Shown here piece by piece: positions 1 through 64,000 of a stretch of 64,000 bases of DNA; positions within the stretch are counted from its first letter, which is position 1; every line of letters starts with the position of its first letter. This DNA is from Flavobacteriia bacterium (GTDB taxonomy: Bacteria; Bacteroidota; Bacteroidia; Flavobacteriales_D; Crocinitomicaceae), in the NCBI GenBank assembly GCA_947458955.1, contig CANGZT010000001.1, positions 32,700 to 96,699 on the forward strand, in the 5' to 3' direction. The translations under genes and the position numbers were made by a program. The notes below the pieces were generated by a model. That model did no database searches and was not told the origin of the DNA. It saw nothing but the letters and a program-made list of their open reading frames with translations.

Positions 1-375
1 AACATATTTGTTGTCTTTTGAAAGTAAAAACAAATTCACAAAATAACCACCGGATTCAATAGGTTTGAAATAGACATTATGTTCTTCAAAAAAACCTACA
101 CCTTCAATTTTCCATTCTATTTCGAAGTCATTCAAAGTATATCCTTGAGGTAGTGATAAACTATCAAACGTAAGCTTTACAGAATCTTTGTAAAATTGAT
201 TTTGTTTTGTATAAAAACAAGCATGAAGTTCTAATTTTTCTTGATTTTGGTTAACAAAACGATCGTTTATTTCATCGTTTACAAAACATTTAATTATTGG
301 GTTGAATTTTGTCTGACTAAAGGATAGCTGACTAATGAATAATATATGAAATAGAGTTAATAAATACCTCTGCAT
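1..375 (-). CDS. hypothetical secreted protein (partial, runs off window start)
   Basis: Absent from the ORF track because it is truncated. The reverse-strand ATG at 373-375 gives MQRYLLTLFHILFISQLSFSQ..., a signal-peptide-like N-terminus, and the frame stays open to position 1. Confidence 0.4.
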   Translation of the reverse strand, partial: MQRYLLTLFHILFISQLSFSQTKFNPIIKCFVNDEINDRFVNQNQEKLELHACFYTKQNQFYKDSVKLTFDSLSLPQGYTLNDFEIEWKIEGVGFFEEHNVYFKPIESGGYFVNLFLLSKDNKYV

Positions 376-470
376 GTTTATAGATATATAATGTTTTAAA
401 TTTACTTACATTTTTAAAATAAACAATTTTTTTAGTATGATTTTATAAAATCTATTTACATTTGAAACGT

Positions 471-1412
471 ATGAAAAGTTATATTTTTCTATTTTTATTT
501 GCTTTTAGTTTTCATTCTTTCTCACAATCAGATACTGTGAGTGAAGTATATTACAACAACTTTGTAGTCTATTCTGATTTAGGTTATTATTCTTGTCCTT
601 TTGACATTAAAGTTGAAAAAATTGGTACATTAAAATATCGAAATAATATAAAGCCATTTGTTGGTGTTGGGATGGTTTATAAATGGGGTGCATTGAGAGT
701 TGGTACTTTGTTAAACTATAGCTTGAAAGGCCTCGATGATTATGGTTATTCTAAAATATTTAGAATTGGTACAGAGGTTTTTTATAAAAGATTTTTGTTT
801 GAACTTTCCTATTATAGTATTCAAGGGTATACGCAATTAGATAATGCCATGCTTGGGTTAAATAAATTTATGGTATTAGATGATCTAAATTTTAAATCGT
901 ATACATTTAATAGCTGGTTTTTCACGAACAAAAAGTTCTCTCATCACGCTTTGAAGGGGATTAAACAATCTGTAAAGAGAAATAATGGAACTTTTTATTT
1001 GAAAAATACGAACGCAATAACTTCTATTGATAATTCAGCCCCAGTTTTACCTGAGAGTGTTCGTGATTTGGTTCATTCGAATTCTATTAATTTTAATACG
1101 ATAAAAGCCTATGAGATTGGTCTATTAGGTGGTGTTGCATGTGCCTTCAAGTTAAAAAGACATTTTCAGATTGGTGGGATGTTAGGTTATGGAGGAGTAT
1201 TAATAGATAGGTATCTAAGTACTGGTAAAAACAGTAAAAATCTTATTGGGATTTCACCAAGATATGATTTTCATATTTATGGAGGTTACAATAAAAAGAA
1301 AATGTTTATTATGAATTTTTTAGATTTAGAACAGAGAAATATACCATTTTCAGATTTTGAAATTAATTCAAATTTAATTTCATATAGGTTGGTATTTGGT
1401 TATCGTTTTTAA
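471..1412 (+). CDS. putative outer-membrane beta-barrel protein
   Basis: Signal peptide MKSYIFLFLFAFSFHSFS and Gly/aromatic-rich strand-like segments. The C-terminus ...VFGYRF ends in Phe, as in many OMPs. ATG 471 is preferred over TTG 462. Confidence 0.5.
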   Translation: MKSYIFLFLFAFSFHSFSQSDTVSEVYYNNFVVYSDLGYYSCPFDIKVEKIGTLKYRNNIKPFVGVGMVYKWGALRVGTLLNYSLKGLDDYGYSKIFRIGTEVFYKRFLFELSYYSIQGYTQLDNAMLGLNKFMVLDDLNFKSYTFNSWFFTNKKFSHHALKGIKQSVKRNNGTFYLKNTNAITSIDNSAPVLPESVRDLVHSNSINFNTIKAYEIGLLGGVACAFKLKRHFQIGGMLGYGGVLIDRYLSTGKNSKNLIGISPRYDFHIYGGYNKKKMFIMNFLDLEQRNIPFSDFEINSNLISYRLVFGYRF

Positions 1413-1858
1413 GATCTCATTTTATCAAGTATATTGCTTAGAAATTCAGCTTCTTCGTTACTTAATAAATTCGTCATTGTTAATTCTTTGTCAAAATGTT
1501 TGTCAATGTCAGAAAGTAAATTCATTCCTAATTGAGAAATACAAACATGTACAATGCGCTTGTCATCAGGGCATCTTTCTCTTTCAATAAGTTTTTTCTC
1601 TAGGAGTTTATCCATCAACCTTGTTGTGTTTGGAGAGATTTCTACCATTCTATTTTTGATTGTAGTAACGGTTAAAAAAACACCCTCTCCTGCTCCTCTC
1701 AAAATTCTTAGAATATTGAATTGAGGCATAGTTAGGTCGTAATTTGACATGAATTTATTTTGCTTTTTTAAAATCCAATTAGATGTATATCTTAGGTTAA
1801 CAAATGCTTTTTGTTGTGGTGTCTTAAATTTTGACTTTATTTCTTTTCCAATTTCCAT
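1409..1858 (-). CDS. MarR-family transcriptional regulator
   Basis: A 149-aa winged-helix pattern: ...LTMPQFNILRILRGAGEGV...RLMDKLLEKKLIERERCPDDKRIVHVCISQLG. Confidence 0.7.
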   Translation of the reverse strand: MEIGKEIKSKFKTPQQKAFVNLRYTSNWILKKQNKFMSNYDLTMPQFNILRILRGAGEGVFLTVTTIKNRMVEISPNTTRLMDKLLEKKLIERERCPDDKRIVHVCISQLGMNLLSDIDKHFDKELTMTNLLSNEEAEFLSNILDKMRS

Positions 1859-1859
1859 C

Positions 1860-2660
1860 TTATTTGTTTGAAAAAAGATTTTTTATTTCTGAGACTTCTT
1901 TTTGCAAATTTATTAATGTTTTTTTTAAGTTTTCTTGATCAATTTTGATTTCTGGTAAATCAGATGATATATAATTTACAAACTTCCATACTTCAATAAT
2001 TTCATCCGCATGAACAAAATAAGGTTCGTAAATTGGGTTTGTTGAAACTAATTGAATTGATTCTTTTTCTTTTAGATAATTGTATATGATTTTAAACACA
2101 ATACCTTCATTTTTGGTCACTACTATACAAGGTGTTCCATTTGGTAAAGTTGTCCAATTTTGTATAAATTCTCCAGTAACGAATGAACCTTCTGAAACAG
2201 GTGGCATACTATCACCTGTAATAGGAAATGATCTGTATTTTTTGTTTTTTGATAAAAAAGGCAGGTTAAAAGTCGGTAACACTTTTAGGTAATCAGAATC
2301 AGCATAACCTGAGGTATAACCAGCACTTGCTTTTTGAGGAATAAGTTCGATTAATTCTTCATTATTTTGATCAACAATAGTTGTAAGTAACCTAATGTTT
2401 TTACCTTGCACATCAGTTTTTAGAGTTGAAAAACAATTTTCCCAGTCCTTGTCTTTAAATTCACTAAAATCTTTTCTAACTAACGTATTAAGGTCAATTT
2501 TATAATAATCTGCAATTTGAATTAAAGTGTGGATACTTGGTTCGGCAACACCGTTTTCATAACCACTATAAGTAGATCTCGTTAATTTAATGTCGCTTGA
2601 TAATTCTTCTTGCGATTTTCCTGTTCTTTTTCTCAAAAGTTTTAAATTGATTCCGATCAT
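1860..2660 (-). CDS. XRE-family HTH regulator fused to an S24 LexA-like peptidase domain
   Basis: N-terminal HTH (LKLLRKRTGKSQEELSSDIKLTRSTYSGYENG). C-terminal FPITGDSMPP Ser motif plus a downstream Lys (VFKII), typical of LexA/CI-type self-cleaving repressors. Confidence 0.75.
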   Translation of the reverse strand: MIGINLKLLRKRTGKSQEELSSDIKLTRSTYSGYENGVAEPSIHTLIQIADYYKIDLNTLVRKDFSEFKDKDWENCFSTLKTDVQGKNIRLLTTIVDQNNEELIELIPQKASAGYTSGYADSDYLKVLPTFNLPFLSKNKKYRSFPITGDSMPPVSEGSFVTGEFIQNWTTLPNGTPCIVVTKNEGIVFKIIYNYLKEKESIQLVSTNPIYEPYFVHADEIIEVWKFVNYISSDLPEIKIDQENLKKTLINLQKEVSEIKNLFSNK

Positions 2661-2704
2661 GATGATTAATATTTAAACAAAAATAAGTAATTTTTTTAAT
2701 CAAT

Positions 2705-3412
2705 TTATTTTTTCTGTTTATATAGCTTAAAATGTTCGAATTTATCTTTTATCATCATTGATAATTCAATATCGTTATGTTTTTTTAACGTTGAATCGTC
2801 TATGTTTAAAAAGTTAATAAATTGTTCAAATTCATTTTCGTTTAATTCTAAAATTTCATAATGTACATAGATAGACAATAGATCTTTAAGGATTCTATTT
2901 TTGTTATCATTATATTTTAATTCATTGACTTTTTTTTCAGTTTTCGCTTTTTGTGAGAACCTCTCATAGAGAGCTGTAATAGGACTTTGAATTGTTGAAA
3001 TTCCAACGACCATTTTTTTGTTTTCCTTTAGTGTTAGATTTTGTCTTTCTTCTCGAATTTGTTGAATTGATTTTAATGGTTCAATTACAATTGTTTTTAA
3101 TTGTTTAGTTTTTGGTTTTAAAACATAATTTAAGTTATAATTACACTCAGTTAGATTTGTTGTGTAAAAAAATATTCTTTCATAACCTGAAACGGAAATG
3201 ATTAAAGTGTCTCTTGGGTTAATAGATACTTCAAAAAAACCATCGGGCTTACCGAAAATACCTTTATTTGAAGTTTTATTGATTAACATCATGTTGTAAA
3301 AAGATTGACTTAACGTGGTATCAACAACCCTACCTTTTATATATATGTTTTCACATTGAGCAAATGATCTTTGAACCAACAATAAAAAAATGAAAATAAA
3401 AGTAAACTTCAT
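2705..3412 (-). CDS. secreted protein with carboxypeptidase-regulatory-like N-terminal domain
   Basis: Signal peptide MKFTFIFIFLLLVQRSFA followed by the IKGRVVDTT... beta-sandwich motif. Confidence 0.5.
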   Translation of the reverse strand: MKFTFIFIFLLLVQRSFAQCENIYIKGRVVDTTLSQSFYNMMLINKTSNKGIFGKPDGFFEVSINPRDTLIISVSGYERIFFYTTNLTECNYNLNYVLKPKTKQLKTIVIEPLKSIQQIREERQNLTLKENKKMVVGISTIQSPITALYERFSQKAKTEKKVNELKYNDNKNRILKDLLSIYVHYEILELNENEFEQFINFLNIDDSTLKKHNDIELSMMIKDKFEHFKLYKQKK

Positions 3413-3445
3413 AAAATAAAGTTAATTATATTTTTTGTAAAGTCA

Positions 3446-3505
3446 TTTGTTTACAAATGTGATTTATTAGGGCTCGATTTTAAGATTGTTTTGTTTACAA
3501 ATGTG
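3446..3505. promoter_or_regulatory. two perfect 16-nt direct repeats TTTGTTTACAAATGTG (3446-3461 and 3490-3505) in a divergent intergenic region
   Basis: Read directly from the sequence. The spacing is 44 nt start to start. They lie between the divergently transcribed 2705-3412 gene and mnmA. Confidence 0.4.
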
Positions 3506-3553
3506 TAATATTGTAACTCTTGTTTTTTTTTTAACTTTATAAGAAAAAAAATA

Positions 3554-4735
3554 ATGAACAAAAGGGTTGTTGTAGGTTTGTCTGGGGGAGTTGATTCTAG
3601 TGTGACAGCTTTGTTATTGAAGAACCAAGGTTATGAGGTGATAGGTATGTTTATGCGGAATTGGCATGATGAATCAGTTACAATTTCTGATGATTGTCCT
3701 TGGATCGATGATTCAAATGATGCATTATTAATTGCTAATCAATTAGGAATTCCTTTTCAAGTAATTGATTTAAGTAAAGAATATAAGGAACGAATAGTAG
3801 ATTATATGTTTCATGAGTATGAGCAAGGTAGGACTCCAAATCCAGATGTCTTGTGCAATCGTGAGATAAAGTTTGATGTTTTTTTAAAAGCTGCTGAGGA
3901 TATTGGTGCAGATTATATTGCAACCGGACATTATTGTAGAAAATTAACTAATGAAGATGGTTCGTATAGCTTGCTTTCTGGTTTAGATAAAAATAAAGAT
4001 CAATCCTATTTTTTGTGTCAATTAAATCAAGAGCAATTATCAAAAGCTTTGTTTCCAATTGGTGAACTTCAAAAAAGCGAAGTAAGAGCTATAGCAGAGA
4101 ATAATGGTTTGATAACTGCAAAGAAAAAAGATTCTCAAGGTTTGTGTTTTGTCGGAAAAATAAGCTTGCCTACTTTTCTACAACAACAACTAAAACCAAA
4201 GAAAGGTGATGTTGTTGAGATAGATCAAAATCACAAAGAGATATTGAGCTATCATTCAAATCCGTATCGTTTAAATCATGTAGAGGATTTAACAAAGCCT
4301 TTTCGTTTTTATAAAGACGATGGTTTAAAAGTTGCTGAACATATTGGTGCTCATTATTATACAGTAGGTCAAAGAAAAGGTTTGCATATTGGAGGAAGAC
4401 CTCTACCCTCTTTTGTAATATCTATAGATGTTGATAATAATGTTGTGTATACTTGTCAAGGTGATTCGCATTTAGGTTTAAATCGAATTGCTCTTAAGAT
4501 TAAGTTGAGTGAATTTCATGTGATAAATCCAAATTATCAGTTGATTGAAAATAAAGAGTTCTCTTGTTTTGCAAGGATTCGTTATAGACAACCGTTGCAA
4601 AGTGTTCAGATTGTGTTGAAAGGAGATTTTATTTATGTTCTTTTTGAAGAGTTGCAAAAAGGCATTACTCCCGGTCAATTTGCTGCTTTCTACCTTAGAG
4701 ATGAATTGATTTTTTCTGGAGTTATTATGAATTAG
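3554..4735 (+). CDS. mnmA: tRNA 2-thiouridine(34) synthase
   Basis: PP-loop VVVGLSGGVDSSV, plus the NPDVLCNREIKF and GHYCR...DQSYFL motifs. Full length at 393 aa. Confidence 0.95.
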   Translation: MNKRVVVGLSGGVDSSVTALLLKNQGYEVIGMFMRNWHDESVTISDDCPWIDDSNDALLIANQLGIPFQVIDLSKEYKERIVDYMFHEYEQGRTPNPDVLCNREIKFDVFLKAAEDIGADYIATGHYCRKLTNEDGSYSLLSGLDKNKDQSYFLCQLNQEQLSKALFPIGELQKSEVRAIAENNGLITAKKKDSQGLCFVGKISLPTFLQQQLKPKKGDVVEIDQNHKEILSYHSNPYRLNHVEDLTKPFRFYKDDGLKVAEHIGAHYYTVGQRKGLHIGGRPLPSFVISIDVDNNVVYTCQGDSHLGLNRIALKIKLSEFHVINPNYQLIENKEFSCFARIRYRQPLQSVQIVLKGDFIYVLFEELQKGITPGQFAAFYLRDELIFSGVIMN

Positions 4736-5075
4736 GATAAAAAACGTCAAACGTATTGTCCTCATAAAAAGTTATTATTTTAACTTCTTTTTTCATTGAT
4801 TTTTTCTTTAGTGCTAACAGGTTTCGATCCTTTATTTCATCAGCTTGATTGCTTTCGATATTGTTAGTCTGAGTTTGTTTTCCTGTAATCAGCCATTGAA
4901 TATCCTCCTCTGGGAAATTTGAAATGAATTTTTCAATAAAATCTATACTTGGTTTGTTTCTTCCAGATAATATATGACTCAAATTAGAACGTTGTATTTT
5001 TAATCTATCTGCAAAAGAACTAGCGTTCAGGTTGTGTTTAGAAATAATTATTTGCAGCCTTTCTTTAATATCCAT
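4725..5075 (-). CDS. XRE-type helix-turn-helix DNA-binding protein
   Basis: 116 aa with the HTH NLNASSFADRLKIQRSNLSHILSGRNKPSIDFIEKF and a WLITG motif. Confidence 0.7.
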   Translation of the reverse strand: MDIKERLQIIISKHNLNASSFADRLKIQRSNLSHILSGRNKPSIDFIEKFISNFPEEDIQWLITGKQTQTNNIESNQADEIKDRNLLALKKKSMKKEVKIITFYEDNTFDVFYPNS

Positions 5076-5084
5076 ATCTAGGTT

Positions 5085-5143
5085 TTTACATTTGTAAAAT
5101 TAATAATAAACACAAGTTTAGTTTGGTTATTTACAAATGTAAA
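5085..5143. promoter_or_regulatory. inverted pair of 14-mers TTTACATTTGTAAA (5085-5098) / TTTACAAATGTAAA (5130-5143); promoter/operator candidate
   Basis: Each copy carries TAcaTTTG, the Bacteroidota -7 consensus TAnnTTTG, on one strand. The 5130-5143 copy is oriented toward the HTH gene, whose ATG is at 5075. Confidence 0.45.
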
Positions 5144-5207
5144 AATTATTAGCACAAAAAAAGGAGTAAAATTACTCCTTATCAAAAATTATATAATTGA
5201 AGTTTAA

Positions 5208-5381
5208 TTAATTTTCGTTAAAACTAAAAAAAATCGGGTATTTTTCAATTTGATTATTTTTACCAAATGTAATAATATCCATTAGCTCGGCAACTTCCTG
5301 AATTGATAGATTAGAGTTTTCACCATTTTGAAAATGCAGTTTAAGCTTGTATTCTGCGATTGATATACTATTATTAATCAT
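5208..5381 (-). CDS. small hypothetical protein (57 aa)
   Basis: ORF below the track cutoff: MINNSISIAEYKLKLHFQNGENSNLSIQEVAELMDIITFGKNNQIEKYPIFFSFNEN. No recognisable motif. Confidence 0.2.
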   Translation of the reverse strand: MINNSISIAEYKLKLHFQNGENSNLSIQEVAELMDIITFGKNNQIEKYPIFFSFNEN

Positions 5382-5441
5382 TTTAGTAATTTTTTTAAGT
5401 TTTAAAGACTTTACGTTAACAATTGTAAAATGTTACAAAAG

Positions 5442-5720
5442 TTAATCACTAATATCAATTTTTTTAATATAATCTTTTATTCGTATGTAGATTTCGTCTA
5501 TAATGATTAAAATCAACACAACCGGAAAAACGAAATATCTTAAACTTTTGTGCTTTTTTAACAGTGGCTTCTCTTTTGTTAGAATAACATCTTGTTTTTC
5601 CTCATTTTTTATCTCGACTTCAGGAAATTCACCAAAAATTGATTCAAATTGTGATATACACCATTTTTTAAAATCGTTAGATTTTATCTCCTGATCAGTA
5701 TCAATTATATCGTAGTACAT
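5442..5720 (-). CDS. hypothetical small membrane protein
   Basis: 92 aa with one hydrophobic helix, YFVFPVVLILIIIDEIYI. No recognisable family. Confidence 0.3.
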   Translation of the reverse strand: MYYDIIDTDQEIKSNDFKKWCISQFESIFGEFPEVEIKNEEKQDVILTKEKPLLKKHKSLRYFVFPVVLILIIIDEIYIRIKDYIKKIDISD

Positions 5721-5898
5721 AAACTTAAAAAGTTAATTAGTGTTGGAGTTTTTTTTATAATAATGTAAATATAAATAATTGTAATATAAGTTATTAAGTT
5801 ATTAAGCGTTGAATTTTTATTAAGTAATTTAGTTTAGCTCTTAATTTAAATTAAGTTTTTGTTTTCTGAATTAAATTAAGTTATTAAATTTGTTTGTA

Positions 5899-7005
5899 AT
5901 GTATTTAAAAGATTTAGAAACAAATTATCTTATTGTCAGTGAGAAAATAAATCATATTTTTCCGCAATTAGAGCATGTTTCTATATTTTACAAAACGCAA
6001 CATGAGTTAAAACATATTTCAAATAACTCATTTAAAGAAATACCTTCCTATTTAAATTCTAAAATTCATTCACATAGAAATCTAAATTTGAAATATCAAT
6101 GGTTGCTTCCAAATGATATCTTTGAATTTCAAGATGATGATCAATCTATTTTTTTACAACTTGATATTTTATCTGAACACGACAATAGAATGTTAGTTTT
6201 AAATTTTAAATCTGAATTTGATGGATTAAATGATATGTTCTGTCTCATTTTTCCAAAAGAAATCAGGTTCTTAGGTTTGTACAAAACAGCAAAAAATCTA
6301 ACAACAGACGATAAAATATTAATAGGTGAATTAATTCATAAACTTATTGAAGTTGAGATTAAAACAGTAATTGATTTTCAAATAAAACAGAGAAGACTAT
6401 CAGAATATTTTAGACTGAAAGAGGATAATAAATTAAATATCTCAAATGAAACATATTCTAAATTTATTTTTAATGAGTTGAGAATAGGAGTTAATTTAAT
6501 TTTAAAATCAAAAATTGATTTTTCTTTCAGCATAGATTTAATAGATTATGTCGTTAGTAAAAATTATTCTGTAAAGTTTACTACCCAATGTTTAAGTGAA
6601 GCGTTCAAAACAATTAGTTTGATAGAAGATATAAAATCTGATTTTGAATTTCAACTTTATCATCTAAAACTAATTGAAAATGAATATGTAAGTTTGAATC
6701 ATTCGAATCAATCGGTTAGTGTTACTCAAGATAAAGTAATAGATTTATTAGATAGATTGGAAAATACTGCAAAAATAATTGAGTCGAATGGTTTGGTTAT
6801 TAATGGTAAATTAATTGCTCAGTATTTAACTCCTCCTGTTAGTCCTCCAGCAGTAACTGAAATATTAAAGAAGAATATTAATAAAATTGAACAAAAAATA
6901 AAGGATAATCCTGAAAAATGGTCTTTAATCAGAAAATATTTAAAACCATTAAGAGAACTTGAATTTAAACTTCAAATTAACAGATATAATCAAAAAATAG
7001 GCTGA
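5899..7005 (+). CDS. hypothetical protein
   Basis: Long clean ORF of about 368 aa from ATG 5899. No catalytic motif recognised. Confidence 0.5.
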   Translation: MYLKDLETNYLIVSEKINHIFPQLEHVSIFYKTQHELKHISNNSFKEIPSYLNSKIHSHRNLNLKYQWLLPNDIFEFQDDDQSIFLQLDILSEHDNRMLVLNFKSEFDGLNDMFCLIFPKEIRFLGLYKTAKNLTTDDKILIGELIHKLIEVEIKTVIDFQIKQRRLSEYFRLKEDNKLNISNETYSKFIFNELRIGVNLILKSKIDFSFSIDLIDYVVSKNYSVKFTTQCLSEAFKTISLIEDIKSDFEFQLYHLKLIENEYVSLNHSNQSVSVTQDKVIDLLDRLENTAKIIESNGLVINGKLIAQYLTPPVSPPAVTEILKKNINKIEQKIKDNPEKWSLIRKYLKPLRELEFKLQINRYNQKIG

Positions 7006-10000
7006 TTATTTGATTAAAGTTACGTGTCCTACGTAATTATGTTTTTTAAGATTAATATTATCAATAAAATCAATTTTCCACGTATAAACTCCGTCTATAC
7101 ATAGCATTCCTCCATAGGTTCCTTTCCAACCTACAGATTTATCATGAGAAATAAAAATTACTTCACCCCACCTATTGAAAACTGTAAATGTATATGAAGT
7201 AGGATCAATCGCATTTGAAATAATGGGTAGAAATTCTTCATTTAGTTTATCGTTATTTGGAGTAAAAGTATTTGGGACATAAATTGTTAATTCAGTTGGA
7301 ATGGTGATATGTATAGTTTTTGAGTCTTCACAAAAACCTCTTTGTGATGCGTATAGAGTAACGAAATAATCGTTTGATTCCAAAGGAAATGTATGTGTTG
7401 GGTTTGTTAATTCTGAACTTACCCCATCACTAAAATACCATTTGTATTTGGTAGAATTTTCAGATTTATTTATCAGTGTTAAACGTGGAGTAAACATTGA
7501 TAAAATCGTGTCATTTGCTTCAAAATTTGCTATTGGATAAGGATATACTTTTAGAATCGTATCTTTTTGTAGATAAGAAGTGCAACCATCTCTAAAACTT
7601 ATTACCTTGACATTAAATTTACCTTGTTTAGAGAATTTAACTATTGAATCTTTTTCAATCTGCATTTTTTCTCCATCAATATACCAAATACAAGAATCTA
7701 ACTTATTTATTGCCGGTATTAAAAGTTTAACATTAACTGGTGCACATCCTTCTTTAGAATTTAAATCAAAATCTGTAATTGGTAAAGAATTATTGATTAT
7801 TTTAATTTCTCCAAAACCTCCACAACCTGTTTTGGTAGTATAAGACAAATAGATAGAATCTTTTGAATTTGCACTTGGTCTAAAGTAGATAATAGAAGAA
7901 TCATTTTTATCCACTAAGAAGGTGGTGTCAGACCAAATACCATTTTTACTGAATGCTTGAATTTTATATAGATTAGTATCATTTTTACAAAATGGTCCAA
8001 CTTGAGAAATTGGAATTTTTTCAATATCTTTCACATTAACTAAAATCTCCGAAGAATCAATACAATTAAGTTTATTAATTATTAACTTATATAACCCTTT
8101 TTGGTTTGAAGTAATATTGGTCAATATTGGAGTGCTGTCATTTGATATAAAATTATTAGGTCCAGTCCATTTATATGTAGCATTATTATAGCTTGTTGAT
8201 TTTAAGATTAATGAATCACCAATGCAAATAGGATTATTTGTACTTAAGAGAATGATCGGTAACTTAGATATTCTAATTGATTTTGTTGTTGAATCAGCTG
8301 CTACACATGATTTTTCAATGCTTTTGTATTTTATTTTAAAAATTCCTTCAGTAGAATTTAAAAAATCTATTTCACCTGTTATTGAATCGATCTTGATAAG
8401 ATCAGAATTAGAACTAAACTTCCCACCAGTTTCAAAATTGGTACTAAAATTTGGTTTTAGATTTGGTGTATTCACACAATAAAGAGAATCAGTAAAATTA
8501 AAATCTGTTTCTGGTTTTCTTAAATCTGCAATAAGAATTTCAGTATTACCTGTACCTGTACCACCACATACACTCGATAATATTGTGTATTCAATTTTAT
8601 AGGTTTTGTTACCTAAAGCTTTTGATAAATCTAGCTGTCCAGTAACTTCATCAACTGAAATTTCTGTTTCTAAAGTAGTAAATTTACCGCCCTTTGTAAA
8701 ATTAGTTGGTAGTAATGGAAGCGTATTTTTTGAGTTTAAACAAATCGGTCTTGGGTATGAAAAATTAACAATAGGAGCATTACTACCTTCAATTATAATT
8801 TCAGTTTTACCTATACTTTGAGCATAGCAACCACTAGCTTTAATTTTATAGGTAATCTCATAAGTACCAGGAAGGGTACCTTTTAGATTAATTGTTCCAT
8901 TCGTCTTTGAAATTGTAACATCTTGAGGTGCACTAAACTCACCTCCTAAATCAAAATTACCAGAGGGTGTTGGATTAGTACTAGTTATACAAACAGGTGA
9001 GTTATAATTAAAATCAGTGTTTTTTTGAATTAATGAATCGATTTTAACATTTACTATTGTGTCCAATTCTGAATTACAATTAGTTTTGGGTAAAAAATAT
9101 TTAATTTGATAATTTCCTTTTTTCGAGATATTTAGTTTGAGTTCACCCGTAATAGAATCTATAACTAGGTCATCTGAATTTGAACTAAACTTCCCTCCTT
9201 TTGTAAATCCATTAATTAATTTTGGTAGCATATTGCCATTTCCAATACAAACTAAATTATCATAACTAAATGTTAATTTTGGTATTGATTTATCAATAAT
9301 TGTAACAAATACATTATTCGTTGAAACAGTACAGTTTTGACTGTTTTTTACTTCGTAATAAATATTATAAGTTCCAAGAGGGGTATTAGGTAGGTCAATT
9401 TCACCTGATAAATTATTTTTAAAAATTAATTTTAAAGAATCCGTTTTAAAGAGACCTCCAGTAATAAAACCATTTGACAATGTAGGTAATGGGTTATTAT
9501 CAAAAATACAGATTGGTGAAGGGTAATTAAAACTAGGGATAGGACTTGGATTTGCAATGATTTCAATTTCTGTAGAATCAATTTTACTGTTAAAACATTC
9601 GTTTTTATTGAATTGATAGTATATAAGGTGTTTACCAGGTTCAGATTTACCAAGGTTAATTTTACCACTTGTTGAATCTACATCAATATTTGTTTTGGAA
9701 TAAAAGATTCCACCCGAAGTAAAGTTTTGAATTAAATTAGGAGTGACACTTGAATTACTTTGACAAACAGGAGTTTGATATGAAAATTTTGTTATTGGTT
9801 CTTGAATTGGTTTTATTTCAACTTTAAAAGTGGTTTGACCTTCAACTTCACAATTATTTTGGGGATTTACCTTATAGGTAACTTCATAATTTCCAGGTTT
9901 ACTTAAGTTGGGTGTTATTTTACCTGTCGAAGTATTTAGGTTTAAATCCAATGAGTTAGATGTAAAAACACCTCCTTTGACAAAACCATTCAATCTTGTA

Positions 10001-11292
10001 ACAAATTGATCAGGTGAACCTAAACATATGATACTATCGTATTCAAAATCTGTTATAGGTTTTTTTGGTATGTCTTTAATTATAAATGTTTTACTAACTA
10101 ATCCAACACACCCTCCAGCATTAAATGAAATTGTTAAAGTTTCATCATTTTCAGTTTGACTATCTGCAATTGGATTTATAAAAAGTTGTACTGAATCTTG
10201 ATTAGCAGGAATTATTATACTTCCAGGTAGATTTTGAAAGTCAGTACCATTAACAGCTTGTCCACCTAAAGTATATGATATCTTTGTCTCTTGTTGTGAT
10301 TTAATTGCAATTTTAAAAGTAAGTATCCCTTTAGAGCAATTTTCTACAATAGTTGAATCAGAGATAATAGTTAAATCATTTTTTTGTTCTCTAGACTCAG
10401 CTGTTATGATATTACTAAATAGACTATTTGCTAATAAAAAAACACCACTATCATAATTTTGATCACCAACGTCAGCTACAGCAATCTTCATATGGTAGGT
10501 TGCCCCACATTTCACGGCTGATTTCGCAACTAAAGGAATAGTAAATCCATCGAACGTGATCTGATTTGAAGCCGGTAAGTTAGGGAAATTAGGTACAAAA
10601 TATTTGGAATAGGTTTTCCAATTGGGATCAATATCATTACAAATAGTTTCGCTGTTACTTCCGGAAACTGTGCCTGAATTTATAGTATTTACACTAACAT
10701 TTGTACCTGTTGTACCAGGAACTATCGCCAAATTTTGATTTTTATAATCTGGTCCTCCTGATGGATCAGGCCCTGAAAGTAAAAATGCGAAAACATCGTT
10801 GAAACTACTGCAATTAAATTCTGGGTATTCCTCAGAAGCAAATACATATTTGAATTGAACTGAGTCTGACATAGGAATAAAGTCAAATTCCAAGATAGTT
10901 GCATCTGTTGTTTTTTTTCCTGTTTTATTTATTATTGAATCTAAATCTTTATCAGAAAGATTTGATCCTTGTGAACCTAAGTTTTGAGAAGTATTACTTC
11001 CCGCTGCATTTTGTGTATTTCCTGTAGATAATAATATTCCTCTCTCTAGGCCAAGATTATTACTGCCTAGAACATTTTTGTAGGAAAATTCTGCAATTCC
11101 AGTTAATTGATCTCCTTTAAAACTGATATTTGTAACATTTACTCCTGGTCCAATAAGTATATCTGAAACGAGTTGAGAAGGTGATTTGGAATTAATTATA
11201 TTTAATTGTGAATATGAATAAGAGTATGTAAAAATTACAAAAAATATGAAGTATGTTTTCAATAAAGTAAAATATTTGAAATTGTCTTTCAT
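7006..11292 (-). CDS. T9SS-secreted giant adhesin-like protein (choice-of-anchor-L-like N-domain, Calx-beta-like, 7 tandem Cys-containing Ig-like repeats, PKD, type B T9SS C-terminal domain)
   Basis: Signal peptide present. Calx-beta-like segment ISYTLGGQAVNGTDF...ENDETLTISF. PKD-like segment KYKWYFSDG...THTF. C-terminus is VPNTFTPNNDKLNEEF...FNRWGEVIF...GWKGTYGG...DGVYTWKIDF, the gliding-motility-associated (type B) sorting domain. Confidence 0.85.
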   Translation of the reverse strand: MKDNFKYFTLLKTYFIFFVIFTYSYSYSQLNIINSKSPSQLVSDILIGPGVNVTNISFKGDQLTGIAEFSYKNVLGSNNLGLERGILLSTGNTQNAAGSNTSQNLGSQGSNLSDKDLDSIINKTGKKTTDATILEFDFIPMSDSVQFKYVFASEEYPEFNCSSFNDVFAFLLSGPDPSGGPDYKNQNLAIVPGTTGTNVSVNTINSGTVSGSNSETICNDIDPNWKTYSKYFVPNFPNLPASNQITFDGFTIPLVAKSAVKCGATYHMKIAVADVGDQNYDSGVFLLANSLFSNIITAESREQKNDLTIISDSTIVENCSKGILTFKIAIKSQQETKISYTLGGQAVNGTDFQNLPGSIIIPANQDSVQLFINPIADSQTENDETLTISFNAGGCVGLVSKTFIIKDIPKKPITDFEYDSIICLGSPDQFVTRLNGFVKGGVFTSNSLDLNLNTSTGKITPNLSKPGNYEVTYKVNPQNNCEVEGQTTFKVEIKPIQEPITKFSYQTPVCQSNSSVTPNLIQNFTSGGIFYSKTNIDVDSTSGKINLGKSEPGKHLIYYQFNKNECFNSKIDSTEIEIIANPSPIPSFNYPSPICIFDNNPLPTLSNGFITGGLFKTDSLKLIFKNNLSGEIDLPNTPLGTYNIYYEVKNSQNCTVSTNNVFVTIIDKSIPKLTFSYDNLVCIGNGNMLPKLINGFTKGGKFSSNSDDLVIDSITGELKLNISKKGNYQIKYFLPKTNCNSELDTIVNVKIDSLIQKNTDFNYNSPVCITSTNPTPSGNFDLGGEFSAPQDVTISKTNGTINLKGTLPGTYEITYKIKASGCYAQSIGKTEIIIEGSNAPIVNFSYPRPICLNSKNTLPLLPTNFTKGGKFTTLETEISVDEVTGQLDLSKALGNKTYKIEYTILSSVCGGTGTGNTEILIADLRKPETDFNFTDSLYCVNTPNLKPNFSTNFETGGKFSSNSDLIKIDSITGEIDFLNSTEGIFKIKYKSIEKSCVAADSTTKSIRISKLPIILLSTNNPICIGDSLILKSTSYNNATYKWTGPNNFISNDSTPILTNITSNQKGLYKLIINKLNCIDSSEILVNVKDIEKIPISQVGPFCKNDTNLYKIQAFSKNGIWSDTTFLVDKNDSSIIYFRPSANSKDSIYLSYTTKTGCGGFGEIKIINNSLPITDFDLNSKEGCAPVNVKLLIPAINKLDSCIWYIDGEKMQIEKDSIVKFSKQGKFNVKVISFRDGCTSYLQKDTILKVYPYPIANFEANDTILSMFTPRLTLINKSENSTKYKWYFSDGVSSELTNPTHTFPLESNDYFVTLYASQRGFCEDSKTIHITIPTELTIYVPNTFTPNNDKLNEEFLPIISNAIDPTSYTFTVFNRWGEVIFISHDKSVGWKGTYGGMLCIDGVYTWKIDFIDNINLKKHNYVGHVTLIK
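8263..10065 (-). repeat. seven tandem ~83-aa coding repeats inside the adhesin
   Basis: Recurring pattern P(I/E)T.F.Y....C......P.L...F..GG.F.S......ID..TG.I.L.....G.Y.I.Y......C. across aa ~412-1010. Confidence 0.8.
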
Positions 11293-11336
11293 CTAATAAT
11301 TTTTATCCAAGACGTCTTATTTTGAATTGGGTTGTT

Positions 11337-12113
11337 TTAATCTAATTGAGTAATTAATTTTTCGAAAAAACCTTTTGATTTTGATAATCTAGATCCATAC
11401 CAAGAAAATAGTGCACCGTCAACCAATACTATTTTTGAATTTTGGAAACAGAATTGTAAATCTATCATATCATTTTCTGTAAAAGGATATGGCTCAGAGC
11501 TTAAGAAAACATAATCTACTTTTTTATGTTTTTCCAAATTTACTACTGGATATCTATTTTCTATAATACAATTCTTTAATCCTATCTGAGATAAAATATG
11601 ATGAATAAAAGTGTCTTTCCCAACTGACATGAATGGTTTTTTCCAAATTAAATATAAAACTTCTTTTTCTTTAATTTTTGAAAAATTAAGATTATTGAAA
11701 GTAGTTTTTGTTTTGGTTATAATTTTATCAGCTTCAAAATTTTTATTAAATATATTTCCTAACTGACTAATTAGTTCGAAATTATCATCTAACGTTTTAA
11801 CATTTGAAATCCAAACTTTAGAGAATTTCATGAGTTCTAAAATTTCATTTTCAATATTTTCTTCTTTATTGGCAATAATAAAATCAGGTTTTAGTTCTTT
11901 GATTTTGTCTATGTGAATATTTTTAGTTCCACCAATAATTTTACATTGAGTTTTTAGATGTATAGGTTCTGTACAAAATTTTGTTATTCCAACGATATAT
12001 TTTTCTAATCCTAAATCAACAAGTAATTCACTAATTGATGGTACCAAAGAAACAATCCTCTTAGGTGGAGAACTTAAGAGGATTGTATTATTCATTTGAT
12101 CAATAAATTTCAT
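11337..12113 (-). CDS. periplasmic-binding-protein-fold (BtuF/TroA-like, helical backbone metal receptor) protein
   Basis: RIVSLVPSISELLVDLGL...IVGITKFC and DFIIANKEEN motifs typical of the Peripla_BP_2 family. No signal peptide. Confidence 0.6.
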   Translation of the reverse strand: MKFIDQMNNTILLSSPPKRIVSLVPSISELLVDLGLEKYIVGITKFCTEPIHLKTQCKIIGGTKNIHIDKIKELKPDFIIANKEENIENEILELMKFSKVWISNVKTLDDNFELISQLGNIFNKNFEADKIITKTKTTFNNLNFSKIKEKEVLYLIWKKPFMSVGKDTFIHHILSQIGLKNCIIENRYPVVNLEKHKKVDYVFLSSEPYPFTENDMIDLQFCFQNSKIVLVDGALFSWYGSRLSKSKGFFEKLITQLD

Positions 12114-12117
12114 TCAT

Positions 12118-13479
12118 TTATGCAAAAGAATTTATGATATCTTGTCTAGTTATTATATGATGTTTCCCGTTTTTTTGACTTACAAGAACAGCAGGTGTTT
12201 CTTTATCAATTAATTTAGATATATCTTCTATCGTAGTTTGTTCGGATACAACTGGGAATGGTTTTTGCATAATTGATGAAATAGGCGCATTGATTTTATC
12301 TGGATTATCTATTAAAAACTGATAAGTATGAGTGTCATTTAATGAACCAACGTAATGATCATCCTTTAATACAGGAATTTGTGAAATTGAATATTTTCTC
12401 ATTTTAGCTACTGCATGTGAAATCAATTCCTCAGCATAAACCGAAATAAGAGGTTCATCCTTGTGAGAAGCAATTAAATCTAAAGCAACTTTTCGCTCCT
12501 CTTCAAGAAATCCTCTTTCGCGCATCCATTCGTCATTAAATATTTTACCAACGTATCTACTGCCATGGTCATGAAAAAGAACAACAACTACATCTTCTGC
12601 TTTTAATTCATTTTTTAACTGTAATACCCCTTTAATAGCTGCACCTGCTGAATTCCCAACAAATATTCCTTCTTCTCGTGCAAGTCTTCTTGTATAAATA
12701 GCAGCATCTTTATCAGTTACTTTTTCAAATTTATCAATAACTGAAAAATCAACATTTGCAGGTAGTATATCCTCACCTATTCCTTCTGTTATGTATGGAT
12801 AAATTTCGTTTTTATCAAAAACACCAGTCTCGTGATACTTTTTGAAAACAGATCCATAAGTATCTATACCCCAAATTTTGATATTTGGATTTTTTTCTTT
12901 TAAATATTTACCAATTCCAGAAATGGTTCCACCTGTTCCAACTCCTACTACAAAGTGAGTGATTTTACCATCTGTTTGTTCCCAAATCTCTGGACCTGTT
13001 TGTTCATAATGAGCTTGTCTGTTTGAAAGGTTATCATATTGATTCACATACCATGAATTTGGAATTTCTTGAGCTAGTCTTTTTGAAACCGAATAGTAAG
13101 ATCGTGGGTCCTCTGGTTCTACAGCAGTTGGACATACCACTACTTCAGCACCTACCGCTCTTAAAATATCCATTTTCTCCTTAGATTGTTTATCATTAAG
13201 AACACAAATTAGTTTATAACCTTTGATGATACAAGCTAGAGCTAAACCCATACCCGTATTTCCAGAAGTTCCTTCAATAACAGTTCCACCTGGTTTTAAT
13301 AACCCATTTTTTTCGGCATCTTCTATCATTTTAAGAGCCATGCGATCTTTAACAGAATTTCCAGGGTTTGTTGTTTCAACTTTAGCAAGAACTAGCGCAT
13401 CAATTTCTTCTGCTAATTTATTTATTTTAACAAGTGGTGTATTGCCAATTGTGTCAAGTATATTATTGAAAATTTTCAT
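12118..13479 (-). CDS. cystathionine beta-synthase-like PLP enzyme with C-terminal CBS pair
   Basis: CysK/CBS fold motifs: TNPGNSVKDR with the PLP lysine, GTSGNTGMGLA and GVGTGGTISG. A C-terminal ~120-aa CBS-domain pair follows. Confidence 0.8.
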   Translation of the reverse strand: MKIFNNILDTIGNTPLVKINKLAEEIDALVLAKVETTNPGNSVKDRMALKMIEDAEKNGLLKPGGTVIEGTSGNTGMGLALACIIKGYKLICVLNDKQSKEKMDILRAVGAEVVVCPTAVEPEDPRSYYSVSKRLAQEIPNSWYVNQYDNLSNRQAHYEQTGPEIWEQTDGKITHFVVGVGTGGTISGIGKYLKEKNPNIKIWGIDTYGSVFKKYHETGVFDKNEIYPYITEGIGEDILPANVDFSVIDKFEKVTDKDAAIYTRRLAREEGIFVGNSAGAAIKGVLQLKNELKAEDVVVVLFHDHGSRYVGKIFNDEWMRERGFLEEERKVALDLIASHKDEPLISVYAEELISHAVAKMRKYSISQIPVLKDDHYVGSLNDTHTYQFLIDNPDKINAPISSIMQKPFPVVSEQTTIEDISKLIDKETPAVLVSQKNGKHHIITRQDIINSFA

Positions 13480-13483
13480 TTAA

Positions 13484-14254
13484 TTAATTTTTATATGCAA
13501 TGTAAAGAATTTCATTTTTCATCAATCTATATCTTTCGAATTGATCTGAATCTAATTTTTTTTCTGGGTTATATTCTACAACATTAAAACCAACAGATCT
13601 TAACCAATCAGGATAATCTAAGCCAAATAATCGTACATGATCGTATTGCCAAAAATGTTTTTCTCGCTCTTCTGGAGTGACAATATTTGGATCTTCATAG
13701 GTAGTATCTCTAGAAAAGTCTTGTGGTACTTGAAAAATACCAAAACCACCGGGCTTCATAACTCGAAAAAGTTCACTCATACATTTTTTTGCATCTTCAA
13801 CATGTTCAAGTACATGATTACAGAAAATCACATCAAACTTATTGTCTTCTAGTGGTATGTTGTGTAAATCAAAATGCAAATCAGCAAGCGGAGATTCTAA
13901 ATCACCCGTTAAATAATTTAAGTTTTTTTGGTTTCTGAAAAGTTTATAAAAGCATTGTTCAGGAGCAATATGTAATACATCAATTTCAGGACGAATAAAA
14001 AAATCTGATTCGTTTTTTAGATAATACCACATAAGTCTGTGTCTTTCAAGCGTCAAATCGTAAGGGCATAACACATTTTCACGCTGAGTAACATAACCAT
14101 AGGGTAGAAATTTACTAAAATGTTTTTCACATACAGGACATTCTACTTTATTTCCTTTATACAATAAAGGAGTAAAAATCCGAAAAATATAACTTAACCT
14201 AATTAATAAAGGTCTAGGAATGTATTTCAATAAAAGTTTAATAATTTTCTTCAT
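13484..14254 (-). CDS. class I SAM-dependent methyltransferase
   Basis: VLHIAPE..., DVIFCNHVLEHVED and LFRVMKPGGFGIF motifs. Confidence 0.75.
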   Translation of the reverse strand: MKKIIKLLLKYIPRPLLIRLSYIFRIFTPLLYKGNKVECPVCEKHFSKFLPYGYVTQRENVLCPYDLTLERHRLMWYYLKNESDFFIRPEIDVLHIAPEQCFYKLFRNQKNLNYLTGDLESPLADLHFDLHNIPLEDNKFDVIFCNHVLEHVEDAKKCMSELFRVMKPGGFGIFQVPQDFSRDTTYEDPNIVTPEEREKHFWQYDHVRLFGLDYPDWLRSVGFNVVEYNPEKKLDSDQFERYRLMKNEILYIAYKN

Positions 14255-14258
14255 TTTA

Positions 14259-16049
14259 TTAATTTACAGTTCGTAACCAATATGAAATTAAATTTGTTTT
14301 TTCAGATGAAAAGTCAGTTGATAATTTGTAAATAGGTTGTTCATAGATACCGTTCTCACAATTGATTTCAAATAGTATTCCATCTCTAGAAACCAAAATA
14401 GTAAACTTATCATTCTGTTTAAAAGCATTAATAGCTTCGTCTATATTATCAGAATAAACTCTATAACCATTAATACCAATAATCTCATCATTCACATTAA
14501 TTCCAGCATCTTCAGCTTTTGAATTAACTCTTACATATTTCACTTTTGGGTACTCTGAAGACTTATCAAAACTAGCACCAAAAGAATTTTTTTTATTTAA
14601 TGTAAGCTCTACTTTTATTCCGATATTTTCAAAAATTGATTTATAATCAGGTACTTTTGTATCATAAACATGATCGTTTAGAAAGATAGACATATCTTCT
14701 TTTAGAAAACTACTTAACGTTTCTTCAAATTCTTTCTCTGTAAATCCTCTATTTTCTTTTAAATAAAATTTTCTATACAGAATTCGCATAAAATCATCTA
14801 ATGATCTTTCTCCATTGTATTTTGCAATAATTTTTAAATCAATTAATGCTGCAAGTATATGACCATTTGAATAATAAGACATAGTAGTATTTGCTGAGTT
14901 TTCGTTCGGTCTATAACCTTTAATCCATGCGTCAAAACTTGCGTGCGCTACTGGTTGAACTTTTCTTCCTTCACTTGCTTCTAAATAATTTAGTGTACCA
15001 TTAAATTTTTGTAAATATTCTTGCTCGCTTATATAACCTGCTCTTCTTAATATTAATTCGTCATAATAACTGGTAAACCCTTCCATGACCCATAACAATG
15101 AAGTATAATTTTCTTGATCGTAATTAAACGGACCTAATTCAATGGGTCTTATTCTTTTAACATTCCATAAATGGAAATATTCATGAGCTACCAAGGATAA
15201 AAAATCATTATATTCTTTTCCTGTATATCCCCAACGACTTACACTTAAAGTGGTTGAATTTGCATGTTCAAGTCCACCTTGACCATCGTTTACATTGTGT
15301 ATTATAAACGTATATTTTTTATTCGGATTGACACCAATGATTTTACTTGTAGTTTCAACGATTTTTTTCATATCGCTTTGAAGTTTAGAAATTTCATAGT
15401 TTCCAACACCATATAAGGCTACCGTATGTTTACAACCAGCAGCATCAAATTCAAAAACTTCCTGATTTCCAATTTCAATTGGACTGTCAATTAGCTCATC
15501 ATAATTTTTGTATTGATATGTTTTAGCTCCCTCATAACGAATTGAATCTGAGGCTTTTTTTAAAGATGTAGTGATAGTGTTAAAATCCTCATGAGGATAG
15601 ATATCTACTTTTCCTTTTGATTCGGTAGCGCCTTCAACAAACATGAAAATTGAAGATCCATTTATGAAACCATGCGTAGCATCTAGAAAACTAGTTCTAA
15701 CTGACAATTCAAATGCATATACTTCGTACTTTATTCTAATTTGCTTAGCACCATTTCGCTTGATTACCCAAGTATTTTTTAGGGTTTTGTTTATCTCTAA
15801 TTTATTAGCGTTTTCATCGTAAGCCCTAACGAGATTTATATTTTTAGAAAATTCTCTAATCATGTAAGATCCTGGTGACCAAACGGGCATTTTAATGGTG
15901 ATATTTTTACCAGAAAGTTCATCAAGAGTCATCATAACTTCAAAATAATGATTTTGAGGTTTGGACATTTTTAAAGAATAATCAACAGTAATGGCTTGGG
16001 ATTTATACCCTATGCAAAGTATTGATAATAAAAGAAATATTTTTTTCAT
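14259..16049 (-). CDS. M61-family glycyl aminopeptidase with C-terminal PDZ domain
   Basis: Signal peptide, HEYFHLWNVKRIRP zinc motif and a PDZ-like tail (AGINVNDEIIGINGYRV). Confidence 0.8.
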   Translation of the reverse strand: MKKIFLLLSILCIGYKSQAITVDYSLKMSKPQNHYFEVMMTLDELSGKNITIKMPVWSPGSYMIREFSKNINLVRAYDENANKLEINKTLKNTWVIKRNGAKQIRIKYEVYAFELSVRTSFLDATHGFINGSSIFMFVEGATESKGKVDIYPHEDFNTITTSLKKASDSIRYEGAKTYQYKNYDELIDSPIEIGNQEVFEFDAAGCKHTVALYGVGNYEISKLQSDMKKIVETTSKIIGVNPNKKYTFIIHNVNDGQGGLEHANSTTLSVSRWGYTGKEYNDFLSLVAHEYFHLWNVKRIRPIELGPFNYDQENYTSLLWVMEGFTSYYDELILRRAGYISEQEYLQKFNGTLNYLEASEGRKVQPVAHASFDAWIKGYRPNENSANTTMSYYSNGHILAALIDLKIIAKYNGERSLDDFMRILYRKFYLKENRGFTEKEFEETLSSFLKEDMSIFLNDHVYDTKVPDYKSIFENIGIKVELTLNKKNSFGASFDKSSEYPKVKYVRVNSKAEDAGINVNDEIIGINGYRVYSDNIDEAINAFKQNDKFTILVSRDGILFEINCENGIYEQPIYKLSTDFSSEKTNLISYWLRTVN

Positions 16050-16063
16050 TTAAAAAAAATTAA

Positions 16064-18694
16064 TTATACAAAACTTGTAAGTTTATCTTCAAGTATTGCA
16101 ATTTTTTGAATCGCATCTGCTTCTTTTTTTCTTTCATTTGCAACCACTGCCTCAGGAGCACCAGAAACAAATTTTTCATTGGTTAATTTTCCTTGAACCA
16201 TTTTTAAAAAACCTCTGGTATAATCTAACTCTTCTTCTATTTTTTTTCTTTCTGCATCTAAATCAACAGTGTCTCCGAAAGGAATATAAAATTCATTTGA
16301 TTTAACTAAGAATGAGTTAGCATTAGTAATTTTTTCAGTAACATATTCAAGTTGAGATAAATTGCCCATTTTAACAACAACAGAATCAAAACTAGTATCT
16401 AAATCTTCATTTTTTTTCACAAAAAGATCCATTTTTACTTTATTAGCAATATTATTTTCTTTTCTAACATTTCTAATATTTGTAATAATTTCTTCTGCTT
16501 GTAAAAAGTTTTTTAATACTGTCTCATCATAATTTTCAATTGATGGCCAATCTGAAATAACTAAATCTTCTCCGTTTACTCTTTCAGAGATTAAATGCCA
16601 TAATTCCTCGGCAATAAATGGAGTAAAAGGTTGAATTAATTTCAATATTTTTTCGAAGAAATTAATAGTAGCTTTATAAGTTTCATTATCAATTGGTTGT
16701 TCATAACCTGGTTTAATAATTTCCAAATACCAAGAACAGAAATCGTCCCATACTAATTTGTAAGTAGCCATCAAAGCTTCAGAAATTTTGAATTTGTCAA
16801 ATAATTCATTGATTTCTGATAATTGTTGATTGAATTTTGCATGAAACCACTCAATACCTTTTGAAGATGAATTAGGTTGTTCAATATTTTTCACTTCCCA
16901 TGAAGTAACTAATCTGAATGCGTTCCAAATTTTATTAGCAAAATTCCTACCTTGTTCACATTGACTTGTATCAAAAGGTAAGTCGTTTCCAGCTGGGGAA
17001 GAAATAAGAATCCCTACTCTAACACCATCCGCCCCATATTTATCAATCAAATCTAATGGATCAGGAGAATTTCCAAGAGATTTTGACATTTTTCTACCTA
17101 ATTTATCACGAACTATTCCTGTATAATATACATTTTTGAAAGGAAGTTCACCCATATATTCGTAACCCGCGATAATCATTCTAGCAACCCAGAAAAACAT
17201 AATTTCAGGAGCTGTAACTAAATCATTTGTAGGATAATAATATTTTATCTCTTCATTTCCAGGTTGTGTAATTCCGTTAAAAACAGAAATAGGCCATAAC
17301 CAACTTGAAAACCAAGTGTCTAATACATCTTCATCTTGTTTCAAATCAGAAGCTTGAATTGATTTTCCAGATTTTTCCGAAGCAGCTAACGTAGCTTCAT
17401 CTAAAGTTTTTGCAACAACAAAATCATCTGAACCTTGTCCATAATACCAAGCAGGAATTCTGTGTCCCCACCATAATTGACGAGATATACACCAGTCTTT
17501 AACGTTTTCCAACCAGTGTTTGTAAGTGTTTTTAAATTTATCAGGGTGGAAAGCAATGTTTCCGTTCATTACATTTTCAAGTGCTGGCTCTGAAAGTTCT
17601 TTCATTGATACGAACCATTGTAATGATAATTTTGGTTCAATGACAGCATCTGTTCTTTCAGAAAAACCAACTTTATTGATATGATCTTCAGTTTTAACTA
17701 AATACCCTTTTTCGTCTAATTCTTTTGAAATTTCTTTACGAACATCAAAACGATCTTTTCCTTCATAATGCAACCCATTTTGATTTAATTTACCATTATC
17801 GTTGAAAATATCTATCGTTTCTAAATTGTGTTTTTTTCCTAGTTCATAGTCATTTATATCATGTGCAGGAGTAACCTTTAAACAACCTGTACCAAACTCC
17901 ATATCAACATATTCGTCAGCAATAACTGGAATTCTACGATTAGTTAAAGGAACGATTACTTCTTTCCCATGTAATGAAGTGTATCGTTCATCATTAGGGT
18001 TGACACAAATAGCAGAATCACCTAATATTGTTTCAGGTCTTGTTGTAGCAATTGTGATCCATTGGTCGTCAGTGTCTGCAACTTTGTATCTAACATGATA
18101 AAGTTTAGAGTTAACTTCTTTGTAGATTACTTCTTCATCAGACAGTGCAGTAGTTGCTTCAGGATCCCAATTCACCATTCTTACACCGCGGTAAATTTTT
18201 CCTTTTTTGTGTAAATCAATAAATGTATCTATTACTGAATCAGAATATTCTGGATCCATAGTAAATGATGTTCTTTCCCAATCACATGATGCACCTAATT
18301 TTTTTAACTGATCTAAAATGATACCACCATGTTTATCTTTCCATTCCATGGCATGTACCATGAATTCATCACGTGTTAAGTCTGATTTTTTAATTCCTTC
18401 TTTTCTAAGTTTTTGAACCACTTTAGCTTCAGTTGCTATTGAAGCATGATCCGTACCTGGAACCCAGCAAACGTTTTTTCCTAACATACGAGCTCTTCTA
18501 ACAAGGACATCTTGAATAGTATTGTTCAACATGTGTCCCATGTGCAATACACCTGTAACATTCGGTGGGGGGATAACAACTGTGTAAGCTTCCCTCTCAT
18601 CTGGTGTTGAATGAAAATAACCTTTTTCTAACCAATAAGGATACCATTTTTGTTCCGCTTTAGATGCTTCGTACGTTTTAGGAATTTCAATCAT
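16064..18694 (-). CDS. valS: valine--tRNA ligase
   Basis: Class I HIGH ([11 protein letters not shown]) and KMSKS motifs and a C-terminal coiled coil. The start is set at MIEIPKTYE (ATG 18694) rather than the track start at 18730. Confidence 0.95.
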
Positions 18695-18880
18695 TTTATT
18701 CGAATTTAGACAAAGATAATTATTTATCATAAGAAATAAATAGTATGAAATGTGTTTTAACTTTGACTTGAATGATTAAAATAGAAATCAACAATTCGTT
18801 TTGAATTATTTTACAGATATTAGTTGTGAATCACGTAACAAAATTCTACTTTTGACTCGTTTTTAAATAATATCCGCAAA

Positions 18881-19759
18881 ATGGCTGTATTGGTAAATAA
18901 AAATTCTAGAGTAATAGTTCAAGGATTTACTGGAGGTGAAGGAACATTTCATGCTTCACAAATGATTGAATACGGAACAAACGTAGTTGGTGGTGTAACT
19001 CCAGGGAAAGGAGGATCTACACATTTAGATAGACCTGTATTTAATACGGTATCTGATGCTGTTGAAGCTACTAAAGCTGATGTTTCTATCATATTTGTTC
19101 CACCAGCGTTTGCTGCGGATGCAATAATGGAAGCTGCAAATGCAGGCATCAAAGTAATCGTTTGTATTACTGAAGGTATTCCTGTTAATGATATGGTTAA
19201 GGCAAAAGAATTTATTAAAGGATTTGATTGTCGTTTGATCGGACCTAACTGCCCAGGTGTTATTACTGCTGGTGAAGCGAAAGTAGGAATCATGCCAGGT
19301 TTTGTTTTCAAAAAAGGAAAAATTGGTATTGTTTCTAAATCTGGAACATTAACTTATGAAGCGGCTGATCAAGTTGCTAAAGCTGGATTAGGTATTACTA
19401 CGGCTATCGGTATTGGTGGTGACCCAATTATTGGAACTACTACTAAAGAAGCTGTTGAATTATTAATGAATGACCCTGAAACAGAGGGTATCATTATGAT
19501 TGGTGAAATTGGTGGTAACTTAGAAGCTATTGCTGCTCGTTGGGTAAAAGAAAACGGTACTAAACCAGTTGTTGGTTTTATCGCTGGTGAAACTGCTCCT
19601 GCTGGAAGAACAATGGGACATGCTGGTGCTATAGTTGGAGGACACGATGATACAGCTGAGGCTAAAAAACGTATTATGAGAGAGTGTGGAATTCACGTAG
19701 TTGATTCACCGGCTGAAATAGGTAAAAAGATGGCTGAAGTAATGGGTGTATTAGCTTAA
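18881..19759 (+). CDS. sucD: succinate--CoA ligase subunit alpha
   Basis: [23 protein letters not shown] and GHAGAI (phosphohistidine loop) motifs. Confidence 0.95.
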
Positions 19760-19778
19760 TTATTTCATTATTATATTT

Positions 19779-19807
19779 AAAGCTGCTTACGAGCAGCTTT
19801 TTTTTTG
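19779..19807 (+). terminator. rho-independent terminator after sucD
   Basis: AGCTGCT-TACG-AGCAGCT hairpin (19781-19798) followed by a T-run. Confidence 0.8.
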
Positions 19808-19825
19808 AATTAAACTAAATAAAAT

Positions 19826-21859
19826 ATGAATCCTTTTTTAGAAAAATTTGAAACTCCTTTTCAATCATTTCCATTTGAAAAGTTGAAAACTGAACATTAT
19901 TTACCTGCTTTAGATGAAGGTGTACTACAAGGTAAAAAAGATATAGAAGCAATCATTCAAAATCAAGATACTCCAACATTTGAAAACACCATTGCTGCTC
20001 TAGATAATAGCGGTAAAATATTAGACTTACTCGGAAACATTTTCTACAATTTACATGAAGCAGAAACAAGTGAAGAATTACAAGAATTAGCACAAGAAAT
20101 TTCTCCTCGCTTAACAGCATATGGAAACGATATCATGTTGAATGCTGAATTATTTCAAAAAGTAGAGTATGTTTTTAATCATCAAAGTAAAGAAAATCTA
20201 ACTACTGAGCAAAAAACATTATTAGATAAAACATATAAAAGTTTTGTAAGAAACGGTTCAAAATTATCCAATGAAGCTAAAGAAGAAGTTCGAACAATAG
20301 ATAAGGAATTAGCTACTTTAACATTAACTTTTGGACAACATGTACTTGCTGAAAGTAATGATTATAAGTTGGTTATAACTGATGAAGGTTTGTTGGCAGG
20401 TCTTCCAGAGGGAGTTATAGAAGCGGCTAAACTTACAGCTCTAGAGAAAGAAATCGAAAATGCTTGGGTTTTTACATTGGACTTCCCTTCATATCTTCCA
20501 TTTATTACTTATTCTGAAATAAGACATTTAAGAGAAGAAATCTTTTTAGCTTTCGGATCAAAAGCATTTAAAGGAAATGAAAGAGATAACAGTGAAGTAA
20601 TTAAAAAAATAGCAGGATTAAGACATAAAAGAGCGACAATTCTTGGGTATAAATCTCATGCTGATTTCGTATTAGAGGAACGTATGGCTAAAAATCCATC
20701 AACTGTATTTACCTTTTTAGATGAAATTTTAACATATGCTCTACCTGCTGCGAAGGAGGAATTCGAAGAAATTAAAGCATATGCAAAAAGCATTGGTGGA
20801 CCAGAGGAATTACAACGTTGGGATTTGCCTTTTTATTCAGAAAAATTAAAAAAAGAAAAATTCTCAATTGATGATGAAGTATTAAAACCTTATTTCAAAT
20901 TAGAGAATGTGATAAATGGTGTTTTTCAAACAGCTAATAAATTATTTGATTTAAAGTTTGAATTACGAAGTGATATTGAAAAATATCATCCTGAAGTATT
21001 AACATATGAGGTCAAGGATAACAATGGAAATCATATATCTTTACTTTACATGGACTTTTTTCCAAGAGCAGGGAAAAGACAAGGAGCATGGATGACTTCT
21101 TTTAGAAATCAAAAAATTGAAAATGGAATCAATGTTCGTCCACATATTTCAATTGTTTGTAATTTCACTAAACCTACTTCAAATAAACCATCTTTATTAA
21201 CTTTTAACGAGGTTACAACTCTATTCCATGAATTTGGTCATGCATTACATGGAATGTGTGCAAATGGAACTTACGCAAGTATCACAGGAACAAGTGTTTA
21301 TTGGGATTTTGTAGAATTACCATCTCAAATTCTTGAAAATTGGTGTTACGAAAAAGAGTGTTTGGATTTATTTGCTAAACATTATGAAACGGGTGAATCA
21401 ATTCCAGAGGAGCTAATACAAAAAATTGTAGATAGTGCTAATTTTCAAAGTGGTTTAGCAGCAATTAGACAAATTGGATTAGGAAAAATTGATATGGCAT
21501 GGCACAGTCAAGACACATCAAATGTTAAAGATGTAAAAGATTTTGAATTACAATCAGTTAGGCAGACAGATTTGTTTCCAGTTGTAAAAGAAACAATTAC
21601 GAGTTGTTCATTTTCTCATATTTTTCAAGGAGGGTATTCTTCTGGGTACTATAGCTATAAGTGGGCTGAAGTGATTGATGCAGATGCTTTTGAAGCATTC
21701 AAAGAAAAAGGGATTTTTAATAAAGAGGTTGCGAAATCATTCCACGATAATATCTTATCAGCTGGAGGAAGTGAACATCCATCTATTTTATATAGAAAAT
21801 TTAGAGGAAGAGATGCTGATCCAAAAGCGTTGTTGAGAAGAGAGGGTATGATAAAATAG
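19826..21859 (+). CDS. dcp: M3-family peptidyl-dipeptidase (Dcp-like)
   Basis: 677 aa with the HEFGHALH zinc motif and M3 family architecture. Confidence 0.85.
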   Translation: MNPFLEKFETPFQSFPFEKLKTEHYLPALDEGVLQGKKDIEAIIQNQDTPTFENTIAALDNSGKILDLLGNIFYNLHEAETSEELQELAQEISPRLTAYGNDIMLNAELFQKVEYVFNHQSKENLTTEQKTLLDKTYKSFVRNGSKLSNEAKEEVRTIDKELATLTLTFGQHVLAESNDYKLVITDEGLLAGLPEGVIEAAKLTALEKEIENAWVFTLDFPSYLPFITYSEIRHLREEIFLAFGSKAFKGNERDNSEVIKKIAGLRHKRATILGYKSHADFVLEERMAKNPSTVFTFLDEILTYALPAAKEEFEEIKAYAKSIGGPEELQRWDLPFYSEKLKKEKFSIDDEVLKPYFKLENVINGVFQTANKLFDLKFELRSDIEKYHPEVLTYEVKDNNGNHISLLYMDFFPRAGKRQGAWMTSFRNQKIENGINVRPHISIVCNFTKPTSNKPSLLTFNEVTTLFHEFGHALHGMCANGTYASITGTSVYWDFVELPSQILENWCYEKECLDLFAKHYETGESIPEELIQKIVDSANFQSGLAAIRQIGLGKIDMAWHSQDTSNVKDVKDFELQSVRQTDLFPVVKETITSCSFSHIFQGGYSSGYYSYKWAEVIDADAFEAFKEKGIFNKEVAKSFHDNILSAGGSEHPSILYRKFRGRDADPKALLRREGMIK

Positions 21860-21881
21860 AAGATCATTTAAAATTTTCAAT

Positions 21882-21916
21882 AAAAAAAAGGGTGCCAATC
21901 AGACACCCTTTTTTTT
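21882..21916. terminator. bidirectional terminator between dcp and ilvE
   Basis: A-run, then GGGTG-9 nt-CACCC, then a T-run, placed between convergent genes. Confidence 0.75.
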
Positions 21917-21930
21917 GTATATAAATGGGA

Positions 21931-23001
21931 TTAGGCTTTTAATAACCAACCAAATTCGTCTTCAATTAAACCATTTTTTAAGTCGTTCATGTATTTCTCC
22001 ATTTTTAATGAAAAAGACCTTGATTCAACTGCTGGTAAATAATAATCCTCTCCTCTAAATCCTATTTTATTGATATGTGCAATAGTTGCTGCTGTTCCAG
22101 CTCCAAAAGCTTCTGTACAAGAACCATTTTTTACAGCTTCAATGATTTCTTTAACAGTTACCTTACGTTCTTCTATTTGAATTCCCCATGACTGAGCAAC
22201 TTCAATTACACTACGTTTAGTTATTCCTCTTAAAATAGTGTCACTCTCTTCAGAAGGTGTAATCAATTTTCCGTCAATTATGAATACAATATTCATCGTT
22301 CCAGATTCTTCTACAAATTCATGTGTTTTAGCATCAGTCCATAGTAATTGATGATAACCTTTCAGTTGACCTAATTTTGCAGGGTATAATGAAGCACCGT
22401 AATTGCCCGCTGCTTTTGCACGACCTACTCCCCCCTCAGCAGCACGCGTATAATGCTCTTCAATGAGTACATTAACAGGTTCAGAATAATAAGCTCCCAC
22501 TGGTGAAGCAAAAATCATAAATTTATAATTATCTGATGGTCTTATCCCAACAAATTCGTCAGTAGCAAACATAAATGGCCTAATATACAGTGAGTAACCT
22601 GGTTTGTTAGGTATCCATTCTCTATCTAAGTCTACTAATTTTCTAACACATTCCACGAATAATGTTTCGGGAATTAAAGGCATTCCCATTCTTTCGCATG
22701 ACTCTTGAAAACGTTTAGCATTCATTTCAGGTCTGAAAATTAAAACATCTCCCTCAGGAGATTTGTTAGCTTTCATGCCTTCAAATATTGCTTGACCGTA
22801 ATGTAATGCAGAAGTAGCAGGATGAACAGGTATTGGACCAAAAGGAAGAATTTCTGGTGTTTGCCATTCTCCATTTGAATATTCCATCAACAACATGTGA
22901 TCTGAAAAAAGTCTACCAAATGGAAGGTTTTCCCAATCTACCTGTGTAACTCTTGACTCAGGTGTTTGAGTAATTTTAAAGTTGATTGTTTGTTCTAGCA
23001 T
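21931..23001 (-). CDS. ilvE: branched-chain amino acid aminotransferase
   Basis: Class IV aminotransferase pattern: YGQAIFEGMKA, ...AKAAGNY..., ...GITKRS... Confidence 0.9.
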   Translation of the reverse strand: MLEQTINFKITQTPESRVTQVDWENLPFGRLFSDHMLLMEYSNGEWQTPEILPFGPIPVHPATSALHYGQAIFEGMKANKSPEGDVLIFRPEMNAKRFQESCERMGMPLIPETLFVECVRKLVDLDREWIPNKPGYSLYIRPFMFATDEFVGIRPSDNYKFMIFASPVGAYYSEPVNVLIEEHYTRAAEGGVGRAKAAGNYGASLYPAKLGQLKGYHQLLWTDAKTHEFVEESGTMNIVFIIDGKLITPSEESDTILRGITKRSVIEVAQSWGIQIEERKVTVKEIIEAVKNGSCTEAFGAGTAATIAHINKIGFRGEDYYLPAVESRSFSLKMEKYMNDLKNGLIEDEFGWLLKA

Positions 23002-23083
23002 AAAGCAAGCATATTTACGCGAATATAGGAAAATAAATTGTGATTAATTCCTGATTAGAGTTACTTGCTTGCTAAATATTTGA

Positions 23084-23758
23084 TTAAAGAATAATTTTAT
23101 ATTTGATTTTCGCTTCTTTTCTTGAACAAGCATTAAAGTGCCACCACTCTGTTGGTATATTTTTAAAATTCTGAGAAGACATTACTTTACGTAGTAATTT
23201 TCTGTTTTTTATATGAATTGGTTTTAATAATCCTTGTTTTAAATAATATTCTTCCTTCGATGGATAAGCAATTTCCCTAATGTCATCATATCCCGCTCCC
23301 ATATCGAGTGGTTTTCCATTTTTATCACAGATGGTAAGATCAACAGCTGCAGCATAATTATGAACACTACCATTTGCTGGGTTTGAGACAAATTTACCTC
23401 TTTTAGTAACAGGTATTGAATCTAGTGCGTTCCACATAGCTTTTTGAACAGAAAGAGGTCTAACTCCATCGTAAACTAACAAACTGTATTCTGGGTTTAA
23501 CTTTTTAAGAAATTTTTGACATTCAGAAATTCTTTTAGCAACATCTGGTTGTAAGTAAATTTTATTAATATTGAAATACAATTGTTTATGCATAAAATTA
23601 TCAGCAGTGGCATATTTGATTTCAATTTTAATTGTTGGGTTTATTGATTGAACATCAATAAGGTTTTCAAAGCCTGCTGGTTTTTCTAATTTTGATTCCT
23701 TTATTTGAAATGAAAAAATTAGAATAAAAGTAATAAAGCTTAAAATTAATTTTTTCAT
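23084..23758 (-). CDS. M15-family D-alanyl-D-alanine dipeptidase (VanX/DdpX-like)
   Basis: Signal peptide, SVHNYAAAVDLT (His/Asp zinc ligands) and EWWHF motif. Confidence 0.8.
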   Translation of the reverse strand: MKKLILSFITFILIFSFQIKESKLEKPAGFENLIDVQSINPTIKIEIKYATADNFMHKQLYFNINKIYLQPDVAKRISECQKFLKKLNPEYSLLVYDGVRPLSVQKAMWNALDSIPVTKRGKFVSNPANGSVHNYAAAVDLTICDKNGKPLDMGAGYDDIREIAYPSKEEYYLKQGLLKPIHIKNRKLLRKVMSSQNFKNIPTEWWHFNACSRKEAKIKYKIIL

Positions 23759-23881
23759 TAATCATTTAGTTTTCACAAATATAAGCATGCTATTGCTTTC
23801 ACAGTTCCTCTATTAATAAAAAATCATTCCTTTTTAATTAAAAAGCGAAGAATTACTAAATTTGTATCTAAAATTTTGAAT

Positions 23882-25078
23882 ATGCCTAAAATAGCACAAA
23901 AAGCAGTAGATATGCCTGCATCACCGATTCGTAAATTGGTACCTTATGCAGATGCAGCTAAGAAAAAAGGAAAAATAGTTTACCACTTAAACATTGGTCA
24001 ACCAGACATTGAAACTCCTGAAGTAGCATTAAACGCAATCAAGAATTTTGATCAAAAAGTAATTGAATATAGTCATTCAGCTGGTTTCGAGTCTTATAGA
24101 AATGGTTTAGCAGCATACTATCAAAAAACGGGTATTCCAGTTAATTCTGAAGACATTATAATTACAACTGGTGGATCTGAGGCTTTAATTTTTGGTTTCA
24201 TGACCACTTGTGATCCGGGTGATGAAGTGATTATACCTGAACCTTTTTACGCAAATTATAATGGATTTGCTGTAACAGCTGGTTTAAAGGTAATTCCTGT
24301 TGCATCATCAATAGAAAGTGGTTTTGCATTACCACCTGTGGAGGAGTTTGAGAAAAAAATTACTCCTAAGACCAAAGCTATATTGATTTGTAACCCTGGA
24401 AATCCAACAGGTTATTTATATACTAAAGAAGAATTAGAGAAATTAAGAGACATAGTAAAGAAACACGATTTATTTTTATTTGCTGACGAAGTATACCGTG
24501 AATTTTGTTATGACGGAGCAGTTCCTTTTTCTACAATGAATTTGGAAGGAATCGAAAATAATGTAATTATGATTGATTCTGTTTCTAAACGATATTCAAT
24601 GTGTGGAGCTCGTATCGGTGCTTTAATTTCTAAAAACAAAGAAGTTATTTCTTCTGCTTTAAAATTTGGACAAGCGCGCTTATCTCCTCCAACAATTGAT
24701 CAGATTGCTTCAGAAGCTGCATTAAATACACCTCAATCGTACTTTGATAATGTTGTTTCAGAATATGTAATTCGAAGAAATATTATGGTTGACGGCTTGA
24801 ACAGCATACCTGGAGTATTTTGTCCAAAGCCGAGTGGCGCCTTTTATTGCGTTGCACAATTTCCGGTAGATAATGCAGAGAAATTTTGTCAATGGCTATT
24901 AGAAGAATTTGAATTTGAAGGAGCGACAGTGATGATGGCTCCAGCAAGTGGGTTCTACTCTACTCCTGGTTCTGGAGTAAACGAAGCGAGAATCGCTTAC
25001 GTTTTAAATCAAGACTCTTTAAAGAAATCAGTTCGAATTCTTGAGGAAGCATTGAAGGTTTATCCAGGAAGAATTTAA
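23882..25078 (+). CDS. pyridoxal-phosphate-dependent aminotransferase (class I, aspartate/aromatic type)
   Basis: CNPGNPTG, FADEVYREF and SVSKRYSMCGARIG (PLP lysine) motifs. ATG 23882 is preferred over TTG 23876. Confidence 0.9.
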   Translation: MPKIAQKAVDMPASPIRKLVPYADAAKKKGKIVYHLNIGQPDIETPEVALNAIKNFDQKVIEYSHSAGFESYRNGLAAYYQKTGIPVNSEDIIITTGGSEALIFGFMTTCDPGDEVIIPEPFYANYNGFAVTAGLKVIPVASSIESGFALPPVEEFEKKITPKTKAILICNPGNPTGYLYTKEELEKLRDIVKKHDLFLFADEVYREFCYDGAVPFSTMNLEGIENNVIMIDSVSKRYSMCGARIGALISKNKEVISSALKFGQARLSPPTIDQIASEAALNTPQSYFDNVVSEYVIRRNIMVDGLNSIPGVFCPKPSGAFYCVAQFPVDNAEKFCQWLLEEFEFEGATVMMAPASGFYSTPGSGVNEARIAYVLNQDSLKKSVRILEEALKVYPGRI

Positions 25079-25097
25079 TTTGATACAATTTAAAATA

Positions 25098-25131
25098 AAT
25101 AAGGTTGTTCTTAGAGCAACCTTATTTTTTT
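25098..25131 (+). terminator. rho-independent terminator after the aminotransferase
   Basis: AAGGTTG-9 nt-CAACCTT hairpin (25101-25123) plus a T-run. Confidence 0.75.
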
Positions 25132-25140
25132 ATTGATTAT

Positions 25141-26049
25141 ATGAAAAAAATTAGTGTTATTGTTACAACTTATAATGGTAGTAAAACAATTTCTAAGACA
25201 CTTGATTCAGTTTTAAGTCAAGAGGGAAAAGGAATTGATTTTGAACTCGAGTTAATAGTTGTTGATGATTGCTCAACAGATGAAACTTATAGCATATTAC
25301 AAGGGTTTAATCTAATTTTATTACAAAATAAAACAAATTCAGGTGGTCCAAATAAGGGAAGGAATTTAGGGTTAAGTATTGCAACAGGAGATTTTATTTG
25401 TATTATAGATCAAGATGATTTTTGGAAAAAAGACCGAATAAAATATGTTTTACCCTACTTAGATAAAGCCCCAATTATTACTTGTGGTTATGAAATTGTT
25501 AATGTAACTACCAATAGCTCAATCGTTAGAATTCAAACAGATAAAGAAGAGTTTGTTTATTTTGAAAAAAATGAGACTTTTAAAAAAAGATTAACTAAAT
25601 CTTTAAATGGTCAAAATACATATATGGCATCCATTTTATTTTCAAATAAATTAAAAAATATATTGTTCGAGGAAAATTTCGGAATGGTTGACTTTGATTG
25701 GTTATTACGATTGTTTCATGAACAACCTTCAATTGAAGTGTGTAAAGTTTTATATGAACGATTTGTAGACGGTTCGAATCTCTCATTGAATGAAAGATAT
25801 AGAAGGTTTGATTTTTATTATTCTTTACTTACAATCGAGTCGTATGAAAATTCTTATCCTAAAGAAACAAAAATTGCTACTAAAAAAATATTTGGTAGCA
25901 GAGCAAGGTATTACTATGTTATTGGAAATATGAAAAAAGCTAGGTATTATTTTTTAAGATCTCAATATAATTTAAAAACTTTGTTTTACTATTTAACCAC
26001 ATTTATAGGTAGTAAAATTGTAAAAAAATATTTCAATGTTTTTGGTTAA
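25141..26049 (+). CDS. family 2 glycosyltransferase
   Basis: ISVIVTTYNGSKTI..., VVDDCSTDET and DQDD motifs. The start is moved to ATG 25141 because the terminator hairpin lies inside the TTG-extended ORF. Confidence 0.85.
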   Translation: MKKISVIVTTYNGSKTISKTLDSVLSQEGKGIDFELELIVVDDCSTDETYSILQGFNLILLQNKTNSGGPNKGRNLGLSIATGDFICIIDQDDFWKKDRIKYVLPYLDKAPIITCGYEIVNVTTNSSIVRIQTDKEEFVYFEKNETFKKRLTKSLNGQNTYMASILFSNKLKNILFEENFGMVDFDWLLRLFHEQPSIEVCKVLYERFVDGSNLSLNERYRRFDFYYSLLTIESYENSYPKETKIATKKIFGSRARYYYVIGNMKKARYYFLRSQYNLKTLFYYLTTFIGSKIVKKYFNVFG

Positions 26050-26788
26050 AAAAATAAAATCAACATTAAATCAGTATAAACAGAACGTTTATTCATATTT
26101 TAGAAAACTTAAAATGAGATTACTAGATGATAAGTCATTAGTTTCACATTTAAGACCGCAAATACAGATAAATAAAAAGTGGTATGGTAATAGTTATGGA
26201 GGATTTTACATACATCCTGATGTATTAACTAATACTTCAATTGTTTATTCAGTAGGTATTGGAAGAGATTTAAGTTTTGATAAAAAAGTGATGAAAAATC
26301 ATAAATGTAGAGTATATGGTTTTGATCCAACACCTAAATCTATTGAATACATTAATTCTATTCCAAATTTAAGCTTGTTTAATTTTTATAACTTTGGATT
26401 AGCTACAGAAACTGGAAAAGTTAAATTTTATTTACCAAAAAATAAAAGAGCAGTTTCTGCTTCAATAGTAATTTCAGAAGTTTTTGATAAATCAGATTTT
26501 ATCGAGGTTGAAATGAAAAGCTTTGATGACATAGTGAATGAATTAGCTCATAAAAAGATTGACGTTTTAAAAATTGACATTGAAGGAGCTGAATATGATG
26601 TTTTAAAAAGTATTTTAGAATCAAATGTTGAAATAGGTCAATTATTAATAGAATTTCATGATAGATTATTTGAAAATGAAATAAAATCTGTGGAATCTAT
26701 TAAATTATTAAATTCACATGGGTTTAAAATATTTGGTTCTTCATTAAATCATGAAGAAATCTCACTAATTAATGAGAAATTAATCTAA
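26036..26788 (+). CDS. FkbM-family methyltransferase
   Basis: VYSVGIGRDLSFD...GFDP and DVLKIDIEGAEYDVL motifs. Overlaps the upstream GT2 gene by 14 nt. Confidence 0.75.
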   Translation: MFLVKKIKSTLNQYKQNVYSYFRKLKMRLLDDKSLVSHLRPQIQINKKWYGNSYGGFYIHPDVLTNTSIVYSVGIGRDLSFDKKVMKNHKCRVYGFDPTPKSIEYINSIPNLSLFNFYNFGLATETGKVKFYLPKNKRAVSASIVISEVFDKSDFIEVEMKSFDDIVNELAHKKIDVLKIDIEGAEYDVLKSILESNVEIGQLLIEFHDRLFENEIKSVESIKLLNSHGFKIFGSSLNHEEISLINEKLI

Positions 26789-26808
26789 ATAAATAATAAG
26801 TTTCTAAA

Positions 26809-28305
26809 ATGTCTATAGTTCAAAAAGATGCCTTTAATACAATGATTTTATCATATTTAGGTGTTTTTCTTGGATATATAAATAGAGGTGTTTTATTTTT
26901 TGTGTTTTTAAAAACGAGTCAAGTAGGTTTAATTAACTTAGTTGCTTCAGTAGGATTATTATTTGCTCAATGTGCAAATCTTGGTACCATCTATTCTATA
27001 TGGAAATTTTTTCCATTTTTTAGAGATGATAAAAATAAAACCAAAGGTTTACTTTTATTACACATTTTAATCGTTCTGATTGGAGTATTAATTTTTACTT
27101 CCTTTTCTATTTTTTTTAAAGATGAACTCACCTCTTTTTACACAAATAAATCCAAAGAATTTGTAGACTACTATTATTGGATTTTACCAATTGGTATAGG
27201 TAATGTATTTTTTTTACTTTTTGATAATTATCTTAGAGGTAAATACAAAAACATTATCGGAATTTTTGCTAATGAGATTATACTAAGAGTAATAATATTA
27301 ATTTCATTGTTGCTCTTTGGATTTGATTTAATTGATTTTAAAACTTTTTCCATCTGTTTTTTTATTGCACATGTAATTCCGATGATTATTTTGGGTTTAC
27401 ATTTATTAAAACAAAAGGAATTAACATATAAAATTTCTAAAATTTATATCCCAAAACGATTTCGTAAAATAATTATTTCATTTAGTTTATATAACTATAT
27501 CAACACCCTTGGAGCATTATTTGTAGTAACATTAGACTCCTTGATGATTGCATCCTATTTAGGTTTGAGTGAAACTGCTGTTTATACTCAAATCGTATTT
27601 TTCACGGGTGCTTTAATGATTCCCTACAGGTCGATTATTCGAGTAAGTTCAAATTTTATACCTACTTATTGGAAAAATAAAGAACTAAACAAAATGAATG
27701 ATTTATATAAAAAAGTTAGTTCAGTTTGTTTGTTTTTTGCACTGTTTTTGTTTTCAATTGTTTGGATAAATATTTACGATATTTTTGCCTTCTTTCCAAA
27801 AGAATATGAAAGCGGGATAAGTGTTTTTTTAATTTTAATGATTGGAAAAATAATTGATATGTACTTTGGATTAAATGGAACAATACTTTTTACTTCAAAA
27901 AAATACAAATTTGATATTTTGTTTACGATTATTTTATTTGTGATCGTTTACACTATGAATATATTTTTAATTCCAATTTATGGAATCAATGGGGTTGCAA
28001 TTTCAACTTCTATTTCTTATGTTGTTTATAATATTTGCAGACTTATGTTTGTTTATTATTATTACAAACTACTTCCATTTACAATCAATCAATTCAAATT
28101 AATTATTCTTTTTCTGTCTGTTATGACAATAGGTTTTTTTGTTTTTCCGTTAACAGATATTATTTTGTTGAACCTATTCATTCAAACAATCTACATACTT
28201 ATTTTTTTTATTGGAACTATTTATTTATTTAAACTTGAGGAAAGTTCTATTGAGTACACTAATAAAGGTTTACTTTTTATAAGACAAAGATTTTTTAAAA
28301 AGTAA
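26809..28305 (+). CDS. polysaccharide/oligosaccharide flippase (Wzx-like, MOP superfamily)
   Basis: 498 aa with about 12-14 predicted hydrophobic helices, in a glycan-cluster context. Confidence 0.7.
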   Translation: MSIVQKDAFNTMILSYLGVFLGYINRGVLFFVFLKTSQVGLINLVASVGLLFAQCANLGTIYSIWKFFPFFRDDKNKTKGLLLLHILIVLIGVLIFTSFSIFFKDELTSFYTNKSKEFVDYYYWILPIGIGNVFFLLFDNYLRGKYKNIIGIFANEIILRVIILISLLLFGFDLIDFKTFSICFFIAHVIPMIILGLHLLKQKELTYKISKIYIPKRFRKIIISFSLYNYINTLGALFVVTLDSLMIASYLGLSETAVYTQIVFFTGALMIPYRSIIRVSSNFIPTYWKNKELNKMNDLYKKVSSVCLFFALFLFSIVWINIYDIFAFFPKEYESGISVFLILMIGKIIDMYFGLNGTILFTSKKYKFDILFTIILFVIVYTMNIFLIPIYGINGVAISTSISYVVYNICRLMFVYYYYKLLPFTINQFKLIILFLSVMTIGFFVFPLTDIILLNLFIQTIYILIFFIGTIYLFKLEESSIEYTNKGLLFIRQRFFKK

Positions 28306-28320
28306 ATAAAATCGATTGCT

Positions 28321-29679
28321 TTAAATTAGTTCTTCAGATAGTTTTTCGTAGTCAATTCCATCGAATGTCCCTGAACTCATCATTAATAATACTTTGTTTT
28401 TTGAGTCAAATCTTTTAATGAATTCAATCACCTCTTTTGTCTCATTAACTACTGTAACATTCTCTCCAAAGGCAGTTTTTACCTGAGGAACTGAAATTGG
28501 ATCTAATTTTTTATGTAACACAACTTCAGGATTGAAGTAGACCAAAGCATGATCTGCCTTCACCATAGTATTTTTGTAGTTTGGTAAAAACTCTTTTTTC
28601 AAGGAAGAAAAAGTATGTAATTCCATACAAGCAATAAGCTCTCTTTCAGGATATTGTTCTTTTACAGCGTTTGTTGTTGCTAATAGTTTTGAAGGTGAAT
28701 GTGCAAAGTCTTTAAACATAACAAAATTGCTGTTTTCAACAACTTTTTGTAATCTTTTACCCGCACCTTTAAAGTCAGCCATTGCTTTTAAAAATTCATC
28801 AGATGAAATTCCAATTTCTTGACTTAATTTCATTGCACCTATAAGGTTTTGTAAGTTATGTGCTCCAAAAATTTGTAAAGCGTATGATTTATTTTCAAAT
28901 TCAATTTCAGTGCCAGTTTCTGTAACAATATATTTTGGTGTTTGATAAGAAATAGTTTTAATTTTTCTTGAAAATTGTTCCCCTATTTTATTTACTTCTT
29001 CATCATCAGAATTATACACCAGTGTTCCATCGGGTTCAATACAATCACAGAAAATTTTAAATTGATCGATGTAGTTTTCGAAGGTTGGAAAAACATTAAT
29101 ATGATCCCAAGCGATCCCGCTTATTATTGCTGCATGTGGTTTGTATAAATGGAATTTAGGTCTTCTGTCTATGGGAGAACTTAAGTATTCATCTCCCTCC
29201 AGAATCATATATGGAGCTGAATCGGTTAGCTTAACCATACAATCATAACCTTCAAGTTGAGCACCGACCATATAATCGACTTCTAACCCAAGTTTAGATA
29301 CTACATGTAAAATCATAGACGTGATCGTTGTTTTTCCATGACTTCCACCAATTACTATTCTTTTTTTATTGATACTTTGCTGATACAAATACTCAGGATA
29401 AGAATAAATTGGTATACCTAATTCTTTTGCTTTTAATAATTCAGGGTTATCATTTCGAGCATGCATTCCCAAGATAACAGCTTCTAAATCAGTATGTATA
29501 TTCTTTTCATTCCAACCTATTTGAGAAGGATAAATTCCTTGTTTTTTTAAGCGAGATGCAGATGGTTCAAAGATTTCGTCATCTGATCCAGTAACTAAAT
29601 ATCCTTTTCTGCTTAAAGCGATAGCTAAATTATGCATGGCACTTCCACCAATAGCAATAAAATGAACTTTTTTTATCAT
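28321..29679 (-). CDS. mpl: UDP-N-acetylmuramate:L-alanyl-gamma-D-glutamyl-meso-diaminopimelate ligase (Mur ligase family)
   Basis: HFIAIGGSAMHNLAIAL and GGSHGKTTITSMI (P-loop) motifs with Mur ligase middle and C-terminal domains. Confidence 0.8.
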   Translation of the reverse strand: MIKKVHFIAIGGSAMHNLAIALSRKGYLVTGSDDEIFEPSASRLKKQGIYPSQIGWNEKNIHTDLEAVILGMHARNDNPELLKAKELGIPIYSYPEYLYQQSINKKRIVIGGSHGKTTITSMILHVVSKLGLEVDYMVGAQLEGYDCMVKLTDSAPYMILEGDEYLSSPIDRRPKFHLYKPHAAIISGIAWDHINVFPTFENYIDQFKIFCDCIEPDGTLVYNSDDEEVNKIGEQFSRKIKTISYQTPKYIVTETGTEIEFENKSYALQIFGAHNLQNLIGAMKLSQEIGISSDEFLKAMADFKGAGKRLQKVVENSNFVMFKDFAHSPSKLLATTNAVKEQYPERELIACMELHTFSSLKKEFLPNYKNTMVKADHALVYFNPEVVLHKKLDPISVPQVKTAFGENVTVVNETKEVIEFIKRFDSKNKVLLMMSSGTFDGIDYEKLSEELI

Positions 29680-29683
29680 AGAT

Positions 29684-31720
29684 TTAGTTTTTTTTCATGT
29701 TAGCATTTTGTGTTTCAATTTGCCAAACATGTTCAGTAATAGGTTGATTATCTTTTGAGTAAGTAATAGAATTTTTAGTAACTGTTCTAACATAAACAGC
29801 CCCATAGCCATTTTTTACAACAATTCTTCGGGTAATAACAGCATAAGCGAGTCCTCGATCATCATTTTTATTGAAGGATTCTTCCGTCACTCCTTCTGGA
29901 TAGGAAGCACCGAGTGAATTGGCTGCTTTATCATCAAATTTGATAGATTTGTTATCTATGTTTTCAAATAAATCTCTAATGTCTTGAGATTTATCAAATT
30001 GTTTTCTTTCTTCAGAATCATAATTATCAGAAAGGTTATTTGATTTGTTTGAAATTATTGAAGCATCAGAAGATGAATTAACAGAGGGTAATGAAGCATT
30101 TATTTTTGAAATATTTGTATTCAATTGATCCATGGTTGAAAATTCATTTTGATATTCTTTTTTAGTTGCTTCTGTACTAGCATCATAGTTTTTTTGATCA
30201 ATTTTTTTCAGTTGATTAATTGACGAATTTTGACTGTTTTTACCTTTATTTTCAAATTCTGAATTATCAATTTCAACCTTATTAATGTTTAATTGCGTAT
30301 TTTCATTTGCCTTATTTCTGATCAATTCATTTTCATCATTATTATTACTCATTACCTGATTAAGTGCGAGTAATTGATTTGATTGGTCTTTCTGTTTTGT
30401 ATCGTTGTTAATTAATAAGCTGTCCATTGATTTACCATCAACTTTGGTTATTCTATCCGTATTTAATACAACATTCTTATTAGTCATTTTTGAAATAGAG
30501 TCTTCATTTAAATTGATTTTAGTTGCAATGGTTGAAAAACCAACTTTATTGGTAATATTTTTATTAAATTGATTCCTAGTAGAGCTATCTTGTTTCAGCT
30601 CTTTCATTTCCATACCTTTATTTATTTCATAATGTTTTTGGTCATTAGAAAAATTCTTATCAATGTTATATTTATCTAATTCTATGAATGTGGAATCGAA
30701 TTTATCAATCTGATCAAATTTAGATAATTGATTATCGTTTATTTTCTTTTCTTCTTTCAGATTTAAATGATTTATGTCAGCTATCTTGTAATTTAATTCA
30801 TCTTTAATCTTCTTTTCTGCTATTTCAATACTATCATTAAATCTTGTAGTTTTAATAGCTAGATAAACATCCATTTCTGCTCCAACTGGCTTTTGAATAC
30901 TAGAAATACTATCGAGATTTTTATATTTTTCTGTTAATGAAATCGATGTTTTTATTCCTTTTTCATTTTGAAGATTCGAGTATTCATCATTGATGTTATT
31001 TAGTTTAACACTTTTTTTCTGAATTTCTTCTTTAAGTGAATCTTGTTGTATTTTGGAATTTGAGGTAACAGCATCTATTTTTTCCATTGCAGATTTAATA
31101 TCATTTTTTGATGAATTAATCTCTTTTTCCCTGTTTACCAATAGATTTTCTTCTTTGTATGACGATTTTATACCATTACTATCAATTGAATTATTTCTTC
31201 TATTTTGTCTTTTAGCTTCAGCTTCAGCTAAAATTTTTTCTGCGTCATTAATTGATAAATTAGAAGAAACTCCTAAATCTGGTAATGGAGCAGATTTCTC
31301 AACAGGTTTAGGGTTCAGTTTTGCATCTATTTCTTCTATTTTTCTTTTAGGGTATGCATCATTAGGTTTTAGTCCTAATGCTCTTTGATAGAGAGCCTTT
31401 GCGTTTTCAAGTTCGTTTAAGTTAAATTTTTCGTCCGCTTTATTGATAATTTTTTGGTAGTTCTTACCTTCTTCTTCACCAGTTTTGTTTTTTGAATTTG
31501 CAATGCTTTTGTCTCTTTGGTTTAGAGCATATTTATCTGATGGGTTTAATGAAAGAGCTTTCTCATATATATCTTTTGCCTCTATAAACTTATTTTGTGA
31601 AAACAGTCCATCTGCTTCACGAATGTATTTATTAAACTCATTTTTTTTATCATCAGAAAGTTGTGCTTTCAAATTGAAAAAAGAAAAAAGAAAAAGAATT
31701 GTGAAAAAAAAATTTTTCAT
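29684..31720 (-). CDS. TPR-repeat secreted protein with long low-complexity Asn/Ser/Lys-rich middle
   Basis: Signal peptide and two N-terminal TPR units (FIEAKDIYEKALSLNPSD, LENAKALYQRALGLKPND). Confidence 0.6.
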   Translation of the reverse strand: MKNFFFTILFLFSFFNLKAQLSDDKKNEFNKYIREADGLFSQNKFIEAKDIYEKALSLNPSDKYALNQRDKSIANSKNKTGEEEGKNYQKIINKADEKFNLNELENAKALYQRALGLKPNDAYPKRKIEEIDAKLNPKPVEKSAPLPDLGVSSNLSINDAEKILAEAEAKRQNRRNNSIDSNGIKSSYKEENLLVNREKEINSSKNDIKSAMEKIDAVTSNSKIQQDSLKEEIQKKSVKLNNINDEYSNLQNEKGIKTSISLTEKYKNLDSISSIQKPVGAEMDVYLAIKTTRFNDSIEIAEKKIKDELNYKIADINHLNLKEEKKINDNQLSKFDQIDKFDSTFIELDKYNIDKNFSNDQKHYEINKGMEMKELKQDSSTRNQFNKNITNKVGFSTIATKINLNEDSISKMTNKNVVLNTDRITKVDGKSMDSLLINNDTKQKDQSNQLLALNQVMSNNNDENELIRNKANENTQLNINKVEIDNSEFENKGKNSQNSSINQLKKIDQKNYDASTEATKKEYQNEFSTMDQLNTNISKINASLPSVNSSSDASIISNKSNNLSDNYDSEERKQFDKSQDIRDLFENIDNKSIKFDDKAANSLGASYPEGVTEESFNKNDDRGLAYAVITRRIVVKNGYGAVYVRTVTKNSITYSKDNQPITEHVWQIETQNANMKKN

Positions 31721-31857
31721 TGAATTTGAAATTAGCTAAACAGAACTAACAAATATCTTAAAAAATAAAGACTTTATGAAAGTTTCTGTATCAAAAGAGC
31801 TAGGTTAATATTATTTTTAATTATTTTTAAATTATTCCATTTGATATTCAAATTACT

Positions 31858-34800
31858 ATGAATAATATAGTTTATTTACTAACACTTCTTTTTTGTTTGA
31901 TTTTTAGCTTCAAAGCTAGTTCACAATACTTACCAGATGATTTTATTTTGAAATTTAAAGATTCTGAAGAGCTTGTTTCGGTCAGTATTGCCAATAATAG
32001 TTATGTGGAACGATTTGTTAAATCTGAAGGGTTTTCTATTCAAAATAAAACAAAAAATTGGTTGTATTTACGTTTGAAAGGAAAATCTTATTATAAGTTA
32101 TTGCATTCTGAAATTGCAAGGTATGTTTATTCAGATTTCTCAGAACCAAGTTTTCTAAATGATTCATCTAGAGTAATCCATAGAGTTAACGAGGTGCACT
32201 CGGGTATGAATCTACCTAATAAATATACAGGAAGAAATGTTGTCGTAGGAATTATTGATTCTGGGGTAGATTTCTTACATGAAGACTTTAAAGATAGTAC
32301 TGGGAAAACTAGAATTTACAGATATTGGGATCAATCTGATAAATTTCCAACTAATATACCAAAACCTTATAATTATGGGATGATTTGGACTAAGAATGAT
32401 ATAGATAATGGAAAATGTACTGCTATTGATAATTCTGGTCATGGAACAAATGTTACTGGAGTAGCAGCTGGAAATGGAAGAGCAAATGGAAGAAATAAAG
32501 GAATGGCTCCCAATGCAACCATTGTGATGGTGGAAACAAATTTATCAGCAGCAAATTGGACATTAACAGTAGCGGATGCTTGTGATTATATATTTAAAGT
32601 TGCTGATAGTTTGGGCTTACCAGCTGTGATTAATATAAGTAATGGTGTTCAGTTTGGTTCTCATGATGGTTCGGATCCGGCATCCGAAAAAATTGAAGCA
32701 CTTTTAGATGAAAAGCCTGGTCGAATAGTTGTTGCTTCGGCTGGTAATTCTGGTAATGCAGGAAAATATCACATTCATGTTGATGTAAATTCAGACACCT
32801 CATTTTACTGGGTTAAACCTTCAATTAATGGTATTGCTGGAGTTAATACTATTTATGTAGATATGTGGTCGGATTCAATTGATTTTTCAACTGTTTTTTT
32901 TGGAACGGGTGCAAATTTAACTACGGGAAATTTTGCTTTACGTGGTGTTACACCATATCGAAATTTCAATCAAATTTTTACAAAATCACCTGGTGCATTT
33001 AGAGATACATTATATGGTTTTTCAGGTAATAAGTTAGCATATGTTGATTACTATGCTTCAATTGTAAACCGTATTGCTAGAATCGAATGGGTTGTAACTT
33101 CTATAGATAGTACGAATTATTTTTTTCAGTTTAGAGCTACAGGTTCTGGTAGTTTTGATGGCTGGAGTGGAGAGTTAAATAAGCGAAGTAATGGTAAAAC
33201 ATATACCGATTTTATTACTACTAATTTGCCAACTTCGATTGAACTACCAATGATGAAAAATTATGTGATGGCTGATACGTTACAAACTATTTTCTCATCT
33301 TACATATCATCTGAGAAGGTAATCACAGTAGGAAATATTTCTAACCGACATTCCTATAAATCAAAAGATGGTAATATATACTTTAGTAATTTTCCAGTAG
33401 GTAAAATATTTACAAGTTCTTCTAAGGGACCAAATAGAAAAAAGGTAATAAAACCAGATGTTGTTGCGACAGGAAATTACACATTGACTTCCGCCCCACT
33501 TTACCAATTAAATGATCCAAGTAGAAATAATAAAATTGATGAAGGAGGAATGCATTCTTTGAATGGAGGAACCTCAATGTCTGCACCTGTTATTGCAGGT
33601 ATTGCAGCTTTGTATTTAGAAAAGTGTTCGAGAGCAACATATTTTAATTTCAAAGATGATTTAACAAAATCTGCTTCAGCGAATCAATATTCTAGTATTT
33701 TACCTAATTATGCCTATGGTTATGGAATTGCAAATGCTTTAGAATTAGTTAAGTCAACATCAAATTCATTTACAAATATCGGGGATACAATTATTCAATG
33801 TGATTTGCCTGCAAAAGTGCAAATAAATGGTAAGAAAACAATTAATTCTGTTATTTGGAGTGATTTATCTAATTCTGTTACAAAAACTTTTTCAAAACCT
33901 GGTGTCTATCAATTTATTTCCTACGATCTTAATAATTGTTTTTCTAAAGATTCAATCAGAATTCAAATTGATACGCTTAAACCAAAAATCTCCATTTTTA
34001 ATAAAGATTCAAAAACGATTACTTGTTTTGGAGATCCTGTTAAGTTAACCGTTTCAGGAGCGGAAAAATATGTTTGGAATGGAGGTTCTTTTTTAAATAG
34101 AGATTCAAATTTCATTTCAATTCCAGGTATTTATAAAGTAATTGGAACAGGAAAAAACAATTGTACTAGTATTGATTCCATTTTAATTACAAAAGATCTA
34201 AATCCAACGGTATCAATTTTAAATAGTTCTATTGGTCAATATATCACTTGTAAACAAAAAAAAATTGATTTGAGCGCAACAGGAGCAGTCACATATTCAT
34301 GGAATCGTGGAAAGAGTTTGTCTGGTTTAACAAACCAAATAATTGACTCTGGTATGGTTGTTCTTGAAGGAAAAGATAACAAAGGTTGTATTGGAAAGGA
34401 TAGTATTTTAATTTTGGTTGACACGGTAAAGCCGAATTTAAAAATACAGTTTGTTGGTTCCAAATCGATTTCATGTAATAATGATCCTGTTGTTATTCAA
34501 GCTAGTGGAGCGGTTTATTATGACTGGGATGGAGGAAACTTTCCTAAAAACGCAAAAAACTTATTTTACTTACCAGGGAATTATAATGTAGTGGCCACGA
34601 ATTTAAATGGTTGTTTTACCAAAGATAGTATACGTTTGGATAAATTAGATTATCCAACAATTCCTACCATTGAACTTAAAGATTCTTTTTTGATTGCCTC
34701 AAAATCTATCAACTATCAATGGTATAAAGACGGAATTGAACTTAAAAATGATACATTGCAATCATTATTAGTAAATGAGAATGGAGTATATATGGTTGCT

Positions 34801-35097
34801 GTTAATTTGAATGGTTGCGTGTCAACTTCAAGTTATTTCAAAACGAATTTAAGCACAGAGAACATCTCCACTCTCCCTCTTTATTTGTTTCCAAACCCTT
34901 TAATTTCCAATCAATTTGAAATTAAAAACGTTTCTAAGAATAGACATATTGAAATAAAAGACATTACAGGAAAAAGTATTGACTTTGAAGAGGTAGGAGT
35001 CAATTTGTTTGAAATTAAAAACGCGACTAGTGGTATTTATTTTGTTTTAGTGAAAGATGGAAATCAAAATCAAACATTTAAAATCTTGAAAAATTAA
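31858..35097 (+). CDS. S8-family subtilisin-like serine peptidase with T9SS type A C-terminal sorting domain
   Basis: Catalytic triad motifs VGIIDSGVD, HGTNVTGVAAG and GGTSMSAPVIAG. Three ~70-aa Cys-containing Ig-like repeats. C-terminus is LFPNP...SGIYFVLVKDGNQNQTFKILKN. Confidence 0.9.
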   Translation: MNNIVYLLTLLFCLIFSFKASSQYLPDDFILKFKDSEELVSVSIANNSYVERFVKSEGFSIQNKTKNWLYLRLKGKSYYKLLHSEIARYVYSDFSEPSFLNDSSRVIHRVNEVHSGMNLPNKYTGRNVVVGIIDSGVDFLHEDFKDSTGKTRIYRYWDQSDKFPTNIPKPYNYGMIWTKNDIDNGKCTAIDNSGHGTNVTGVAAGNGRANGRNKGMAPNATIVMVETNLSAANWTLTVADACDYIFKVADSLGLPAVINISNGVQFGSHDGSDPASEKIEALLDEKPGRIVVASAGNSGNAGKYHIHVDVNSDTSFYWVKPSINGIAGVNTIYVDMWSDSIDFSTVFFGTGANLTTGNFALRGVTPYRNFNQIFTKSPGAFRDTLYGFSGNKLAYVDYYASIVNRIARIEWVVTSIDSTNYFFQFRATGSGSFDGWSGELNKRSNGKTYTDFITTNLPTSIELPMMKNYVMADTLQTIFSSYISSEKVITVGNISNRHSYKSKDGNIYFSNFPVGKIFTSSSKGPNRKKVIKPDVVATGNYTLTSAPLYQLNDPSRNNKIDEGGMHSLNGGTSMSAPVIAGIAALYLEKCSRATYFNFKDDLTKSASANQYSSILPNYAYGYGIANALELVKSTSNSFTNIGDTIIQCDLPAKVQINGKKTINSVIWSDLSNSVTKTFSKPGVYQFISYDLNNCFSKDSIRIQIDTLKPKISIFNKDSKTITCFGDPVKLTVSGAEKYVWNGGSFLNRDSNFISIPGIYKVIGTGKNNCTSIDSILITKDLNPTVSILNSSIGQYITCKQKKIDLSATGAVTYSWNRGKSLSGLTNQIIDSGMVVLEGKDNKGCIGKDSILILVDTVKPNLKIQFVGSKSISCNNDPVVIQASGAVYYDWDGGNFPKNAKNLFYLPGNYNVVATNLNGCFTKDSIRLDKLDYPTIPTIELKDSFLIASKSINYQWYKDGIELKNDTLQSLLVNENGVYMVAVNLNGCVSTSSYFKTNLSTENISTLPLYLFPNPLISNQFEIKNVSKNRHIEIKDITGKSIDFEEVGVNLFEIKNATSGIYFVLVKDGNQNQTFKILKN

Positions 35098-35147
35098 TGT
35101 TTACAAACATTTATTTCTTTATTTTTGGCAAACAAATATTTTAGTGA

Positions 35148-35654
35148 ATGAATTTAACAGGTATTATTGCTATTTCCGGAAGACCGGGTTTATTTAAAGT
35201 TGTTGCTCAAGGAAAAAACAATTTAATTGTTGAATCTTTAGAAGACGGAAAACGTTTTCCTGCATATTCAACAGATCGTATCTCAGCTTTAGAGGATATT
35301 AGTGTTTACACATATGAAGAAGATGCTTCCCTAGGTGAGTTATTTGAAACAATTTTTCATAAAGAAAATGGTGGAGAAGCACCATCACACAAAGCAGATA
35401 AACTTACACTTGAAAATTATTTGTTAGAAGTTTTACCAAATTACGACCAAGAAAGAGTTTATTTTTCTGATTTAAAGAAAATTTTTCAATGGTATAATTT
35501 ATTACACAAATCTGGTTTGTTAATACCGACTGAAACTGAATCTGAAAAGATTGAGGAGGCAGTTGTTGTTGAAGAAACCGTTGTTTCAGAAACAGAAGAA
35601 AAACCTAAAGCTAAAAGAGCTCCAAGAAAAAAAGTGGTTAAGACTGAAGAATAA
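35148..35654 (+). CDS. conserved Bacteroidota protein (DUF5606-like) with Glu/Lys-rich tail
   Basis: N-terminus GIIAISGRPGLFKVVAQGKNNLIVESL, as remembered for this family. The family name comes from memory and was not verified. Confidence 0.5.
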   Translation: MNLTGIIAISGRPGLFKVVAQGKNNLIVESLEDGKRFPAYSTDRISALEDISVYTYEEDASLGELFETIFHKENGGEAPSHKADKLTLENYLLEVLPNYDQERVYFSDLKKIFQWYNLLHKSGLLIPTETESEKIEEAVVVEETVVSETEEKPKAKRAPRKKVVKTEE

Positions 35655-35672
35655 CTTAAGTTTTATAATTAT

Positions 35673-35705
35673 AAAAAAAGTGTCTATGATTAGACACTTT
35701 TTTTG
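35673..35705 (+). terminator. rho-independent terminator
   Basis: AGTGTCT-ATGATT-AGACACT hairpin (35679-35698) plus a T-run. Confidence 0.8.
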
Positions 35706-35772
35706 TTTTATTAGATATTGTCACCCCTCACAAACCTATCTCAAAGGTTGAAATACAATTTAGGTTCTATTT

Positions 35773-36387
35773 TTATTCAAAATCATTTATTTCTGTAGGG
35801 TTTTCTAAGATGTTTTCAGCAAGTTTTATCGTGTTTTTCCCCTCTACGCTATCAATAATCCATTTTTGACATTTAGGAAAACTATCTGTCATTCTAGCAA
35901 TATGAATTACCGATGATGCTTTTACACATTTTTCAGCTTCAAATACAATAAAATATTTCAGTTTGTTGATATTTAATCCGTTTTGAAAGTACATTTCATT
36001 TAAACGTTTTGGTGTTCCAATCACAATATCCGCTCCATTAAATAAAGCAATTCGTTGTTTTACTTTATCTCCTTGTTCGAAAACAAGCGTATGAATCATC
36101 TGTGTTCTTTTGGATATTTTTAACCACATTGATTCAATCCACAAACAAATATCTTTCGAAGGTGCTACTATTAATATTCGTGGAGCATCATCCTCTGCTG
36201 GGATTTGAAGTACTTCTACCATTCCAGCGAGAACAGAAATCAAGGTATTCTCTGTATCGGTTGAAAGAGCAATTACATCTCCACCTGATTTCATTTTTGA
36301 AAAACAAAAAGATTGTATTTCAGTTTCAAGTGAAATTTGATTTAATGTTAAATTCTCTATCAATTGTTCAAATTTGATTTTAGGCAT
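35773..36387 (-). CDS. stand-alone degenerate DEAD-box helicase domain-1-like protein
   Basis: Collinear with DEAD-box domain 1, but Walker A is replaced (STDTENT), PTREL becomes PSKDI, TPGRL becomes TPKRL and DEAD becomes FEAE. No domain 2 is present. Confidence 0.5.
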   Translation of the reverse strand: MPKIKFEQLIENLTLNQISLETEIQSFCFSKMKSGGDVIALSTDTENTLISVLAGMVEVLQIPAEDDAPRILIVAPSKDICLWIESMWLKISKRTQMIHTLVFEQGDKVKQRIALFNGADIVIGTPKRLNEMYFQNGLNINKLKYFIVFEAEKCVKASSVIHIARMTDSFPKCQKWIIDSVEGKNTIKLAENILENPTEINDFE

Positions 36388-36491
36388 ACCTTTAATTTTC
36401 AGCAAAAATAGGATTAAAACTTTTTTATCGCTTGCGTGTTCTAAAAAAAGCGAGATAAATCGTTAAATTTAAACTTCAAATAGAGACAACG

Positions 36492-39263
36492 TTGGAAAAA
36501 TTCATTCATATTAAAGGTGCTAGGGTAAATAACCTTAAAAATCTCGAAGTTAAAATACCACATGGAAAATTTACTGTGATTACTGGTTTGTCTGGTTCTG
36601 GTAAATCTTCCCTTGCCTTTGATACATTGTATGCAGAAGGTCAGCGTAGATATGTTGAAAGTTTATCTTCTTATGCGCGTCAATTTTTAGGAAAATTAGA
36701 CAAGCCAGAAGTTGATTTTATTAAGGGAATTGCTCCTGCGATAGCGATAGAACAAAAAGTAACCTCTACTAATCCAAGATCCACTGTTGGTACGAGTACT
36801 GAAATATATGATTATTTAAAAGTCCTTTTTGCACGTGTTGGTAAAACGATTTCCCCTATTTCTGGAAATGAAGTAAAAAAGCACAGTGTATCTGATGTGG
36901 TTGATTATATAAAATCAATACAGGAAGGGACGAAAATATTAATCTTATCCCCTATTCTCTCTTTCGAAAAATATGGTGTTGAAAGACAATTGTCGCTTTT
37001 GAAAGAACAAGGTTTTGCTAGGGTTTTAATTCAAAATGAAGTACTTGATTTAGATGAAGTAAATTCGGATACACAAGGTATACTAAAAGCAAAACTTGTA
37101 ATTGATAGAATAAAATCAACTACAGATGAAGATGCTTTATTACGTGTTTCAGATTCTGTATCTTTAGCATTTTCAGAAGGTAATGGAAATTGTGAATTAT
37201 TTTTACCTGATACGGAGGAGATAATACAATTTAACAATCGATTTGAGTTGGATGGTATGGAATTCGTTGAGCCTACGGAACAATTTTTCACATTTAATAA
37301 TCCGTATGGTGCATGTAAACGTTGTGAAGGTTTTGGTTCTGTTATTGATATAGATCCAAAACTAGTGATTCCTGACCCTACCTTGAGTGTTTATCAAGGG
37401 GCTATTGCCTGTTGGAAAGGAGAAACTATGGGAGAATACCTAAGAGATTTGGTCCTAGTATCTACTAAATTTGATTTCCCAATTCATCGACCAATTGAAG
37501 AATTAACTCAGGAACAATATAACCTACTTTGGTCTGGAAATAAATATTTTATGGGATTAAATGCTTTCTTTAGTTTTCTGGAAAGTCAAACCTACAAAAT
37601 ACAATATCGCGTGATGCTTTCTCGTTATCGAGGTAAAACAATTTGCCCTGATTGCCGAGGTACACGTCTGAGAAAAGACAGTAATTATGTTTTTGTAGGA
37701 GGAAAAACAATTACTGATATAGTTTTAATGCCTATTAGAGAAAGTTTTCATTTTTTTGATACGATACAATTAACTGATTATGAAGAAAAATTAGCTTCTC
37801 GTATTTTAACTGAAATCAAAAATCGTTTACAATTTTTATGTGAAGTTGGCTTGGAATACCTTACTTTAAATCGAACTTCGAATACTTTATCAGGTGGTGA
37901 ATCTCAACGAATCAATTTAGCGACTTCTTTAGGAAGTAGTTTAGTCGGTTCAATGTATATTCTTGATGAACCTAGTATTGGCTTACACCCAAGGGATACC
38001 AAACGATTGATTAGTGTATTAGAAAATTTGAGAGATATTGGAAATACAGTAATTGTTGTTGAACACGAGGAAGACATGATGAAAGCTGCTGATGAAATTT
38101 TAGATATTGGTCCGATGGCGGGGATATATGGTGGAGAGGTTGTTTTTCAAGGAAATGACTCACAATTACGCAGTCAAAAAAATAGTCTTACTGCGCAATA
38201 TCTAACCAAAGAACGAGTTATTCCCATTCCTGAAAGAAGAAGAAAATCTAATCAATATATTGAAATACTAGAGGCAAAAGAAAATAATTTACAAGGAGTT
38301 ACAGTTAAAATTCCATTATATAGTTTCGTTTGTGTAACTGGAGTTAGTGGTTCAGGTAAGTCTACTTTAATTAAGGAAGTATTATTTCCAGAAATCAGAA
38401 AGAAACTTGGTGTTTTTGGAGATTATCAAGGAGAAAGTAAAGGAATCGATGGAGATGTAAAGCTGATCAAAGCGATTGAAATGATCGATCAAAATCCAAT
38501 TGGTAAGTCTTCTAGAAGTAATCCGGTTACTTATGTGAAGGCCTTTGATGACATTCGAGACCTTTATTCAAGACAATCTATATCAAAATCAAGAGGTTAT
38601 AAACCCGGTTTTTTTAGTTTCAATGTTGAAGGAGGTCGTTGTGAAATGTGTGAAGGAGAGGGTTCAATCACTGTAGGAATGCAATTTATGGCTGATGTTC
38701 ATCTTACATGTGATTCTTGTAATGGTTTAAGATATAAATCTGAAACACTTGAAGTTACTTATCGAGGAAAAAATATTGCAGATTTACTTACAATGGATAT
38801 AAGTGAGGCTCTAGCTTTTTTTAAAGAACAAAAAGGAACCCTTGAAGATAAAATTGTGGCTAAAATTCAACCATTAGAAGATGTTGGTTTAGGCTATGTA
38901 AAAATGGGACAATCTTCCAGTACGCTTTCAGGTGGTGAAGCACAGCGAATAAAACTTGCTTCCTTTTTGACTAAAGGAACAAATTCTCAACATACCCTTT
39001 TTATTTTTGATGAACCTACTACGGGATTACATTTTTATGATATAGAGAAATTACTAATTGCCTTCCAACGATTAATCGATGCAGGCAATTCAATCGTAGT
39101 TATAGAACACAATGGAGATATTATTAAATGTGCGGATTGGGTTATTGATTTAGGTCCAGAGGGGGGTGATCTAGGAGGAAAAATTGTGTTTGAAGGAACA
39201 CCGGAGGAATTAATTAATACAGCAGATAATTATACGGGTATTCATTTAAAAGATAAATTTTAG
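36492..39263 (+). CDS. uvrA: excinuclease ABC subunit A
   Basis: Two ABC modules (GLSGSGKSSLAF, GVSGSGKSTL, LSGGESQR/LSGGEAQR) and zinc-finger Cys clusters. TTG start. Confidence 0.9.
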   Translation: MEKFIHIKGARVNNLKNLEVKIPHGKFTVITGLSGSGKSSLAFDTLYAEGQRRYVESLSSYARQFLGKLDKPEVDFIKGIAPAIAIEQKVTSTNPRSTVGTSTEIYDYLKVLFARVGKTISPISGNEVKKHSVSDVVDYIKSIQEGTKILILSPILSFEKYGVERQLSLLKEQGFARVLIQNEVLDLDEVNSDTQGILKAKLVIDRIKSTTDEDALLRVSDSVSLAFSEGNGNCELFLPDTEEIIQFNNRFELDGMEFVEPTEQFFTFNNPYGACKRCEGFGSVIDIDPKLVIPDPTLSVYQGAIACWKGETMGEYLRDLVLVSTKFDFPIHRPIEELTQEQYNLLWSGNKYFMGLNAFFSFLESQTYKIQYRVMLSRYRGKTICPDCRGTRLRKDSNYVFVGGKTITDIVLMPIRESFHFFDTIQLTDYEEKLASRILTEIKNRLQFLCEVGLEYLTLNRTSNTLSGGESQRINLATSLGSSLVGSMYILDEPSIGLHPRDTKRLISVLENLRDIGNTVIVVEHEEDMMKAADEILDIGPMAGIYGGEVVFQGNDSQLRSQKNSLTAQYLTKERVIPIPERRRKSNQYIEILEAKENNLQGVTVKIPLYSFVCVTGVSGSGKSTLIKEVLFPEIRKKLGVFGDYQGESKGIDGDVKLIKAIEMIDQNPIGKSSRSNPVTYVKAFDDIRDLYSRQSISKSRGYKPGFFSFNVEGGRCEMCEGEGSITVGMQFMADVHLTCDSCNGLRYKSETLEVTYRGKNIADLLTMDISEALAFFKEQKGTLEDKIVAKIQPLEDVGLGYVKMGQSSSTLSGGEAQRIKLASFLTKGTNSQHTLFIFDEPTTGLHFYDIEKLLIAFQRLIDAGNSIVVIEHNGDIIKCADWVIDLGPEGGDLGGKIVFEGTPEELINTADNYTGIHLKDKF

Positions 39264-39272
39264 ATTTGTAGA

Positions 39273-41321
39273 ATGAAATTTCAGCATCCTGGGTATTTAT
39301 TCTTTTTATTTTTTTTGATTGTTCCAATCATTATTCATCTATATAGCTTTAGACAATATAAAACGTTTTACTTTTCAAGTATCATATTTCTTAAGAATAT
39401 TGACCAAGAAACAAAATCAATTAGAAAATTAAAGCATCTTTTAATATTAATATCTAGGTTATTAGTTGTTTTGTTTTTGGTGGTTACTTTTTGTCAGCCT
39501 TTTATTCCTTTAAAAAATAATAGTCATCAAAATACAGGGAATGTGATTGCAATTTATATTGATAATTCCTTTTCAATGAGTCAATTGGGTGTAGAGGGTC
39601 AATTATTATCTCAAGCAAAAGAACAAGCTAAGAAAATAATTAATCAGGCTCCTATAGGTTCGCGTATTTTATTATTTACAAATGAGTTAAGTGCATTTGA
39701 AGAACAATTTACTTCAAAGATTAATTTGTTAAATCGTTTAGATAAGATTAAAATTCAATCATTTAGTACACCAATAACAAAAGTGATTGATCGCATTCAG
39801 AATATCGTTACCAACCACAAAGAAATTTCTTCTTTAAATAGTAAGCAATATATTTACTTTAGTGATTTTCAAAATAATAGTGCGATTCGGAAAGTTAAAA
39901 TTAAAGAAAAAAAACAAAGTTATTTTTATCCGCTTCAGTTAACCCCGCAAACAAAAGGTAATGTAGCAATCGATAGTGTTTGGTTTAATGAGCCAAATTT
40001 TAAAATAAAGGTTAACAATGAGTTGCATGTGAAAGTAAGTAATTATGGAGAAGAAGATTGTTCGAATTTAGAAGTTGTTTTAGACATAAATAAAACGAAA
40101 AGAACTGTTTTTGTTGATTTGAAAGCAGGAAATTCTAAAGATATAACTATCAATTATACTGATTATCAATCTGGTATTAAGCAAGGTAAAATACATATCA
40201 ATGATAAAAATCTAGATTTTGATGACGATTATTTCTTTACTTATGAAGTACTTCCCTATTCTTCCATCCTTATCATCAATGGCGAAGATGCAAATGGTGC
40301 TGTAAATCAAGTGTATTCTCTTGATAAATATTATCGATTAAGCGAAGTGAAATATGGATCTTTTTTGCCCGATGACTTAAAAAACAAACAATTAGTTGTT
40401 TTAAATGGATTAAAAGAAATAAATCAAGGTCTAGCTATTTCCCTTAAAAATTTCCAGAGGAAAGGAGGTTCACTTGTACTTTTTCCCTCGAAAGATGCTG
40501 ATTTACAGAGTTGGAATTCTTTCTTATCACGTATAGGAATTTCGGGGATCGGTAAATTTGAAAAAAAGTGGTTAGAATGTGAAAAACCTTCGATTGAATC
40601 TCCCTTTTACAAAGGTGTTTTTGAGCAAAATCCAAAAAATATATTGCTACCTAAAGTTAAAGGATATTATTCTATCAATAATAATTTCAATTCTTCTATT
40701 CTTTCATTACAAAATAAGAAACCTTTATGGGTAAAACAAAACACTTCTTATTTGTATACTAGTTTGTTAGATAGTTTAGGTTCAACTATCGTTTCAAATA
40801 GTTTGTTCCCAGTTATTTTATTAAGGATTGCGGAATTAAGTCAGCAAAAAATGGATATATCTCATCGATTGGGTTCTGAAAATCGTATTCAAATATACCC
40901 CACAAATTCTTCGAATACATCAAGTAAATCGGTTACACCTTATCATTTAAAAAATGAAGTCTTAGATTTGATACCTTATTCTGAGGAGATAAACAATGAA
41001 AATTTCATTTCTTTGGTTGGACTTCAACATTATCAAGGCTTAAAACAAGGTCTTTATCTGTTAGAAAATGAAAATTATAAAACCAATATCGCTCTTAATT
41101 ACACAAGAGAAGAGTCAAATATAAAGTCCTTGAATTCAGATGAAATTGTTGCATTATTTGATGGTGTTGATTCAAAGCATTTAAATTATACATCTATTGA
41201 GTCAGGTACAGAATTACTAAAAGTAGATTTGGAAAAACCACAAGAGTTTTGGCGAATTTTCTTATTTTTAGCACTTATTTTTGTGTTAACCGAAATGGCT
41301 TTAACACGATTTATGAAATAA
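39273..41321 (+). CDS. BatA-domain (aerotolerance-regulator N-terminal) membrane protein with vWA-like MIDAS motif
   Basis: N-terminal FQHPGYLFFLFFLIVPIIIHL, then IYIDNSFSM (DxSxS), and a C-terminal TM helix. Confidence 0.65.
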   Translation: MKFQHPGYLFFLFFLIVPIIIHLYSFRQYKTFYFSSIIFLKNIDQETKSIRKLKHLLILISRLLVVLFLVVTFCQPFIPLKNNSHQNTGNVIAIYIDNSFSMSQLGVEGQLLSQAKEQAKKIINQAPIGSRILLFTNELSAFEEQFTSKINLLNRLDKIKIQSFSTPITKVIDRIQNIVTNHKEISSLNSKQYIYFSDFQNNSAIRKVKIKEKKQSYFYPLQLTPQTKGNVAIDSVWFNEPNFKIKVNNELHVKVSNYGEEDCSNLEVVLDINKTKRTVFVDLKAGNSKDITINYTDYQSGIKQGKIHINDKNLDFDDDYFFTYEVLPYSSILIINGEDANGAVNQVYSLDKYYRLSEVKYGSFLPDDLKNKQLVVLNGLKEINQGLAISLKNFQRKGGSLVLFPSKDADLQSWNSFLSRIGISGIGKFEKKWLECEKPSIESPFYKGVFEQNPKNILLPKVKGYYSINNNFNSSILSLQNKKPLWVKQNTSYLYTSLLDSLGSTIVSNSLFPVILLRIAELSQQKMDISHRLGSENRIQIYPTNSSNTSSKSVTPYHLKNEVLDLIPYSEEINNENFISLVGLQHYQGLKQGLYLLENENYKTNIALNYTREESNIKSLNSDEIVALFDGVDSKHLNYTSIESGTELLKVDLEKPQEFWRIFLFLALIFVLTEMALTRFMK

Positions 41322-41333
41322 ACCTTATTGTTT

Positions 41334-42590
41334 ATGAATGTTTTAATCAAAAATGCGCGTGTATTTGATACACAGTCCTCACATTATAATCAAGTTGTTG
41401 ACATTCGAATTAAAGATGGAATCATTTCTGAAATTGGCATTAATTTAATTGGTTCTGATGAATTCATAATACAAGAAGAAGATTTATATGTTTCTCAAGG
41501 TTGGGTGGATGGAAAAGCACATTTTTGCGATCCGGGTGATGAACATAAAGAAACGATAGAAACGGGTTTAGAAGCAGCTGCTTTTGGAGGATTCACTCAT
41601 GTCGCAATGTTACCTTCTACTAATCCGGTTGTTGATGGTAAAACTCAGATTGAATATGCTCTTCGTAAATCAGAAAATCAAGTGAGTTCATTAATTCCAT
41701 TGGGATCGGTGACAGTAAAAATGGAAGGTGAAAATCTATCTGAAATGTTTGATATGTATCAATCTGGAGCTAAGTTATTCACTGATGATACAAAGCACTT
41801 GTCAACTGGTATTTTATATAGAGCTTTATTATATGCTAAGAATTTTGATGGGAAAATCATTGCTTTTTGTAGAGATAGTTCTCTTGCTAAAGGTGGTCAG
41901 GTGAATGAGGGCGAAGCATCTACACGTACAGGTTTAAAGGCAGATCCAGCAGTAGCTGAAATCATTGATTTAAAAAGAAATATAGAATTGGCTGAATATA
42001 CGGGAGGGAATTTACATGTTACGGGCATTTCATCAAAGGAATCAGTAGAAATTATAAAACAAGCAAAAGCGAAAGGAATACATATTACTGCAGATGTTCA
42101 CGTTGAACAATTGATTTACAACGAAAAAGAAGTGTTAGATTTTGATGTGAATTTCAAATTAAAACCAGTGCTACGTCGTGAGGAAGATCGTTTGGCTTTG
42201 TGGAAAGGTCTAAATGATGGAACGATTGATGCTGTTTTTTCAAACCATAGACCCTTTGACACGGAAGAAAAAGAAGTTGAATTTGATCATGCATCCTTTG
42301 GTAATTTGAATTTACAAACGGTTTTTAATTCTTTTAAAATAGCAAAAGAATTTGATTTAGAATTAGTTATTGATATATTATCAAAAAGAAATAGAGCGAT
42401 TTTAGAGGTTGAATCTAGACCAATCAAAGTAGGAGAAAAAGCAGACTTAACGTTCTTTAATCCAACTAAAACATGGGAATTTACGAAAGAGGATTTAGTT
42501 TCTAGCACCAAAAACACTCCATTACTTGGAAAAACACTTACCGGATTTGTTTACGGAGTTTACAACAATGGAAAAATGCAATTACGTTAA
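41334..42590 (+). CDS. dihydroorotase-family amidohydrolase with degenerate catalytic motifs
   Basis: Collinear with class I DHOase, but DxHxH reads DGKAH, HAED reads FCRD and SDHAP reads SNHRP. Confidence 0.7.
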
Positions 42591-42606
42591 TTAAAATAAC
42601 AGTGAG

Positions 42607-43164
42607 GTGAAAACCATTCTTTCATTTATGTATCAATTTTTTAAAGGAGCTCAAACAGTGGGCTCCTTTTTTCCTAGTACCCCTATTTTAGCTTCAAAAA
42701 TTGTGAAACACATCGATTTTTCTTCTGCAAAATTGATTGTTGAAGTCGGGCCAGGAACAGGTGTTTTTACACGAAAGATATTGAAAAAATTAAGTAAAAA
42801 TGCTGTTTTTATTGCATTTGAATTAAATGAAAAATTTTACAATAAACTAAAGATTGACATCATTGATCCTCGTTTTGTTTTAATTAATGGTAGTGCAGAA
42901 GATTTACAAACATATTTAGTACAAAATGGCTATTTAGAAGTTGATTACTTAATTTCTTCTATTCCACTTTCAAATTTTAAAGGAAAGAAAATAGTTACTC
43001 TCCTTCATTCCTTTAGAGATTTAATTGGTGAAAAAGGAACTTTTATACAATTCCAATATTCTTTCAATCAAAAACGTTTGTTTCACAAAATGTTTTCAAA
43101 GGTATTGATGGATTTTACTCAATTTAATATTCCGCCAGCATTTATCTACGTTTGTAAAAACTAG
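42607..43164 (+). CDS. class I SAM-dependent methyltransferase
   Basis: VEVGPGTGVFT motif I. The start is uncertain: GTG 42607 or ATG 42628. Confidence 0.65.
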   Translation: MKTILSFMYQFFKGAQTVGSFFPSTPILASKIVKHIDFSSAKLIVEVGPGTGVFTRKILKKLSKNAVFIAFELNEKFYNKLKIDIIDPRFVLINGSAEDLQTYLVQNGYLEVDYLISSIPLSNFKGKKIVTLLHSFRDLIGEKGTFIQFQYSFNQKRLFHKMFSKVLMDFTQFNIPPAFIYVCKN

Positions 43165-43202
43165 ACCGATTTATTTCGTAATTTCGCTAAAAATAAATTG
43201 AT

Positions 43203-43805
43203 ATGTCTATAGAATTAAACGATGTAAGTTACTGCGTTGGAATGAGTATCGCAGAAAGTTTAAAACAACAAAATCTTAACGATTTACACCCTGAAGTTGT
43301 TGCTGAAGCTATTAAAGATGCTTTTGGCTCTTCTAATACTCGTTTCACGATGGAACAAGCTCAAAATATCATACAAGTATATTTACAAGAACAAAGTGAA
43401 AAAAAGTTTGCTCAAAATAAAGAGATCGGAAACCAATTTTTAGAAGCAAATAAAGCGAAAGAGGGAATTTTTACTACTGCATCTGGTTTACAATATGAAG
43501 TGATTACTGAAGGTAAAGGTAAATCTCCAGGAGCAACTGATGTTGTTGAAGTTCATTACCACGGAACGTTAATTGATGGTACTGTATTCGATAGTTCTGT
43601 ACAACGAGGAACGCCTGCTTCTTTTGGTGTAAATCAAGTGATCAAAGGTTGGACTGAAGCTTTGCAATTAATGAAAGAAGGTTCTAAATTCCGTTTATAT
43701 ATCCCTCAAGATTTAGCCTATGGTGCTCATCCGCATCCAGGAGGTGCTATTGAACCTTATATGGCGTTGATTTTTGATGTTGAATTATTACAAGTTAAAA
43801 ATTAA
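43203..43805 (+). CDS. FKBP-type peptidyl-prolyl cis-trans isomerase
   Basis: VHYHGTLIDGTVFDSS...VIKGWTEAL...LIFDVELL. Confidence 0.9.
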   Translation: MSIELNDVSYCVGMSIAESLKQQNLNDLHPEVVAEAIKDAFGSSNTRFTMEQAQNIIQVYLQEQSEKKFAQNKEIGNQFLEANKAKEGIFTTASGLQYEVITEGKGKSPGATDVVEVHYHGTLIDGTVFDSSVQRGTPASFGVNQVIKGWTEALQLMKEGSKFRLYIPQDLAYGAHPHPGGAIEPYMALIFDVELLQVKN

Positions 43806-44740
43806 TGAAACGTTTTTTTTATTTTCTTGTAGCTTCAACAATCTTAGTTTCTTGTTCTAATGAAAACTCTGATTCGGAAGATATTAATCTTAAAAGTTTT
43901 AAAGACAAAATTTCTTATGCATTAGGTGCTGATCATGCACGTGCCATTTCAGAATCAGGTGATCCAAATTACAATAAATATAATTTAGATAAAATCATTG
44001 CTGGTTTTGCTGACGGTTTGAAAAATGATAAGGCGTTTGATGAGACCTGTAAAAACAATCTAATGAAGTTATATGGTCCAACTAGAAAAGGGTTTGATGC
44101 TAAATATGCAGATCAAGGGTCTGAATGTATTGGTAAACTTTCAGGAATGATCTTTAACACTTCTTGGAAAAAGAACAATGGTTTAGATAAATTAGATTTG
44201 AAATTAGTTCAAATTGGGTTTAAACATGCTATTCAAAAACGTGACACTTTAATCAAACGAGACGAACAATCGATGATTATTCAGAATTTCATGTTTGATA
44301 TGTATAAGATCAACGGATTGAATATGATTGAAGAAGCCAAAACTAAAAAGGGAGTTAAAATTTCTAAAAATGGAGTTGTTGTAGAAACTATCAAAGAAGG
44401 AACAGGAACTAGCCCACAAGCTGGAGATGATGTATTAGCGCATTATATTTTAATGAGTGCAACAGGTGATACGCTTCAAAGTTCGTTCGATATGGTAGAA
44501 GTATATAAACAACCTTTAAATCCTTTCTCTTTAAAATCAGTAATACCTGGTTGGCAAGAAGGTATGCCTTTAATGAAAAAAGGAGGAACTTATAAACTTT
44601 ATGTCCCTTATCAAATGGGGTATGGTGAACAAGGAATGTATAATCCGCAAACACGACGTTACGATATACCACCTTTCCAATCGTTGATTTTCTATGTTGA
44701 GTTAATCAACCACGGGAAATCAGGAACATTGGTGAAATAA
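43805..44740 (+). CDS. FKBP-type peptidyl-prolyl isomerase lipoprotein
   Basis: Lipobox ILVSCSN and a C-terminal FKBP domain (VIPGWQEGMPLMKKGGTYKLYVP...LIFYVELI). Confidence 0.8.
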   Translation: MKRFFYFLVASTILVSCSNENSDSEDINLKSFKDKISYALGADHARAISESGDPNYNKYNLDKIIAGFADGLKNDKAFDETCKNNLMKLYGPTRKGFDAKYADQGSECIGKLSGMIFNTSWKKNNGLDKLDLKLVQIGFKHAIQKRDTLIKRDEQSMIIQNFMFDMYKINGLNMIEEAKTKKGVKISKNGVVVETIKEGTGTSPQAGDDVLAHYILMSATGDTLQSSFDMVEVYKQPLNPFSLKSVIPGWQEGMPLMKKGGTYKLYVPYQMGYGEQGMYNPQTRRYDIPPFQSLIFYVELINHGKSGTLVK

Positions 44741-44749
44741 TTATTCGTC

Positions 44750-44826
44750 TCCCTCCTTAAGGAGGGATTAAGGGAGGTGACAAAATTACCAAATCGTCAT
44801 CCCCCTTAATCCCCCTTCAAAGGGGG
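44750..44826. repeat. GC-rich palindromic intergenic element
   Basis: Perfect 18-nt palindrome TCCCTCCTTAAGGAGGGA (44750-44767). AAGGAGGGATTAAGGGAGG (44759-44777) faces its imperfect inverted copy at 44799-44817. CCCCC-TTCAAA-GGGGG hairpin at 44811-44826. Confidence 0.7.
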
Positions 44827-44847
44827 AAATAAAAAACCACCTTTTTT

Positions 44848-46485
44848 CTATCCTTTTCTTTCGATTTCTCTTAGGTTTTCCATTTTCTTCATAGCAAGGA
44901 AACCATTGATGTCTTCAAAATGTTCTTTCACGCGTTTATTACCAAATTCGAACACTTTTGTTACCAGACCATCCAAGAAATCACGGTCGTGAGAAACTAA
45001 AATCAACGTACCATCAAATTCTTTTAGGGCATCTTTGATAATGTCCTTTGTTTTCATATCTAAGTGGTTCGTAGGCTCGTCGAGAATTAATAAGTTTGCC
45101 GGTTGAAGTAATAATTTCAATATCGCTAAACGCGTTTTTTCTCCTCCTGAAAGCACTTTCACTTTTTTCGTACTTTCTTCCCCTCCAAACATAAACGCAC
45201 CTAATAAATCTCTGATTTTTAAGCGAACGTCTCCTTCTGCAGCTTGATCGATTGTTTCGTAAATTGTTAAGTTTTCATCCAATAAAGAAGCTTGATTTTG
45301 AGCAAAATATCCGATTTGAATATTGTGACCTAATTCCAACGATCCATCAAAGTTAATTTCCCCCATAATGGCTTTGATCATGGTTGATTTACCTTCTCCA
45401 TTTCGACCAACAAAAGCTAGCTTCTGCCCTCTTTCTATGGTGATTTCAGCATCGTTAAACACTACATGTTCATCATACGATTTTGATAATTCACGAACAA
45501 TCACTGGGTAATTACCAGAACGAGGAGCTGGTGCAAATTTCAATTTTATCGCAGAAGTATCTACTTCATCAACTTCAATGATATCTAATTTCTCTAACAT
45601 TTTCACACGAGACTGAACTTGCAATGTTTTAGAATAGGTTCCTTTAAAACGTTCTATGAATTCGGTTTGTTCTTGTATGAATTTCTGTTGTTCTTCGTAT
45701 TGTTTTTGTTGTTGTTCGCGACGTTCTTTGCGTAACTCTAGATATTGGGAATAATTCGTTTTATAATCGTAAATTCTACCCATAGTCACTTCAATAGTTC
45801 TGGTTGTGATATTATTTACAAATGCTTTGTCATGTGAAATAACAACCACTGCTTTCGCTTGATTCACTAAGAAATCTTCTAACCATTGAATAGATTCGAT
45901 ATCCATGTGGTTCGTTGGTTCATCCAATAAAATCAAATCAGGTTTTTGTAATAGTATCTTCCCCAATTCGATACGCATACGCCATCCACCACTAAATTCC
46001 GATGTTGGTCTATTGAAATCAGAACGTAAAAACCCCATTCCTTTTAGTACTTTCTCAACTTCTGCTTCGTAATTGGTATCTTCAATAGAATAATAAAGTT
46101 CACTCAATTCAGATACGCGTTCAATTATTTTATAATAATCTTCAGATTCGTAATCTGTTCTAGTTTCTAATTCTTTATTGAGCGCTTCAATTTCATCACG
46201 CATCGCAAAAATGGTATGGAATGCTTTACTCGTTTCCTCGAAAACGGTAGCATCATCTTCAGTTAATAAATGTTGTGGTAAATACGCAATTCTATACTCC
46301 TTTGGCGCTGAAACCTGACCATGAGAAGGTTTGTTTATTCCTGCAAGAATTTTTAATAAAGTAGATTTACCCGCACCATTTTTACCCATTAAAGCAATTT
46401 TGTCATTTTCATTAATAACAAATGAAACATTACTAAACAAGGTTTTTCCACTGAATTCAACACCGATCGCATCTACCGAAATCAT
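44848..46485 (-). CDS. ABC-F family ATPase (tandem ABC domains, no TM domain)
   Basis: Two Walker A motifs (GKNGAGKST, GRNGEGKST), two LSGG signatures and a charged linker. Confidence 0.9.
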   Translation of the reverse strand: MISVDAIGVEFSGKTLFSNVSFVINENDKIALMGKNGAGKSTLLKILAGINKPSHGQVSAPKEYRIAYLPQHLLTEDDATVFEETSKAFHTIFAMRDEIEALNKELETRTDYESEDYYKIIERVSELSELYYSIEDTNYEAEVEKVLKGMGFLRSDFNRPTSEFSGGWRMRIELGKILLQKPDLILLDEPTNHMDIESIQWLEDFLVNQAKAVVVISHDKAFVNNITTRTIEVTMGRIYDYKTNYSQYLELRKERREQQQKQYEEQQKFIQEQTEFIERFKGTYSKTLQVQSRVKMLEKLDIIEVDEVDTSAIKLKFAPAPRSGNYPVIVRELSKSYDEHVVFNDAEITIERGQKLAFVGRNGEGKSTMIKAIMGEINFDGSLELGHNIQIGYFAQNQASLLDENLTIYETIDQAAEGDVRLKIRDLLGAFMFGGEESTKKVKVLSGGEKTRLAILKLLLQPANLLILDEPTNHLDMKTKDIIKDALKEFDGTLILVSHDRDFLDGLVTKVFEFGNKRVKEHFEDINGFLAMKKMENLREIERKG

Positions 46486-46648
46486 AATTTAACTATTTAA
46501 AAAAAACAAATTTACACATTTGGCTTGTGTTCTCTCAATATTTCTTTTGTCAACTTTATTAAGCTCCATGCGTTGATAAAGTTTAATAATATTTTTTGCG
46601 ATAGTACACTTTAGGTTTTATTTTTACATAAATCAATAATTTAAAATT

Positions 46649-46921
46649 ATGGCACAAGTTCAAGAGAATTACAAAACAGATATTCTGGAACAATTGGTTG
46701 ATGAAATGGATTTGATAGTTTATAATGATGATTATAATACGTTTGATTTTGTAATTGAAACACTAGAAAAAGTTTGCAAACATGAACCAGAACAAGCAGT
46801 TCAATGTACTTGGATTATTCATTTCAAAGGTAAATGTAGTGTAAAAAGAGGTTCGTATGAGTCTTTAGAGCCATTGTGTACTGCCTTGTTAGATAGAGGA
46901 TTGAATGCAGAAATAGAATAA
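46649..46921 (+). CDS. clpS: ATP-dependent Clp protease adaptor
   Basis: 90 aa with the motifs LIVYNDDYNTFDFVIETL...VC and HEPEQAVQCTWIIHFKGK. Confidence 0.85.
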   Translation: MAQVQENYKTDILEQLVDEMDLIVYNDDYNTFDFVIETLEKVCKHEPEQAVQCTWIIHFKGKCSVKRGSYESLEPLCTALLDRGLNAEIE

Positions 46922-46957
46922 TTTTGTTAATCAAGTTGCAATTTTAAAAATTATATT

Positions 46958-46965
46958 TATATTTG
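46958..46965 (+). promoter_or_regulatory. candidate -7 promoter box TATATTTG for tRNA-Arg
   Basis: Matches the Bacteroidota TAnnTTTG consensus and lies 13 nt upstream of the tRNA 5' end. Confidence 0.35.
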
Positions 46966-46977
46966 CAATCAACAAAC

Positions 46978-47054
46978 GGCTTCGTAGCTCAACTGAATAG
47001 AGCACTACATTACGGCTGTAGAGGTTTAAGGTTTGAATCCTTACGAGGTCACCA
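46978..47054 (+). tRNA. tRNA-Arg (anticodon ACG), CCA encoded
   Basis: Hand-folded 77-nt cloverleaf. Acceptor GGCTTCG/CGAGGTC, D stem GCTC/GAGC, anticodon stem CTACA/TGTAG with loop TT-ACG-GC, T stem TAAGG/CCTTA, then discriminator A and CCA. Confidence 0.9.
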
Positions 47055-48612
47055 AAGCGGAGAACTGGTTATTTTTAACCAGTTCTTCTTTTTTTACCCC
47101 ATTCAAACTTCCTGATAATGTGTGAATTAAATCAAAAATCACATTCACTTCTGAGGTTTGAACTCGGTCATTTTTCTTGCAATACCACAATCCTCTTGGA
47201 AACAGTAGTTTTAGAAATTTTTGATTCTCGTAGAAACTCATAGACCTCCAGTGTTTACTGATGTTTTTACAGAAATCTAACGCTTTATTTATACAAAATT
47301 CAAGGTTTGAACTCGTGTTTCCATTACTTCCTAAAATTTCATTTAAAGCATCAATTTCTTCTATGTATTGCTTCGAAAATTTAGCGTAAATTTCATTCGA
47401 AATTTCTCCAATTGCATATCGTTCTTCAATTTTATCTAACTTGTTTTTTAACTGCGTTAGATTTGTTTTAATCGTTTTGTAATCTGATTCATCTTCTTTA
47501 GAAACTTCTGAAAAAACATACGACATCACATCTTTAATCACTTCAATCAATACTGGTTTTAATTCATATTGTTTCAATACCTTTTCAAAGTCTTCATGAA
47601 GCTGATTTGCATTTTTAGTACCAATACAGCCATTTGTTCTGCATTTGTAATAATACAAACGCTTTGCCTTTACTTCGAAGCCTGAGAGTGGTTTATTGCA
47701 CTCATTACAAAGAATAAATTGTCTTAAAGGCAGATTTTCATTTTCATTTTTATGCTCTTTAGGATGCATAGTTAGTTCAATTTGATTTAGCCTCAAAAAA
47801 TCTTTTTGAGAAATCAACGGTTTGTGTTTACCTTCATGTGCTTCACCAGGTAAGAGTTTGGTAGTTAAAATCCCACAATAATATGGGTTCTTAAAAACTT
47901 CGCCAAGTCTTCTTTCGTTGATGTTTACCCCTAAACGATTTAGTTTTCGAACAATCTCTGCATTTGAAAATTCATTATTTAAACGCCATTTAAATGCTTT
48001 TTGAAGATGTTTTCCTTCCTCTGTAATTTGAATATCCCAATCGACGGCTTTACTATGAACCTTTTTGTTTTCATATCCTATTGGAGGTGTCCAAAGCCAA
48101 TACCCTTTTCGAACCAAGTCTTTCATTCCAACTTTTGTTTTGTCTCTTCGTTGTTCATTGTCGAATTGACTAAACATATAAAACATACCTTGTTGAAATT
48201 TTCCTGCAGCAGTATCTGTTTCGGTATATTGGGTAACAGCCATAACATTGACTCCAGTTTTTTTCAATGATTCAGTTATATATGCAGCATTTGCACCTGT
48301 TCTTGAAAATCGATCGTAAGAATACACAATAATATAGCCTATACTTTTGTTTTTCTTTACATAAGTAAGCATCTTATTGAATTCTTTTCGATCATCTGTT
48401 TTCGCTGATTCGTGTGTCCCTCCAAAATATTCTACAACATTTAGACCTTTAGATATTGCAAACGATTCACAATACTTTTTTTGTGTTTCTAAACTCGTGT
48501 TATCTTCTTGATTTTTTGACGAGACTCGTGTATAAATTATGGCATTCTTTCTTGTCTCTAATGATTTATCCATTGGAGAAAATTTCTGGAATGCCTCTTG
48601 TAAATTTTTCAT
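47041..48612 (-). CDS. large serine recombinase (integrase of the downstream island)
   Basis: N-terminal resolvase domain with the catalytic Ser (AIIYTRVSSKNQ). Recombinase domain, zinc ribbon (CNECNKPL...YYYKCRTNGC) and coiled-coil tail. The last ~18 codons overlap the tRNA terminator and tRNA 3' end. Confidence 0.9.
   Translation of the reverse strand: MKNLQEAFQKFSPMDKSLETRKNAIIYTRVSSKNQEDNTSLETQKKYCESFAISKGLNVVEYFGGTHESAKTDDRKEFNKMLTYVKKNKSIGYIIVYSYDRFSRTGANAAYITESLKKTGVNVMAVTQYTETDTAAGKFQQGMFYMFSQFDNEQRRDKTKVGMKDLVRKGYWLWTPPIGYENKKVHSKAVDWDIQITEEGKHLQKAFKWRLNNEFSNAEIVRKLNRLGVNINERRLGEVFKNPYYCGILTTKLLPGEAHEGKHKPLISQKDFLRLNQIELTMHPKEHKNENENLPLRQFILCNECNKPLSGFEVKAKRLYYYKCRTNGCIGTKNANQLHEDFEKVLKQYELKPVLIEVIKDVMSYVFSEVSKEDESDYKTIKTNLTQLKNKLDKIEERYAIGEISNEIYAKFSKQYIEEIDALNEILGSNGNTSSNLEFCINKALDFCKNISKHWRSMSFYENQKFLKLLFPRGLWYCKKNDRVQTSEVNVIFDLIHTLSGSLNGVKKEELVKNNQFSALVTS
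47062..47095 (+). terminator. rho-independent terminator of tRNA-Arg
   Basis: GAACTGGTT-ATTTTT-AACCAGTTC hairpin (47062-47085) followed by TTCTTTTTTT. Confidence 0.7.
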
Positions 48613-48616
48613 GTTT

Positions 48617-48763
48617 TTACTTTAATGAATTGTTAATAATGATTCTACAAATTGTTTCTAGGCTTTCAAGTTCAAATGAACCCATTCCAAAACTGTTTAA
48701 TTTTCTCAGTAATTGAGTTTTGATTTCTTTAATTTTTTCCTTTTTCTTGTCAATAGTTTTCAT
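48617..48763 (-). CDS. small hypothetical protein (48 aa) directly upstream of the recombinase
   Basis: Below the track cutoff: MKTIDKKKEKIKEIKTQLLRKLNSFGMGSFELESLETICRIIINNSLK. Its stop lies 4 nt before the recombinase ATG. Confidence 0.25.
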   Translation of the reverse strand: MKTIDKKKEKIKEIKTQLLRKLNSFGMGSFELESLETICRIIINNSLK

Positions 48764-48855
48764 CCTATTCTCGGATGCGTTCACCTTCGTTGTTCGATAG
48801 GTTCACCTTGTTTCACAATTGCTTTGACTTATTCAATAGCGTTAATTATAAATTG

Positions 48856-49794
48856 TTATTTTTTAAATTTTGTTTTGTGTACATTTTCAACAAATACTTG
48901 CTCTTTGCCATTAGCAGTTATTATAATAGTGTTATATCTATTTTTGAATATGTAATCTGAAACTCTTTTTTCTGCGTAAAATTTCTCTTTTTTAGTCGCA
49001 TGCATTATTTTAAGTATTTCTGATTTTTTTTGATCAAAAAATAATTCAATTTTAGTAACACTTGGATCTCTAATCGATTTTAAAATTGTTAATTCATCAT
49101 TTGTTATCATTGACATTTTTTCTTCAGCAATAAATTCAAATGATATACCTTCAAAAAAAACTGAGCTTAATATTTCTGACATCGAAAGATTAAAATAACT
49201 TCCACTTAATAAAACTCTGCTTGGTTCATTAATTTCTATTTGTTCAATATCTCTACCTTCTTTTATAAAGTAAAAATCACCATCTTCATCGATTTTAAAA
49301 GTATATGTTAGTTTATTTATGAACATATCATATATTACCATTTCTAATAAATTAATTTGAACGTGATAATCACTGGGATTGATATTATTTAGTATTTCCA
49401 AAATTTTATCTTCTGATATTTCTGGACTCTTAGTTCTTATAACATCAAGCACACCTTTTTGTAAAAAACTTTCAATATCAACCTTATTAAATTTGTACAG
49501 TAATTTTTCCTTAAATGCTTGGATTATTTTAAACTCGATTCCAAAATCTCTCATCTTTTCAATGCATTTTAACCAAACGCAATCTAAAAATGAGTAGTTG
49601 TTTGTTGATCCTTTTACTATTTCTTTAAAAAGCAATCCTTTGCCTTTCCATTGATTTACAAAACGTGGCTCAATCATCAGATCTTTAGCACTGTATTGAA
49701 TCCTGTTTATTTTCTCTTGAAAATCAGTTATTTCAACTAGCATTTCTTGTGTTTTACTAGTTTCAAAATTTAGTTCTTCACTTTTTTTTATCAT
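48856..49794 (-). CDS. hypothetical protein with MerR-like N-terminal HTH
   Basis: YSAKDLMIEPRFVNQWKGKGLLF...YSFLDCVWLKCIEKMRDFGIEFKII resembles the MerR-type HTH pattern. The start is set at MIKKSEEL (49794). Confidence 0.4.
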   Translation of the reverse strand: MIKKSEELNFETSKTQEMLVEITDFQEKINRIQYSAKDLMIEPRFVNQWKGKGLLFKEIVKGSTNNYSFLDCVWLKCIEKMRDFGIEFKIIQAFKEKLLYKFNKVDIESFLQKGVLDVIRTKSPEISEDKILEILNNINPSDYHVQINLLEMVIYDMFINKLTYTFKIDEDGDFYFIKEGRDIEQIEINEPSRVLLSGSYFNLSMSEILSSVFFEGISFEFIAEEKMSMITNDELTILKSIRDPSVTKIELFFDQKKSEILKIMHATKKEKFYAEKRVSDYIFKNRYNTIIITANGKEQVFVENVHKTKFKK

Positions 49795-49952
49795 GGTCTT
49801 TTTATATTTTCTTTTCACAAAGATATTAAAAGAATTACAAAATAAAAACATTTTTTTAAATTAAACATTTTTAAATTTACAAACCCTCCGTTTTGTTTGG
49901 ATAGTTTTTTTTGGTTTATTGTATATTTACAAACTATTATTCAACTTAAACA

Positions 49953-50174
49953 ATGAAAGAATCAGAACTTAGAGAGAAAATATTCATTCTATCCGAAAAG
50001 TATAACGAAGAAAAAGACTCCATAGAACCTATAAAAAATGAAGAACAAATTGAATATCAAATAATTGATATGATTTTAGATTATATGTTAACCCAAAAAA
50101 TAATAGAATTAAAAGAAATAAAATCTGCTAATAAAATTCAACTAATTAATTTTAATTCGTTAAAAAAACAATGA
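49953..50174 (+). CDS. hypothetical small protein
   Basis: 73-aa ORF rich in Glu/Lys/Ile, with no recognisable motif. Confidence 0.3.
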   Translation: MKESELREKIFILSEKYNEEKDSIEPIKNEEQIEYQIIDMILDYMLTQKIIELKEIKSANKIQLINFNSLKKQ

Positions 50175-50295
50175 AATAGCTGAGATTAATTGGTATTACA
50201 CACAATTATTCTACCCTGGATTTTATGATTCTTTTGAAGAATTTTTAGATATGTGTAAAGTGAGACTATAATTGTAAATTATAGGTTAAAATTTC

Positions 50296-50583
50296 TCAAT
50301 TAATAATGGTGAAACTTCCAAAACTTCCCCTTTTTTTGTTTTTTACAACAAATTTCACAAAATAATTATATCGATTTCCACCAACCAAAATATCAGTAAC
50401 TATAACAGCAGAAGATTCTGTTTTTAGCTTAACATGATTACAAAGGCGATAGACAATCTGACCAAAACAATGTTTATACAATTCATTTGTTTTTTTTTCT
50501 TTGACGACCTTCATATACAGCCTTGAAAAATAACTTTTTTTGAATCTTGTGTATTCTTTATTATTTTTAGAATAAGAGAGCAA
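50296..50583 (-). CDS. hypothetical small basic protein
   Basis: 95 aa from a TTG start (or 72 aa from ATG 50514), with no recognisable motif. Confidence 0.25.
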   Translation of the reverse strand: MLSYSKNNKEYTRFKKSYFSRLYMKVVKEKKTNELYKHCFGQIVYRLCNHVKLKTESSAVIVTDILVGGNRYNYFVKFVVKNKKRGSFGSFTIIN

Positions 50584-50819
50584 GAAATCGTTTCTTGTGA
50601 TTTTTTCTTCGTTTTTATATACTTGTTACTAATACTCGAAAGTATACCTAAAGTAAAAACAAAAAATTAGGATATGATTTCATAGAAGAATTTTTATTTG
50701 TAATTTAATTGATAATAAATGGATAACGACATCAACCCAATTCTTGATACCCTCTTACTAAATATTACTAACTAAGATAGAGAGTTGTTAGTTGTGTTTA
50801 ATTATTAAACAAAAAATTT

Positions 50820-51239
50820 ATGTTACAAGATTATGCAGTAATAATTCAAGGAGCAGCAATAAGAAGCTCAGAATTTACAGAAAATAGAGAGGCTTTGATT
50901 TTAAGACAAAGTCACATTAAGAATAATGGAGAATTAGTTTTTTCAACAGATGAAAACTATATAGAAATAAATGAACAAAATAAACGATATCTCATTCAGG
51001 AAGGTGATATCATAATGGCAACAACTGGTCCCTTAAACATAATTGGCAATATGTTTCAATATAAACTCCCAATGAAGGCAATTGTTGCTGGTCCTTTAAT
51101 CATAATAAGACCTAACGAAAATCCTGAAGGACTTTACAATCGGTTGAAAGATAAATATTATCATATTAAAACAATGGTATCCCCAATTGCAGGTATGACT
51201 AGAATTACTATTAGACAAATACGAGAATTGGAGTTATAA
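50820..51239 (+). CDS. orphan type I restriction S-subunit (HsdS) target-recognition-domain-like protein
   Basis: 139 aa. LIQEGDIIMATTG...AGPLIIIRPNENPEGLYNRLKDKYYHIKTMVSPIAGMTRITIRQIRELEL follows the single-TRD pattern of HsdS proteins. No hsdM or hsdR is in the window. Confidence 0.45.
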   Translation: MLQDYAVIIQGAAIRSSEFTENREALILRQSHIKNNGELVFSTDENYIEINEQNKRYLIQEGDIIMATTGPLNIIGNMFQYKLPMKAIVAGPLIIIRPNENPEGLYNRLKDKYYHIKTMVSPIAGMTRITIRQIRELEL

Positions 51240-51304
51240 AGAAATACCTATAATAATCAACAACAAACAAAATTTTGAAAAAGTTATAATTAATATTTTT
51301 TTAT

Positions 51305-51820
51305 ATGAAATTCAATAATATAGAACTGATCCTAAAAAAGTCATCTTATGAATTTGAGGTGAATGATCCTGTTTACCAAAAATCAGAATGTATATTTTGT
51401 AGTGAAAACTCAAGTTTTGGTGGGTACTCTTTTGCTTATGCTGGATTAATATATAAAATGTTAGTACCTGTAGTTCAATTTCAAAACGAAAAGCCTGTAT
51501 ATCCACTAAGAAAAATATTATCGTTAGATAATCTTAGTAAACCTATTCAAATATGTACACCTGTAATAAAAAACAACAGAGTAGAAGCTAAAACACTAAT
51601 GAACGAAATACTTGATGTAAGTAGAAAAAATAGGTTTTGTAAAATTGTTTTTACCCATTTCATCAAAATCAACCAATCCCATCATAAACTAAATATGCTG
51701 GGGATTCTAGATGCTTTAAAAGAAAATAATTTGAACTCAGAATTAAGCATTGTTCTTTCAATTGATGAAAATCATATTGAAGCATTTGAGGCAATTCTTA
51801 ATGAATATAACAACGCTTAA
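51305..51820 (+). CDS. hypothetical protein
   Basis: 171-aa ORF lying 65 nt after the HsdS-like gene. No motif recognised. Confidence 0.45.
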   Translation: MKFNNIELILKKSSYEFEVNDPVYQKSECIFCSENSSFGGYSFAYAGLIYKMLVPVVQFQNEKPVYPLRKILSLDNLSKPIQICTPVIKNNRVEAKTLMNEILDVSRKNRFCKIVFTHFIKINQSHHKLNMLGILDALKENNLNSELSIVLSIDENHIEAFEAILNEYNNA

Positions 51821-51934
51821 GTTTTTTTTAACTTTGATTAGATATATATGCGATTATAGTCTAAGCGATCATAAAGACTACGCGCGCGTTTATGAAATAT
51901 GTTACTAAATCAAAAATTATTTCAGATAAATAAA

Positions 51935-51977
51935 AGAGGCTGTCTCAAATATTAGAATAACAGCCTCTCAATTTTTA
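51935..51977 (-). terminator. hairpin terminator downstream of the STAND/263-aa gene pair
   Basis: AGAGGCTGT-16 nt-ACAGCCTCT. On the minus strand it is followed by TTTTATTTAT. Confidence 0.55.
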
Positions 51978-52072
51978 CCTAGGGGTGGGAATTTAAACCT
52001 TCATCGGATTACGCCAGATGACCTACGACCAGTTTTAAATTAGGAATCACTGGTTTCCTATGTATAAATAAA

Positions 52073-52864
52073 TTAGACCAACTCAAAATTTTGATTTTCA
52101 TCAAAGGGAAAAAAACCGCCATCTCGATCTATCAACATGATACTATTTGTGTACTCATTATCTAATAAAAATTGCTTTACTGTTTCTACAAAAAAGGGTA
52201 ATGCTCTATTATCATGATCATTATTTTCCATCAAAGTAAACCCCATACTTAATTTGTTTATACCATGAGTACCTAGCATTTTTTTCAATAGTTTAAAACT
52301 ATAATTTACCCTCTGTTGTACAAAGTTATTAATGTCGATCTCTCCATCATAGTTATTATTTATAAAGAGAAGATACGAGGTTTTATTCGTTTCATTTTCA
52401 ATTATTTTATATAAGTTATCAAATTGAATATTATCATTAAATCTAATATTATTAAAAATATTTTCATCACAAACTATCCAGTTATTTTGTGAGAAAGTAT
52501 AAGTTCTAAAATTATCGTTTTCAAAAAATAAATTTCGGCTTTGGTTCTTGAAGACTATAGTGGCATCAACAATAAAAAAGTACTTGCTTAAATTATCTTT
52601 TTTACGATGAATGTATTTAGAGGAATTGTCAACAAATGATATTCCTGAAGAATTTAAGACATTTTGTTTTCCTTCGATATCTAAATTACTGAATGCTTCA
52701 ATTTCATAATTATTAAATATATAAATTGCTAATGTTTCATGTATTCTTAGATTATCTAGATTTTCACGAATAACATTTAATCTATAACTAGGATTGTTAA
52801 TGGAATCTGGATTTAATGTAAACTCACGTAAATAACTATTTAATATATTATTATTAATTTCCAT
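52073..52864 (-). CDS. hypothetical 263-aa protein, putative partner/effector of the upstream STAND NTPase
   Basis: Clean ORF on the same strand, 96 nt downstream of the 1750-aa gene. Asn/Ile/Phe-rich with no recognisable catalytic motif. Confidence 0.6.
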   Translation of the reverse strand: MEINNNILNSYLREFTLNPDSINNPSYRLNVIRENLDNLRIHETLAIYIFNNYEIEAFSNLDIEGKQNVLNSSGISFVDNSSKYIHRKKDNLSKYFFIVDATIVFKNQSRNLFFENDNFRTYTFSQNNWIVCDENIFNNIRFNDNIQFDNLYKIIENETNKTSYLLFINNNYDGEIDINNFVQQRVNYSFKLLKKMLGTHGINKLSMGFTLMENNDHDNRALPFFVETVKQFLLDNEYTNSIMLIDRDGGFFPFDENQNFELV

Positions 52865-52960
52865 CTCTATATTTATTTTAATTACATAATCAAATCGAAG
52901 TTACAAAATAAATCAATTTTAAAAGCTAACTAGACACAACATTATCAGTAATTTATTATT

Positions 52961-55900
52961 CTAATTCAATCTATTATAAATATCAATCGCCCATTGTATT
53001 TCTAAGGATTTGTTTAAGCGATGGATTTGTTCTTCAGATATATCCGTTAAAAATATTCTCCAAATAGCATATTTTTTGAGTAGTTTTTCAATATTATCAC
53101 TATCATGAACGATGTGTTTAAGACAATCTTGAATAAAAACTTGGTCGACTTTGATTATATTTTTTTCCTCAATAAGTGTCTTTAAGAAAATTTCACGAAT
53201 TTCTTCGTGTTGGAATTGTGACATGATTTGTAAGAAAAATTGCGAGCTTGATTCCTTCATAAGTTGACTAGCAATAATTTCCCATACTTTTCGTCTTTCC
53301 CATAACTCAGAAATGGATAGACCGGCCTTTTCTGTTAAATGATATTTTTTTTGATTGAAAAGTTCCAAAGCAATTTGATGAAGCGTACTGTTTTTAGTAC
53401 TATCAAAATGAATATTTTGCACACATTTTAATGCTTCTTCAAACATACCTTGTTTTGTCATTTCAATGGATATTACCTCAAGTACGTAATTTTTATAGTT
53501 CCAATCAGAGATGTCATTTGAACATTCAATTGCTTTTGATGTATTGCCCTGTTTAGCCATTTTTAAGGAAATGATTTTCAAAAAATAATCTTTTTTTAAC
53601 TGATTATTTAAGTGTTTTGCAAAATACAATGCTTCTTCATACTTTCCATTTTCTACCTCCTCAAACAAAAAGTATGTATGTAAATCATTTTTTATTGTCA
53701 AATCCTCTATAGTTGCGGAAATTTGAAATGCTTCTTCAACCTTATTTTGTTTGAAAATCTCTCCAAAAAGTCTATTTATATTTATAGGAGAAAAATAATC
53801 ACAATAATCATTTAATTCTTTGGCAAATAAAAAGGCTTCTTTAATCATTGATAGGTTGATAATTTGTGGAAATATTTCTTCTATATCGGATAATTTAAAT
53901 ACTATTTCCTCTTCATCGATCCAACCTTTATTCTTTTGAATTCTAATAAACACCATCACGTAAGACAGAATGTCTTGCATCATTTTTTTAGCTTTTATTA
54001 TTTGACCTTGAGTTATGAGCTCAGATATAATGTCTTTCCATTTCTCAAAATAAAAATCAAAATTATAATTGTTAAAATCTTTTTGTATTAACATAAGAGC
54101 ATCATCTAATATAGAGGATGACTCTGCAAACTTACTCTGTAAAAATAAGGCATGGGAAATATCTTTTAAATCTAAACATCTCGAAAATGCATTAGCTAAC
54201 TCGCGCGCCTCATTCAGTATTGGATCAACATCTTCTATGAAACCTTGTTCTGTTAATTGATTTACCACAGAAAGCATGGTTCTACTAGAGTTTATCTTAC
54301 GTGCGTATTGTAATGTATATTTAAGTATTGTACGTGAATCAATAATCGTATGCGGAGATGATTCAAACATACCTAATTCTATTTCAAACTCTTTTATAAT
54401 ATGTCCCTGCATAGCCATTTTTGAAGAGATTTCTAATAATGTTCTTGTTTTACTATCTTCTAATTGAAAAAACTCTTCATTTCCGTCTTTCATAATTCCT
54501 ACTAATTGAATAGCAGCCTCAAACAAATTTTGTTTTAGTAATTCAAAACAGATTTTTTCTAAATCATTGTTATCTAGCTTATCACTAATTAAGTTAACAC
54601 ATTGTAAAGCTGCTTGTAATCTGTTTTGATTAACGAATTCCATTAAAATGTCTGCAAATGATGGGGGAAACCAATTATAATATTCGCATCTAAATTCACT
54701 AATTGTATCTAATACTGCTTCTAGATTTCCTTGTTTTGAAAATTCAATGCAAATTTTAGAAAGAACATTATTTGCATATTTTATTTCTTTTGATAATTTA
54801 AATGCTTCATTCAATTTCCCTTCATTGGCAAGTTTAATGGAGATATCGGTAAGTAAATTTTCTCTTTTTTCATTTATAGTATCTCTTACTGAAATAATCG
54901 ATTCATTCATCAAATCGATAATATCCTGCCATTTGGATTGAAACGATAATTCTGAACAAATCGCTTGAATTACTTCGCTCTTCCAATCATTATTCGAAAT
55001 GTTCAAACTCAATTCAAGCGCTTTCTGCATTGTTTGCTCTGCTTCGTCCAATAAGTTAACGATATATAATTCAGAGGAAATAGCAGCTAGTCTTATAGCC
55101 TTTTCACCATCATCTGTTGTATCGTTTGCTATAGCGAATGCTTCATCAATCTGACCATGTTTTACTAATTGCTTTACTAATTTCATGGTGATTATATAAT
55201 TAAAGTTAGTCCCTGTTCTAACCATAGTAATAGACTCAACCCATTCTCTAGCAATATCAAGCTTTCCTTTTTTTTCAAGTGCTGGAATAAAATCGTCGAA
55301 ACAATACCATGAAGTATTATCACCTCTATCATCAATTATACTAAAATTTAACACTTCAATCATATGAACCTTAGCCATTTCCAGTCTATCTTGTTCAATA
55401 AGGGCTAAAGTTTTTAATATTTCTACATCATATTGTTCATTATATCCTGTGTATTTCTCAAGTTCACTTATAGCATGATCTATTGAGATTAAAATTTCAG
55501 AATCTCTTTCTGCATTTACTTTATTTTCTTCTGTAGTCAAATGAAGTAATGATTCTATTTTATATACGATATCTCCGACACCTAAAATAAATTTATACAC
55601 ATCAAACCCTTTACCTAAATAAACCATTTGTGAATATATTTTTTTTAACAATTCTTTATATTCCTCTTTCCAGTAGGGAAAGGGTATTTCATTGTAAACT
55701 TCACCTAAAACATCTTTCAAAGACCAAAATCTATCGTAATCATCATCATCATAAACATCAAAATTATTTTCTTGATGTTTCTTAGAAAGTTCATTATCTA
55801 AGAGTTTATAAATAATATTCAATGCTTCATGTAAAAGAGAGATAGCTTCAGAAGTTCGCCCTTGTTTAGAAAATTCTGACGCAACAAATTCTAAAATATA

Positions 55901-58213
55901 ACTTTTACTATATAATTCATTAATTGTACTTGCAAAATCAAGTGCTTCATCTATTTTACCATGTTTTGCGTATTCAATACCTAATTCTCCAAATGCTATG
56001 TTTTTTTGCCATTCATCACTAATTCTTTTGGCACTAGCATAAGCTTCATTTAGTATGTTTAATTTTTCTATATCCACTTTTTGTGTATCAATATTTCTTA
56101 TGATAGTAATTAACGCATAAAAAATATCAAAGTCGTTGTTTAATGTTCGAGCAATTTCAAGAGCTTCTTCGATTCTTCCGTGACATCCTATTGAAGTAAA
56201 TATACCTGTTATAGAGTCTCTTTTTATTCCAAAATCATTGATTTTCTTTGCGATAGTAAGTCCTTCGTGAATAAACGCTAAAGCTTTTTCTTCCTTACCC
56301 TGTTTACCAAGTTCTGTGGATATGTCCGTCAGCGCGATACATATATCAGATTCTTTTTTTAAATTTCTAGCATGTTCAAGCGCTACATCAAGCTTGTTTT
56401 GTTTGATTAACTGCTTTATTACAAAGTTTTTACTGCAAATGTTTTCTAATACTTTTAGTTCACTATCCGAAAATGGAGCTTCTCTTTCTAGACATATCTC
56501 TATTTCTTGTTCATTGAAGTAACTGAAGTAACCTCTTTTTAAAACAATTTTATAATCTAAATCTAAAGCAACCCATTGTCCTGCCATTTTGAAAACTAGG
56601 TTTATCGGAAAAAAGTCACTCCAATTCAAAAGTTTATAATTCATTGGGAGATGCTCATCTAAATGATTCAGTAGTTTTTCAAGGGCTTCTTTTTGGAAAG
56701 GTTTATTTTTACTATCCAAAAGTGTTAATTCCATCAGGCACGGCATGTAGAGTTTAAACTTACGTTTCAACCCTTCCTCATCATTATTCGCAAAACTTTC
56801 TATTCGTTTCAGGGCTAAATCTATCTCATTGTCAGTAACTAAAGTCAACACGAATGGTGCTTCAGCTGTTTCTTCACTTTTTAATTCTACCAAATTAAGT
56901 GCTGATTCCAACTGTAAATGGTAATCATTTAGTTCTAAAGATTTTTCCAAACTTAGCTGGTAAAGATTTTTCGTTGCATCAAAATGCCTTAATACTTTCT
57001 TTTGTGTATCTGTATAATCCTTATTTTGAAAAAGTGAAAACAAGTCTGTTTGGTGCACTTTTTGACTGCTTACGCTTAGATGTCGTCCATAATTTTCTAA
57101 AGCGTATCGCTGTTCCCATTCACCCATTTGATTTTTCCAAGTGGAACAAAAATGAATAATCTGCGTATTTGCTTCATCTAAGTTAGCAGATTCCCATTTC
57201 ACCAAATATTCTCTTAAACTTTCATGGAATAATTGATATCCTATCACACCCTCATCAAGGATACTTTCGTAACAAAACTCTTTTATAAGAACGTTAAGAT
57301 GTTTTAGTGTTTCATCATCAAGATTATTAATCAGACCTAGATGTCTAAGAGTCAAAAAATCGTATGCTGCAGCCAATAAATACATACACCTTAAAAGATC
57401 TTCACCATGTATATTTTTAGCATATCGTTGCAGAATGGATTTGTAATAATCATTTAGTTCAATGGGTAATACATTACTTTCATTGACTTTAATGAATCCT
57501 TTATCAATTGAATCACACATTAATTTTAAATACAATGGATTTCCTTGAGAGGCGTTTACAACTTTTCGAAACCAACTGTCTTCAACTTTCAGATTATATC
57601 TTTGGGCTACTTCATCAAGTATTTCCTGAATGTTATTTTCTGTTAAACCACCTAACTCAATTTTTACAAAATTTTCTCTTGGCAAAGATGCCCAGAGTTC
57701 TTCAATTTGTGTATCGCTACCAGGTCGCGAACTAAAAATAAAAATTATATTATCAAATAGTTGACGAGGAAGGTAACTAACTAAATTGTTTTCTGTCCCT
57801 TCATCCAAACCATCGATGAATATCAATAGTTTTTTATCTTTATTTTGCTCGCTCCATATCCGCCACTTGGAAAACAATTGTTGTTGTATATTTAGAATAG
57901 TTTTACCCTCAGACTTAATTTCCCTGGCTTGAGGAAAAAGATCATCCGTTTTTTTAATTAAATCATTCAAAAAATATTCAATCTGAGCTTGGGCTGTTCC
58001 GCGACGAATCCATGACGCAATTATCTCGGTATTTATCAGCTCATTTTCCAATCGTATATCTTTAATAAATTCAGCGACAAGTGAAGATTTACCTATACCT
58101 GGATGACCAAAAATGCAGAAATATCCATTTTTGTTTTTTTTTACATAATCTAGAAATTGTGTACGTTCTATTTGTCTACCTATAAATCTATGTGAGTTTT
58201 GTTTTTGTGTCAT
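52961..58213 (-). CDS. NACHT-type STAND P-loop NTPase with >1000-aa C-terminal helical-repeat array
   Basis: Walker A GHPGIGKS (aa 36-43), Walker B LLIFIDGLDE (aa 129-138), FIFSSRP (aa 158-164) and GNPLYL (aa 224-229). At least 14 copies of an (I/L)xxE(L/F)xKQGxxxEA-type helical repeat follow. Confidence 0.85.
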   Translation of the reverse strand: MTQKQNSHRFIGRQIERTQFLDYVKKNKNGYFCIFGHPGIGKSSLVAEFIKDIRLENELINTEIIASWIRRGTAQAQIEYFLNDLIKKTDDLFPQAREIKSEGKTILNIQQQLFSKWRIWSEQNKDKKLLIFIDGLDEGTENNLVSYLPRQLFDNIIFIFSSRPGSDTQIEELWASLPRENFVKIELGGLTENNIQEILDEVAQRYNLKVEDSWFRKVVNASQGNPLYLKLMCDSIDKGFIKVNESNVLPIELNDYYKSILQRYAKNIHGEDLLRCMYLLAAAYDFLTLRHLGLINNLDDETLKHLNVLIKEFCYESILDEGVIGYQLFHESLREYLVKWESANLDEANTQIIHFCSTWKNQMGEWEQRYALENYGRHLSVSSQKVHQTDLFSLFQNKDYTDTQKKVLRHFDATKNLYQLSLEKSLELNDYHLQLESALNLVELKSEETAEAPFVLTLVTDNEIDLALKRIESFANNDEEGLKRKFKLYMPCLMELTLLDSKNKPFQKEALEKLLNHLDEHLPMNYKLLNWSDFFPINLVFKMAGQWVALDLDYKIVLKRGYFSYFNEQEIEICLEREAPFSDSELKVLENICSKNFVIKQLIKQNKLDVALEHARNLKKESDICIALTDISTELGKQGKEEKALAFIHEGLTIAKKINDFGIKRDSITGIFTSIGCHGRIEEALEIARTLNNDFDIFYALITIIRNIDTQKVDIEKLNILNEAYASAKRISDEWQKNIAFGELGIEYAKHGKIDEALDFASTINELYSKSYILEFVASEFSKQGRTSEAISLLHEALNIIYKLLDNELSKKHQENNFDVYDDDDYDRFWSLKDVLGEVYNEIPFPYWKEEYKELLKKIYSQMVYLGKGFDVYKFILGVGDIVYKIESLLHLTTEENKVNAERDSEILISIDHAISELEKYTGYNEQYDVEILKTLALIEQDRLEMAKVHMIEVLNFSIIDDRGDNTSWYCFDDFIPALEKKGKLDIAREWVESITMVRTGTNFNYIITMKLVKQLVKHGQIDEAFAIANDTTDDGEKAIRLAAISSELYIVNLLDEAEQTMQKALELSLNISNNDWKSEVIQAICSELSFQSKWQDIIDLMNESIISVRDTINEKRENLLTDISIKLANEGKLNEAFKLSKEIKYANNVLSKICIEFSKQGNLEAVLDTISEFRCEYYNWFPPSFADILMEFVNQNRLQAALQCVNLISDKLDNNDLEKICFELLKQNLFEAAIQLVGIMKDGNEEFFQLEDSKTRTLLEISSKMAMQGHIIKEFEIELGMFESSPHTIIDSRTILKYTLQYARKINSSRTMLSVVNQLTEQGFIEDVDPILNEARELANAFSRCLDLKDISHALFLQSKFAESSSILDDALMLIQKDFNNYNFDFYFEKWKDIISELITQGQIIKAKKMMQDILSYVMVFIRIQKNKGWIDEEEIVFKLSDIEEIFPQIINLSMIKEAFLFAKELNDYCDYFSPININRLFGEIFKQNKVEEAFQISATIEDLTIKNDLHTYFLFEEVENGKYEEALYFAKHLNNQLKKDYFLKIISLKMAKQGNTSKAIECSNDISDWNYKNYVLEVISIEMTKQGMFEEALKCVQNIHFDSTKNSTLHQIALELFNQKKYHLTEKAGLSISELWERRKVWEIIASQLMKESSSQFFLQIMSQFQHEEIREIFLKTLIEEKNIIKVDQVFIQDCLKHIVHDSDNIEKLLKKYAIWRIFLTDISEEQIHRLNKSLEIQWAIDIYNRLN

Positions 58214-58450
58214 AAAAATCTATTTTAAATAGTATATATTGTGTAACTTCCTTTTTTTTAGTGAGTTGTAACAAATATATAAAGTTTATAAATATACTTT
58301 AATTACGCTTTATTTTTTAATGCGTAACAAACTATTATTGAAAGATAAAAACTGTTTATTAATAAATCAAACGGATTTTAAAAAAGGTATGTATAAAATA
58401 TCAAAACAATTATTAGAAATCAATTTAATAAAACAAAGAAAAGTAATGCA

Positions 58451-59329
58451 GGAGCAAAGCCATTTGATGTTGTCATGATGTTCAAAATATTGATTTTACA
58501 ACGTTATTATGGTCTTGGAGACTCACAATTAGAGTATCAAATAATTGATAGAGCAAGTTTTAAAAAATTTCTTGGTTTGGAAAGCGGTTATAAAGTGCCA
58601 GATGAAAAAACAGTTTGGTCTTTTAGAGAACGAGTTACAAAAAGAAGGGTAGATTGAGAAAATATTCAAACAGTTCAATGCTTATCTTGAAGGTAAAGGT
58701 TTAATAATGAATAAAGGTAAAATGATTGATGCAAGTTTTACAATTGCCCCACGTCAACGTAATACCCATGATGAAAACAAAACAATAAAAGAAAATAAGG
58801 GGGTGAACTTTGGAATCATAAACCAAACAAAAAGAATCAAATAGATGTAGATGCTCGCTGGACGAAAAAAAATGGAGAAACCTTTTATGGACATAAAAAC
58901 CATACAAAAGTAGATGCAAAGTTCAAATTCATTGATAAATATAAGGTTACAGATGCTTCAGTACATAACTCTCAAGTATTAAATGATTTAATTGAAGAAA
59001 AAGACCAAGGACAAGATTTATATGCTGACAGTGCTTATCCTGGAGAAAAGCAAAAGAAAATCATATCATCATACAAAATGAATAATAAAATCCACGAAAA
59101 AGGATATAGGAACAAACCATTAACAGACCAACAAAAACAAAGTAATAACGAAAAGTCAAAAACCAGAGCTCGTGTTGAGCATGTGTTTGGATTTAATGAA
59201 CAAAGTATGAAAGGGTTGTTGGTGAGGTCTGTCGGTAAAGCAAGAGCAACAGGAATTATAGGACTTATAAATCTTACTTACAATATGTTAAGATATGAAC
59301 AAATCATAAGATTACCGCCTCAAAATTAA
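58451..59329 (+). pseudogene. decayed IS5-family DDE transposase
   Basis: Homology starts mid-protein (GAKPFDVVMMFKILILQRYYGL). A frame change and an in-frame TAG lie near 58635-58650, and a second frameshift sits at the G-run near 58797-58803. The DDE residues are still recognisable (MIDASF, LYADSAY, RARVEHVFG). Confidence 0.8.
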
Positions 59330-59516
59330 TAAACAACAATGAAAAATCATATATGTAATTATATGTTAGTTAGTTAGTCTTCAAAATTAAATTGAGAAAC
59401 AAAAGAAAAATAGTATATCTTTGGAATGATTTGAAAGTTTAGTTAAAGAGTTCTGCGAAATTTTCAAATTAAAAAAAAGAGAAAAAATGAATTTTCAGAA
59501 CTCACCTTAAAAACAA

Positions 59517-60101
59517 ATGATGAAACTAAATGAATATTTAAAAAATCATTTTCCTAATGATTTAGCAAGGTTAAAATTTCAAAAACCTAACTCTGTTATC
59601 CAAGATACCCTTGATTCTTTTAATATTGATCAACATACGATTTATTTTGGTGGTTTGAATTGGGAGAACTTAGACCAAGACATTGAACATATTGATAAAG
59701 AGTGTTACGAACATTTCTTTTTTTGTTTATTTACGATAACAATTATTGACTTAACTATATTTTCCCATTTTAAACATTATTACGATATTTTCAGAGGTAA
59801 AACAAGGTATCCTAAATTTGGGTGGAGTGGTTACGGTCCTCATTATGAAAACCCAAAAAAATTAATCGATATCCCTTTTCAAAAAGGACTAATTAGAATA
59901 GATGAAATTTACATAGATGAATATGTTCAATTATTTATTTCAGAAACTAATTCTTTTCTTGAATCAAATCTCAATCAAATTACAACTGTAGATTTTTTCA
60001 ATTCTCTACTAACAGACAGAGATTTTCAGTTAAATGAAAATGAAGAAAACACATATACACCACTCATAATAAAAAAATTAAAAGAAAAGTTCGAAAATTA
60101 G
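59517..60101 (+). CDS. hypothetical protein
   Basis: 194-aa ORF upstream of mcrB with no recognisable motif. Confidence 0.45.
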   Translation: MMKLNEYLKNHFPNDLARLKFQKPNSVIQDTLDSFNIDQHTIYFGGLNWENLDQDIEHIDKECYEHFFFCLFTITIIDLTIFSHFKHYYDIFRGKTRYPKFGWSGYGPHYENPKKLIDIPFQKGLIRIDEIYIDEYVQLFISETNSFLESNLNQITTVDFFNSLLTDRDFQLNENEENTYTPLIIKKLKEKFEN

Positions 60102-60240
60102 CCAAAAGTTCAAACAAACCCACATCGCAATACCAAGTGTAATTATGCATAGAGTCCTTACTTGGTAGATAAGAGTAAAGGAGTTTATTAACTAATGATT
60201 TAGCAATAAGGCTAAAAAAAACAATTATAATAAAAATAAT

Positions 60241-61614
60241 ATGCCAAACATTACACAATTTATACAAGTAGCTAATCAACAAACACCTGGCCAAAATACA
60301 ACACCGTCGGCTTTAGCATACAAAAGAGAAAATGAAATACCTTTTGAAAATCTAAATGTTAAAATTTCTTTTGGAATAGGTAGCGCAACCTATATTCCTT
60401 GGATAGCATATCTAGGCTATAATCAATCTGTACAAAGGGGGATTTACCCTGTTTTGCTTTTCTATAGAGAATTTAATTTATTAATCTTAGCCTTTGGTGT
60501 TTCTGAAAAATATGAGCCATTAATAAATTGGCAAGACCCAGAAAATTATTTAACAATAAGTAACTATTTTGAACAAAACCAACTTGGGAAACCAAGAAAA
60601 TATGGGAATTCTTTTATACACACCGTGTACGATACTAATCAACCAATTGATGAAACATTAATACAACAACAAATAATAGACTTAACAACATTTTATTATG
60701 CTTGTTTTAATCCTACACCTAATGATCAAGGAGAAATTGTTCCTGTTTATGACTTTGATACTGACCCAGACAAACCATTTATAACTCGAGAAGTCTTCAT
60801 TAAGACAACAAACCTATTAAAACGAAAAAGAAATATTATTCTTCAAGGTCCTCCAGGTGTTGGTAAAACATTTATAGCACGTAAAATTGCTTATCAGATT
60901 ATGGGACAATCTGCTGATGCATTTATAGAAATGATACAATTTCACCAATCATACAGCTATGAAGATTTTATTCAGGGATTAAGACCAACAGTTGATGGGT
61001 TCAAAATAATTCCAGGTGTATTCTTCAGATTTTGTCAAAAAGCGATTGCTCATCCAGACAAAAAGTTCTTCTTCATTATTGACGAGATAAATCGAGGCAA
61101 TTTAAGCAAAATATTTGGCGAACTTTTAATGTTAATTGAAGCAGACAAAAGAGGAGGAAAATACTCAATTAACCTTACCTATTCCGAATTTGATGATGAT
61201 AAATTTTTCGTCCCTGACAATCTCTTTATTATTGGAACAATGAATACTGCTGACAGGTCACTAGCAATCGTTGATTATGCCTTAAGAAGGCGCTTTGCTT
61301 TTGTGTCTCTACAGCCTGACTACGGTGATAATTTCAGAAACTTCCTTATAGGAAATCAACTTTCACAAATAATGGTAAACCATATCTGTTCTTCCGTTAC
61401 CGAAGTGAATAATATTATCAATGAGGATATTAATTTAGGAAGTGGGTTTCAAATCGGTCATAGTTATTTTTGTAATAGCCCAAATACGATTACTGAAGAA
61501 ATCTGGTGGCGAGAAATTCTAGAGTTTGAAATAAAACCATTACTATCAGAAATTTGGTTTGATGATGCAAATAAAGTATCGGATATGATGCAAATATTAG
61601 CCTATCCAGATTAA
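60241..61614 (+). CDS. mcrB: McrB-family AAA+ GTPase restriction subunit with MrcB_N/DUF3578-like N-terminal DNA-reader domain
   Basis: Walker A LQGPPGVGKTF, FFIIDEINRGNLSKIFGELLMLIE and GTMNTADRS...ALRRRF. The N-terminus ISFGIGSATYIPWIAYL...GIYPVLLFY resembles the MrcB N-terminal domain. Confidence 0.85.
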   Translation: MPNITQFIQVANQQTPGQNTTPSALAYKRENEIPFENLNVKISFGIGSATYIPWIAYLGYNQSVQRGIYPVLLFYREFNLLILAFGVSEKYEPLINWQDPENYLTISNYFEQNQLGKPRKYGNSFIHTVYDTNQPIDETLIQQQIIDLTTFYYACFNPTPNDQGEIVPVYDFDTDPDKPFITREVFIKTTNLLKRKRNIILQGPPGVGKTFIARKIAYQIMGQSADAFIEMIQFHQSYSYEDFIQGLRPTVDGFKIIPGVFFRFCQKAIAHPDKKFFFIIDEINRGNLSKIFGELLMLIEADKRGGKYSINLTYSEFDDDKFFVPDNLFIIGTMNTADRSLAIVDYALRRRFAFVSLQPDYGDNFRNFLIGNQLSQIMVNHICSSVTEVNNIINEDINLGSGFQIGHSYFCNSPNTITEEIWWREILEFEIKPLLSEIWFDDANKVSDMMQILAYPD

Positions 61615-61616
61615 CG

Positions 61617-62663
61617 ATGAGAATTCCCATTCTAAATATCTATCACTTATTATGCTATGCATGGAAAACACTTGATGAAAAGGAACGAATTAGGGTTGAA
61701 ATTGATGATACTACGGAATTAGTTGACCTTTTTGCAAAGGTTTTAATAAGAGCAACAAAAGTACTTATTAAAAGAGGAATTGATAAAAGTTACATTGAAC
61801 ATAATGAAGAAATTGCAGGAGTAAAAGGAAAACTATTAATAAGTGAAACTGTAAAGAGTAATATTTTATTTAAACAGCGAACTATATGCAATTTTGATGA
61901 TTTTTCACCCAATATTTTAAGCAATCAGATACTATTAACAACTATTTATAACTTAATTAGAACACAAGGAATTGATAAAGAATTAAAAGATGAATTAGAT
62001 TCACTTCATAAAATGTTTATAGGGATTGATCTAATTGAAATTAAGAGTTCCCTATTTAAGCAAATTCGAATTAATAGAAACAATCGGTTCTATGGTTTTG
62101 TGATGAATGTTTGCCAATTAGTATTTGAAAGTACATTACCATCCGAGGAAAAGGGAAAATATTTGTTCTCAGATTTTACTAGAGATGAAAAGAAAATGCC
62201 TATACTTTTCGAAACATTTGTCAGAAATTTCTATAAAATTGAGCAACATATATTCTCAAGCGTCAAAAGAGATAATATTAAGTGGTATTTCGAAATTTCG
62301 GACACATTAAGTGACCAATACTTACCAAAAATGCAAACAGATATTACTTTAGAAAATTCAAATAATAAAATAATAATAGACACAAAATATTCTCAAAAAA
62401 CAATGACTATCAACTACAATATGGAAAAAATAAAATCAAGTCATTTGTATCAAATGTTCAGCTACTTATTAAATCAAGAAAATGAAACTGAAAAGACAAG
62501 AACAACTACAGGAATTTTACTTTATCCAACAATAGAACAAGACTATGATTTGAACTTTAGGTATAATGAACATGACATTAAAATCAAAACAATTAATTTG
62601 AATACTGAATGGCAAAATATACATAATAGACTATTGTCAATTATAGGTATCAATCAAACTTAA
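61617..62663 (+). CDS. mcrC: McrC-family restriction endonuclease subunit
   Basis: Starts 3 nt after mcrB. Its C-terminal PD-(D/E)xK-like core is MQTDITLE...IIIDTKYSQK. Confidence 0.8.
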   Translation: MRIPILNIYHLLCYAWKTLDEKERIRVEIDDTTELVDLFAKVLIRATKVLIKRGIDKSYIEHNEEIAGVKGKLLISETVKSNILFKQRTICNFDDFSPNILSNQILLTTIYNLIRTQGIDKELKDELDSLHKMFIGIDLIEIKSSLFKQIRINRNNRFYGFVMNVCQLVFESTLPSEEKGKYLFSDFTRDEKKMPILFETFVRNFYKIEQHIFSSVKRDNIKWYFEISDTLSDQYLPKMQTDITLENSNNKIIIDTKYSQKTMTINYNMEKIKSSHLYQMFSYLLNQENETEKTRTTTGILLYPTIEQDYDLNFRYNEHDIKIKTINLNTEWQNIHNRLLSIIGINQT

Positions 62664-62740
62664 ACACTCTAAATAACAATTATATAATAATATAATTAAC
62701 AACTTTTTTAGTATATTTAATAAGTTTAAAAAAGTACCCT

Positions 62741-63625
62741 ATGTTCTTAAAATACAAACATCCCAAAATTGATGATCATTCTTTATATTATTTAAAGACT
62801 GATAATTATCAAACAACGCCTGTAGACTTAACTTCTTTTATTCTTGATAGAATTGATAAAAACAAAGATATTAGTGAGTTTATAAAGAATTTTGAAACAT
62901 TAGGTATAGAGAATGATATACCAAGTTATTTTCAAAATTACATGAGTATTGCAGATGTTGAGTTAACCTCAAGAGTTTTAGCGCCAATTGCCAATCAGAT
63001 TGAAACTTATATTAAAGGTTGTAAGAATTTTGATTTAGAAAGTTTTAATAATGCATTAATCGCATCTATTAATGAACTAAAAGAAGATGAAATAGTTGAA
63101 GCTTTATTTGCAAACCGATTAATTTGGAACTATTTAAATGATAAAAATAAGTTAGAAAGTAAATTAAAGTCTTTCAAATATATAGATTCAATTAATCCTA
63201 AGGAGATAGATAAATTAAAATCTATTGCAATTCACTTTTTTTTGAAAACGAGTGATTTTAATCTGCAAGAGTTGAATTCTTTCAAGTTAAATACAAAACC
63301 TAATGTAGTATTTTATCATAACGATGATAATAAAATTTATCTTGAAATTGATCATGAATCAAAAACCGTTTGGTTTGATAAAGAAACATCAGATTGGATA
63401 AATAGAACAAATACGGTCACATTTGATGGATCATGTGACTTTGATACCCTTATACATTTATACTTTTTATTATCTGAGACAGTTTTAAGTGGTAGTAATA
63501 AAGAATATAATATGAAAGTAAGGTCTTTCAAACCAATTTGGTTTAGAGCAATGGGTTACACTGTAAAACCATCTGGCGAATATGCAAAAACCTATTGGAA
63601 AATAATTGAACAACAAATCAATTAA
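62741..63625 (+). CDS. hypothetical protein
   Basis: 294-aa ORF lying 77 nt after mcrC with no recognisable motif. Confidence 0.5.
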   Translation: MFLKYKHPKIDDHSLYYLKTDNYQTTPVDLTSFILDRIDKNKDISEFIKNFETLGIENDIPSYFQNYMSIADVELTSRVLAPIANQIETYIKGCKNFDLESFNNALIASINELKEDEIVEALFANRLIWNYLNDKNKLESKLKSFKYIDSINPKEIDKLKSIAIHFFLKTSDFNLQELNSFKLNTKPNVVFYHNDDNKIYLEIDHESKTVWFDKETSDWINRTNTVTFDGSCDFDTLIHLYFLLSETVLSGSNKEYNMKVRSFKPIWFRAMGYTVKPSGEYAKTYWKIIEQQIN

Positions 63626-63628
63626 ATT

Positions 63629-64000
63629 ATGAAAGAAGTTGTAATTGGACTACAAGTTTGGTCAAATAAAGATTTAGATACTGAATGTTTCGCTAATGGA
63701 GATCAAATACCTCAAGTTTTTTCTTCTCAAGAATGGATTGAAGCAAATGATAAAAAACAACCTGCTTGGTGCTATTATGAATTTAATGAAGATAACGGGA
63801 AGTTATACAATTCATATGCAATAAATGATGAGCGTGGACTACCACCTAAGGGTTGGAGGATACCAACCGTATCGGACTTAGAACAATTACTTAAGACGAT
63901 TAATAATGGTAGTTCGAATGAATACGTAATCTTATCTGAAAATAAAAGTTATTGGGATTTTGGATATGATTATAGTGGCCCAGATTTTTGGGGTTGGGAT
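63629..64000 (+). CDS. FISUMP (Fibrobacter succinogenes major paralogous) domain protein, partial
   Basis: IGLQVWSNKDLDTECFANGDQI...PAWCYYEFNEDNGKLYNSYAINDERGLPPKGWRIPTVSDLEQL matches the remembered TIGR02145 pattern. It runs off the window end. Confidence 0.6.
   Translation, partial: MKEVVIGLQVWSNKDLDTECFANGDQIPQVFSSQEWIEANDKKQPAWCYYEFNEDNGKLYNSYAINDERGLPPKGWRIPTVSDLEQLLKTINNGSSNEYVILSENKSYWDFGYDYSGPDFWGWD

Follow-up and report, generated by a model that had tools for sequence, protein, structure and literature searches.

A large serine recombinase gene that runs into tRNA-Arg probably marks the attL junction of a 24.8-kb integrative defence island in a Crocinitomicaceae bacterium

Results

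Genes at the tRNA-Arg locus

The window analyzed here is a 64,000-nucleotide stretch of a Flavobacteriia bacterium genome (contig CANGZT010000001.1, positions 32,700 to 96,699), in which the gene for a large serine recombinase (LSR) runs into the 3′ end of a tRNA-Arg gene on the opposite strand. The genes at this locus are as follows.

46978..47054, + strand: tRNA-Arg(ACG), intact after integration, with bases 75-76 (CA) now element-derived (ARAGORN; comparison with the empty site in genome G004)
47041..48612, − strand: LSR gene, integrated short-tail form, 523 aa (Pfam, PDB matches, homologues)
47041..47043, − strand: stop codon TAA used by the integrated form, complementary to bases 63-65 of the tRNA, which belong to the 3′ strand of the T stem (ORF and tRNA coordinates)
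48617..48784, − strand: small ORF whose ATG at 48763 gives 48 aa and whose end is 4 nt short of the recombinase start codon
48856..49851, − strand: MerR-like HTH protein, 331 aa, a conserved partner upstream of the recombinase module (weak Pfam match to MerR_1)

ARAGORN called one tRNA, tRNA-Arg(ACG), and its coordinates and those of the ORF bear out the original prediction that the recombinase gene overlaps this tRNA and stops inside it (T stem, bases 63-65). The recombinase gene is full length, with all domains present, and its translation ends in ..GVKKEELVKNNQFSALVTS. Pfam placed an N-terminal Resolvase domain (PF00239), the catalytic domain expected of an LSR, at residues 24-171 (E = 2.3e-28) and a Recombinase domain (PF07508) at residues 198-277 (E = 5e-07), while the match to Zn_ribbon_recom (PF13408) scored below the cut-off (20.4 vs 25.3 bits). 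For the catalytic domain, PDB sequence matches were 3GUV and 3BVP, and the TP901-1 catalytic domain is among the matched structures; residues 190-439 align to the C-terminal domain of the A118 integrase (4KIS). Both the Y-T-R-V-S motif and the cysteines C301, C304, and C323 are invariant in 61 homologues, and the AlphaFold model of one homologue, P0013, contains long paired helices at 352-428. Pfam, the 4KIS alignment, and this model together reveal the LSR combination of a recombinase domain (RD) and a zinc ribbon with an inserted coiled coil, and by its domain order the protein is a genuine LSR.

An ORF of 48-91 aa occupies the position of the small ORF in 27 of 32 related loci, most of which have the region ..LETYCELIINYTLK.. 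in common; the ORF in the window has no Pfam match. The same gene order, MerR_1 (316 aa) followed by the recombinase, recurs in metagenome contig L024/L064, and in L025 a 320-aa gene with no Pfam match stands at the position of the MerR-like gene. Both the conserved small ORF and the MerR-like gene are candidate recombination directionality factors (RDFs), and neither matches a known RDF family; the small ORF may alternatively be a regulator.

Comparison with an empty site defines the island junctions

The recombinase lies at the edge of a stretch of foreign DNA whose limits were found by comparing the window with contig C21 of the same assembly and with the same-genus genome G004.

47053..64000: left 17 kb of the island within the window, continuing to C1:104208 and into contig C21
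47045..47052: common core GAGGTCAC of attL, attR, and attB (comparison of the window, contig C21, and G004)
Predicted attP junction of this element: ..TTTTTTTGATTGAGGTCACCAAAGCGGAGAAC..
Predicted restored attB: ..CCTTACGAGGTCACTAGAAAGCGAG..

From core to core the island measures 24,806 bp, with its right core beyond the window, where it would fall at window-equivalent positions 71851-71858; it is contiguous, because the end of contig C1 and the start of reverse-complemented C21 overlap by 129 bp. By Pfam and PADLOC, its cargo comprises an HsdS-like fragment, a STAND NTPase, an IS5 remnant, McrBC, DUF4116 proteins, and AbiEi/AbiEii. No tyrosine integrase was found among the island ORFs scanned against Pfam, a set without several small ORFs, and the tRNA-proximal gene is the serine recombinase rather than the tyrosine integrase of classical tRNA-associated islands.

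On contig C183 of G004, ClpS is followed by tRNA-Arg and then directly by the DNA that sits on C21 in the present genome, with no recombinase in between. The G004 flank is 91.6% identical to contig C21 over 4 kb, identity between the empty site and the host side of attR reaches 97.8%, and synteny with G004 picks up again past the right core. Bases 1-74 of the tRNA are identical in kind to those of the empty-site tRNA. The comparison that the original prediction had called for defines both attB and the junction, and since island-less G004 carries no recombinase, the prediction survives in spirit. A second genome, G002, was considered as an empty site and rejected; it carries a different occupant, with its own terminator, a GIY-YIG protein, a DUF5715 protein, and a homologue of the HsdS-like gene of the island.

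The three sites read ..CCTTACGAGGTCAC/CAAAGCGGAGAAC.. (attL, window), ..TTTGATTGAGGTCAC/TAGAAAGCGAGAATGTAAG.. (attR, contig C21), and ..CCTTACGAGGTCAC/TAGAAAGCGAGAATATAAG.. (attB, G004), and nothing beyond GAGGTCAC is common to them. When several genomes are compared, the shared part shrinks to GGTCAC at 47047-47052, which corresponds to tRNA bases 69-74 and to recombinase codons V-T; the V codon of the core is invariant in 61 of 61 homologues. Because the three sites share only GAGGTCAC, we place the crossover in the V-T codons, with AC (47051-47052) as the candidate central dinucleotide. Short att sites with little shared sequence, and hybrid attL and attR sites, are what an LSR is expected to leave. 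In this genome, only tRNA-Arg genes with anticodons ACG and TCG end in GGTCAC.

The original prediction of a crossover at the recombinase 3′ end that alters the C-terminus of the protein holds, with a core at 47045-47052 and an ORF of 541 aa rather than 523 aa when the island ends are rejoined. The junction itself does not fall within 47062-47095. A second copy of the 47041-47095 segment, also predicted, does not exist, but the 8-bp core is repeated at the far end. A search of the whole assembly for a long second copy of 46970-47140 likewise returned only chance matches of 13-22 nt. This result does not count against an island, because serine integrases leave few shared bases, here 8, whereas a displaced tRNA 3′ copy would extend over tens of bp.

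The terminator hairpin travels with the recombinase

The segment immediately to the right of the core forms the P′ arm.

47053..47095, + strand: P′ arm, a rho-independent terminator for the tRNA whose opposite strand encodes ..KKEELVKNNQFSAL of the recombinase (terminator scan, fold, family alignment)

The terminator scan detected a stem-loop of 13 pairs at 47059-47088 with TTTTTTT directly behind it (T-tract 47089-47095); the stem-loop folds at −19.4 kcal/mol (z = −7.1 vs shuffles). As originally noted, the last codons of the recombinase, about 17 of them, are the antisense of this hairpin and T-tract. The hairpin is kept in 23 related loci (alignment A1), among which 8 of the 13 stem pairs have changed in a compensatory way; 98% of the cells in the alignment are paired compared to 31-51% in slid controls.

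The original prediction regarded the hairpin as the host tRNA terminator and foreign to the recombinase, which would make hairpin and T-tract native to the tRNA, put the crossover at ~47095 or beyond, and have the gene gain ~18 host codons. The hairpin does stand where a tRNA terminator is expected, and tRNAs at empty sites also have a hairpin and T-tract there. However, the sequence that follows GGTCAC at the empty site differs from that in the window and turns up at the far end of the island, where the displaced host terminator TAGAAAGCGAGAATGTAAGTTCTCGCTTTTTTT was found. Moreover, the window hairpin accompanies the recombinase across different tRNA-Arg genes in the 23 loci, and it is also present in attP-type contigs with no tRNA nearby. 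Comparison of attB, attL, and attR refutes the host-terminator reading, to which we assign next to no probability; as its covariation across the family and its presence in the tRNA-less copies show, the stem-loop at 47059-47088 is native to the element. Such an element-borne terminator may protect the recombinase gene from tRNA read-through.

On all this evidence, 47041-47095 is best explained as attL, the junction on the tRNA side of an integrative defence island of 24.8 kb that was inserted by its edge-encoded LSR. We hold this complete reading to be very probable; several of its parts, namely the junctions, the core, the ownership of the hairpin, the tail, and the targeting of tRNA-Arg, are established by the comparisons.

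The integrated gene lacks a conserved C-terminal tail

Joining both island ends yields a 541-aa ORF to which an 18-residue tail, IKKSSNLLQSDINNFLNY, has been added, so that the C-terminus changes from ..ALVTS* (523 aa) in the integrated form to ..ALVTSIKKSSNLLQSDINNFLNY* in the rejoined form. The contribution of the host side is limited to the stop codon and the last position of the Ser codon. Nine to ten relatives, attP-type or attR-derived, carry the same tail type, V[TS]-x5-S-N-[FL]-L-(x)-E-D; their codons differ synonymously and their indels are in frame, the insertions being of one codon. Two C-termini that depend on integration state are also found in G257, G249, G130, and G204. Different C-termini in the integrated and free forms are characteristic of integrases with attP in their own gene, and by sequence this recombinase would belong with them. 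Since the integrase gene spans its own att site, insertion clips the conserved tail, and loss of the tail may change the activity or directionality of the enzyme.

Alternatively, the open frame may be a by-product of fortuitous read-through, with the functional recombinase ending at about residue 490-505 and the swap of tails being of no consequence to the protein. The conserved G-E and F-S residues are accounted for by the hairpin arms and the S-N residues by TTCAAAC, and the position ahead of S-N can be S, G, or I provided that the codon has T in third place. Constraints at the DNA level (terminator, binding site) and conservation of the final ~17 codons are inseparable. AlphaFold confidence is low past residue ~505; the tail of the free-form homologue P0013 is predicted to be helical, but we did not use this model as evidence because its pLDDT is 35-52. 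Integrated tails are, in addition, arbitrary tRNA-antisense peptides of 1 to >50 residues, hence any tail seems to be tolerated. Against read-through, the frame stays open over ~17 + 2 + 15-40 codons of AT-rich DNA in every attP-type copy, tail indels add or remove entire codons (W, R), and L-E-D and later positions, which lie 33-38 bp from the core and past the usual limits of attP, vary synonymously. We consider a read-through without consequence for the protein unlikely.

A motif in the left half-sites shifts by 5 bp

The left arms of the bacterial and element sites have a motif in common.

47032..47037, + strand: TTTGAA of the T-loop, located in the B arm 9 nt ahead of GGTCAC; putative recognition motif of the zinc-ribbon domain (ZD) on the bacterial side

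In the P arm of the element, on C21, TTTGAA lies 14 nt before GGTCAC, and TTYRAA-N14-GGTCAC is also present in seven attP-type sequences that were found independently of spacing. Cryo-EM structures of phiC31 place the ZD footprint at ±12-22 on attB and ±17-27 on attP, a shift of 5 bp, and the spacings of N9 (B) and N14 (P) would correspond to the same shift. TTTGAA may thus be the ZD motif, read in two registers 5 bp apart. A mirror-image TTTGAA was not found by inspection in the right arms (B′, P′).

The family targets tRNA-Arg genes

Among the 30 best homologous loci from 301 genomes of the same family, 28 show the recombinase 3′ end overlapping an antisense tRNA-Arg (ACG, TCG, or TCT); the overlap is thus not due to chance. 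The recombinase has >1400 database homologues, and its family is represented in 89 of the 301 genomes. In 94 of the 112 database homologues that have the C-terminal motif, the protein terminates in tRNA-antisense residues or at a stop ≤2 codons from the junction. A search with TTYRAA-N14-GGTCAC identified candidate attR sites in G257, G204, G130, and G249. These sites lie on the correct strand, 14-96 kb from the recombinase (on another contig in G249), and have the P-arm flank ..CCTCYAAAAAG.. in common. Behind four of the five sites stands a host-type terminator, and behind the G204 site a decayed P′.

Most attP-type junctions in metagenomes are accompanied by recombinase remnants only, and several are in tandem arrays downstream of tRNA-Arg, a hot spot for such arrays. 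Because many attP-type junctions sit in chromosomal tandem arrays with truncated recombinase genes, free-type tails in database proteins do not prove free circles, and we dropped them as such proof. No terminal overlaps indicative of circularity were found in attP-type contigs (L064-L068, L069-L093), and the flanks of tRNA-less remnants in G010 and G015 had no match in the present genome or G004.

The junction could be real and the island nonetheless immobile, its recombinase heading to decay and the overlap only historical. Same-genus genomes display every stage of such decay, with a 5′-truncated gene in G013 and only 3′ remnants, adjoining or downstream of the tRNA, in G009, G015, and G006; many remnants occur in metagenomes, and a search of metagenome contigs for the exact attP junction of this element, its excised form, gave 0 matches. 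By contrast, the recombinase gene here has kept its full length and every domain, neither att site is damaged, the P arm retains an open tail of 18 codons bearing the family motif, and the host side of attR retains its 97.8% identity to the empty site. On these sequence features a recent insertion is suggested, and we regard a fixed remnant as rather improbable.

Discussion

Our findings suggest the following mechanism. In the free element, the 3′-terminal stretch of the recombinase gene would contain attP, with a P′ arm forming codons ~505-520 and, on the opposite strand, the terminator hairpin and T-tract, a crossover core GGTCAC forming the V-T codons, and a P arm encoding the further 18-residue tail. 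The attB site would be the 3′ end of tRNA-Arg, made up of a left arm that combines TTTGAA of the T-loop with the acceptor-stem 3′ strand, the core GGTCAC (tRNA bases 69-74), and a right arm that is the tRNA's own terminator. Recombination within GGTCAC would leave the mature tRNA sequence unchanged, supply the terminator of the element, and carry the host terminator off to attR, at a distance of 24.8 kb. At the same time, the recombinase ORF would be severed from its tail and end at a stop from the tRNA T stem.

A more far-reaching version can be offered tentatively, as a possibility that we would not yet favor. The T-loop as zinc-ribbon motif and the discriminator and C74 as crossover would constitute a generic tRNA landing pad for a very large Bacteroidota family of serine integrases, and the S-N-F-L-E-D helix would be an integration-state switch: the full enzyme would be made only from the free element, and insertion would swap the tail for junk or a stop, altering activity or directionality. 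The dual-coded terminator would keep the tRNA functional, and weak specification of B′ would lead to tandem arrays downstream of tRNA-Arg.

The recombinase resembles canonical LSRs (Listeria A118/LI, phiC31, Bxb1, TP901-1) in its resolvase domain, recombinase domain, and zinc ribbon with an inserted coiled coil, in the few bases common to attP and attB, in the outer motif 5 bp further out in attP, and in the location of the integrase gene at the element edge. It differs in that its target is a tRNA 3′ end and not a protein-coding gene or intergenic site, that the integrase coding sequence itself contains attP with a P′ arm encoding the target-gene terminator, and that the right half-sites have no evident symmetry to the left ones. 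Protein-coding genes and intergenic sites are regarded as the natural targets of LSRs. A large 2022 survey of LSR att sites never mentions tRNA, and the original remark that a serine recombinase beside a tRNA is less common holds true in general.

Streptococcal rumA ICEs also have their att site within the gene for a serine integrase, so that the integrase of the excised element differs in length and C-terminus (Ambroset et al., 2016, PMC4701971). The altered C-terminus is a likeness to the present island, but the target of these ICEs is the protein-coding rumA, with no replacement of a tRNA or terminator, and the matter takes up one passage, without analysis, in PMC4701971. In the literature we found no description of a tRNA-targeting, terminator-carrying serine-integrase design, and the rumA ICEs were the only case found of a serine integrase gene that contains an att site.

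Related arrangements exist among tyrosine recombinases. In SSV1-type archaeal integrases, attP lies inside int, and insertion into a tRNA gene leaves int in two large pieces; the present recombinase loses a short tail. Myxococcus phage Mx8 presumably targets tRNA-Asp. For its IntP/IntX, as cited in PMC4701971, attP is located in the integrase gene and integration into a tRNA gene replaces 112 C-terminal residues by 13, the prophage form being reported as less active. Mx8 is thus like the present element in having attP inside its own gene, a tRNA target, and a replaced C-terminus, but it uses a tyrosine recombinase, with different chemistry, longer identity segments, and arm-type sites. Classical tRNA islands (Islander/TIGER type; Williams, 2002) likewise insert at the 3′ part of a tRNA gene and restore it, but with tyrosine integrases, as in the Riemerella tRNA-Arg island, and with a duplicated tRNA fragment of 15-50+ bp compared to 8 bp here; at the present locus, moreover, only the trailer and terminator are replaced and not the tRNA body.

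Serine integrases are the main tools for the insertion of large DNA, and the locus described here provides a fully resolved set of attB, attP, attL, and attR for a family whose target is the end of tRNA-Arg genes, at their last bases, with half-site registers that are read from sequence and agree with the phiC31 structures. Its two C-terminal isoforms, set by integration state, are a natural experiment for a possible effect on directionality, and it displays a compact dual coding, by which ~17 codons of the enzyme are also the covarying terminator of the target tRNA. For annotation, this arrangement explains why many recombinase ORFs of Bacteroidota seem to run into tRNA genes and why 3′ remnants of recombinases build up downstream of tRNA-Arg.

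Recombinase, tRNA-Arg and Hairpin at One Locus

The original prediction that a minus-strand recombinase ORF stops within tRNA-Arg and runs antisense to a hairpin and T-tract proved accurate. The features concerned are:

46978-47054, plus strand: tRNA-Arg(ACG), the sole tRNA gene in the window
47059-47088, plus strand: stem-loop of 13 pairs followed by seven T, directly 3′ of the tRNA (terminator scan)
48612 to 47041, minus strand: large serine recombinase (LSR) ORF, 523 codons, C-terminus ..GVKKEELVKNNQFSALVTS
48617-48784, minus strand: small ORF ending 4 nt before the recombinase start; 48 aa from ATG at 48763 (listed ORF, 55 aa from GTG)

The recombinase stop codon, TAA at 47041-47043, is the complement of tRNA bases 63-65, and the stem-loop folds at -19.4 kcal/mol (z = -7.1). 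The protein is an LSR, with matches to Pfam Resolvase (E = 2.3e-28) and Recombinase (5e-07), a sub-threshold match to the recombinase zinc ribbon, and matches to solved structures of the C-terminal domain of A118 integrase and the catalytic domain of TP901-1.

Island Ends and Crossover Core

The source assembly comprises 114 contigs and is ~60% complete, with the window at C1:32700-96699. The end of contig C1 and the start of the reverse complement of contig C21 share 129 identical bases (C1:104080-104208, C21:20689-20817), so the two contigs are adjacent and the island is contiguous; the assembly break falls inside the island's last gene, which encodes a Zn-ribbon-like protein on the minus strand. 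A related genome with an empty site had been sought as a check, and G004, of the same genus, provides one: a single contig leads from ClpS/ABC-F genes through an identical tRNA-Arg, without a recombinase, into DNA matching C21 (91.6% identity over 4 kb).

Island junctions (attL, tRNA-proximal; attR, far) and the empty site (attB)
attL (window): ..GGTTTGAATCCTTAC GAGGTCAC CAAAGCGGAGAACTGGTTATTTTTAACCAGTTCTTCTTTTTTT..
attR (C21): ..GGTTTGAACTTTTTTTGATT GAGGTCAC TAGAAAGCGAGAATGTAAGTTCTCGCTTTTTTT..
attB (G004): ..GGTTTGAATCCTTAC GAGGTCAC TAGAAAGCGAGAATATAAGTTCTCGCTTTTTTT..

The sole stretch common to all three is GAGGTCAC (window 47045-47052; C21:20340-20347), and from core to core the island measures 24,806 bp. 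A second copy of the whole junction segment had been expected downstream, but no longer repeat of it exists anywhere in the assembly, and only GAGGTCAC is shared with attR; such a short core without a longer repeat is the footprint expected of a serine integrase. The predicted placement of the crossover in the recombinase 3′ end stood, with the core at the V-T codons. The shared part shrinks to GGTCAC, tRNA bases 69-74, when candidate attR sites from four further genomes are included. Of 61 aligned homologues, 61 keep the V codon (GTN, i.e. A73 and C74). Because attL/attR identity stops directly after AC in three of five pairs, our proposed central dinucleotide is AC (47051-47052). At 47053 the window carries C, against T in most relatives, so that the integrated tRNA-Arg gene reads ..GGTCA-CCA with an encoded CCA end; the G004 empty site reads ..GGTCA-CTA.

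The Hairpin as an Element-Owned Terminator

The hairpin had been taken for the host tRNA terminator, and this part of the prediction failed: the host hairpin follows the core at attB and, displaced, at attR, whereas the window hairpin differs in sequence and travels with the recombinase. Across 23 related loci, with tRNA-Arg anticodons ACG, TCG, and TCT, the tRNA is followed by GGTCAC-N3/4-GCGGAGA..TCTCCGC-TTTTTT. In an ungapped alignment of family loci, the 13-pair stem was paired in 98% of cells, with both-side changes in eight pairs; none of 500 shuffles reached the observed values, and slid controls were 31-51% paired. Contigs without any tRNA (L025, L064, L065, L066-68) carry this hairpin too, in attP-type copies (P arm, core and P′ arm joined as expected for the free element). 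Since the hairpin travels with the recombinase, covaries and occurs without a tRNA, the last ~17 recombinase codons are native coding sequence and, on the opposite strand, a rho-independent terminator as well. The stem arms encode conserved G-E and F-S residues, and the T-tract the preceding I-K. Upon integration, the element terminator replaces the displaced host terminator for tRNA-Arg, and in addition it should protect the convergent recombinase gene against read-through from the tRNA.

Exchange of the Recombinase C-Terminus

Joining the P arm (element side at attR) to the P′ arm (element side at attL, holding the hairpin) yields a 541-codon ORF ending ..NQFSALVTS-IKKSSNLLQSDINNFLNY. The same tail type, not tRNA antisense, is found in 7 of 112 database homologues (e.g. 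..VTSRGHSSNFLEDLNGLID and ..VTSTRQSSNFLEDFVALQKMVSSI), and P arms at the candidate attR sites of G257, G204, G130, and G249 encode ..GSNFLEDL.., ..ISNFLWEDL.., ..ISNFLREDT.., ..GSNNLADDL.., and ..SSNFLEDI... These tails have V[TS]-x5-S-N at fixed spacing, then [FL]-L-(x)-E-D. The latter part shows synonymous differences (TTG/TTA, GAG/GAA, GAT/GAC) and one-codon insertions, which speaks for a tail translated under selection, at least past the S-N codons; these overlap the T-loop-type TTTGAA, a candidate recognition motif. Integrated forms end in tRNA-antisense residues, by a stop after one residue (window), as ..GFKPETSTAVM, or by read-through of the whole tRNA. For a free-form homologue AlphaFold predicts a terminal helix, at pLDDT 35-52, on which we do not rely. 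Integration thus deprives the recombinase of a conserved tail, which may affect the enzyme.

Proposed Site Recognition

The T-loop motif TTTGAA is separated from the GGTCAC that follows it by 9 nt in the tRNA arm and by 14 nt in the P arm of the window's element. The 14-nt spacing occurs in seven attP-type sequences, all found via protein tails or homology and not by spacing: the window's element, L024/L064, L025, L065, and L066, along with L013 and L015, whose motif is degenerate. The G249 P arm resembles a tRNA arm lengthened by five bases after the motif. With AC as centre, GGTTTGAA spans -22 to -15 on the B arm (tRNA side of attB) and -27 to -20 on the P arm; the phiC31 cryo-EM work puts the zinc-ribbon domain at ±12-22 on attB and 5 bp further out, at ±17-27, on attP. 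We infer that TTTGAA may be a recognition motif with a 5-bp B/P shift as in phiC31. A mirror-image TTTGAA motif was looked for in the right arms and not found. The T-loop of tRNA-Arg(ACG), 46978-47054, is TTTGAA, that of most tRNAs of the source genome TTCGA. A tRNA 3′ end with GGTCAC is confined in the source genome to tRNA-Arg(ACG) and tRNA-Arg(TCG), which fits the family's restriction to tRNA-Arg.

Recombinase Family and Decay

Database searches gave 1408 recombinase homologues at E ≤ 1e-30, with named sources in Flavobacteriales and other Bacteroidota, and 89 of 301 same-family genomes (20 of 29 genera) had a match at E ≤ 1e-40. Among the best 30 loci (45-100% identity), the 3′ end overlaps antisense tRNA-Arg in 28, and a contig end interrupts a further one. 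An ORF of 48-91 aa ends at the recombinase start in 27 of 32 related loci, most sharing a ..LETYCELIINYTLK.. region; the window's copy has no family match. A MerR-like gene also recurs upstream; like the small ORF, it is a candidate directionality factor or regulator. Within the genus, the gene is intact in G000 (the source genome) and G010, 5′-truncated in G013, reduced to 3′ remnants in G009, G015, and G006, and absent from the empty site of G004.

In G010 (L021, G010:C45), 14 nt of the tRNA 5′ end (GGCTTCGTAGCTCA) recur ~50 nt upstream of tRNA-Arg, which looks like a trace of an earlier rearrangement at this locus. In L066-L068, ~35 nt of the P-arm tail region are imperfectly repeated in direct orientation (TCTTCAAACCAAATATTAGAATTTCTTGAA / TTTTCAAATCAAATGTTAGAATTTCTGGCT) ~100 nt beyond the recombinase stop; the core of these loci is GCTCAC, not GGTCAC, which suggests a sub-family with another target.

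attP-Like Junctions and Arrays

The exact attP of the window's element was not found in metagenomes, and none of the attP-type contigs showed circularity. A family-level attP pattern matched 25 metagenome stretches (L069-L093), 23 of them without a full-length match to the window's recombinase (exceptions L069 and L076) and most with a recombinase remnant only. Intact junctions of P arm, GGTCAC and P′ hairpin on only the last 20-130 recombinase codons are common:

L013 5521-5715 (G010:C4): attP-like junction with recombinase 3′ remnant
L015 3823-4050 (G015:C37): the same
L059, L069, L075, L089, L092 and others in L069-L093: further loci of this group

Several lie 0.9-9.5 kb downstream of tRNA-Arg, and three loci (L069, L089, L092) have their own attL at the tRNA, an arrangement, only partly explained, that we read as elements and att remnants arrayed in tandem. 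L092 holds three P arms in 4.4 kb. In L075 the tRNA is followed by a host-type terminator and, 0.86 kb further on, by an attP-like site, an order that simple accretion does not explain.

Cargo and Comparison with Known Systems

The cargo comprises an HsdS-like fragment, a 1750-aa STAND NTPase, an IS5 remnant, McrBC, three DUF4116 proteins and AbiEi/AbiEii; neither conjugation nor phage genes were seen among the island genes. From its annotated content it is a small integrative defence island. In G002, GIY-YIG and DUF5715 genes follow a tRNA-Arg that has no recombinase (L018 4200-9253, G002:C32). Some 4.5 kb on lies an HsdS-like 139-aa gene in a region whose DNA is ~80% identical to that of window ~50807-51367, the same cargo gene at the same hot spot without an integrase.

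The window's LSR shares enzyme type and att-site logic with canonical serine integrases. The usual integrases at tRNA genes are tyrosine integrases, which leave much longer repeats, and the Riemerella tRNA-Arg island, unlike the window's, has a tyrosine integrase. Like the LSR, the Mx8 tyrosine integrase has its att site inside its own gene; as cited in PMC4701971, 13 residues take the place of 112 and the prophage form has lower activity. For streptococcal ICEs integrated in rumA by serine integrases, one passage of PMC4701971 likewise puts the att site inside the integrase gene. A 2022 survey covering 6,207 LSRs and the sites they use leaves tRNA unmentioned, and our literature searches found no description of a tRNA-Arg-targeting LSR family. 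An LSR with attP inside its own gene, targeting the tRNA-Arg 3′ end and carrying a replacement terminator, for which we found no earlier description, is a variant of the known serine-integrase design.

Follow-up and report, generated by a model that had tools for sequence, protein, structure and literature searches.

A defence-gene cassette at a tRNA-Arg gene in a freshwater Crocinitomicaceae bacterium, and the large serine recombinase that probably inserted it

Results

The right 17 kb of the window (the whole 64,000-nucleotide stretch of DNA analysed here) is very probably the left part of a single 24,806-bp integrative element in a freshwater Crocinitomicaceae host (Bacteroidota). We delimited this element on both sides, found the site unoccupied both in a sister species and within the same population, resolved its content as a modular mosaic, and found its large serine recombinase (LSR) beside tRNA genes across the recombinase family. 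These data support a discrete element integrated by a serine recombinase, going beyond a diffuse hotspot. The first-pass annotation had described a tRNA-Arg-linked accessory island with defence modules, and this description stands: ARAGORN finds one tRNA in the whole window, tRNA-Arg(ACG) at 46978–47054 on the plus strand, and the island has no match in the closest species, G004 and G003.

Element boundaries and the empty site

The tRNA-Arg gene is the integration target and is intact post-integration. Its body is identical in G002, G004 and G007, with alignment homology stopping at ...GGTCAC, and its encoded CCA is made up of the last two encoded bases of the tRNA plus the first base of the island, the empty site having no CCA. 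The attL core, GAGGTCAC, occupies 47045–47052 in the last bases of the tRNA. The right boundary lies outside the window, as had been proposed; the end of contig C1 overlaps the reverse complement of contig C21 exactly over 129 bp, and the second core copy, attR, lies at C21 20340–20347 (window-equivalent 71851–71858), so that the joined contigs hold a 24,806-bp element flanked by an 8-bp direct repeat. The attR sequence reads ...TTGATT GAGGTCAC TAGAAAGCGAGAATGTAAGTTCTCGC..., which is the tRNA core and then the terminator found immediately after tRNA-Arg in the sister species G004. Beyond this native terminator come the four genes that directly follow tRNA-Arg in G004, encoding in the same order a 191-aa protein, a 380-aa protein, a vWA-like protein (210 aa) and RmuC, at 93–99% amino acid identity. 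An attB rebuilt from both flanks equals the actual G004 site bar one SNP.

The 8-bp core is the only block of identity shared by attL and attR, matching the short identical core of large serine recombinases, and a search of the whole assembly for a longer direct repeat, either of the tRNA 3′ end or of the terminator, found none. Around this short crossover core attP and attB are only partly alike. The host genome (G000) is a metagenome-assembled genome (MAG) of 114 contigs, and its real P arm was located only via synteny with G004: neither the 'X' arm nor the tail seen in other species gave a significant blastn or tblastn match in G000, and cphA, cphB and priA, which are right-flank genes in other species, were not found in this 60%-complete assembly.

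The 16,946 bp to the right of the tRNA have no match in G004 or G003, and matches in the rest of the genus are limited to the recombinase end, 560 bp in G002 and a fragment of an IS. The control, 16,946 bp to the left, is present in 16/16 genus genomes, with 80–88% nucleotide identity in G004, G003 and G002. Comparison with relatives, which the first-pass annotation had put forward as a check, finds the locus polymorphic, and the accessory status of the island exceeds chance. G004 is an empty site at tRNA-Arg, and the empty site also occurs in the same population, on metagenome contigs of the source lakes with flanks 99.95% identical. The flank contig in runs X1 and X3 (0–1 mismatch in 2008 nt; depth 32.6 in X1 and 17.8 in X3) passes through the terminator and core directly into GTAAGGATTCAAACCTTAAA, the tRNA T-arm, while in X1 the depth at attL goes from 30.8 on the core side to 18.2 on the island side. 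In this alternative allele of the population the 24.8 kb are missing as one block, and attB is perfect. The variable presence and intact empty site of a mobile island are thus seen in G004, in the same population and in the genus survey. The same island, with unchanged gene order, is found in at least six independent assemblies; no circular or attP junction of the exact variant was seen in the contig-level data.

Presence/absence and att sites mark the island, and composition does not. The AT-richness noted by eye in the first-pass annotation is weakly true, the island having a GC content of 28.6% against 31.0 ± 1.4% in equal-sized background windows, but it is not distinctive (7th percentile), similarly AT-rich DNA being present elsewhere in the window, for example at the polysaccharide genes at 25–28 kb. 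The tetranucleotide distance is not an outlier either (87.5th percentile, with 12.5% of background windows further away), base composition is not deviant, and we rejected it as a marker. The larger intergenic gaps reported alongside are mostly one 1.3-kb IS wreck, and coding density, taken as the sum of ORF lengths, is about 88%.

The integration module

The genes named in the first-pass annotation (serine recombinase, HsdS-like, STAND NTPase, IS5 fragment and McrBC) were confirmed by Pfam, NCBIfam and PADLOC. The recombinase (47041–48612, minus strand, 523 aa) has a catalytic Resolvase domain (PF00239, 2.3e-28, residues 24–171) with the serine nucleophile in the motif YTRVSS, a Recombinase domain (PF07508, 5e-7, 30.4 bits against a cutoff of 21.1) and a zinc ribbon (Zn_ribbon_recom, PF13408, 6.6e-4) that at 20.4 bits stays under its 25.3 cutoff. 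Its nearest NCBIfam models are XisF (3e-25) and, second, CcrB (1.4e-20). Catalysis of attP × attB recombination by this enzyme is predicted, and it may still be active. The last four codons and the stop of the gene fall inside tRNA-Arg.

A 48-aa ORF (48617–48763, minus strand) stops 4 nt ahead of the recombinase ATG; it has no family match, its frame is kept in G010 despite indels and substitutions, and it is a candidate for a small regulator or a directionality factor. The recombinase shares an operon with a MerR-like HTH protein of 312–331 aa (48856–49794, with a longer call to 49851, minus strand; MerR_1 3e-4, 21.3 bits against a cutoff of 21.6), which has a homologue at the equivalent place on contig C45 of G010. 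The integration module is 96% identical at the nucleotide level to a 5′-truncated copy behind tRNA-Arg in G013, where clpS is only 72% identical; G010 has the full LSR and MerR-like module behind tRNA-Arg at 87% identity, and remnants of 105–287 nt lie behind tRNA-Arg in G009 and G015. One integration module is common to several species (87–96% identity), with cargo exchanged module by module.

Cargo genes

At least two recognised anti-phage systems cluster here, as in a defence island: McrBC, AbiEii with its partner and a STAND NTPase lie within 19 kb. The STAND NTPase (52961–58213, minus strand, 1750 aa) matches Pfam NPHP3_N (1.6e-7) and TPR_30 (1.3e-9) and PADLOC STAND_TPR (4.9e-7), whereas AAA_16, nSTAND1 and NACHT are all under cutoff. 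Because its NTPase begins at residue 3–16, followed by about 1400 aa of TPR-like repeats, the protein has no N-terminal effector domain. The tripartite Avs build of N-terminal effector, STAND NTPase and sensor repeats is therefore incomplete here, and PADLOC gave no Avs model match. Downstream of the STAND gene is a 263-aa orphan (52073–52864, minus strand; 12 homologues, 56–94% identity) that pairs with a 1749-aa STAND protein in L057–L059 and is a candidate separate effector or partner of the NTPase. An AlphaFold2 model of the 263-aa protein, built from 13 sequences, was unusably poor (mean pLDDT 58, pTM 0.47).

A decayed IS5-family transposase follows in several frame fragments (58320–59329, plus strand), with DDE_Tnp_1 on the last of them (59078–59329, 1.7e-8), DUF772 on an earlier fragment in L060 and a 72% match to G015. 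McrB, an AAA+ GTPase whose N-terminal domain is a DNA reader (60241–61614, plus strand; PF07728 5e-23, MrcB_N 4.9e-6), matches the NCBIfam McrB model over its full length (7.6e-122), its 407 bits lying under the equivalog cutoff of 637. The adjoining McrC nuclease subunit (61617–62663, plus strand; PF10117 6.9e-35) exceeds its equivalog cutoff (348.6 bits against 338), and the pair is a type IV restriction system of the E. coli McrBC type. Next is an operon whose first gene encodes a 294-aa orphan (62741–63625, plus strand; homologous in L055), followed by a 720-aa protein with Fib_succ_major and eight DUF4116 domains assigned by Pfam (63629–64000, plus strand, continuing to window-equivalent 65791). 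To the right of the window we find a 403-aa DUF4116 protein, a 581-aa Fib_succ_major/DUF4116 protein, an AbiEi-like gene (window-equivalent 69170–69895; DUF6088 at 32.7 bits, not the canonical AbiEi model) overlapping AbiEii (69880–70872; PF08843 at 94.9 bits), a 72-aa ORF and, as the last gene before attR, a 191-aa zinc-ribbon protein (71172–71747, minus strand) with a weak PHROGs HNH-endonuclease match (8e-6). The STAND, McrBC and AbiE genes presumably protect against phage.

The left part of the cargo contains an HsdS-like protein of 139 aa with a single target-recognition domain (50820–51239, plus strand; PADLOC Specificity_I 2.2e-10, Pfam Methylase_S 5e-4), conserved in G002, L055/L056 and L071. 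A 171-aa orphan (51305–51820, plus strand; seven homologues, 49–98% identity) comes after this gene wherever the upstream gene is visible, and is paired with it. Ahead of these lie a 73-aa orphan ORF (49953–50174, plus strand), which has no family match and is a gene call in the independent assembly L060, and a doubtful 95-aa ORF (50296–50583, minus strand), where L060 has a 72-aa gene call and which contains the point (50506) where the shared backbone breaks off on the left.

All six orphan ORFs highlighted in the first-pass annotation exist and are without a Pfam, PHROGs or NCBIfam family; PADLOC, which returned the Specificity_I and STAND_TPR matches, also gave nothing for them, and ten orphan and small ORFs searched against PHROGs gave no match except the weak HNH-like one. 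Any of them, according to the first-pass annotation, could belong to uncharacterised systems; they are not all part of the defence systems next to them. The 194-aa orphan (59517–60101, plus strand) has 31 homologues, and those at 47–70% identity sit in three more distant, unrelated contexts without McrBC; we therefore ruled it out as a McrBC accessory and regard it as a free-standing gene. The 294-aa ORF was likewise ruled out as a McrBC partner, since L055 retains the 294-aa, 718-aa and 404-aa genes of the Fib_succ_major/DUF4116 operon at 95.6% identity without McrBC, its homology beginning at 62684, just past the McrC stop. These two are thus taken out of the McrBC system, and orphan genes sort into testable units: STAND with the 263-aa gene, HsdS-like with the 171-aa gene, and the 294-aa gene with Fib_succ_major/DUF4116.

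Discussion

The boundaries described above enabled us to propose a model for the origin of the locus. A serine recombinase would have inserted the element at the end of the tRNA-Arg gene through a crossover inside the 8-bp core, leaving the tRNA intact, supplying it with a new terminator hairpin and pushing the native terminator and chromosomal flank 24.8 kb rightward. The cargo is modular, comprising an integration module (LSR, 48-aa ORF and MerR-like gene), the HsdS-like and 171-aa genes, the STAND and 263-aa genes, a dead IS5, McrBC, the 294-aa and Fib_succ_major/DUF4116 operon, a putative AbiE toxin-antitoxin pair and the right-end zinc-ribbon gene.

The 139-aa and 171-aa genes and the Fib_succ_major/DUF4116 genes are found behind the same tRNA in G002-like species (G002 and L071) where there is no LSR, and L055 holds this cargo, on a backbone shared at 91–96% identity, with no LSR along the 20 kb covered. 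The element is therefore a mosaic, the cargo having a history independent of the LSR module. The same observations, together with homology breakpoints at 50506 and about 50810 and different cargo at tRNA-Arg in each of G002, G004 and G007, could be read as a static hypervariable hotspot that gathers genes bit by bit, in which the mobile part would be confined to the 3.5-kb LSR module (47053 to about 50500). We regard this as improbable, as G000 has its P-type arm and core right beside the native terminator, 24.8 kb away from the tRNA, the other allele of the population is missing the whole 24.8 kb and shows a perfect attB, neither a second core copy nor a P arm is present near 50.5 kb, and the P arm encodes the conserved tail motif of the LSR.

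With its tRNA target, terminal integrase, MerR-like regulator and weakly HNH-like right-end protein, the integrated element could also be taken for a prophage or phage satellite, or for an integrative element of the conjugative or mobilisable kind. This is very unlikely, however, given that its coding length is mostly defence and repeat proteins and that neither Pfam on the island ORFs nor PHROGs on the ten orphan and small ORFs detected a capsid, terminase, portal, tail, replication, relaxase or type IV secretion family. Having no conjugation, mobilisation or phage structural genes that we could find, the element behaves as a cargo cassette, and it presumably has a mode of moving between cells. 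A chimeric join of another organism's contig at the conserved tRNA, which a fragmented, incomplete MAG and the branching of De Bruijn graphs at the tRNA might invite, deserves next to no credence, as the attL junction is present in three runs (0.90–0.96 of sampled words), island unitigs adjoin the tRNA at 47054, one X1 island-to-flank unitig crosses attR, the C1/C21 overlap is exact, the gene order is repeated in independent assemblies, and island GC and tetranucleotide usage fit the genome.

Several known systems come close to this element or to its proteins. Like the SCC elements of staphylococci (SCCmec), it is a mosaic cassette of swappable cargo, lacks its own transfer or phage genes, has a short core repeat and is integrated by an LSR, with CcrB as its second-best NCBIfam model, right at the 3′ terminus of a housekeeping gene whose function is kept (rlmH, or orfX, for the Ccr LSRs). 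It differs in targeting a tRNA instead of a protein gene, in having a single LSR instead of the CcrA/CcrB pair, in its Bacteroidota host, in its presumed anti-phage cargo in place of drug resistance, and in that the LSR ORF crosses the att site. Tyrosine-recombinase tRNA islands (P4-like, and NBU-type in Bacteroides) share insertion at a tRNA 3′ end, an integrase gene beside the tRNA, presence/absence polymorphism and clustered restriction, abortive-infection and STAND genes, but here the enzyme is a serine recombinase and the repeat is 8 bp instead of tens of bp. Phage serine integrases (phiC31, Bxb1, A118 and SPbeta SprA) and XisF of the Anabaena fdxN element, the best NCBIfam model for our enzyme, share the Resolvase and Recombinase domains, a short crossover core and attP and attB sites that are only partly alike, and our enzyme would also share their zinc ribbon (under cutoff here) and coiled-coil; their targets, however, are protein-coding or intergenic, whereas here and in 22 of 29 relatives checked a tRNA adjoins the gene, whose own 3′ end contains attP. 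The 1750-aa protein recalls the Avs/STAND anti-phage NTPases in its P-loop STAND NTPase and very long TPR-like array, yet it lacks the N-terminal effector and a strong PADLOC Avs match, and has a conserved, separate 263-aa candidate partner where the effector would be.

Adjacency to a tRNA is a recurrent property of this Bacteroidota LSR family, the gene abutting a tRNA 3′ end at 22/29 loci checked. A convergent tRNA (Arg ACG/CCG/TCT, Gln, Met, Leu or Ser, with spacing between an 11-nt overlap and a 170-nt gap) is present at all 15 full-length homologues (33–48% identity) that have downstream sequence in genomes, one further full-length locus has no tRNA within the sequence covered, and a tRNA is placed in this way at seven of 11 metagenome loci. 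The attP lies inside the 3′ end of the LSR gene, whose ORF crosses the att site: in the attP form it runs 18–33 codons further into the other end of the element (541 aa in the computed, joined-ends form here), and in the integrated form this tail is swapped for one residue and a stop from the tRNA. A conserved tail motif, (K/E)-S-x-N-(F/L)..D-(L/I)..L, is present in the G000 attP reconstruction, in three attP-type relics of other species and in a 44%-identical tRNA-less homologue. One possible reading, which we put forward tentatively and think rather doubtful, is that, with the gene spanning its attachment site, the C-terminus of the enzyme reports the state of the DNA.

As an island this is a textbook case, a defence-gene cassette polymorphic within a lake population and now fully delimited. 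The island itself is ordinary; the point of interest is the insertion enzyme, which is of an unusual and little-described type. tRNA sites are used overwhelmingly by tyrosine integrases (PMC10484663), and no tRNA-targeting LSR family described in Bacteroidota was found in the literature searched, which is absence of evidence only. Our data provide exact attL, attR, attB and attP sites for a tRNA-gene-targeting serine integrase in Bacteroidota, a phylum with few integration tools. If the tail tunes the activity or direction of the enzyme, tRNA-targeting serine integrases would have a built-in, cofactor-free switch between 'free' and 'integrated' forms and, if true, such a switch would be widespread in Bacteroidota.

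Results

The first-pass annotation had proposed a tRNA-Arg-linked accessory island rich in defense modules, with a right boundary lying outside the window. This proposal is supported, and that boundary has now been located. Our main explanation, an element integrated behind tRNA-Arg by a large serine recombinase (LSR), is very probably correct. The source genome (G000) is a MAG of 114 contigs and 60% completeness, in which the window spans C1:32700-96699; the 16,946 bp to the right and to the left of the tRNA were each searched as DNA against the other 15 species of its genus. The right side gave no match in G004 and G003, the species nearest to G000, and in G002 only 560 bp were matched, covering the HsdS-like gene and the beginning of the 171-aa gene; the other matches in the genus were an IS fragment and a set that share the first query base, at the recombinase end, as their start. 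The left side, used as a control, was present in 16 of 16 genomes, with synteny kept and 80-88% identity in G004, G003 and G002; this bears out the accessory status of the right side. The genes for clpS, an ABC-F ATPase and an FKBP isomerase are the immediate left neighbors of the tRNA, and alignment with relatives places the exact point at which homology stops at the tRNA end.

Gene content behind the shared clpS-tRNA-Arg pair differs among G002, G004 and G007, and across the genus the tRNA-Arg site seems to act as a hotspot. As read from translations only, the G007 locus (L017, 2193-8105) carries a defense-like set made up of an HNH-like 356-aa gene, a NUDIX gene, a gene for a 974-aa helicase whose N-terminal region resembles a nuclease, and a DUF2130-like gene.

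In the sister species G004, which has the empty site, the four genes directly after the tRNA encode, in order, proteins of 191 and 380 aa, a vWA-like protein and RmuC. The same four genes lie in this order on a second G000 contig, C21, with 93-99% amino acid identity to G004, and the ends of C21 and of the window's contig, C1, share an exact 129-bp overlap. A short way inside the joint lies ...TTGATT-GAGGTCAC-TAGAAAGCGAGAATGTAAGTTCTCGCTTTTTTT, where GAGGTCAC corresponds to the final 8 nt of the tRNA body and TAGAAAGCGAGAATGTAAGTTCTCGCTTTTTTT is the terminator hairpin found after the tRNA in G004. The distal att repeat that the first-pass annotation had advised seeking is the 8-nt core of attL (47045-47052), repeated at attR on C21 at window-equivalent positions 71851-71858. 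Since the overlap, together with the tRNA core and native terminator, places attR, the joined sequence gives an element of 24,806 bp. The empty site (attB) reconstructed from both flanks equals the real G004 site but for one SNP; the joined element ends (attP) were defined as the element's other end, the P arm, joined to CAAAGCGGAGAAC... In G000 the 380-aa flank gene (window-equivalent 72795-73817, on C21) looks split or N-terminally shortened, with two pieces in tblastn and a longest ORF of 340 aa.

At attL (47050-47054) the element's first base makes the tRNA end encode ...GGTCA-CCA. No CCA is encoded (...GGTCAC-TA(G/A)A) in the empty site of G004, in attR of G000 or in the relic copies of other species. 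Because the CCA is encoded only with the element, ARAGORN gives the tRNA a length of 77 nt here, against 75 nt in relatives.

The attL junction was present in three lake or freshwater metagenome runs. In one of these data sets, X1, unitig depth was 30.8 on the core side, 38.4 at the tRNA and 18.2 in the island, with unitigs breaking exactly at 47052/47054. The right-flank contig occurs in runs X1 and X3 with 0-1 mismatch in 2008 nt, and continues through terminator and core into GTAAGGATTCAAACCTTAAA, the complement of the tRNA T-arm. This is an intact attB, showing the empty site in the same population; a separate unitig of lower depth connects the flank to the island. In X3, a variant P arm (TGATGGAGGTCAC) and the recombinase end, TAAAGCGGAGAACTGGT, are connected on one contig of low depth (L054 2853, the C21 side of attR). 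This junction would be either the circular or tandem attP of a sister element carried in that lake population, or a P arm beside an old recombinase relic. Assembly of at least six independent data sets yielded the same island, its gene order kept down to the IS wreck.

All genes and ORFs named in the first-pass annotation are present, and Pfam, NCBIfam and PADLOC confirmed their families where these had been given. The tRNA-Arg(ACG) gene (46978-47054) is the sole tRNA called in the window by ARAGORN. The LSR (47041-48612, minus strand) has Pfam Resolvase and Recombinase domains and the catalytic motif YTRVSS; its zinc ribbon scores slightly below the Pfam cutoff, and its final four codons and stop fall within the tRNA. 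Family searches likewise confirmed a MerR-like protein, a single-TRD HsdS-like protein, a 1750-aa STAND NTPase and a DDE_Tnp_1 fragment, while McrC scores above the NCBIfam equivalog cutoff and McrB aligns full-length to the E. coli-type NCBIfam model. The six orphan ORFs had no family in Pfam, PADLOC, PHROGs or NCBIfam. Neither Pfam, applied to the island ORFs, nor PHROGs, applied to ten orphan and small ORFs, gave any family for phage structure, replication, relaxase or secretion. A 720-aa Fib_succ_major/DUF4116 protein crosses the window end into the further 7.5 kb of C1, where it is followed by two more proteins of this type; that stretch also holds a DUF6088/AbiEii pair and two small minus-strand ORFs.

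Comparison with other loci portrays the element as a mosaic. Contig L055 matches 50506-53219 at 91% and 62684-67152 at 95.6%, and carries 4.7 kb of other genes in place of the STAND body, IS, 194-aa gene and McrBC, although 260 bp of the STAND 3' end persist there as a relic. As L055 keeps 62684-67152 without McrBC, the 294-aa gene is part of the Fib_succ_major/DUF4116 operon. The 263-aa gene, with 12 homologues, follows a 1749-aa STAND gene in three other loci (L057-L059, about 75% nucleotide identity), and the 171-aa gene follows a 139-aa HsdS-like gene wherever the upstream gene is visible. The 194-aa gene has 31 homologues, and around those of 47-70% identity the gene context is unrelated and has no McrBC. 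The frame of the 48-aa ORF before the LSR is conserved in G010.

The island had also been described as more AT-rich by eye. The direction is correct, the complete island having 28.6% GC against 31.0 +/- 1.4% in equal-sized background windows (whole genome 31.6%), but this is only the 7th percentile, and 12.5% of background windows exceed its tetranucleotide distance. Composition does not mark the island, because it is not an outlier and other regions of the window are equally AT-rich. A polysaccharide cluster at 25105-28305 (family-2 glycosyltransferase, FkbM methyltransferase, flippase-like protein) has 24-25% GC, as AT-rich as the island, yet lies in the "housekeeping" part. The lowest GC in the window (23%) is at 4725-7005, where an HTH_19 regulator lies together with a 92-aa ORF and a 371-aa protein without a Pfam family; this stretch may be another small variable patch.

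Copies of the LSR 3' end lie directly behind tRNA-Arg in four other species. G010 has a complete LSR and MerR-like module at 87% identity, G013 a 5'-truncated copy at 96% identity, whereas its clpS is only 72% identical, and G009 and G015 have relics of 131-190 nt. Further 3'-end relics of 57-160 nt, with no tRNA and preceded by a common "X" arm ending G(T)GGTCAC, occur on G010:C4 (L031, 3528-3727), G015:C37 (L032, 2839-3097) and G011:C8 (L033, about 4137-4285). The cyanophycin synthetase gene cphA comes right after the relic in G010 and is also the right-flank gene in G013. We infer that tandem accretion at tRNA-Arg probably brought the P arms of newer elements, seen here as X arms, up against relics of older ones.

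At 33-48% identity, more distant LSR homologues are found in Crocinitomix, Fluviicola, Saccharicrinis, Prolixibacteraceae, Cytophagales, Dysgonomonas and Prevotella. A convergent tRNA (Arg, Gln, Met, Leu or Ser) accompanies 15 of the 15 full-length genome loci with downstream sequence, from an 11-nt overlap to 170 nt apart, and the arrangement recurs in 7 of 11 metagenome loci; one more full-length locus, in Carboxylicivirga, has no tRNA within the stretch covered. In L077 (809-3904) a 553-aa homologue (44% identity) with no adjoining tRNA is directly followed by a 437-aa gene whose translation looks like a Bacteroidota tyrosine integrase, and the locus may hold two integration modules in tandem.

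Joining the element ends in silico lengthens the LSR from 523 to 541 aa, with the tail IKKSSNLLQSDINNFLNY. Manual reading of the X-arm relic loci in the same frame gives related tails (NVEKSNFYKDLNSILDIEF..., EVEKSNFYKDLNTLIDNEF... and KIEKSNFYKGLNRLI...), and a 44%-identical LSR homologue without an adjacent tRNA ends ...RVTSSGESANFLVEDLELVL... The motif they have in common points to a genuine coding tail that is lost on integration; if functional, this tail might serve as a switch between the free and the integrated form of the LSR.

Discussion

The island itself is of an ordinary kind, a polymorphic defense island at a tRNA, the functions of its cargo being presumed. Its build is that of an SCC cassette: an LSR sits at one end, insertion targets the 3' end of a housekeeping gene, the cargo can be exchanged and transfer genes are absent. 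Tyrosine integrases are reported to be overwhelmingly the users of tRNA insertion sites (PMC10484663), and our literature search found no description of this LSR clade. The departure from the known pattern is the integrase, a serine recombinase targeting tRNA 3' ends, which is widespread in Bacteroidota and has an ORF running across its own attachment site.

Follow-up and report, generated by a model that had tools for sequence, protein, structure and literature searches.

A NACHT-type STAND NTPase lacking an N-terminal effector and its predicted macrodomain-like neighbour in a tRNA-linked island of a member of the Crocinitomicaceae

Does a STAND NTPase that has no effector domain at its N-terminus obtain its output from the small gene lying directly behind it? 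The question is raised by a locus within 64,000 nt of DNA from a member of the Crocinitomicaceae (Bacteroidota), the whole of this stretch being referred to here as the window. In a preliminary description, two genes of the window, encoding proteins of 1750 aa and 263 aa, were proposed as a two-gene anti-phage system in which the smaller protein would act in trans as effector or partner. The coordinates and sizes of both ORFs, and the 96-nt gap between them, are as given there.

The locus and its setting

The STAND gene and the gene for the 263-aa protein are co-oriented, the spacer between them contains neither a hairpin nor a terminator, and one terminator is common to both (Table 1), in agreement with the preliminary description. 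This terminator-like hairpin (−20.2 kcal/mol; z = −4.99; 0 of 200 shuffles as good) is followed by UUUUAUUUAU; a generic terminator scan overlooked it, as the loop exceeds 8 nt. The tRNA linkage of the island, with its HsdS-like gene, insertion sequence remnant and McrBC genes, was likewise borne out. The island also bears a gene for a large serine recombinase, which overlaps the 3′ end of the tRNA-Arg (together 46978..48612), and this pair marks the border of the island. The 139-aa gene is HsdS-like by its match to the PADLOC Specificity_I model (2e-10). The insertion sequence remnant, which ends approximately 106 nt ahead of the start codon of the STAND gene, is also present as called gene fragments in an identical contig (L015). 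Neither a SIR2 nor a YAcAr gene was found in the 64-kb window.

The 139-aa and 171-aa genes travel with the 263-aa gene in a 2.7-kb block (window ~50506-53219). Copies that are 92–100 % identical adjoin the 263-aa gene in L001, L002, L006, L010, and the J_KEX contig.

Table 1. Features of the locus, with positions in the window
Feature	Position	Strand	Evidence
tRNA-Arg (ACG)	46978-47054	+	ARAGORN, Rfam
Large serine recombinase gene	47041-48612	-	Pfam Resolvase, Recombinase, Zn_ribbon_recom
139-aa HsdS-TRD-like gene and 171-aa gene (function unassigned), convergent to the 263-aa gene	50820..51820	+	PADLOC
Intrinsic-terminator-like hairpin and U-tract, between the convergent 263-aa and 171-aa genes	51934..51979	-	Folding
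263-aa protein, N-terminal helical domain and predicted divergent macrodomain-like alpha/beta domain	52073..52864	-	AF2, Foldseek
Predicted macrodomain-like alpha/beta core, aa ~75-250	52115..52642	-	Model secondary structure
Hypervariable 5′ cassette of the 263-aa gene, codons 1 to ~85, helical domain	52610..52864	-	Sliding identity
Unstructured spacer, 96 nt, STAND gene to 263-aa gene	52865..52960	-	Folding, z = +0.9
NACHT-type STAND NTPase, 1750 aa, without N-terminal effector domain	52961..58213	-	ORF and translation, Pfam
3′ end of STAND gene, surviving as a remnant in L001, L002, and L008	52961..53219	-	tblastn, blastn
TPR/PPR-like helical repeat solenoid, aa ~585-1750, presumed sensor	52964..56461	-	Pfam, PDB, motif
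NOD module (P-loop NTPase with lid/winged-helix region), aa 1 to ~440	56894..58213	-	Motifs, profile
Degenerate insertion sequence, DUF772 and DDE_Tnp_1 fragments	58320..59329	+	Pfam
Restriction genes for McrB (457 aa) and McrC (348 aa)	60241..62663	+	Pfam AAA_5, MrcB_N, McrBC

A STAND NTPase that begins with its NTPase module

All five motifs reported for the STAND protein are at the residues given: FIGRQ (aa 10–14), Walker A GHPGIGKS (aa 36–43, nt 58085–58108), which fits GxxGxGK[ST], Walker B LLIFIDGLDE (aa 129–138; DGLDE region nt 57800–57829), FIFSSRP (aa 158–164), and GNPLYL (aa 224–229). The features of the NACHT clade are present, namely a Walker B of the form hhhhD[GA]hDE with its acidic residues, the sensor-1 Arg, and GxP. 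The protein scores above the cutoff for Pfam NPHP3_N, a NACHT-like P-loop family (32.1 bits, cutoff 24.8), and just under it for Pfam NACHT (25.1, cutoff 26.7), nSTAND1, and AAA_16, with the NTPase matches spanning aa 3–232. With a NOD profile made from 120 homologues, the match covers aa 9–436. FIGRQ is preceded by only nine residues and the stop-to-stop frame opens just two codons before the ATG, so that an N-terminal domain cannot be accommodated. The earlier reading of a NACHT-type NTPase without a fused effector thus stands.

The long helical repeats said to follow the NTPase were also found, as a TPR/PPR-like region of approximately 1,100 aa. Pfam TPR_30 is above cutoff, TPR_2 and PPR are also matched, and a PDB sequence search gave PPR repeat proteins at aa 585–691 and 1456–1602. 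The motif xG(K/R/Q)xxEA(L/F/I) occurs in at least 15 copies between aa 636 and 1595, at a spacing of 30–42 aa. No HTH or enzymatic domain was found using Pfam, NCBIfam, PADLOC, and PDB sequence searches, and neither repeats nor Pfam families are assigned to the last ~150 aa. In PADLOC-DB v2 only the generic STAND_TPR model (E 4.9e-7, weak) and mad8 (E 0.009) were matched. No Avs or bNACHT model was matched among those in this database, of which the Avs7-21 families (PMC13581612) are not part; this is in line with the earlier description of a candidate uncharacterised system. A 100 % identical protein (P0013) is present on lake-metagenome contigs.

As in Avs/AVAST proteins (Gao et al., 2020, 2022; PMC13581612), a very long sensor of TPR-like repeats comes after the STAND NTPase and evolves at a higher rate, and a single large gene lies in a defence island beside restriction genes. 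However, the Avs proteins have a fused N-terminal effector, whereas here the NOD starts from residue ~10, and theirs is a phage-triggered defence, a role that is only proposed for the protein of the window. The GxxGxGKS, hhhhDGhDE, SSRP, and GxP motifs and the TPR-class ‘antigen-receptor-type’ C-terminus are shared with bNACHT proteins (Kibby et al., bioRxiv 10.1101/2022.07.19.500537), but their enzymatic or adaptor domain at the N-terminus has no counterpart here.

Among the 120 homologues, 104 have Walker A at aa ~216–310, that is, behind a fused N-domain. This N-domain is conserved, approximately 245 aa long, and contains RNxxAH in 102 of the 104 proteins. It has no Pfam HEPN match and no PDB match; as a lead, RNxxAH may be a HEPN-type Rx4-6H motif. 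The 13 STANDs with a short N-terminus form a monophyletic group, whose sister group is made up of the remaining 107, which comprise the 104 fused proteins and three 5′-truncated calls nested among them. Members of this sister clade, such as P0065 and WP_377982046.1 (annotated ‘NACHT domain-containing protein’, from Aquirufa), are from the same freshwater habitats of Bacteroidota, are 42–48 % identical to the window protein in the NOD, and have homologous TPR/PPR-like repeats, but differ in having the RNxxAH N-domain. A split copy of that domain was found neither in the window nor in any of the related loci analysed.

Within the subclade of the window STAND, dN/dS for the NOD is 0.17–0.31 in six of seven pairwise comparisons, the other being the nearly identical L003/L009 pair (0.58, at a dS of 0.04). 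The NOD is under purifying selection. The repeat region evolves faster (0.26–0.70, mostly 0.35–0.57). This is an intact, selectively maintained NACHT-type NTPase belonging to a clade without an N-terminal domain.

The 263-aa protein and its predicted fold

The 263-aa protein is rich in Asn (17 %) and Ile (9.5 %), as reported, and searches of Pfam, PADLOC, NCBIfam, and PHROG gave no match for it. It had been taken for an orphan without recognisable features; instead it belongs to a tiny family, of 16 clusters among 1.84 billion proteins, with a predicted macrodomain-like fold. Its AF2 model (pLDDT 84, pTM 0.84) has macrodomains as top Foldseek matches both in the PDB (E 1e-4, prob 1.0, target-normalised TM up to 0.53) and in BFVD (protein-ADP-ribose hydrolase, E 2e-3). 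As the query-normalised TM reaches only 0.35–0.40, the model gives moderate support to a macro alpha/beta/alpha fold.

In sequence the family has diverged. None of 17 members matched Pfam Macro at E ≤ 10, hhalign gave no match with a canonical Macro protein, and the Gly-rich loops of canonical macrodomains (NAAN...GGG and G[IV][YF]G) are absent from the family alignment. A strand with D-A-T-I-[IV]-F-x-N resembles D-A-I-V-N-A-A-N. The invariant and near-invariant columns of the alignment place conserved core residues at D100-A-T-I-x-F, R110, W129, Y152, Y164, G198, M207, and D246. Macrodomain proteins are known from NAD+/ADP-ribose conflict systems, examples being SirTM-linked macrodomains (SauMacro, 5kiv), DarG, and the YAcAr/SIR2-Macro fusions (PMC7824862), and the SauMacro class is among the top Foldseek matches of aa ~75–250. 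Known macrodomains have the canonical Gly-rich phosphate-binding loops, unlike this family, and the 263-aa protein has in addition a hypervariable N-terminal helical domain. The 5′ cassette encoding the latter is 62–70 % identical in DNA to L001 and L010, whereas both flanks are mostly 84–99 % identical, and the variable columns are also visible in an alignment. The gene as a whole is fast-evolving (omega 0.5–0.95).

From the fold and the context, it is most likely that the 263-aa protein is a module that binds or processes ADP-ribose derivatives, rather than a toxin. The earlier suggestion of an effector is not upheld in this respect, a macrodomain not being a typical killing effector; we know of none that acts as one. 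Similarity of the protein to the fused N-domain of the STAND relatives was not found.

Linkage of the two genes and its interpretation

In all seven loci in which the STAND is at least 55 % identical to that of the window and the downstream flank has been sequenced, a homologue of the 263-aa gene follows at 90–96 nt. Conversely, the close homologues of the 263-aa protein (56–94 % identity, upstream flank on the contig) are all encoded 90–96 nt behind a STAND of this subclade or its remnant. Deeper effector-less STANDs (45–58 % identity) have unrelated neighbours, and the 263-aa gene was not found beside them in L012–L014. A sister subclade has a subclade-specific 232-aa gene within 1.2 kb in three of three loci; no domain common to the 263-aa and 232-aa proteins was found. 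Deeper relatives of the 263-aa protein occur without a STAND (L013, L018, L019, and L020). In three of these loci (L019, L018, and L013) a YAcAr/SLOG gene is directly followed by the 263-like gene, from which it is separated by 12 nt or with which it overlaps, and SIR2 is nearby; this agrees with the published YAcAr/SIR2-Macro association (PMC7824862); other deeper relatives are tandem paralogues. Co-occurrence is therefore conserved in one shallow subclade of seven loci only, not across the breadth of both families, and the lack of conserved co-occurrence that the preliminary description had named as grounds for rejecting a pair applies in half.

In three loci (L001, L002, and L008) the STAND gene has been deleted, with the breakpoint at the same position (blastn), and the 263-aa gene is intact. 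The remnant consists of the last ~90 codons (aa 1657–1746; 83–87 % identity by tblastn). A MORN gene flanking the deletion has a dS of 0.12, so the deletion is possibly recent and retention of the 263-aa gene is only moderate evidence of independence. The genealogies of the STAND and 263-aa genes are discordant, and the two genes recombine independently. Of the proposed two-gene system, the adjacency thus holds; the independent recombination and the loci without a STAND speak against it.

In a true two-gene system, the STAND would sense a phage protein, oligomerise, and recruit or activate the 263-aa protein through the helical domain of the latter, the output coming from the macro-like domain, for example by processing ADP-ribose-derived metabolites or by removing or reading ADP-ribosylation. 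The strict spacing, the co-orientation, and the shared terminator would fit, and a real operonic partnership would show the same strict adjacency. An effector-less architecture that is stable and under selection must have some output, the sister subclade also keeps a small specific gene, and the fast evolution and hypervariable N-terminal domain of the 263-aa protein would suit an arms-race interface. Genuine defence systems, too, typically have modular effectors that swap partners, as from YAcAr to STAND, and show discordant genealogies. STAND systems in which effector-associated domains (EADs) provide the link to an effector encoded in trans were reportedly described by Kaur, Burroughs, Iyer and Aravind in 2021. 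In CARD-NLR gasdermin operons, too, an NLR-like NTPase has its output protein encoded by a neighbouring gene (bioRxiv 10.1101/2023.05.28.542683). The concept is alike, but in those systems matching adaptors (EAD, Death-like, or CARD) are present on both proteins, whereas none shared by the pair in the window was found and the nine residues before the NOD leave no adaptor for homotypic recruitment on the STAND. Against this reading are also the persistence of the 263-aa gene after loss of the STAND, the independent genealogies, the deeper 263-aa relatives that pair with YAcAr or with themselves and not with STANDs, and the nature of macrodomains noted above. This explanation is less likely than not.

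Two further explanations make the 263-aa protein irrelevant or unnecessary. The STAND may be a sensor-only, helper-dependent NLR that hetero-oligomerises with a full-length RNxxAH paralogue elsewhere in the genome, resembling NAIP/NLRC4 or the plant sensor/helper pairs. The sister clade is large and very similar in the NOD, and family members can share a contig, P0027 and P0043 both being listed with the same longest contig (64,239 nt). However, the window and the related loci analysed contain no second STAND or N-domain homologue, we know of no bacterial precedent for such hetero-oligomers, and this explanation is improbable. It is just as improbable that the output is cryptic within the STAND chain or that the protein purely sequesters its ligand. 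MalT-like STANDs also have the NTPase from residue ~1, with a C-terminal output domain, and here the unassigned C-terminal region could have that role; conservation of the last 90 codons is high (mostly 84–98 % identity in DNA) and extends to the deletion loci. On the other side, the searches gave no HTH or enzymatic domain, and the C-terminus looks helical, as does the rest of the solenoid.

The deletion loci, the discordant genealogies, and the bounded hypervariable cassette, together with the YAcAr-263 pairs and the unrelated neighbours of other effector-less STANDs, point to the locus being modular cargo of a recombination-prone defence island, rather than an obligate two-gene system, and we give this reading an even chance. 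That the STAND and 263-aa genes act independently is about evenly balanced; that they act together is rather doubtful, and that they form an obligate pair is unlikely. As modular cargo, an NLR-like sensor without the usual built-in effector would lie beside a fast-evolving macrodomain-like gene as loosely linked, swappable cassettes. By analogy with Avs and bNACHT, the solenoid would bind a phage-derived ligand and the NOD would oligomerise. A YAcAr-type SLOG gene, with SIR2 nearby, would be the older genomic partner of the 263 family, whose macro-like gene would have come to lie behind a STAND within one shallow subclade. Any coupling of the two would be facultative and accessory, through recruitment, regulation, or signal clean-up, and a trans-effector role for the 263-aa protein is possible. 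The 263-aa gene probably has its own promoter. A T-rich ...TTTTG element approximately 35–40 nt before its ATG, conserved in an alignment of seven loci that includes those without a STAND, is a candidate for this promoter.

The STAND NTPase and its effector-less clade

The STAND gene and the 263-aa gene behind it have the coordinates, common strand and 96-nt separation of the preliminary description, and the five NTPase motifs lie at the residues named there, with the Walker A motif GHPGIGKS at aa 36-43 (nt 58085-58108). Likewise, the STAND protein has no N-terminal effector. The open frame reaches back only two codons from the ATG, so that no hidden N-terminal domain is possible. Against Pfam, NPHP3_N (a NACHT-like P-loop family) and TPR_30 score above cutoff, with NACHT, nSTAND1 and AAA_16 slightly under theirs. 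The repeat motif xG(K/R/Q)xxEA(L/F/I) is present in at least 15 copies, spaced 30-42 aa apart, between aa 636 and 1595, and sequence matches in the PDB are to PPR-repeat proteins only. In comparisons within the subclade, dN/dS of the NTPase module (NOD) is 0.17-0.31 in six out of seven cases and that of the repeats is mostly 0.35-0.57. The protein is under selection, its ATP-binding NOD being intact and conserved and its solenoid fast-evolving. Since this protein and its relatives with a fused N-terminal domain alike give only a weak match to the generic STAND_TPR model in PADLOC-DB v2, the family is not a typed Avs/bNACHT system of that database.

Locations of features in the window.
Feature	Position (nt)	Strand	Remarks
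tRNA-Arg(ACG)	46978-47054	+	Last 14 nt overlapped by 3′ end of recombinase gene
Large serine recombinase gene	47041-48612	-	Overlaps 3′ end of tRNA-Arg
2.7-kb block	~50506-53219		STAND 3′ end, 263-aa gene, terminator, 171-aa gene, 139-aa HsdS-TRD-like gene
3′ UTR of 263-aa gene	51978-52072		Locally GC-richer
263-aa ORF	52073-52864	-	263 aa, 17% Asn
Hypervariable cassette	52610-52864	-	Codons 1-85, the 5′ third of the 263-aa ORF; sharply bounded in a sliding comparison
STAND ORF	52961-58213	-	1750 aa
Degenerate IS	58320-59329		DUF772 and DDE_Tnp_1 fragments, several broken frames
194-aa gene	59517-60101		Unannotated; flanks McrBC
294-aa gene	62741-63625		Unannotated; flanks McrBC

In a survey of the 120 best STAND homologues, the Walker A motif is at about residue 216-310 in 104 (most at 248-276), versus residue 36 here, and these 104 proteins have a conserved N-terminal domain of about 245 aa. 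An RNxxAH motif, which would fit the Rx4-6H signature, is present in 102 of the 104 domains and suggests a resemblance to HEPN-type RNase effectors. Sequence searches of Pfam and of the PDB did not recognise the domain, so its HEPN identity is a lead only. In the STAND relatives P0026-P0132 the N-terminal ~245 aa are highly conserved and unannotated (FRKVHRMIDLFESIIK..., GLRTPSLGTWQLF, RNGYAHGATP, FFNDLKNDKVGLLNYPL); the domain is found, for example, in Aquirufa (WP_377982046.1).

The 13 closest proteins (45-100% identity) all begin like the window STAND. In a neighbour-joining tree of the NOD they are monophyletic and sister to the other 107, a relation that holds under midpoint rooting without an outgroup; three more 'short' entries fall within the fused group and are truncated gene calls. 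In these 13, some with identities as low as 45% and some in IS-free contexts, the upstream frames are closed. As this monophyletic clade shares the short start, the effector-less architecture is an old and stable trait and is not a product of the adjacent IS. An IS-insertion artefact or a wrong start codon was ruled out as the origin of the short N-terminus, all 13 members starting alike. An HMM of the 104 N-domains found no split copy of the domain in either the window or the fetched loci, and the 263-aa protein was ruled out as such a copy, since neither phmmer nor this HMM matched anything in it.

The 263-aa protein and its predicted fold

Previously described as an orphan, the 263-aa protein belongs to a tiny family with a macrodomain-like predicted fold. 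It has no match in Pfam, PADLOC, NCBIfam or PHROGs. A word-based search returned only 12 homologues (56-94% identity), a profile search run exhaustively over 1.84 billion cluster representatives returned 16 of the family, and an alignment-based word search added one distant member. Setting aside fragments and two longer marginal matches, the family ranges from 219 to 295 aa. Among GTDB genomes, a relative is present only in a Flavobacteriia MAG, and no homologues of this protein or of the STAND were found in phage genomes, plasmids or IMG/VR contigs.

An AF2 model built from 13 close sequences was poor (pLDDT 59), and it was the inclusion of distant representatives, giving 17 sequences, that produced a confident one (pLDDT 84, pTM 0.84). 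It is made up of an N-terminal helical domain (aa 1-72) and an alpha/beta domain (aa 75-250). Macrodomains rank first in Foldseek searches of two libraries, PDB and BFVD. The PDB matches (E about 1e-4, probability 1.0, target-normalised TM at most 0.53) include the SirTM-linked macrodomains of Methanobrevibacter and S. aureus, macroH2A, MacroD2, PARP9 and the macro-like N-domain of M17 aminopeptidases; in BFVD a protein-ADP-ribose hydrolase ranks at the top together with phage macro proteins. No sequence-level match to the macro fold was obtained by a Pfam scan of all members, by hhalign against a canonical Macro protein or by a PDB profile search, and the canonical glycine-rich loops are missing from the family. 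For these two reasons the protein is termed only macrodomain-like, with moderate confidence, the assignment being based on Foldseek and genomic context. On the predicted structure, the family is a new, very rare and previously unrecognised divergent branch of macro-like proteins.

Compared with L001 and L010, two of the related loci, the DNA of the hypervariable cassette is 62-70% identical, with both flanks mostly at 84-99%. The N-terminal helical domain occurs in at least three allele types and gene-wide dN/dS reaches 0.95. The hairpin reported 3′ of both genes was recovered (-20.2 kcal/mol, z = -5), as was the absence of one between them, the 96-nt spacer being unstructured. A conserved T-rich element ending in TTTTG lies ~35-40 nt before the 263-aa ATG; its retention in STAND-less loci suggests, without proving it, that the gene has its own promoter. 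The 3′ UTR shows conservation of mostly 94-99% in L001 and L008 and of 80-94% in L010, and its fold is not significant (z = +0.6). A tRNA-like att remnant in this segment was dropped, supported by neither Rfam nor ARAGORN.

Linkage of the two genes and readings of the locus

Wherever the STAND is at least 55% identical (the window, L003/L004, L009, L010, L011, the J_KEX contig and the partial locus L005), a homologue of the 263-aa gene lies 90-96 nt downstream. Co-occurrence is seen among these loci and is not seen in deeper relatives of either gene. In L001, L002 and L008 the 263-aa gene is intact and the STAND is reduced to its last ~90 codons, with a common deletion breakpoint at window position ~53219 and a MORN-repeat gene beyond it. 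Between the window and L010, dS is 0.13 for the STAND, 0.09 for the 171-aa gene and 0.22 for the 263-aa gene (dN/dS 0.95); between the window and L003, which has no 171-aa gene, it is 0.63 for the STAND and 0.30 for the 263-aa gene. Judged by these divergences, the two genealogies are mismatched.

Among the deeper relatives, a 263-like gene lies 12 nt after a YAcAr-type SLOG gene in L018 and L019; in L013, 2.5 kb from the STAND of that locus, it overlaps the end of such a gene, and in L020 it is present as tandem paralogues. A SIR2 gene with a 141-aa partner is nearby in L019, L014, L012 and L013. The YAcAr/SIR2-macro theme has already been described in comparative genomics (PMC7824862), giving independent support for the fold assignment. 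The effector-less STANDs of L012-L014 (45-58% identity) have neighbours including an unrelated 232-aa gene, SIR2 and a canonical Macro gene.

The current picture of antiviral STAND/NLR-like proteins is of a machine with three parts, an effector, an NTPase and a sensor. For a stable, selected clade without the effector, the question is how its sensor makes an output, with a trans partner, a helper paralogue or ligand sequestration as candidates. By analogy with Avs and bNACHT, the STAND would work as their sensors do, its solenoid binding a phage-derived ligand and its NOD oligomerising; it differs from them in that the defining fused N-terminal effector is absent and no typed model matches. 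Nor do the two proteins form the adaptor pair by which EAD or CARD trans-effector systems are recognised.

The reading that we favour, at about an even chance, treats the two genes as island cassettes that can be exchanged separately, the 263-aa protein being a module that binds or processes ADP-ribose derivatives and not a toxin, with any coupling to the STAND facultative. A genuine trans-effector pair is rather doubtful: the fixed position of the 263-aa gene behind all of the closer STANDs speaks for it, but the gene is retained after STAND loss, the genealogies disagree and the cassette within it is bounded and hypervariable. Furthermore, its deeper relatives are not beside STANDs, deeper effector-less STANDs have different neighbours, and the window has no SIR2 gene, YAcAr gene or second STAND. 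The linkage is loose and lineage-restricted and the evidence from co-occurrence is shallow; the candidate two-gene anti-phage system of the preliminary description is not established. A broader proposal, which we consider unlikely, is that the whole NACHT-TPR clade lacking a fused effector signals through small, swappable trans proteins; here the helical domain of the 263-aa protein would dock on the activated STAND, tying NLR phage sensing to ADP-ribose chemistry, with the macro-like module elsewhere serving YAcAr/SLOG-SIR2. It is very improbable that the STAND is a sensor-only NLR needing a fused paralogue encoded elsewhere, and we give equally little weight to an output that is cryptic and C-terminal or that acts by sequestration.

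The 263-aa family alternates between SLOG/SIR2 and NLR contexts, bearing its hypervariable N-terminal cassette, and is a compact way into ADP-ribose-linked immunity in freshwater Bacteroidota. Cooperation of the two proteins would make this the first bacterial NLR with a macrodomain output; failing that, the locus is a clear example of island mosaicism mimicking an operon. The effector-less clade merits testing, and so does the macro-like family with its changes of partner.

Island context and exchanged cassettes

The surroundings are as first described, with a tRNA-Arg, an orphan HsdS-TRD-like gene, an IS remnant and McrBC. The overlap between the tRNA-Arg and the serine recombinase gene is likely to be an integration junction, and the other island border is beyond the window. 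Now pseudogenised, the IS remnant stops ~106 nt before the start codon of the STAND gene; in this genome the STAND promoter may have been displaced by it or may derive from it. Beyond the 194-aa and 294-aa genes are large Fib_succ_major/DUF4116 repeat proteins (compare L015 1-4585), which recur at the edges of related islands (L001, L011, L013 and L014), where they seem to bracket the variable region.

A 231-233-aa protein without detectable family (L013 11379-12080, L014 11123-11821, L012 3390-4085) has its gene no more than 1.2 kb from the effector-less STAND (45-58% identity) in all three loci, downstream in two and upstream in one. It was rejected as a remote 263-aa homologue or carrier of a shared adaptor domain. 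Likewise, the 171-aa neighbours in L013 and L014 are alike only in size to the window 171-aa protein, for which no family was detected, and were ruled out as its homologues. In L020 (836-2515 and 10876-11693), the most distant 263-aa family member (P0145, 23% identity) is represented by two tandem paralogues of 285 and 262 aa, adjoining Band_7, HTH and N6/N4-methyltransferase genes, with an ADP-ribosylglycohydrolase gene 9 kb off.

Related Flavobacteriia-like islands share a pool of small cassettes in shuffled order, including overlapping 141-aa and SIR2 (252 aa) genes, an HsdS-like 205-240-aa gene, a 155-aa gene and a YAcAr-SLOG and macro-like pair (L019 96-4325; L014 4732-5873; L013 1-3500; L012 14370-16166). 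This pool may be an NAD+/ADP-ribose-centred multi-gene system. The 232-aa gene and the STAND also change their place in the order among related islands. The 2.7-kb block travels whole, with ~91% identity, to different contexts, being found in L001 and L002 and partly in L008 and L010. Lake-metagenome contigs, the longest of 129.6 kb, carry an identical copy of the region.
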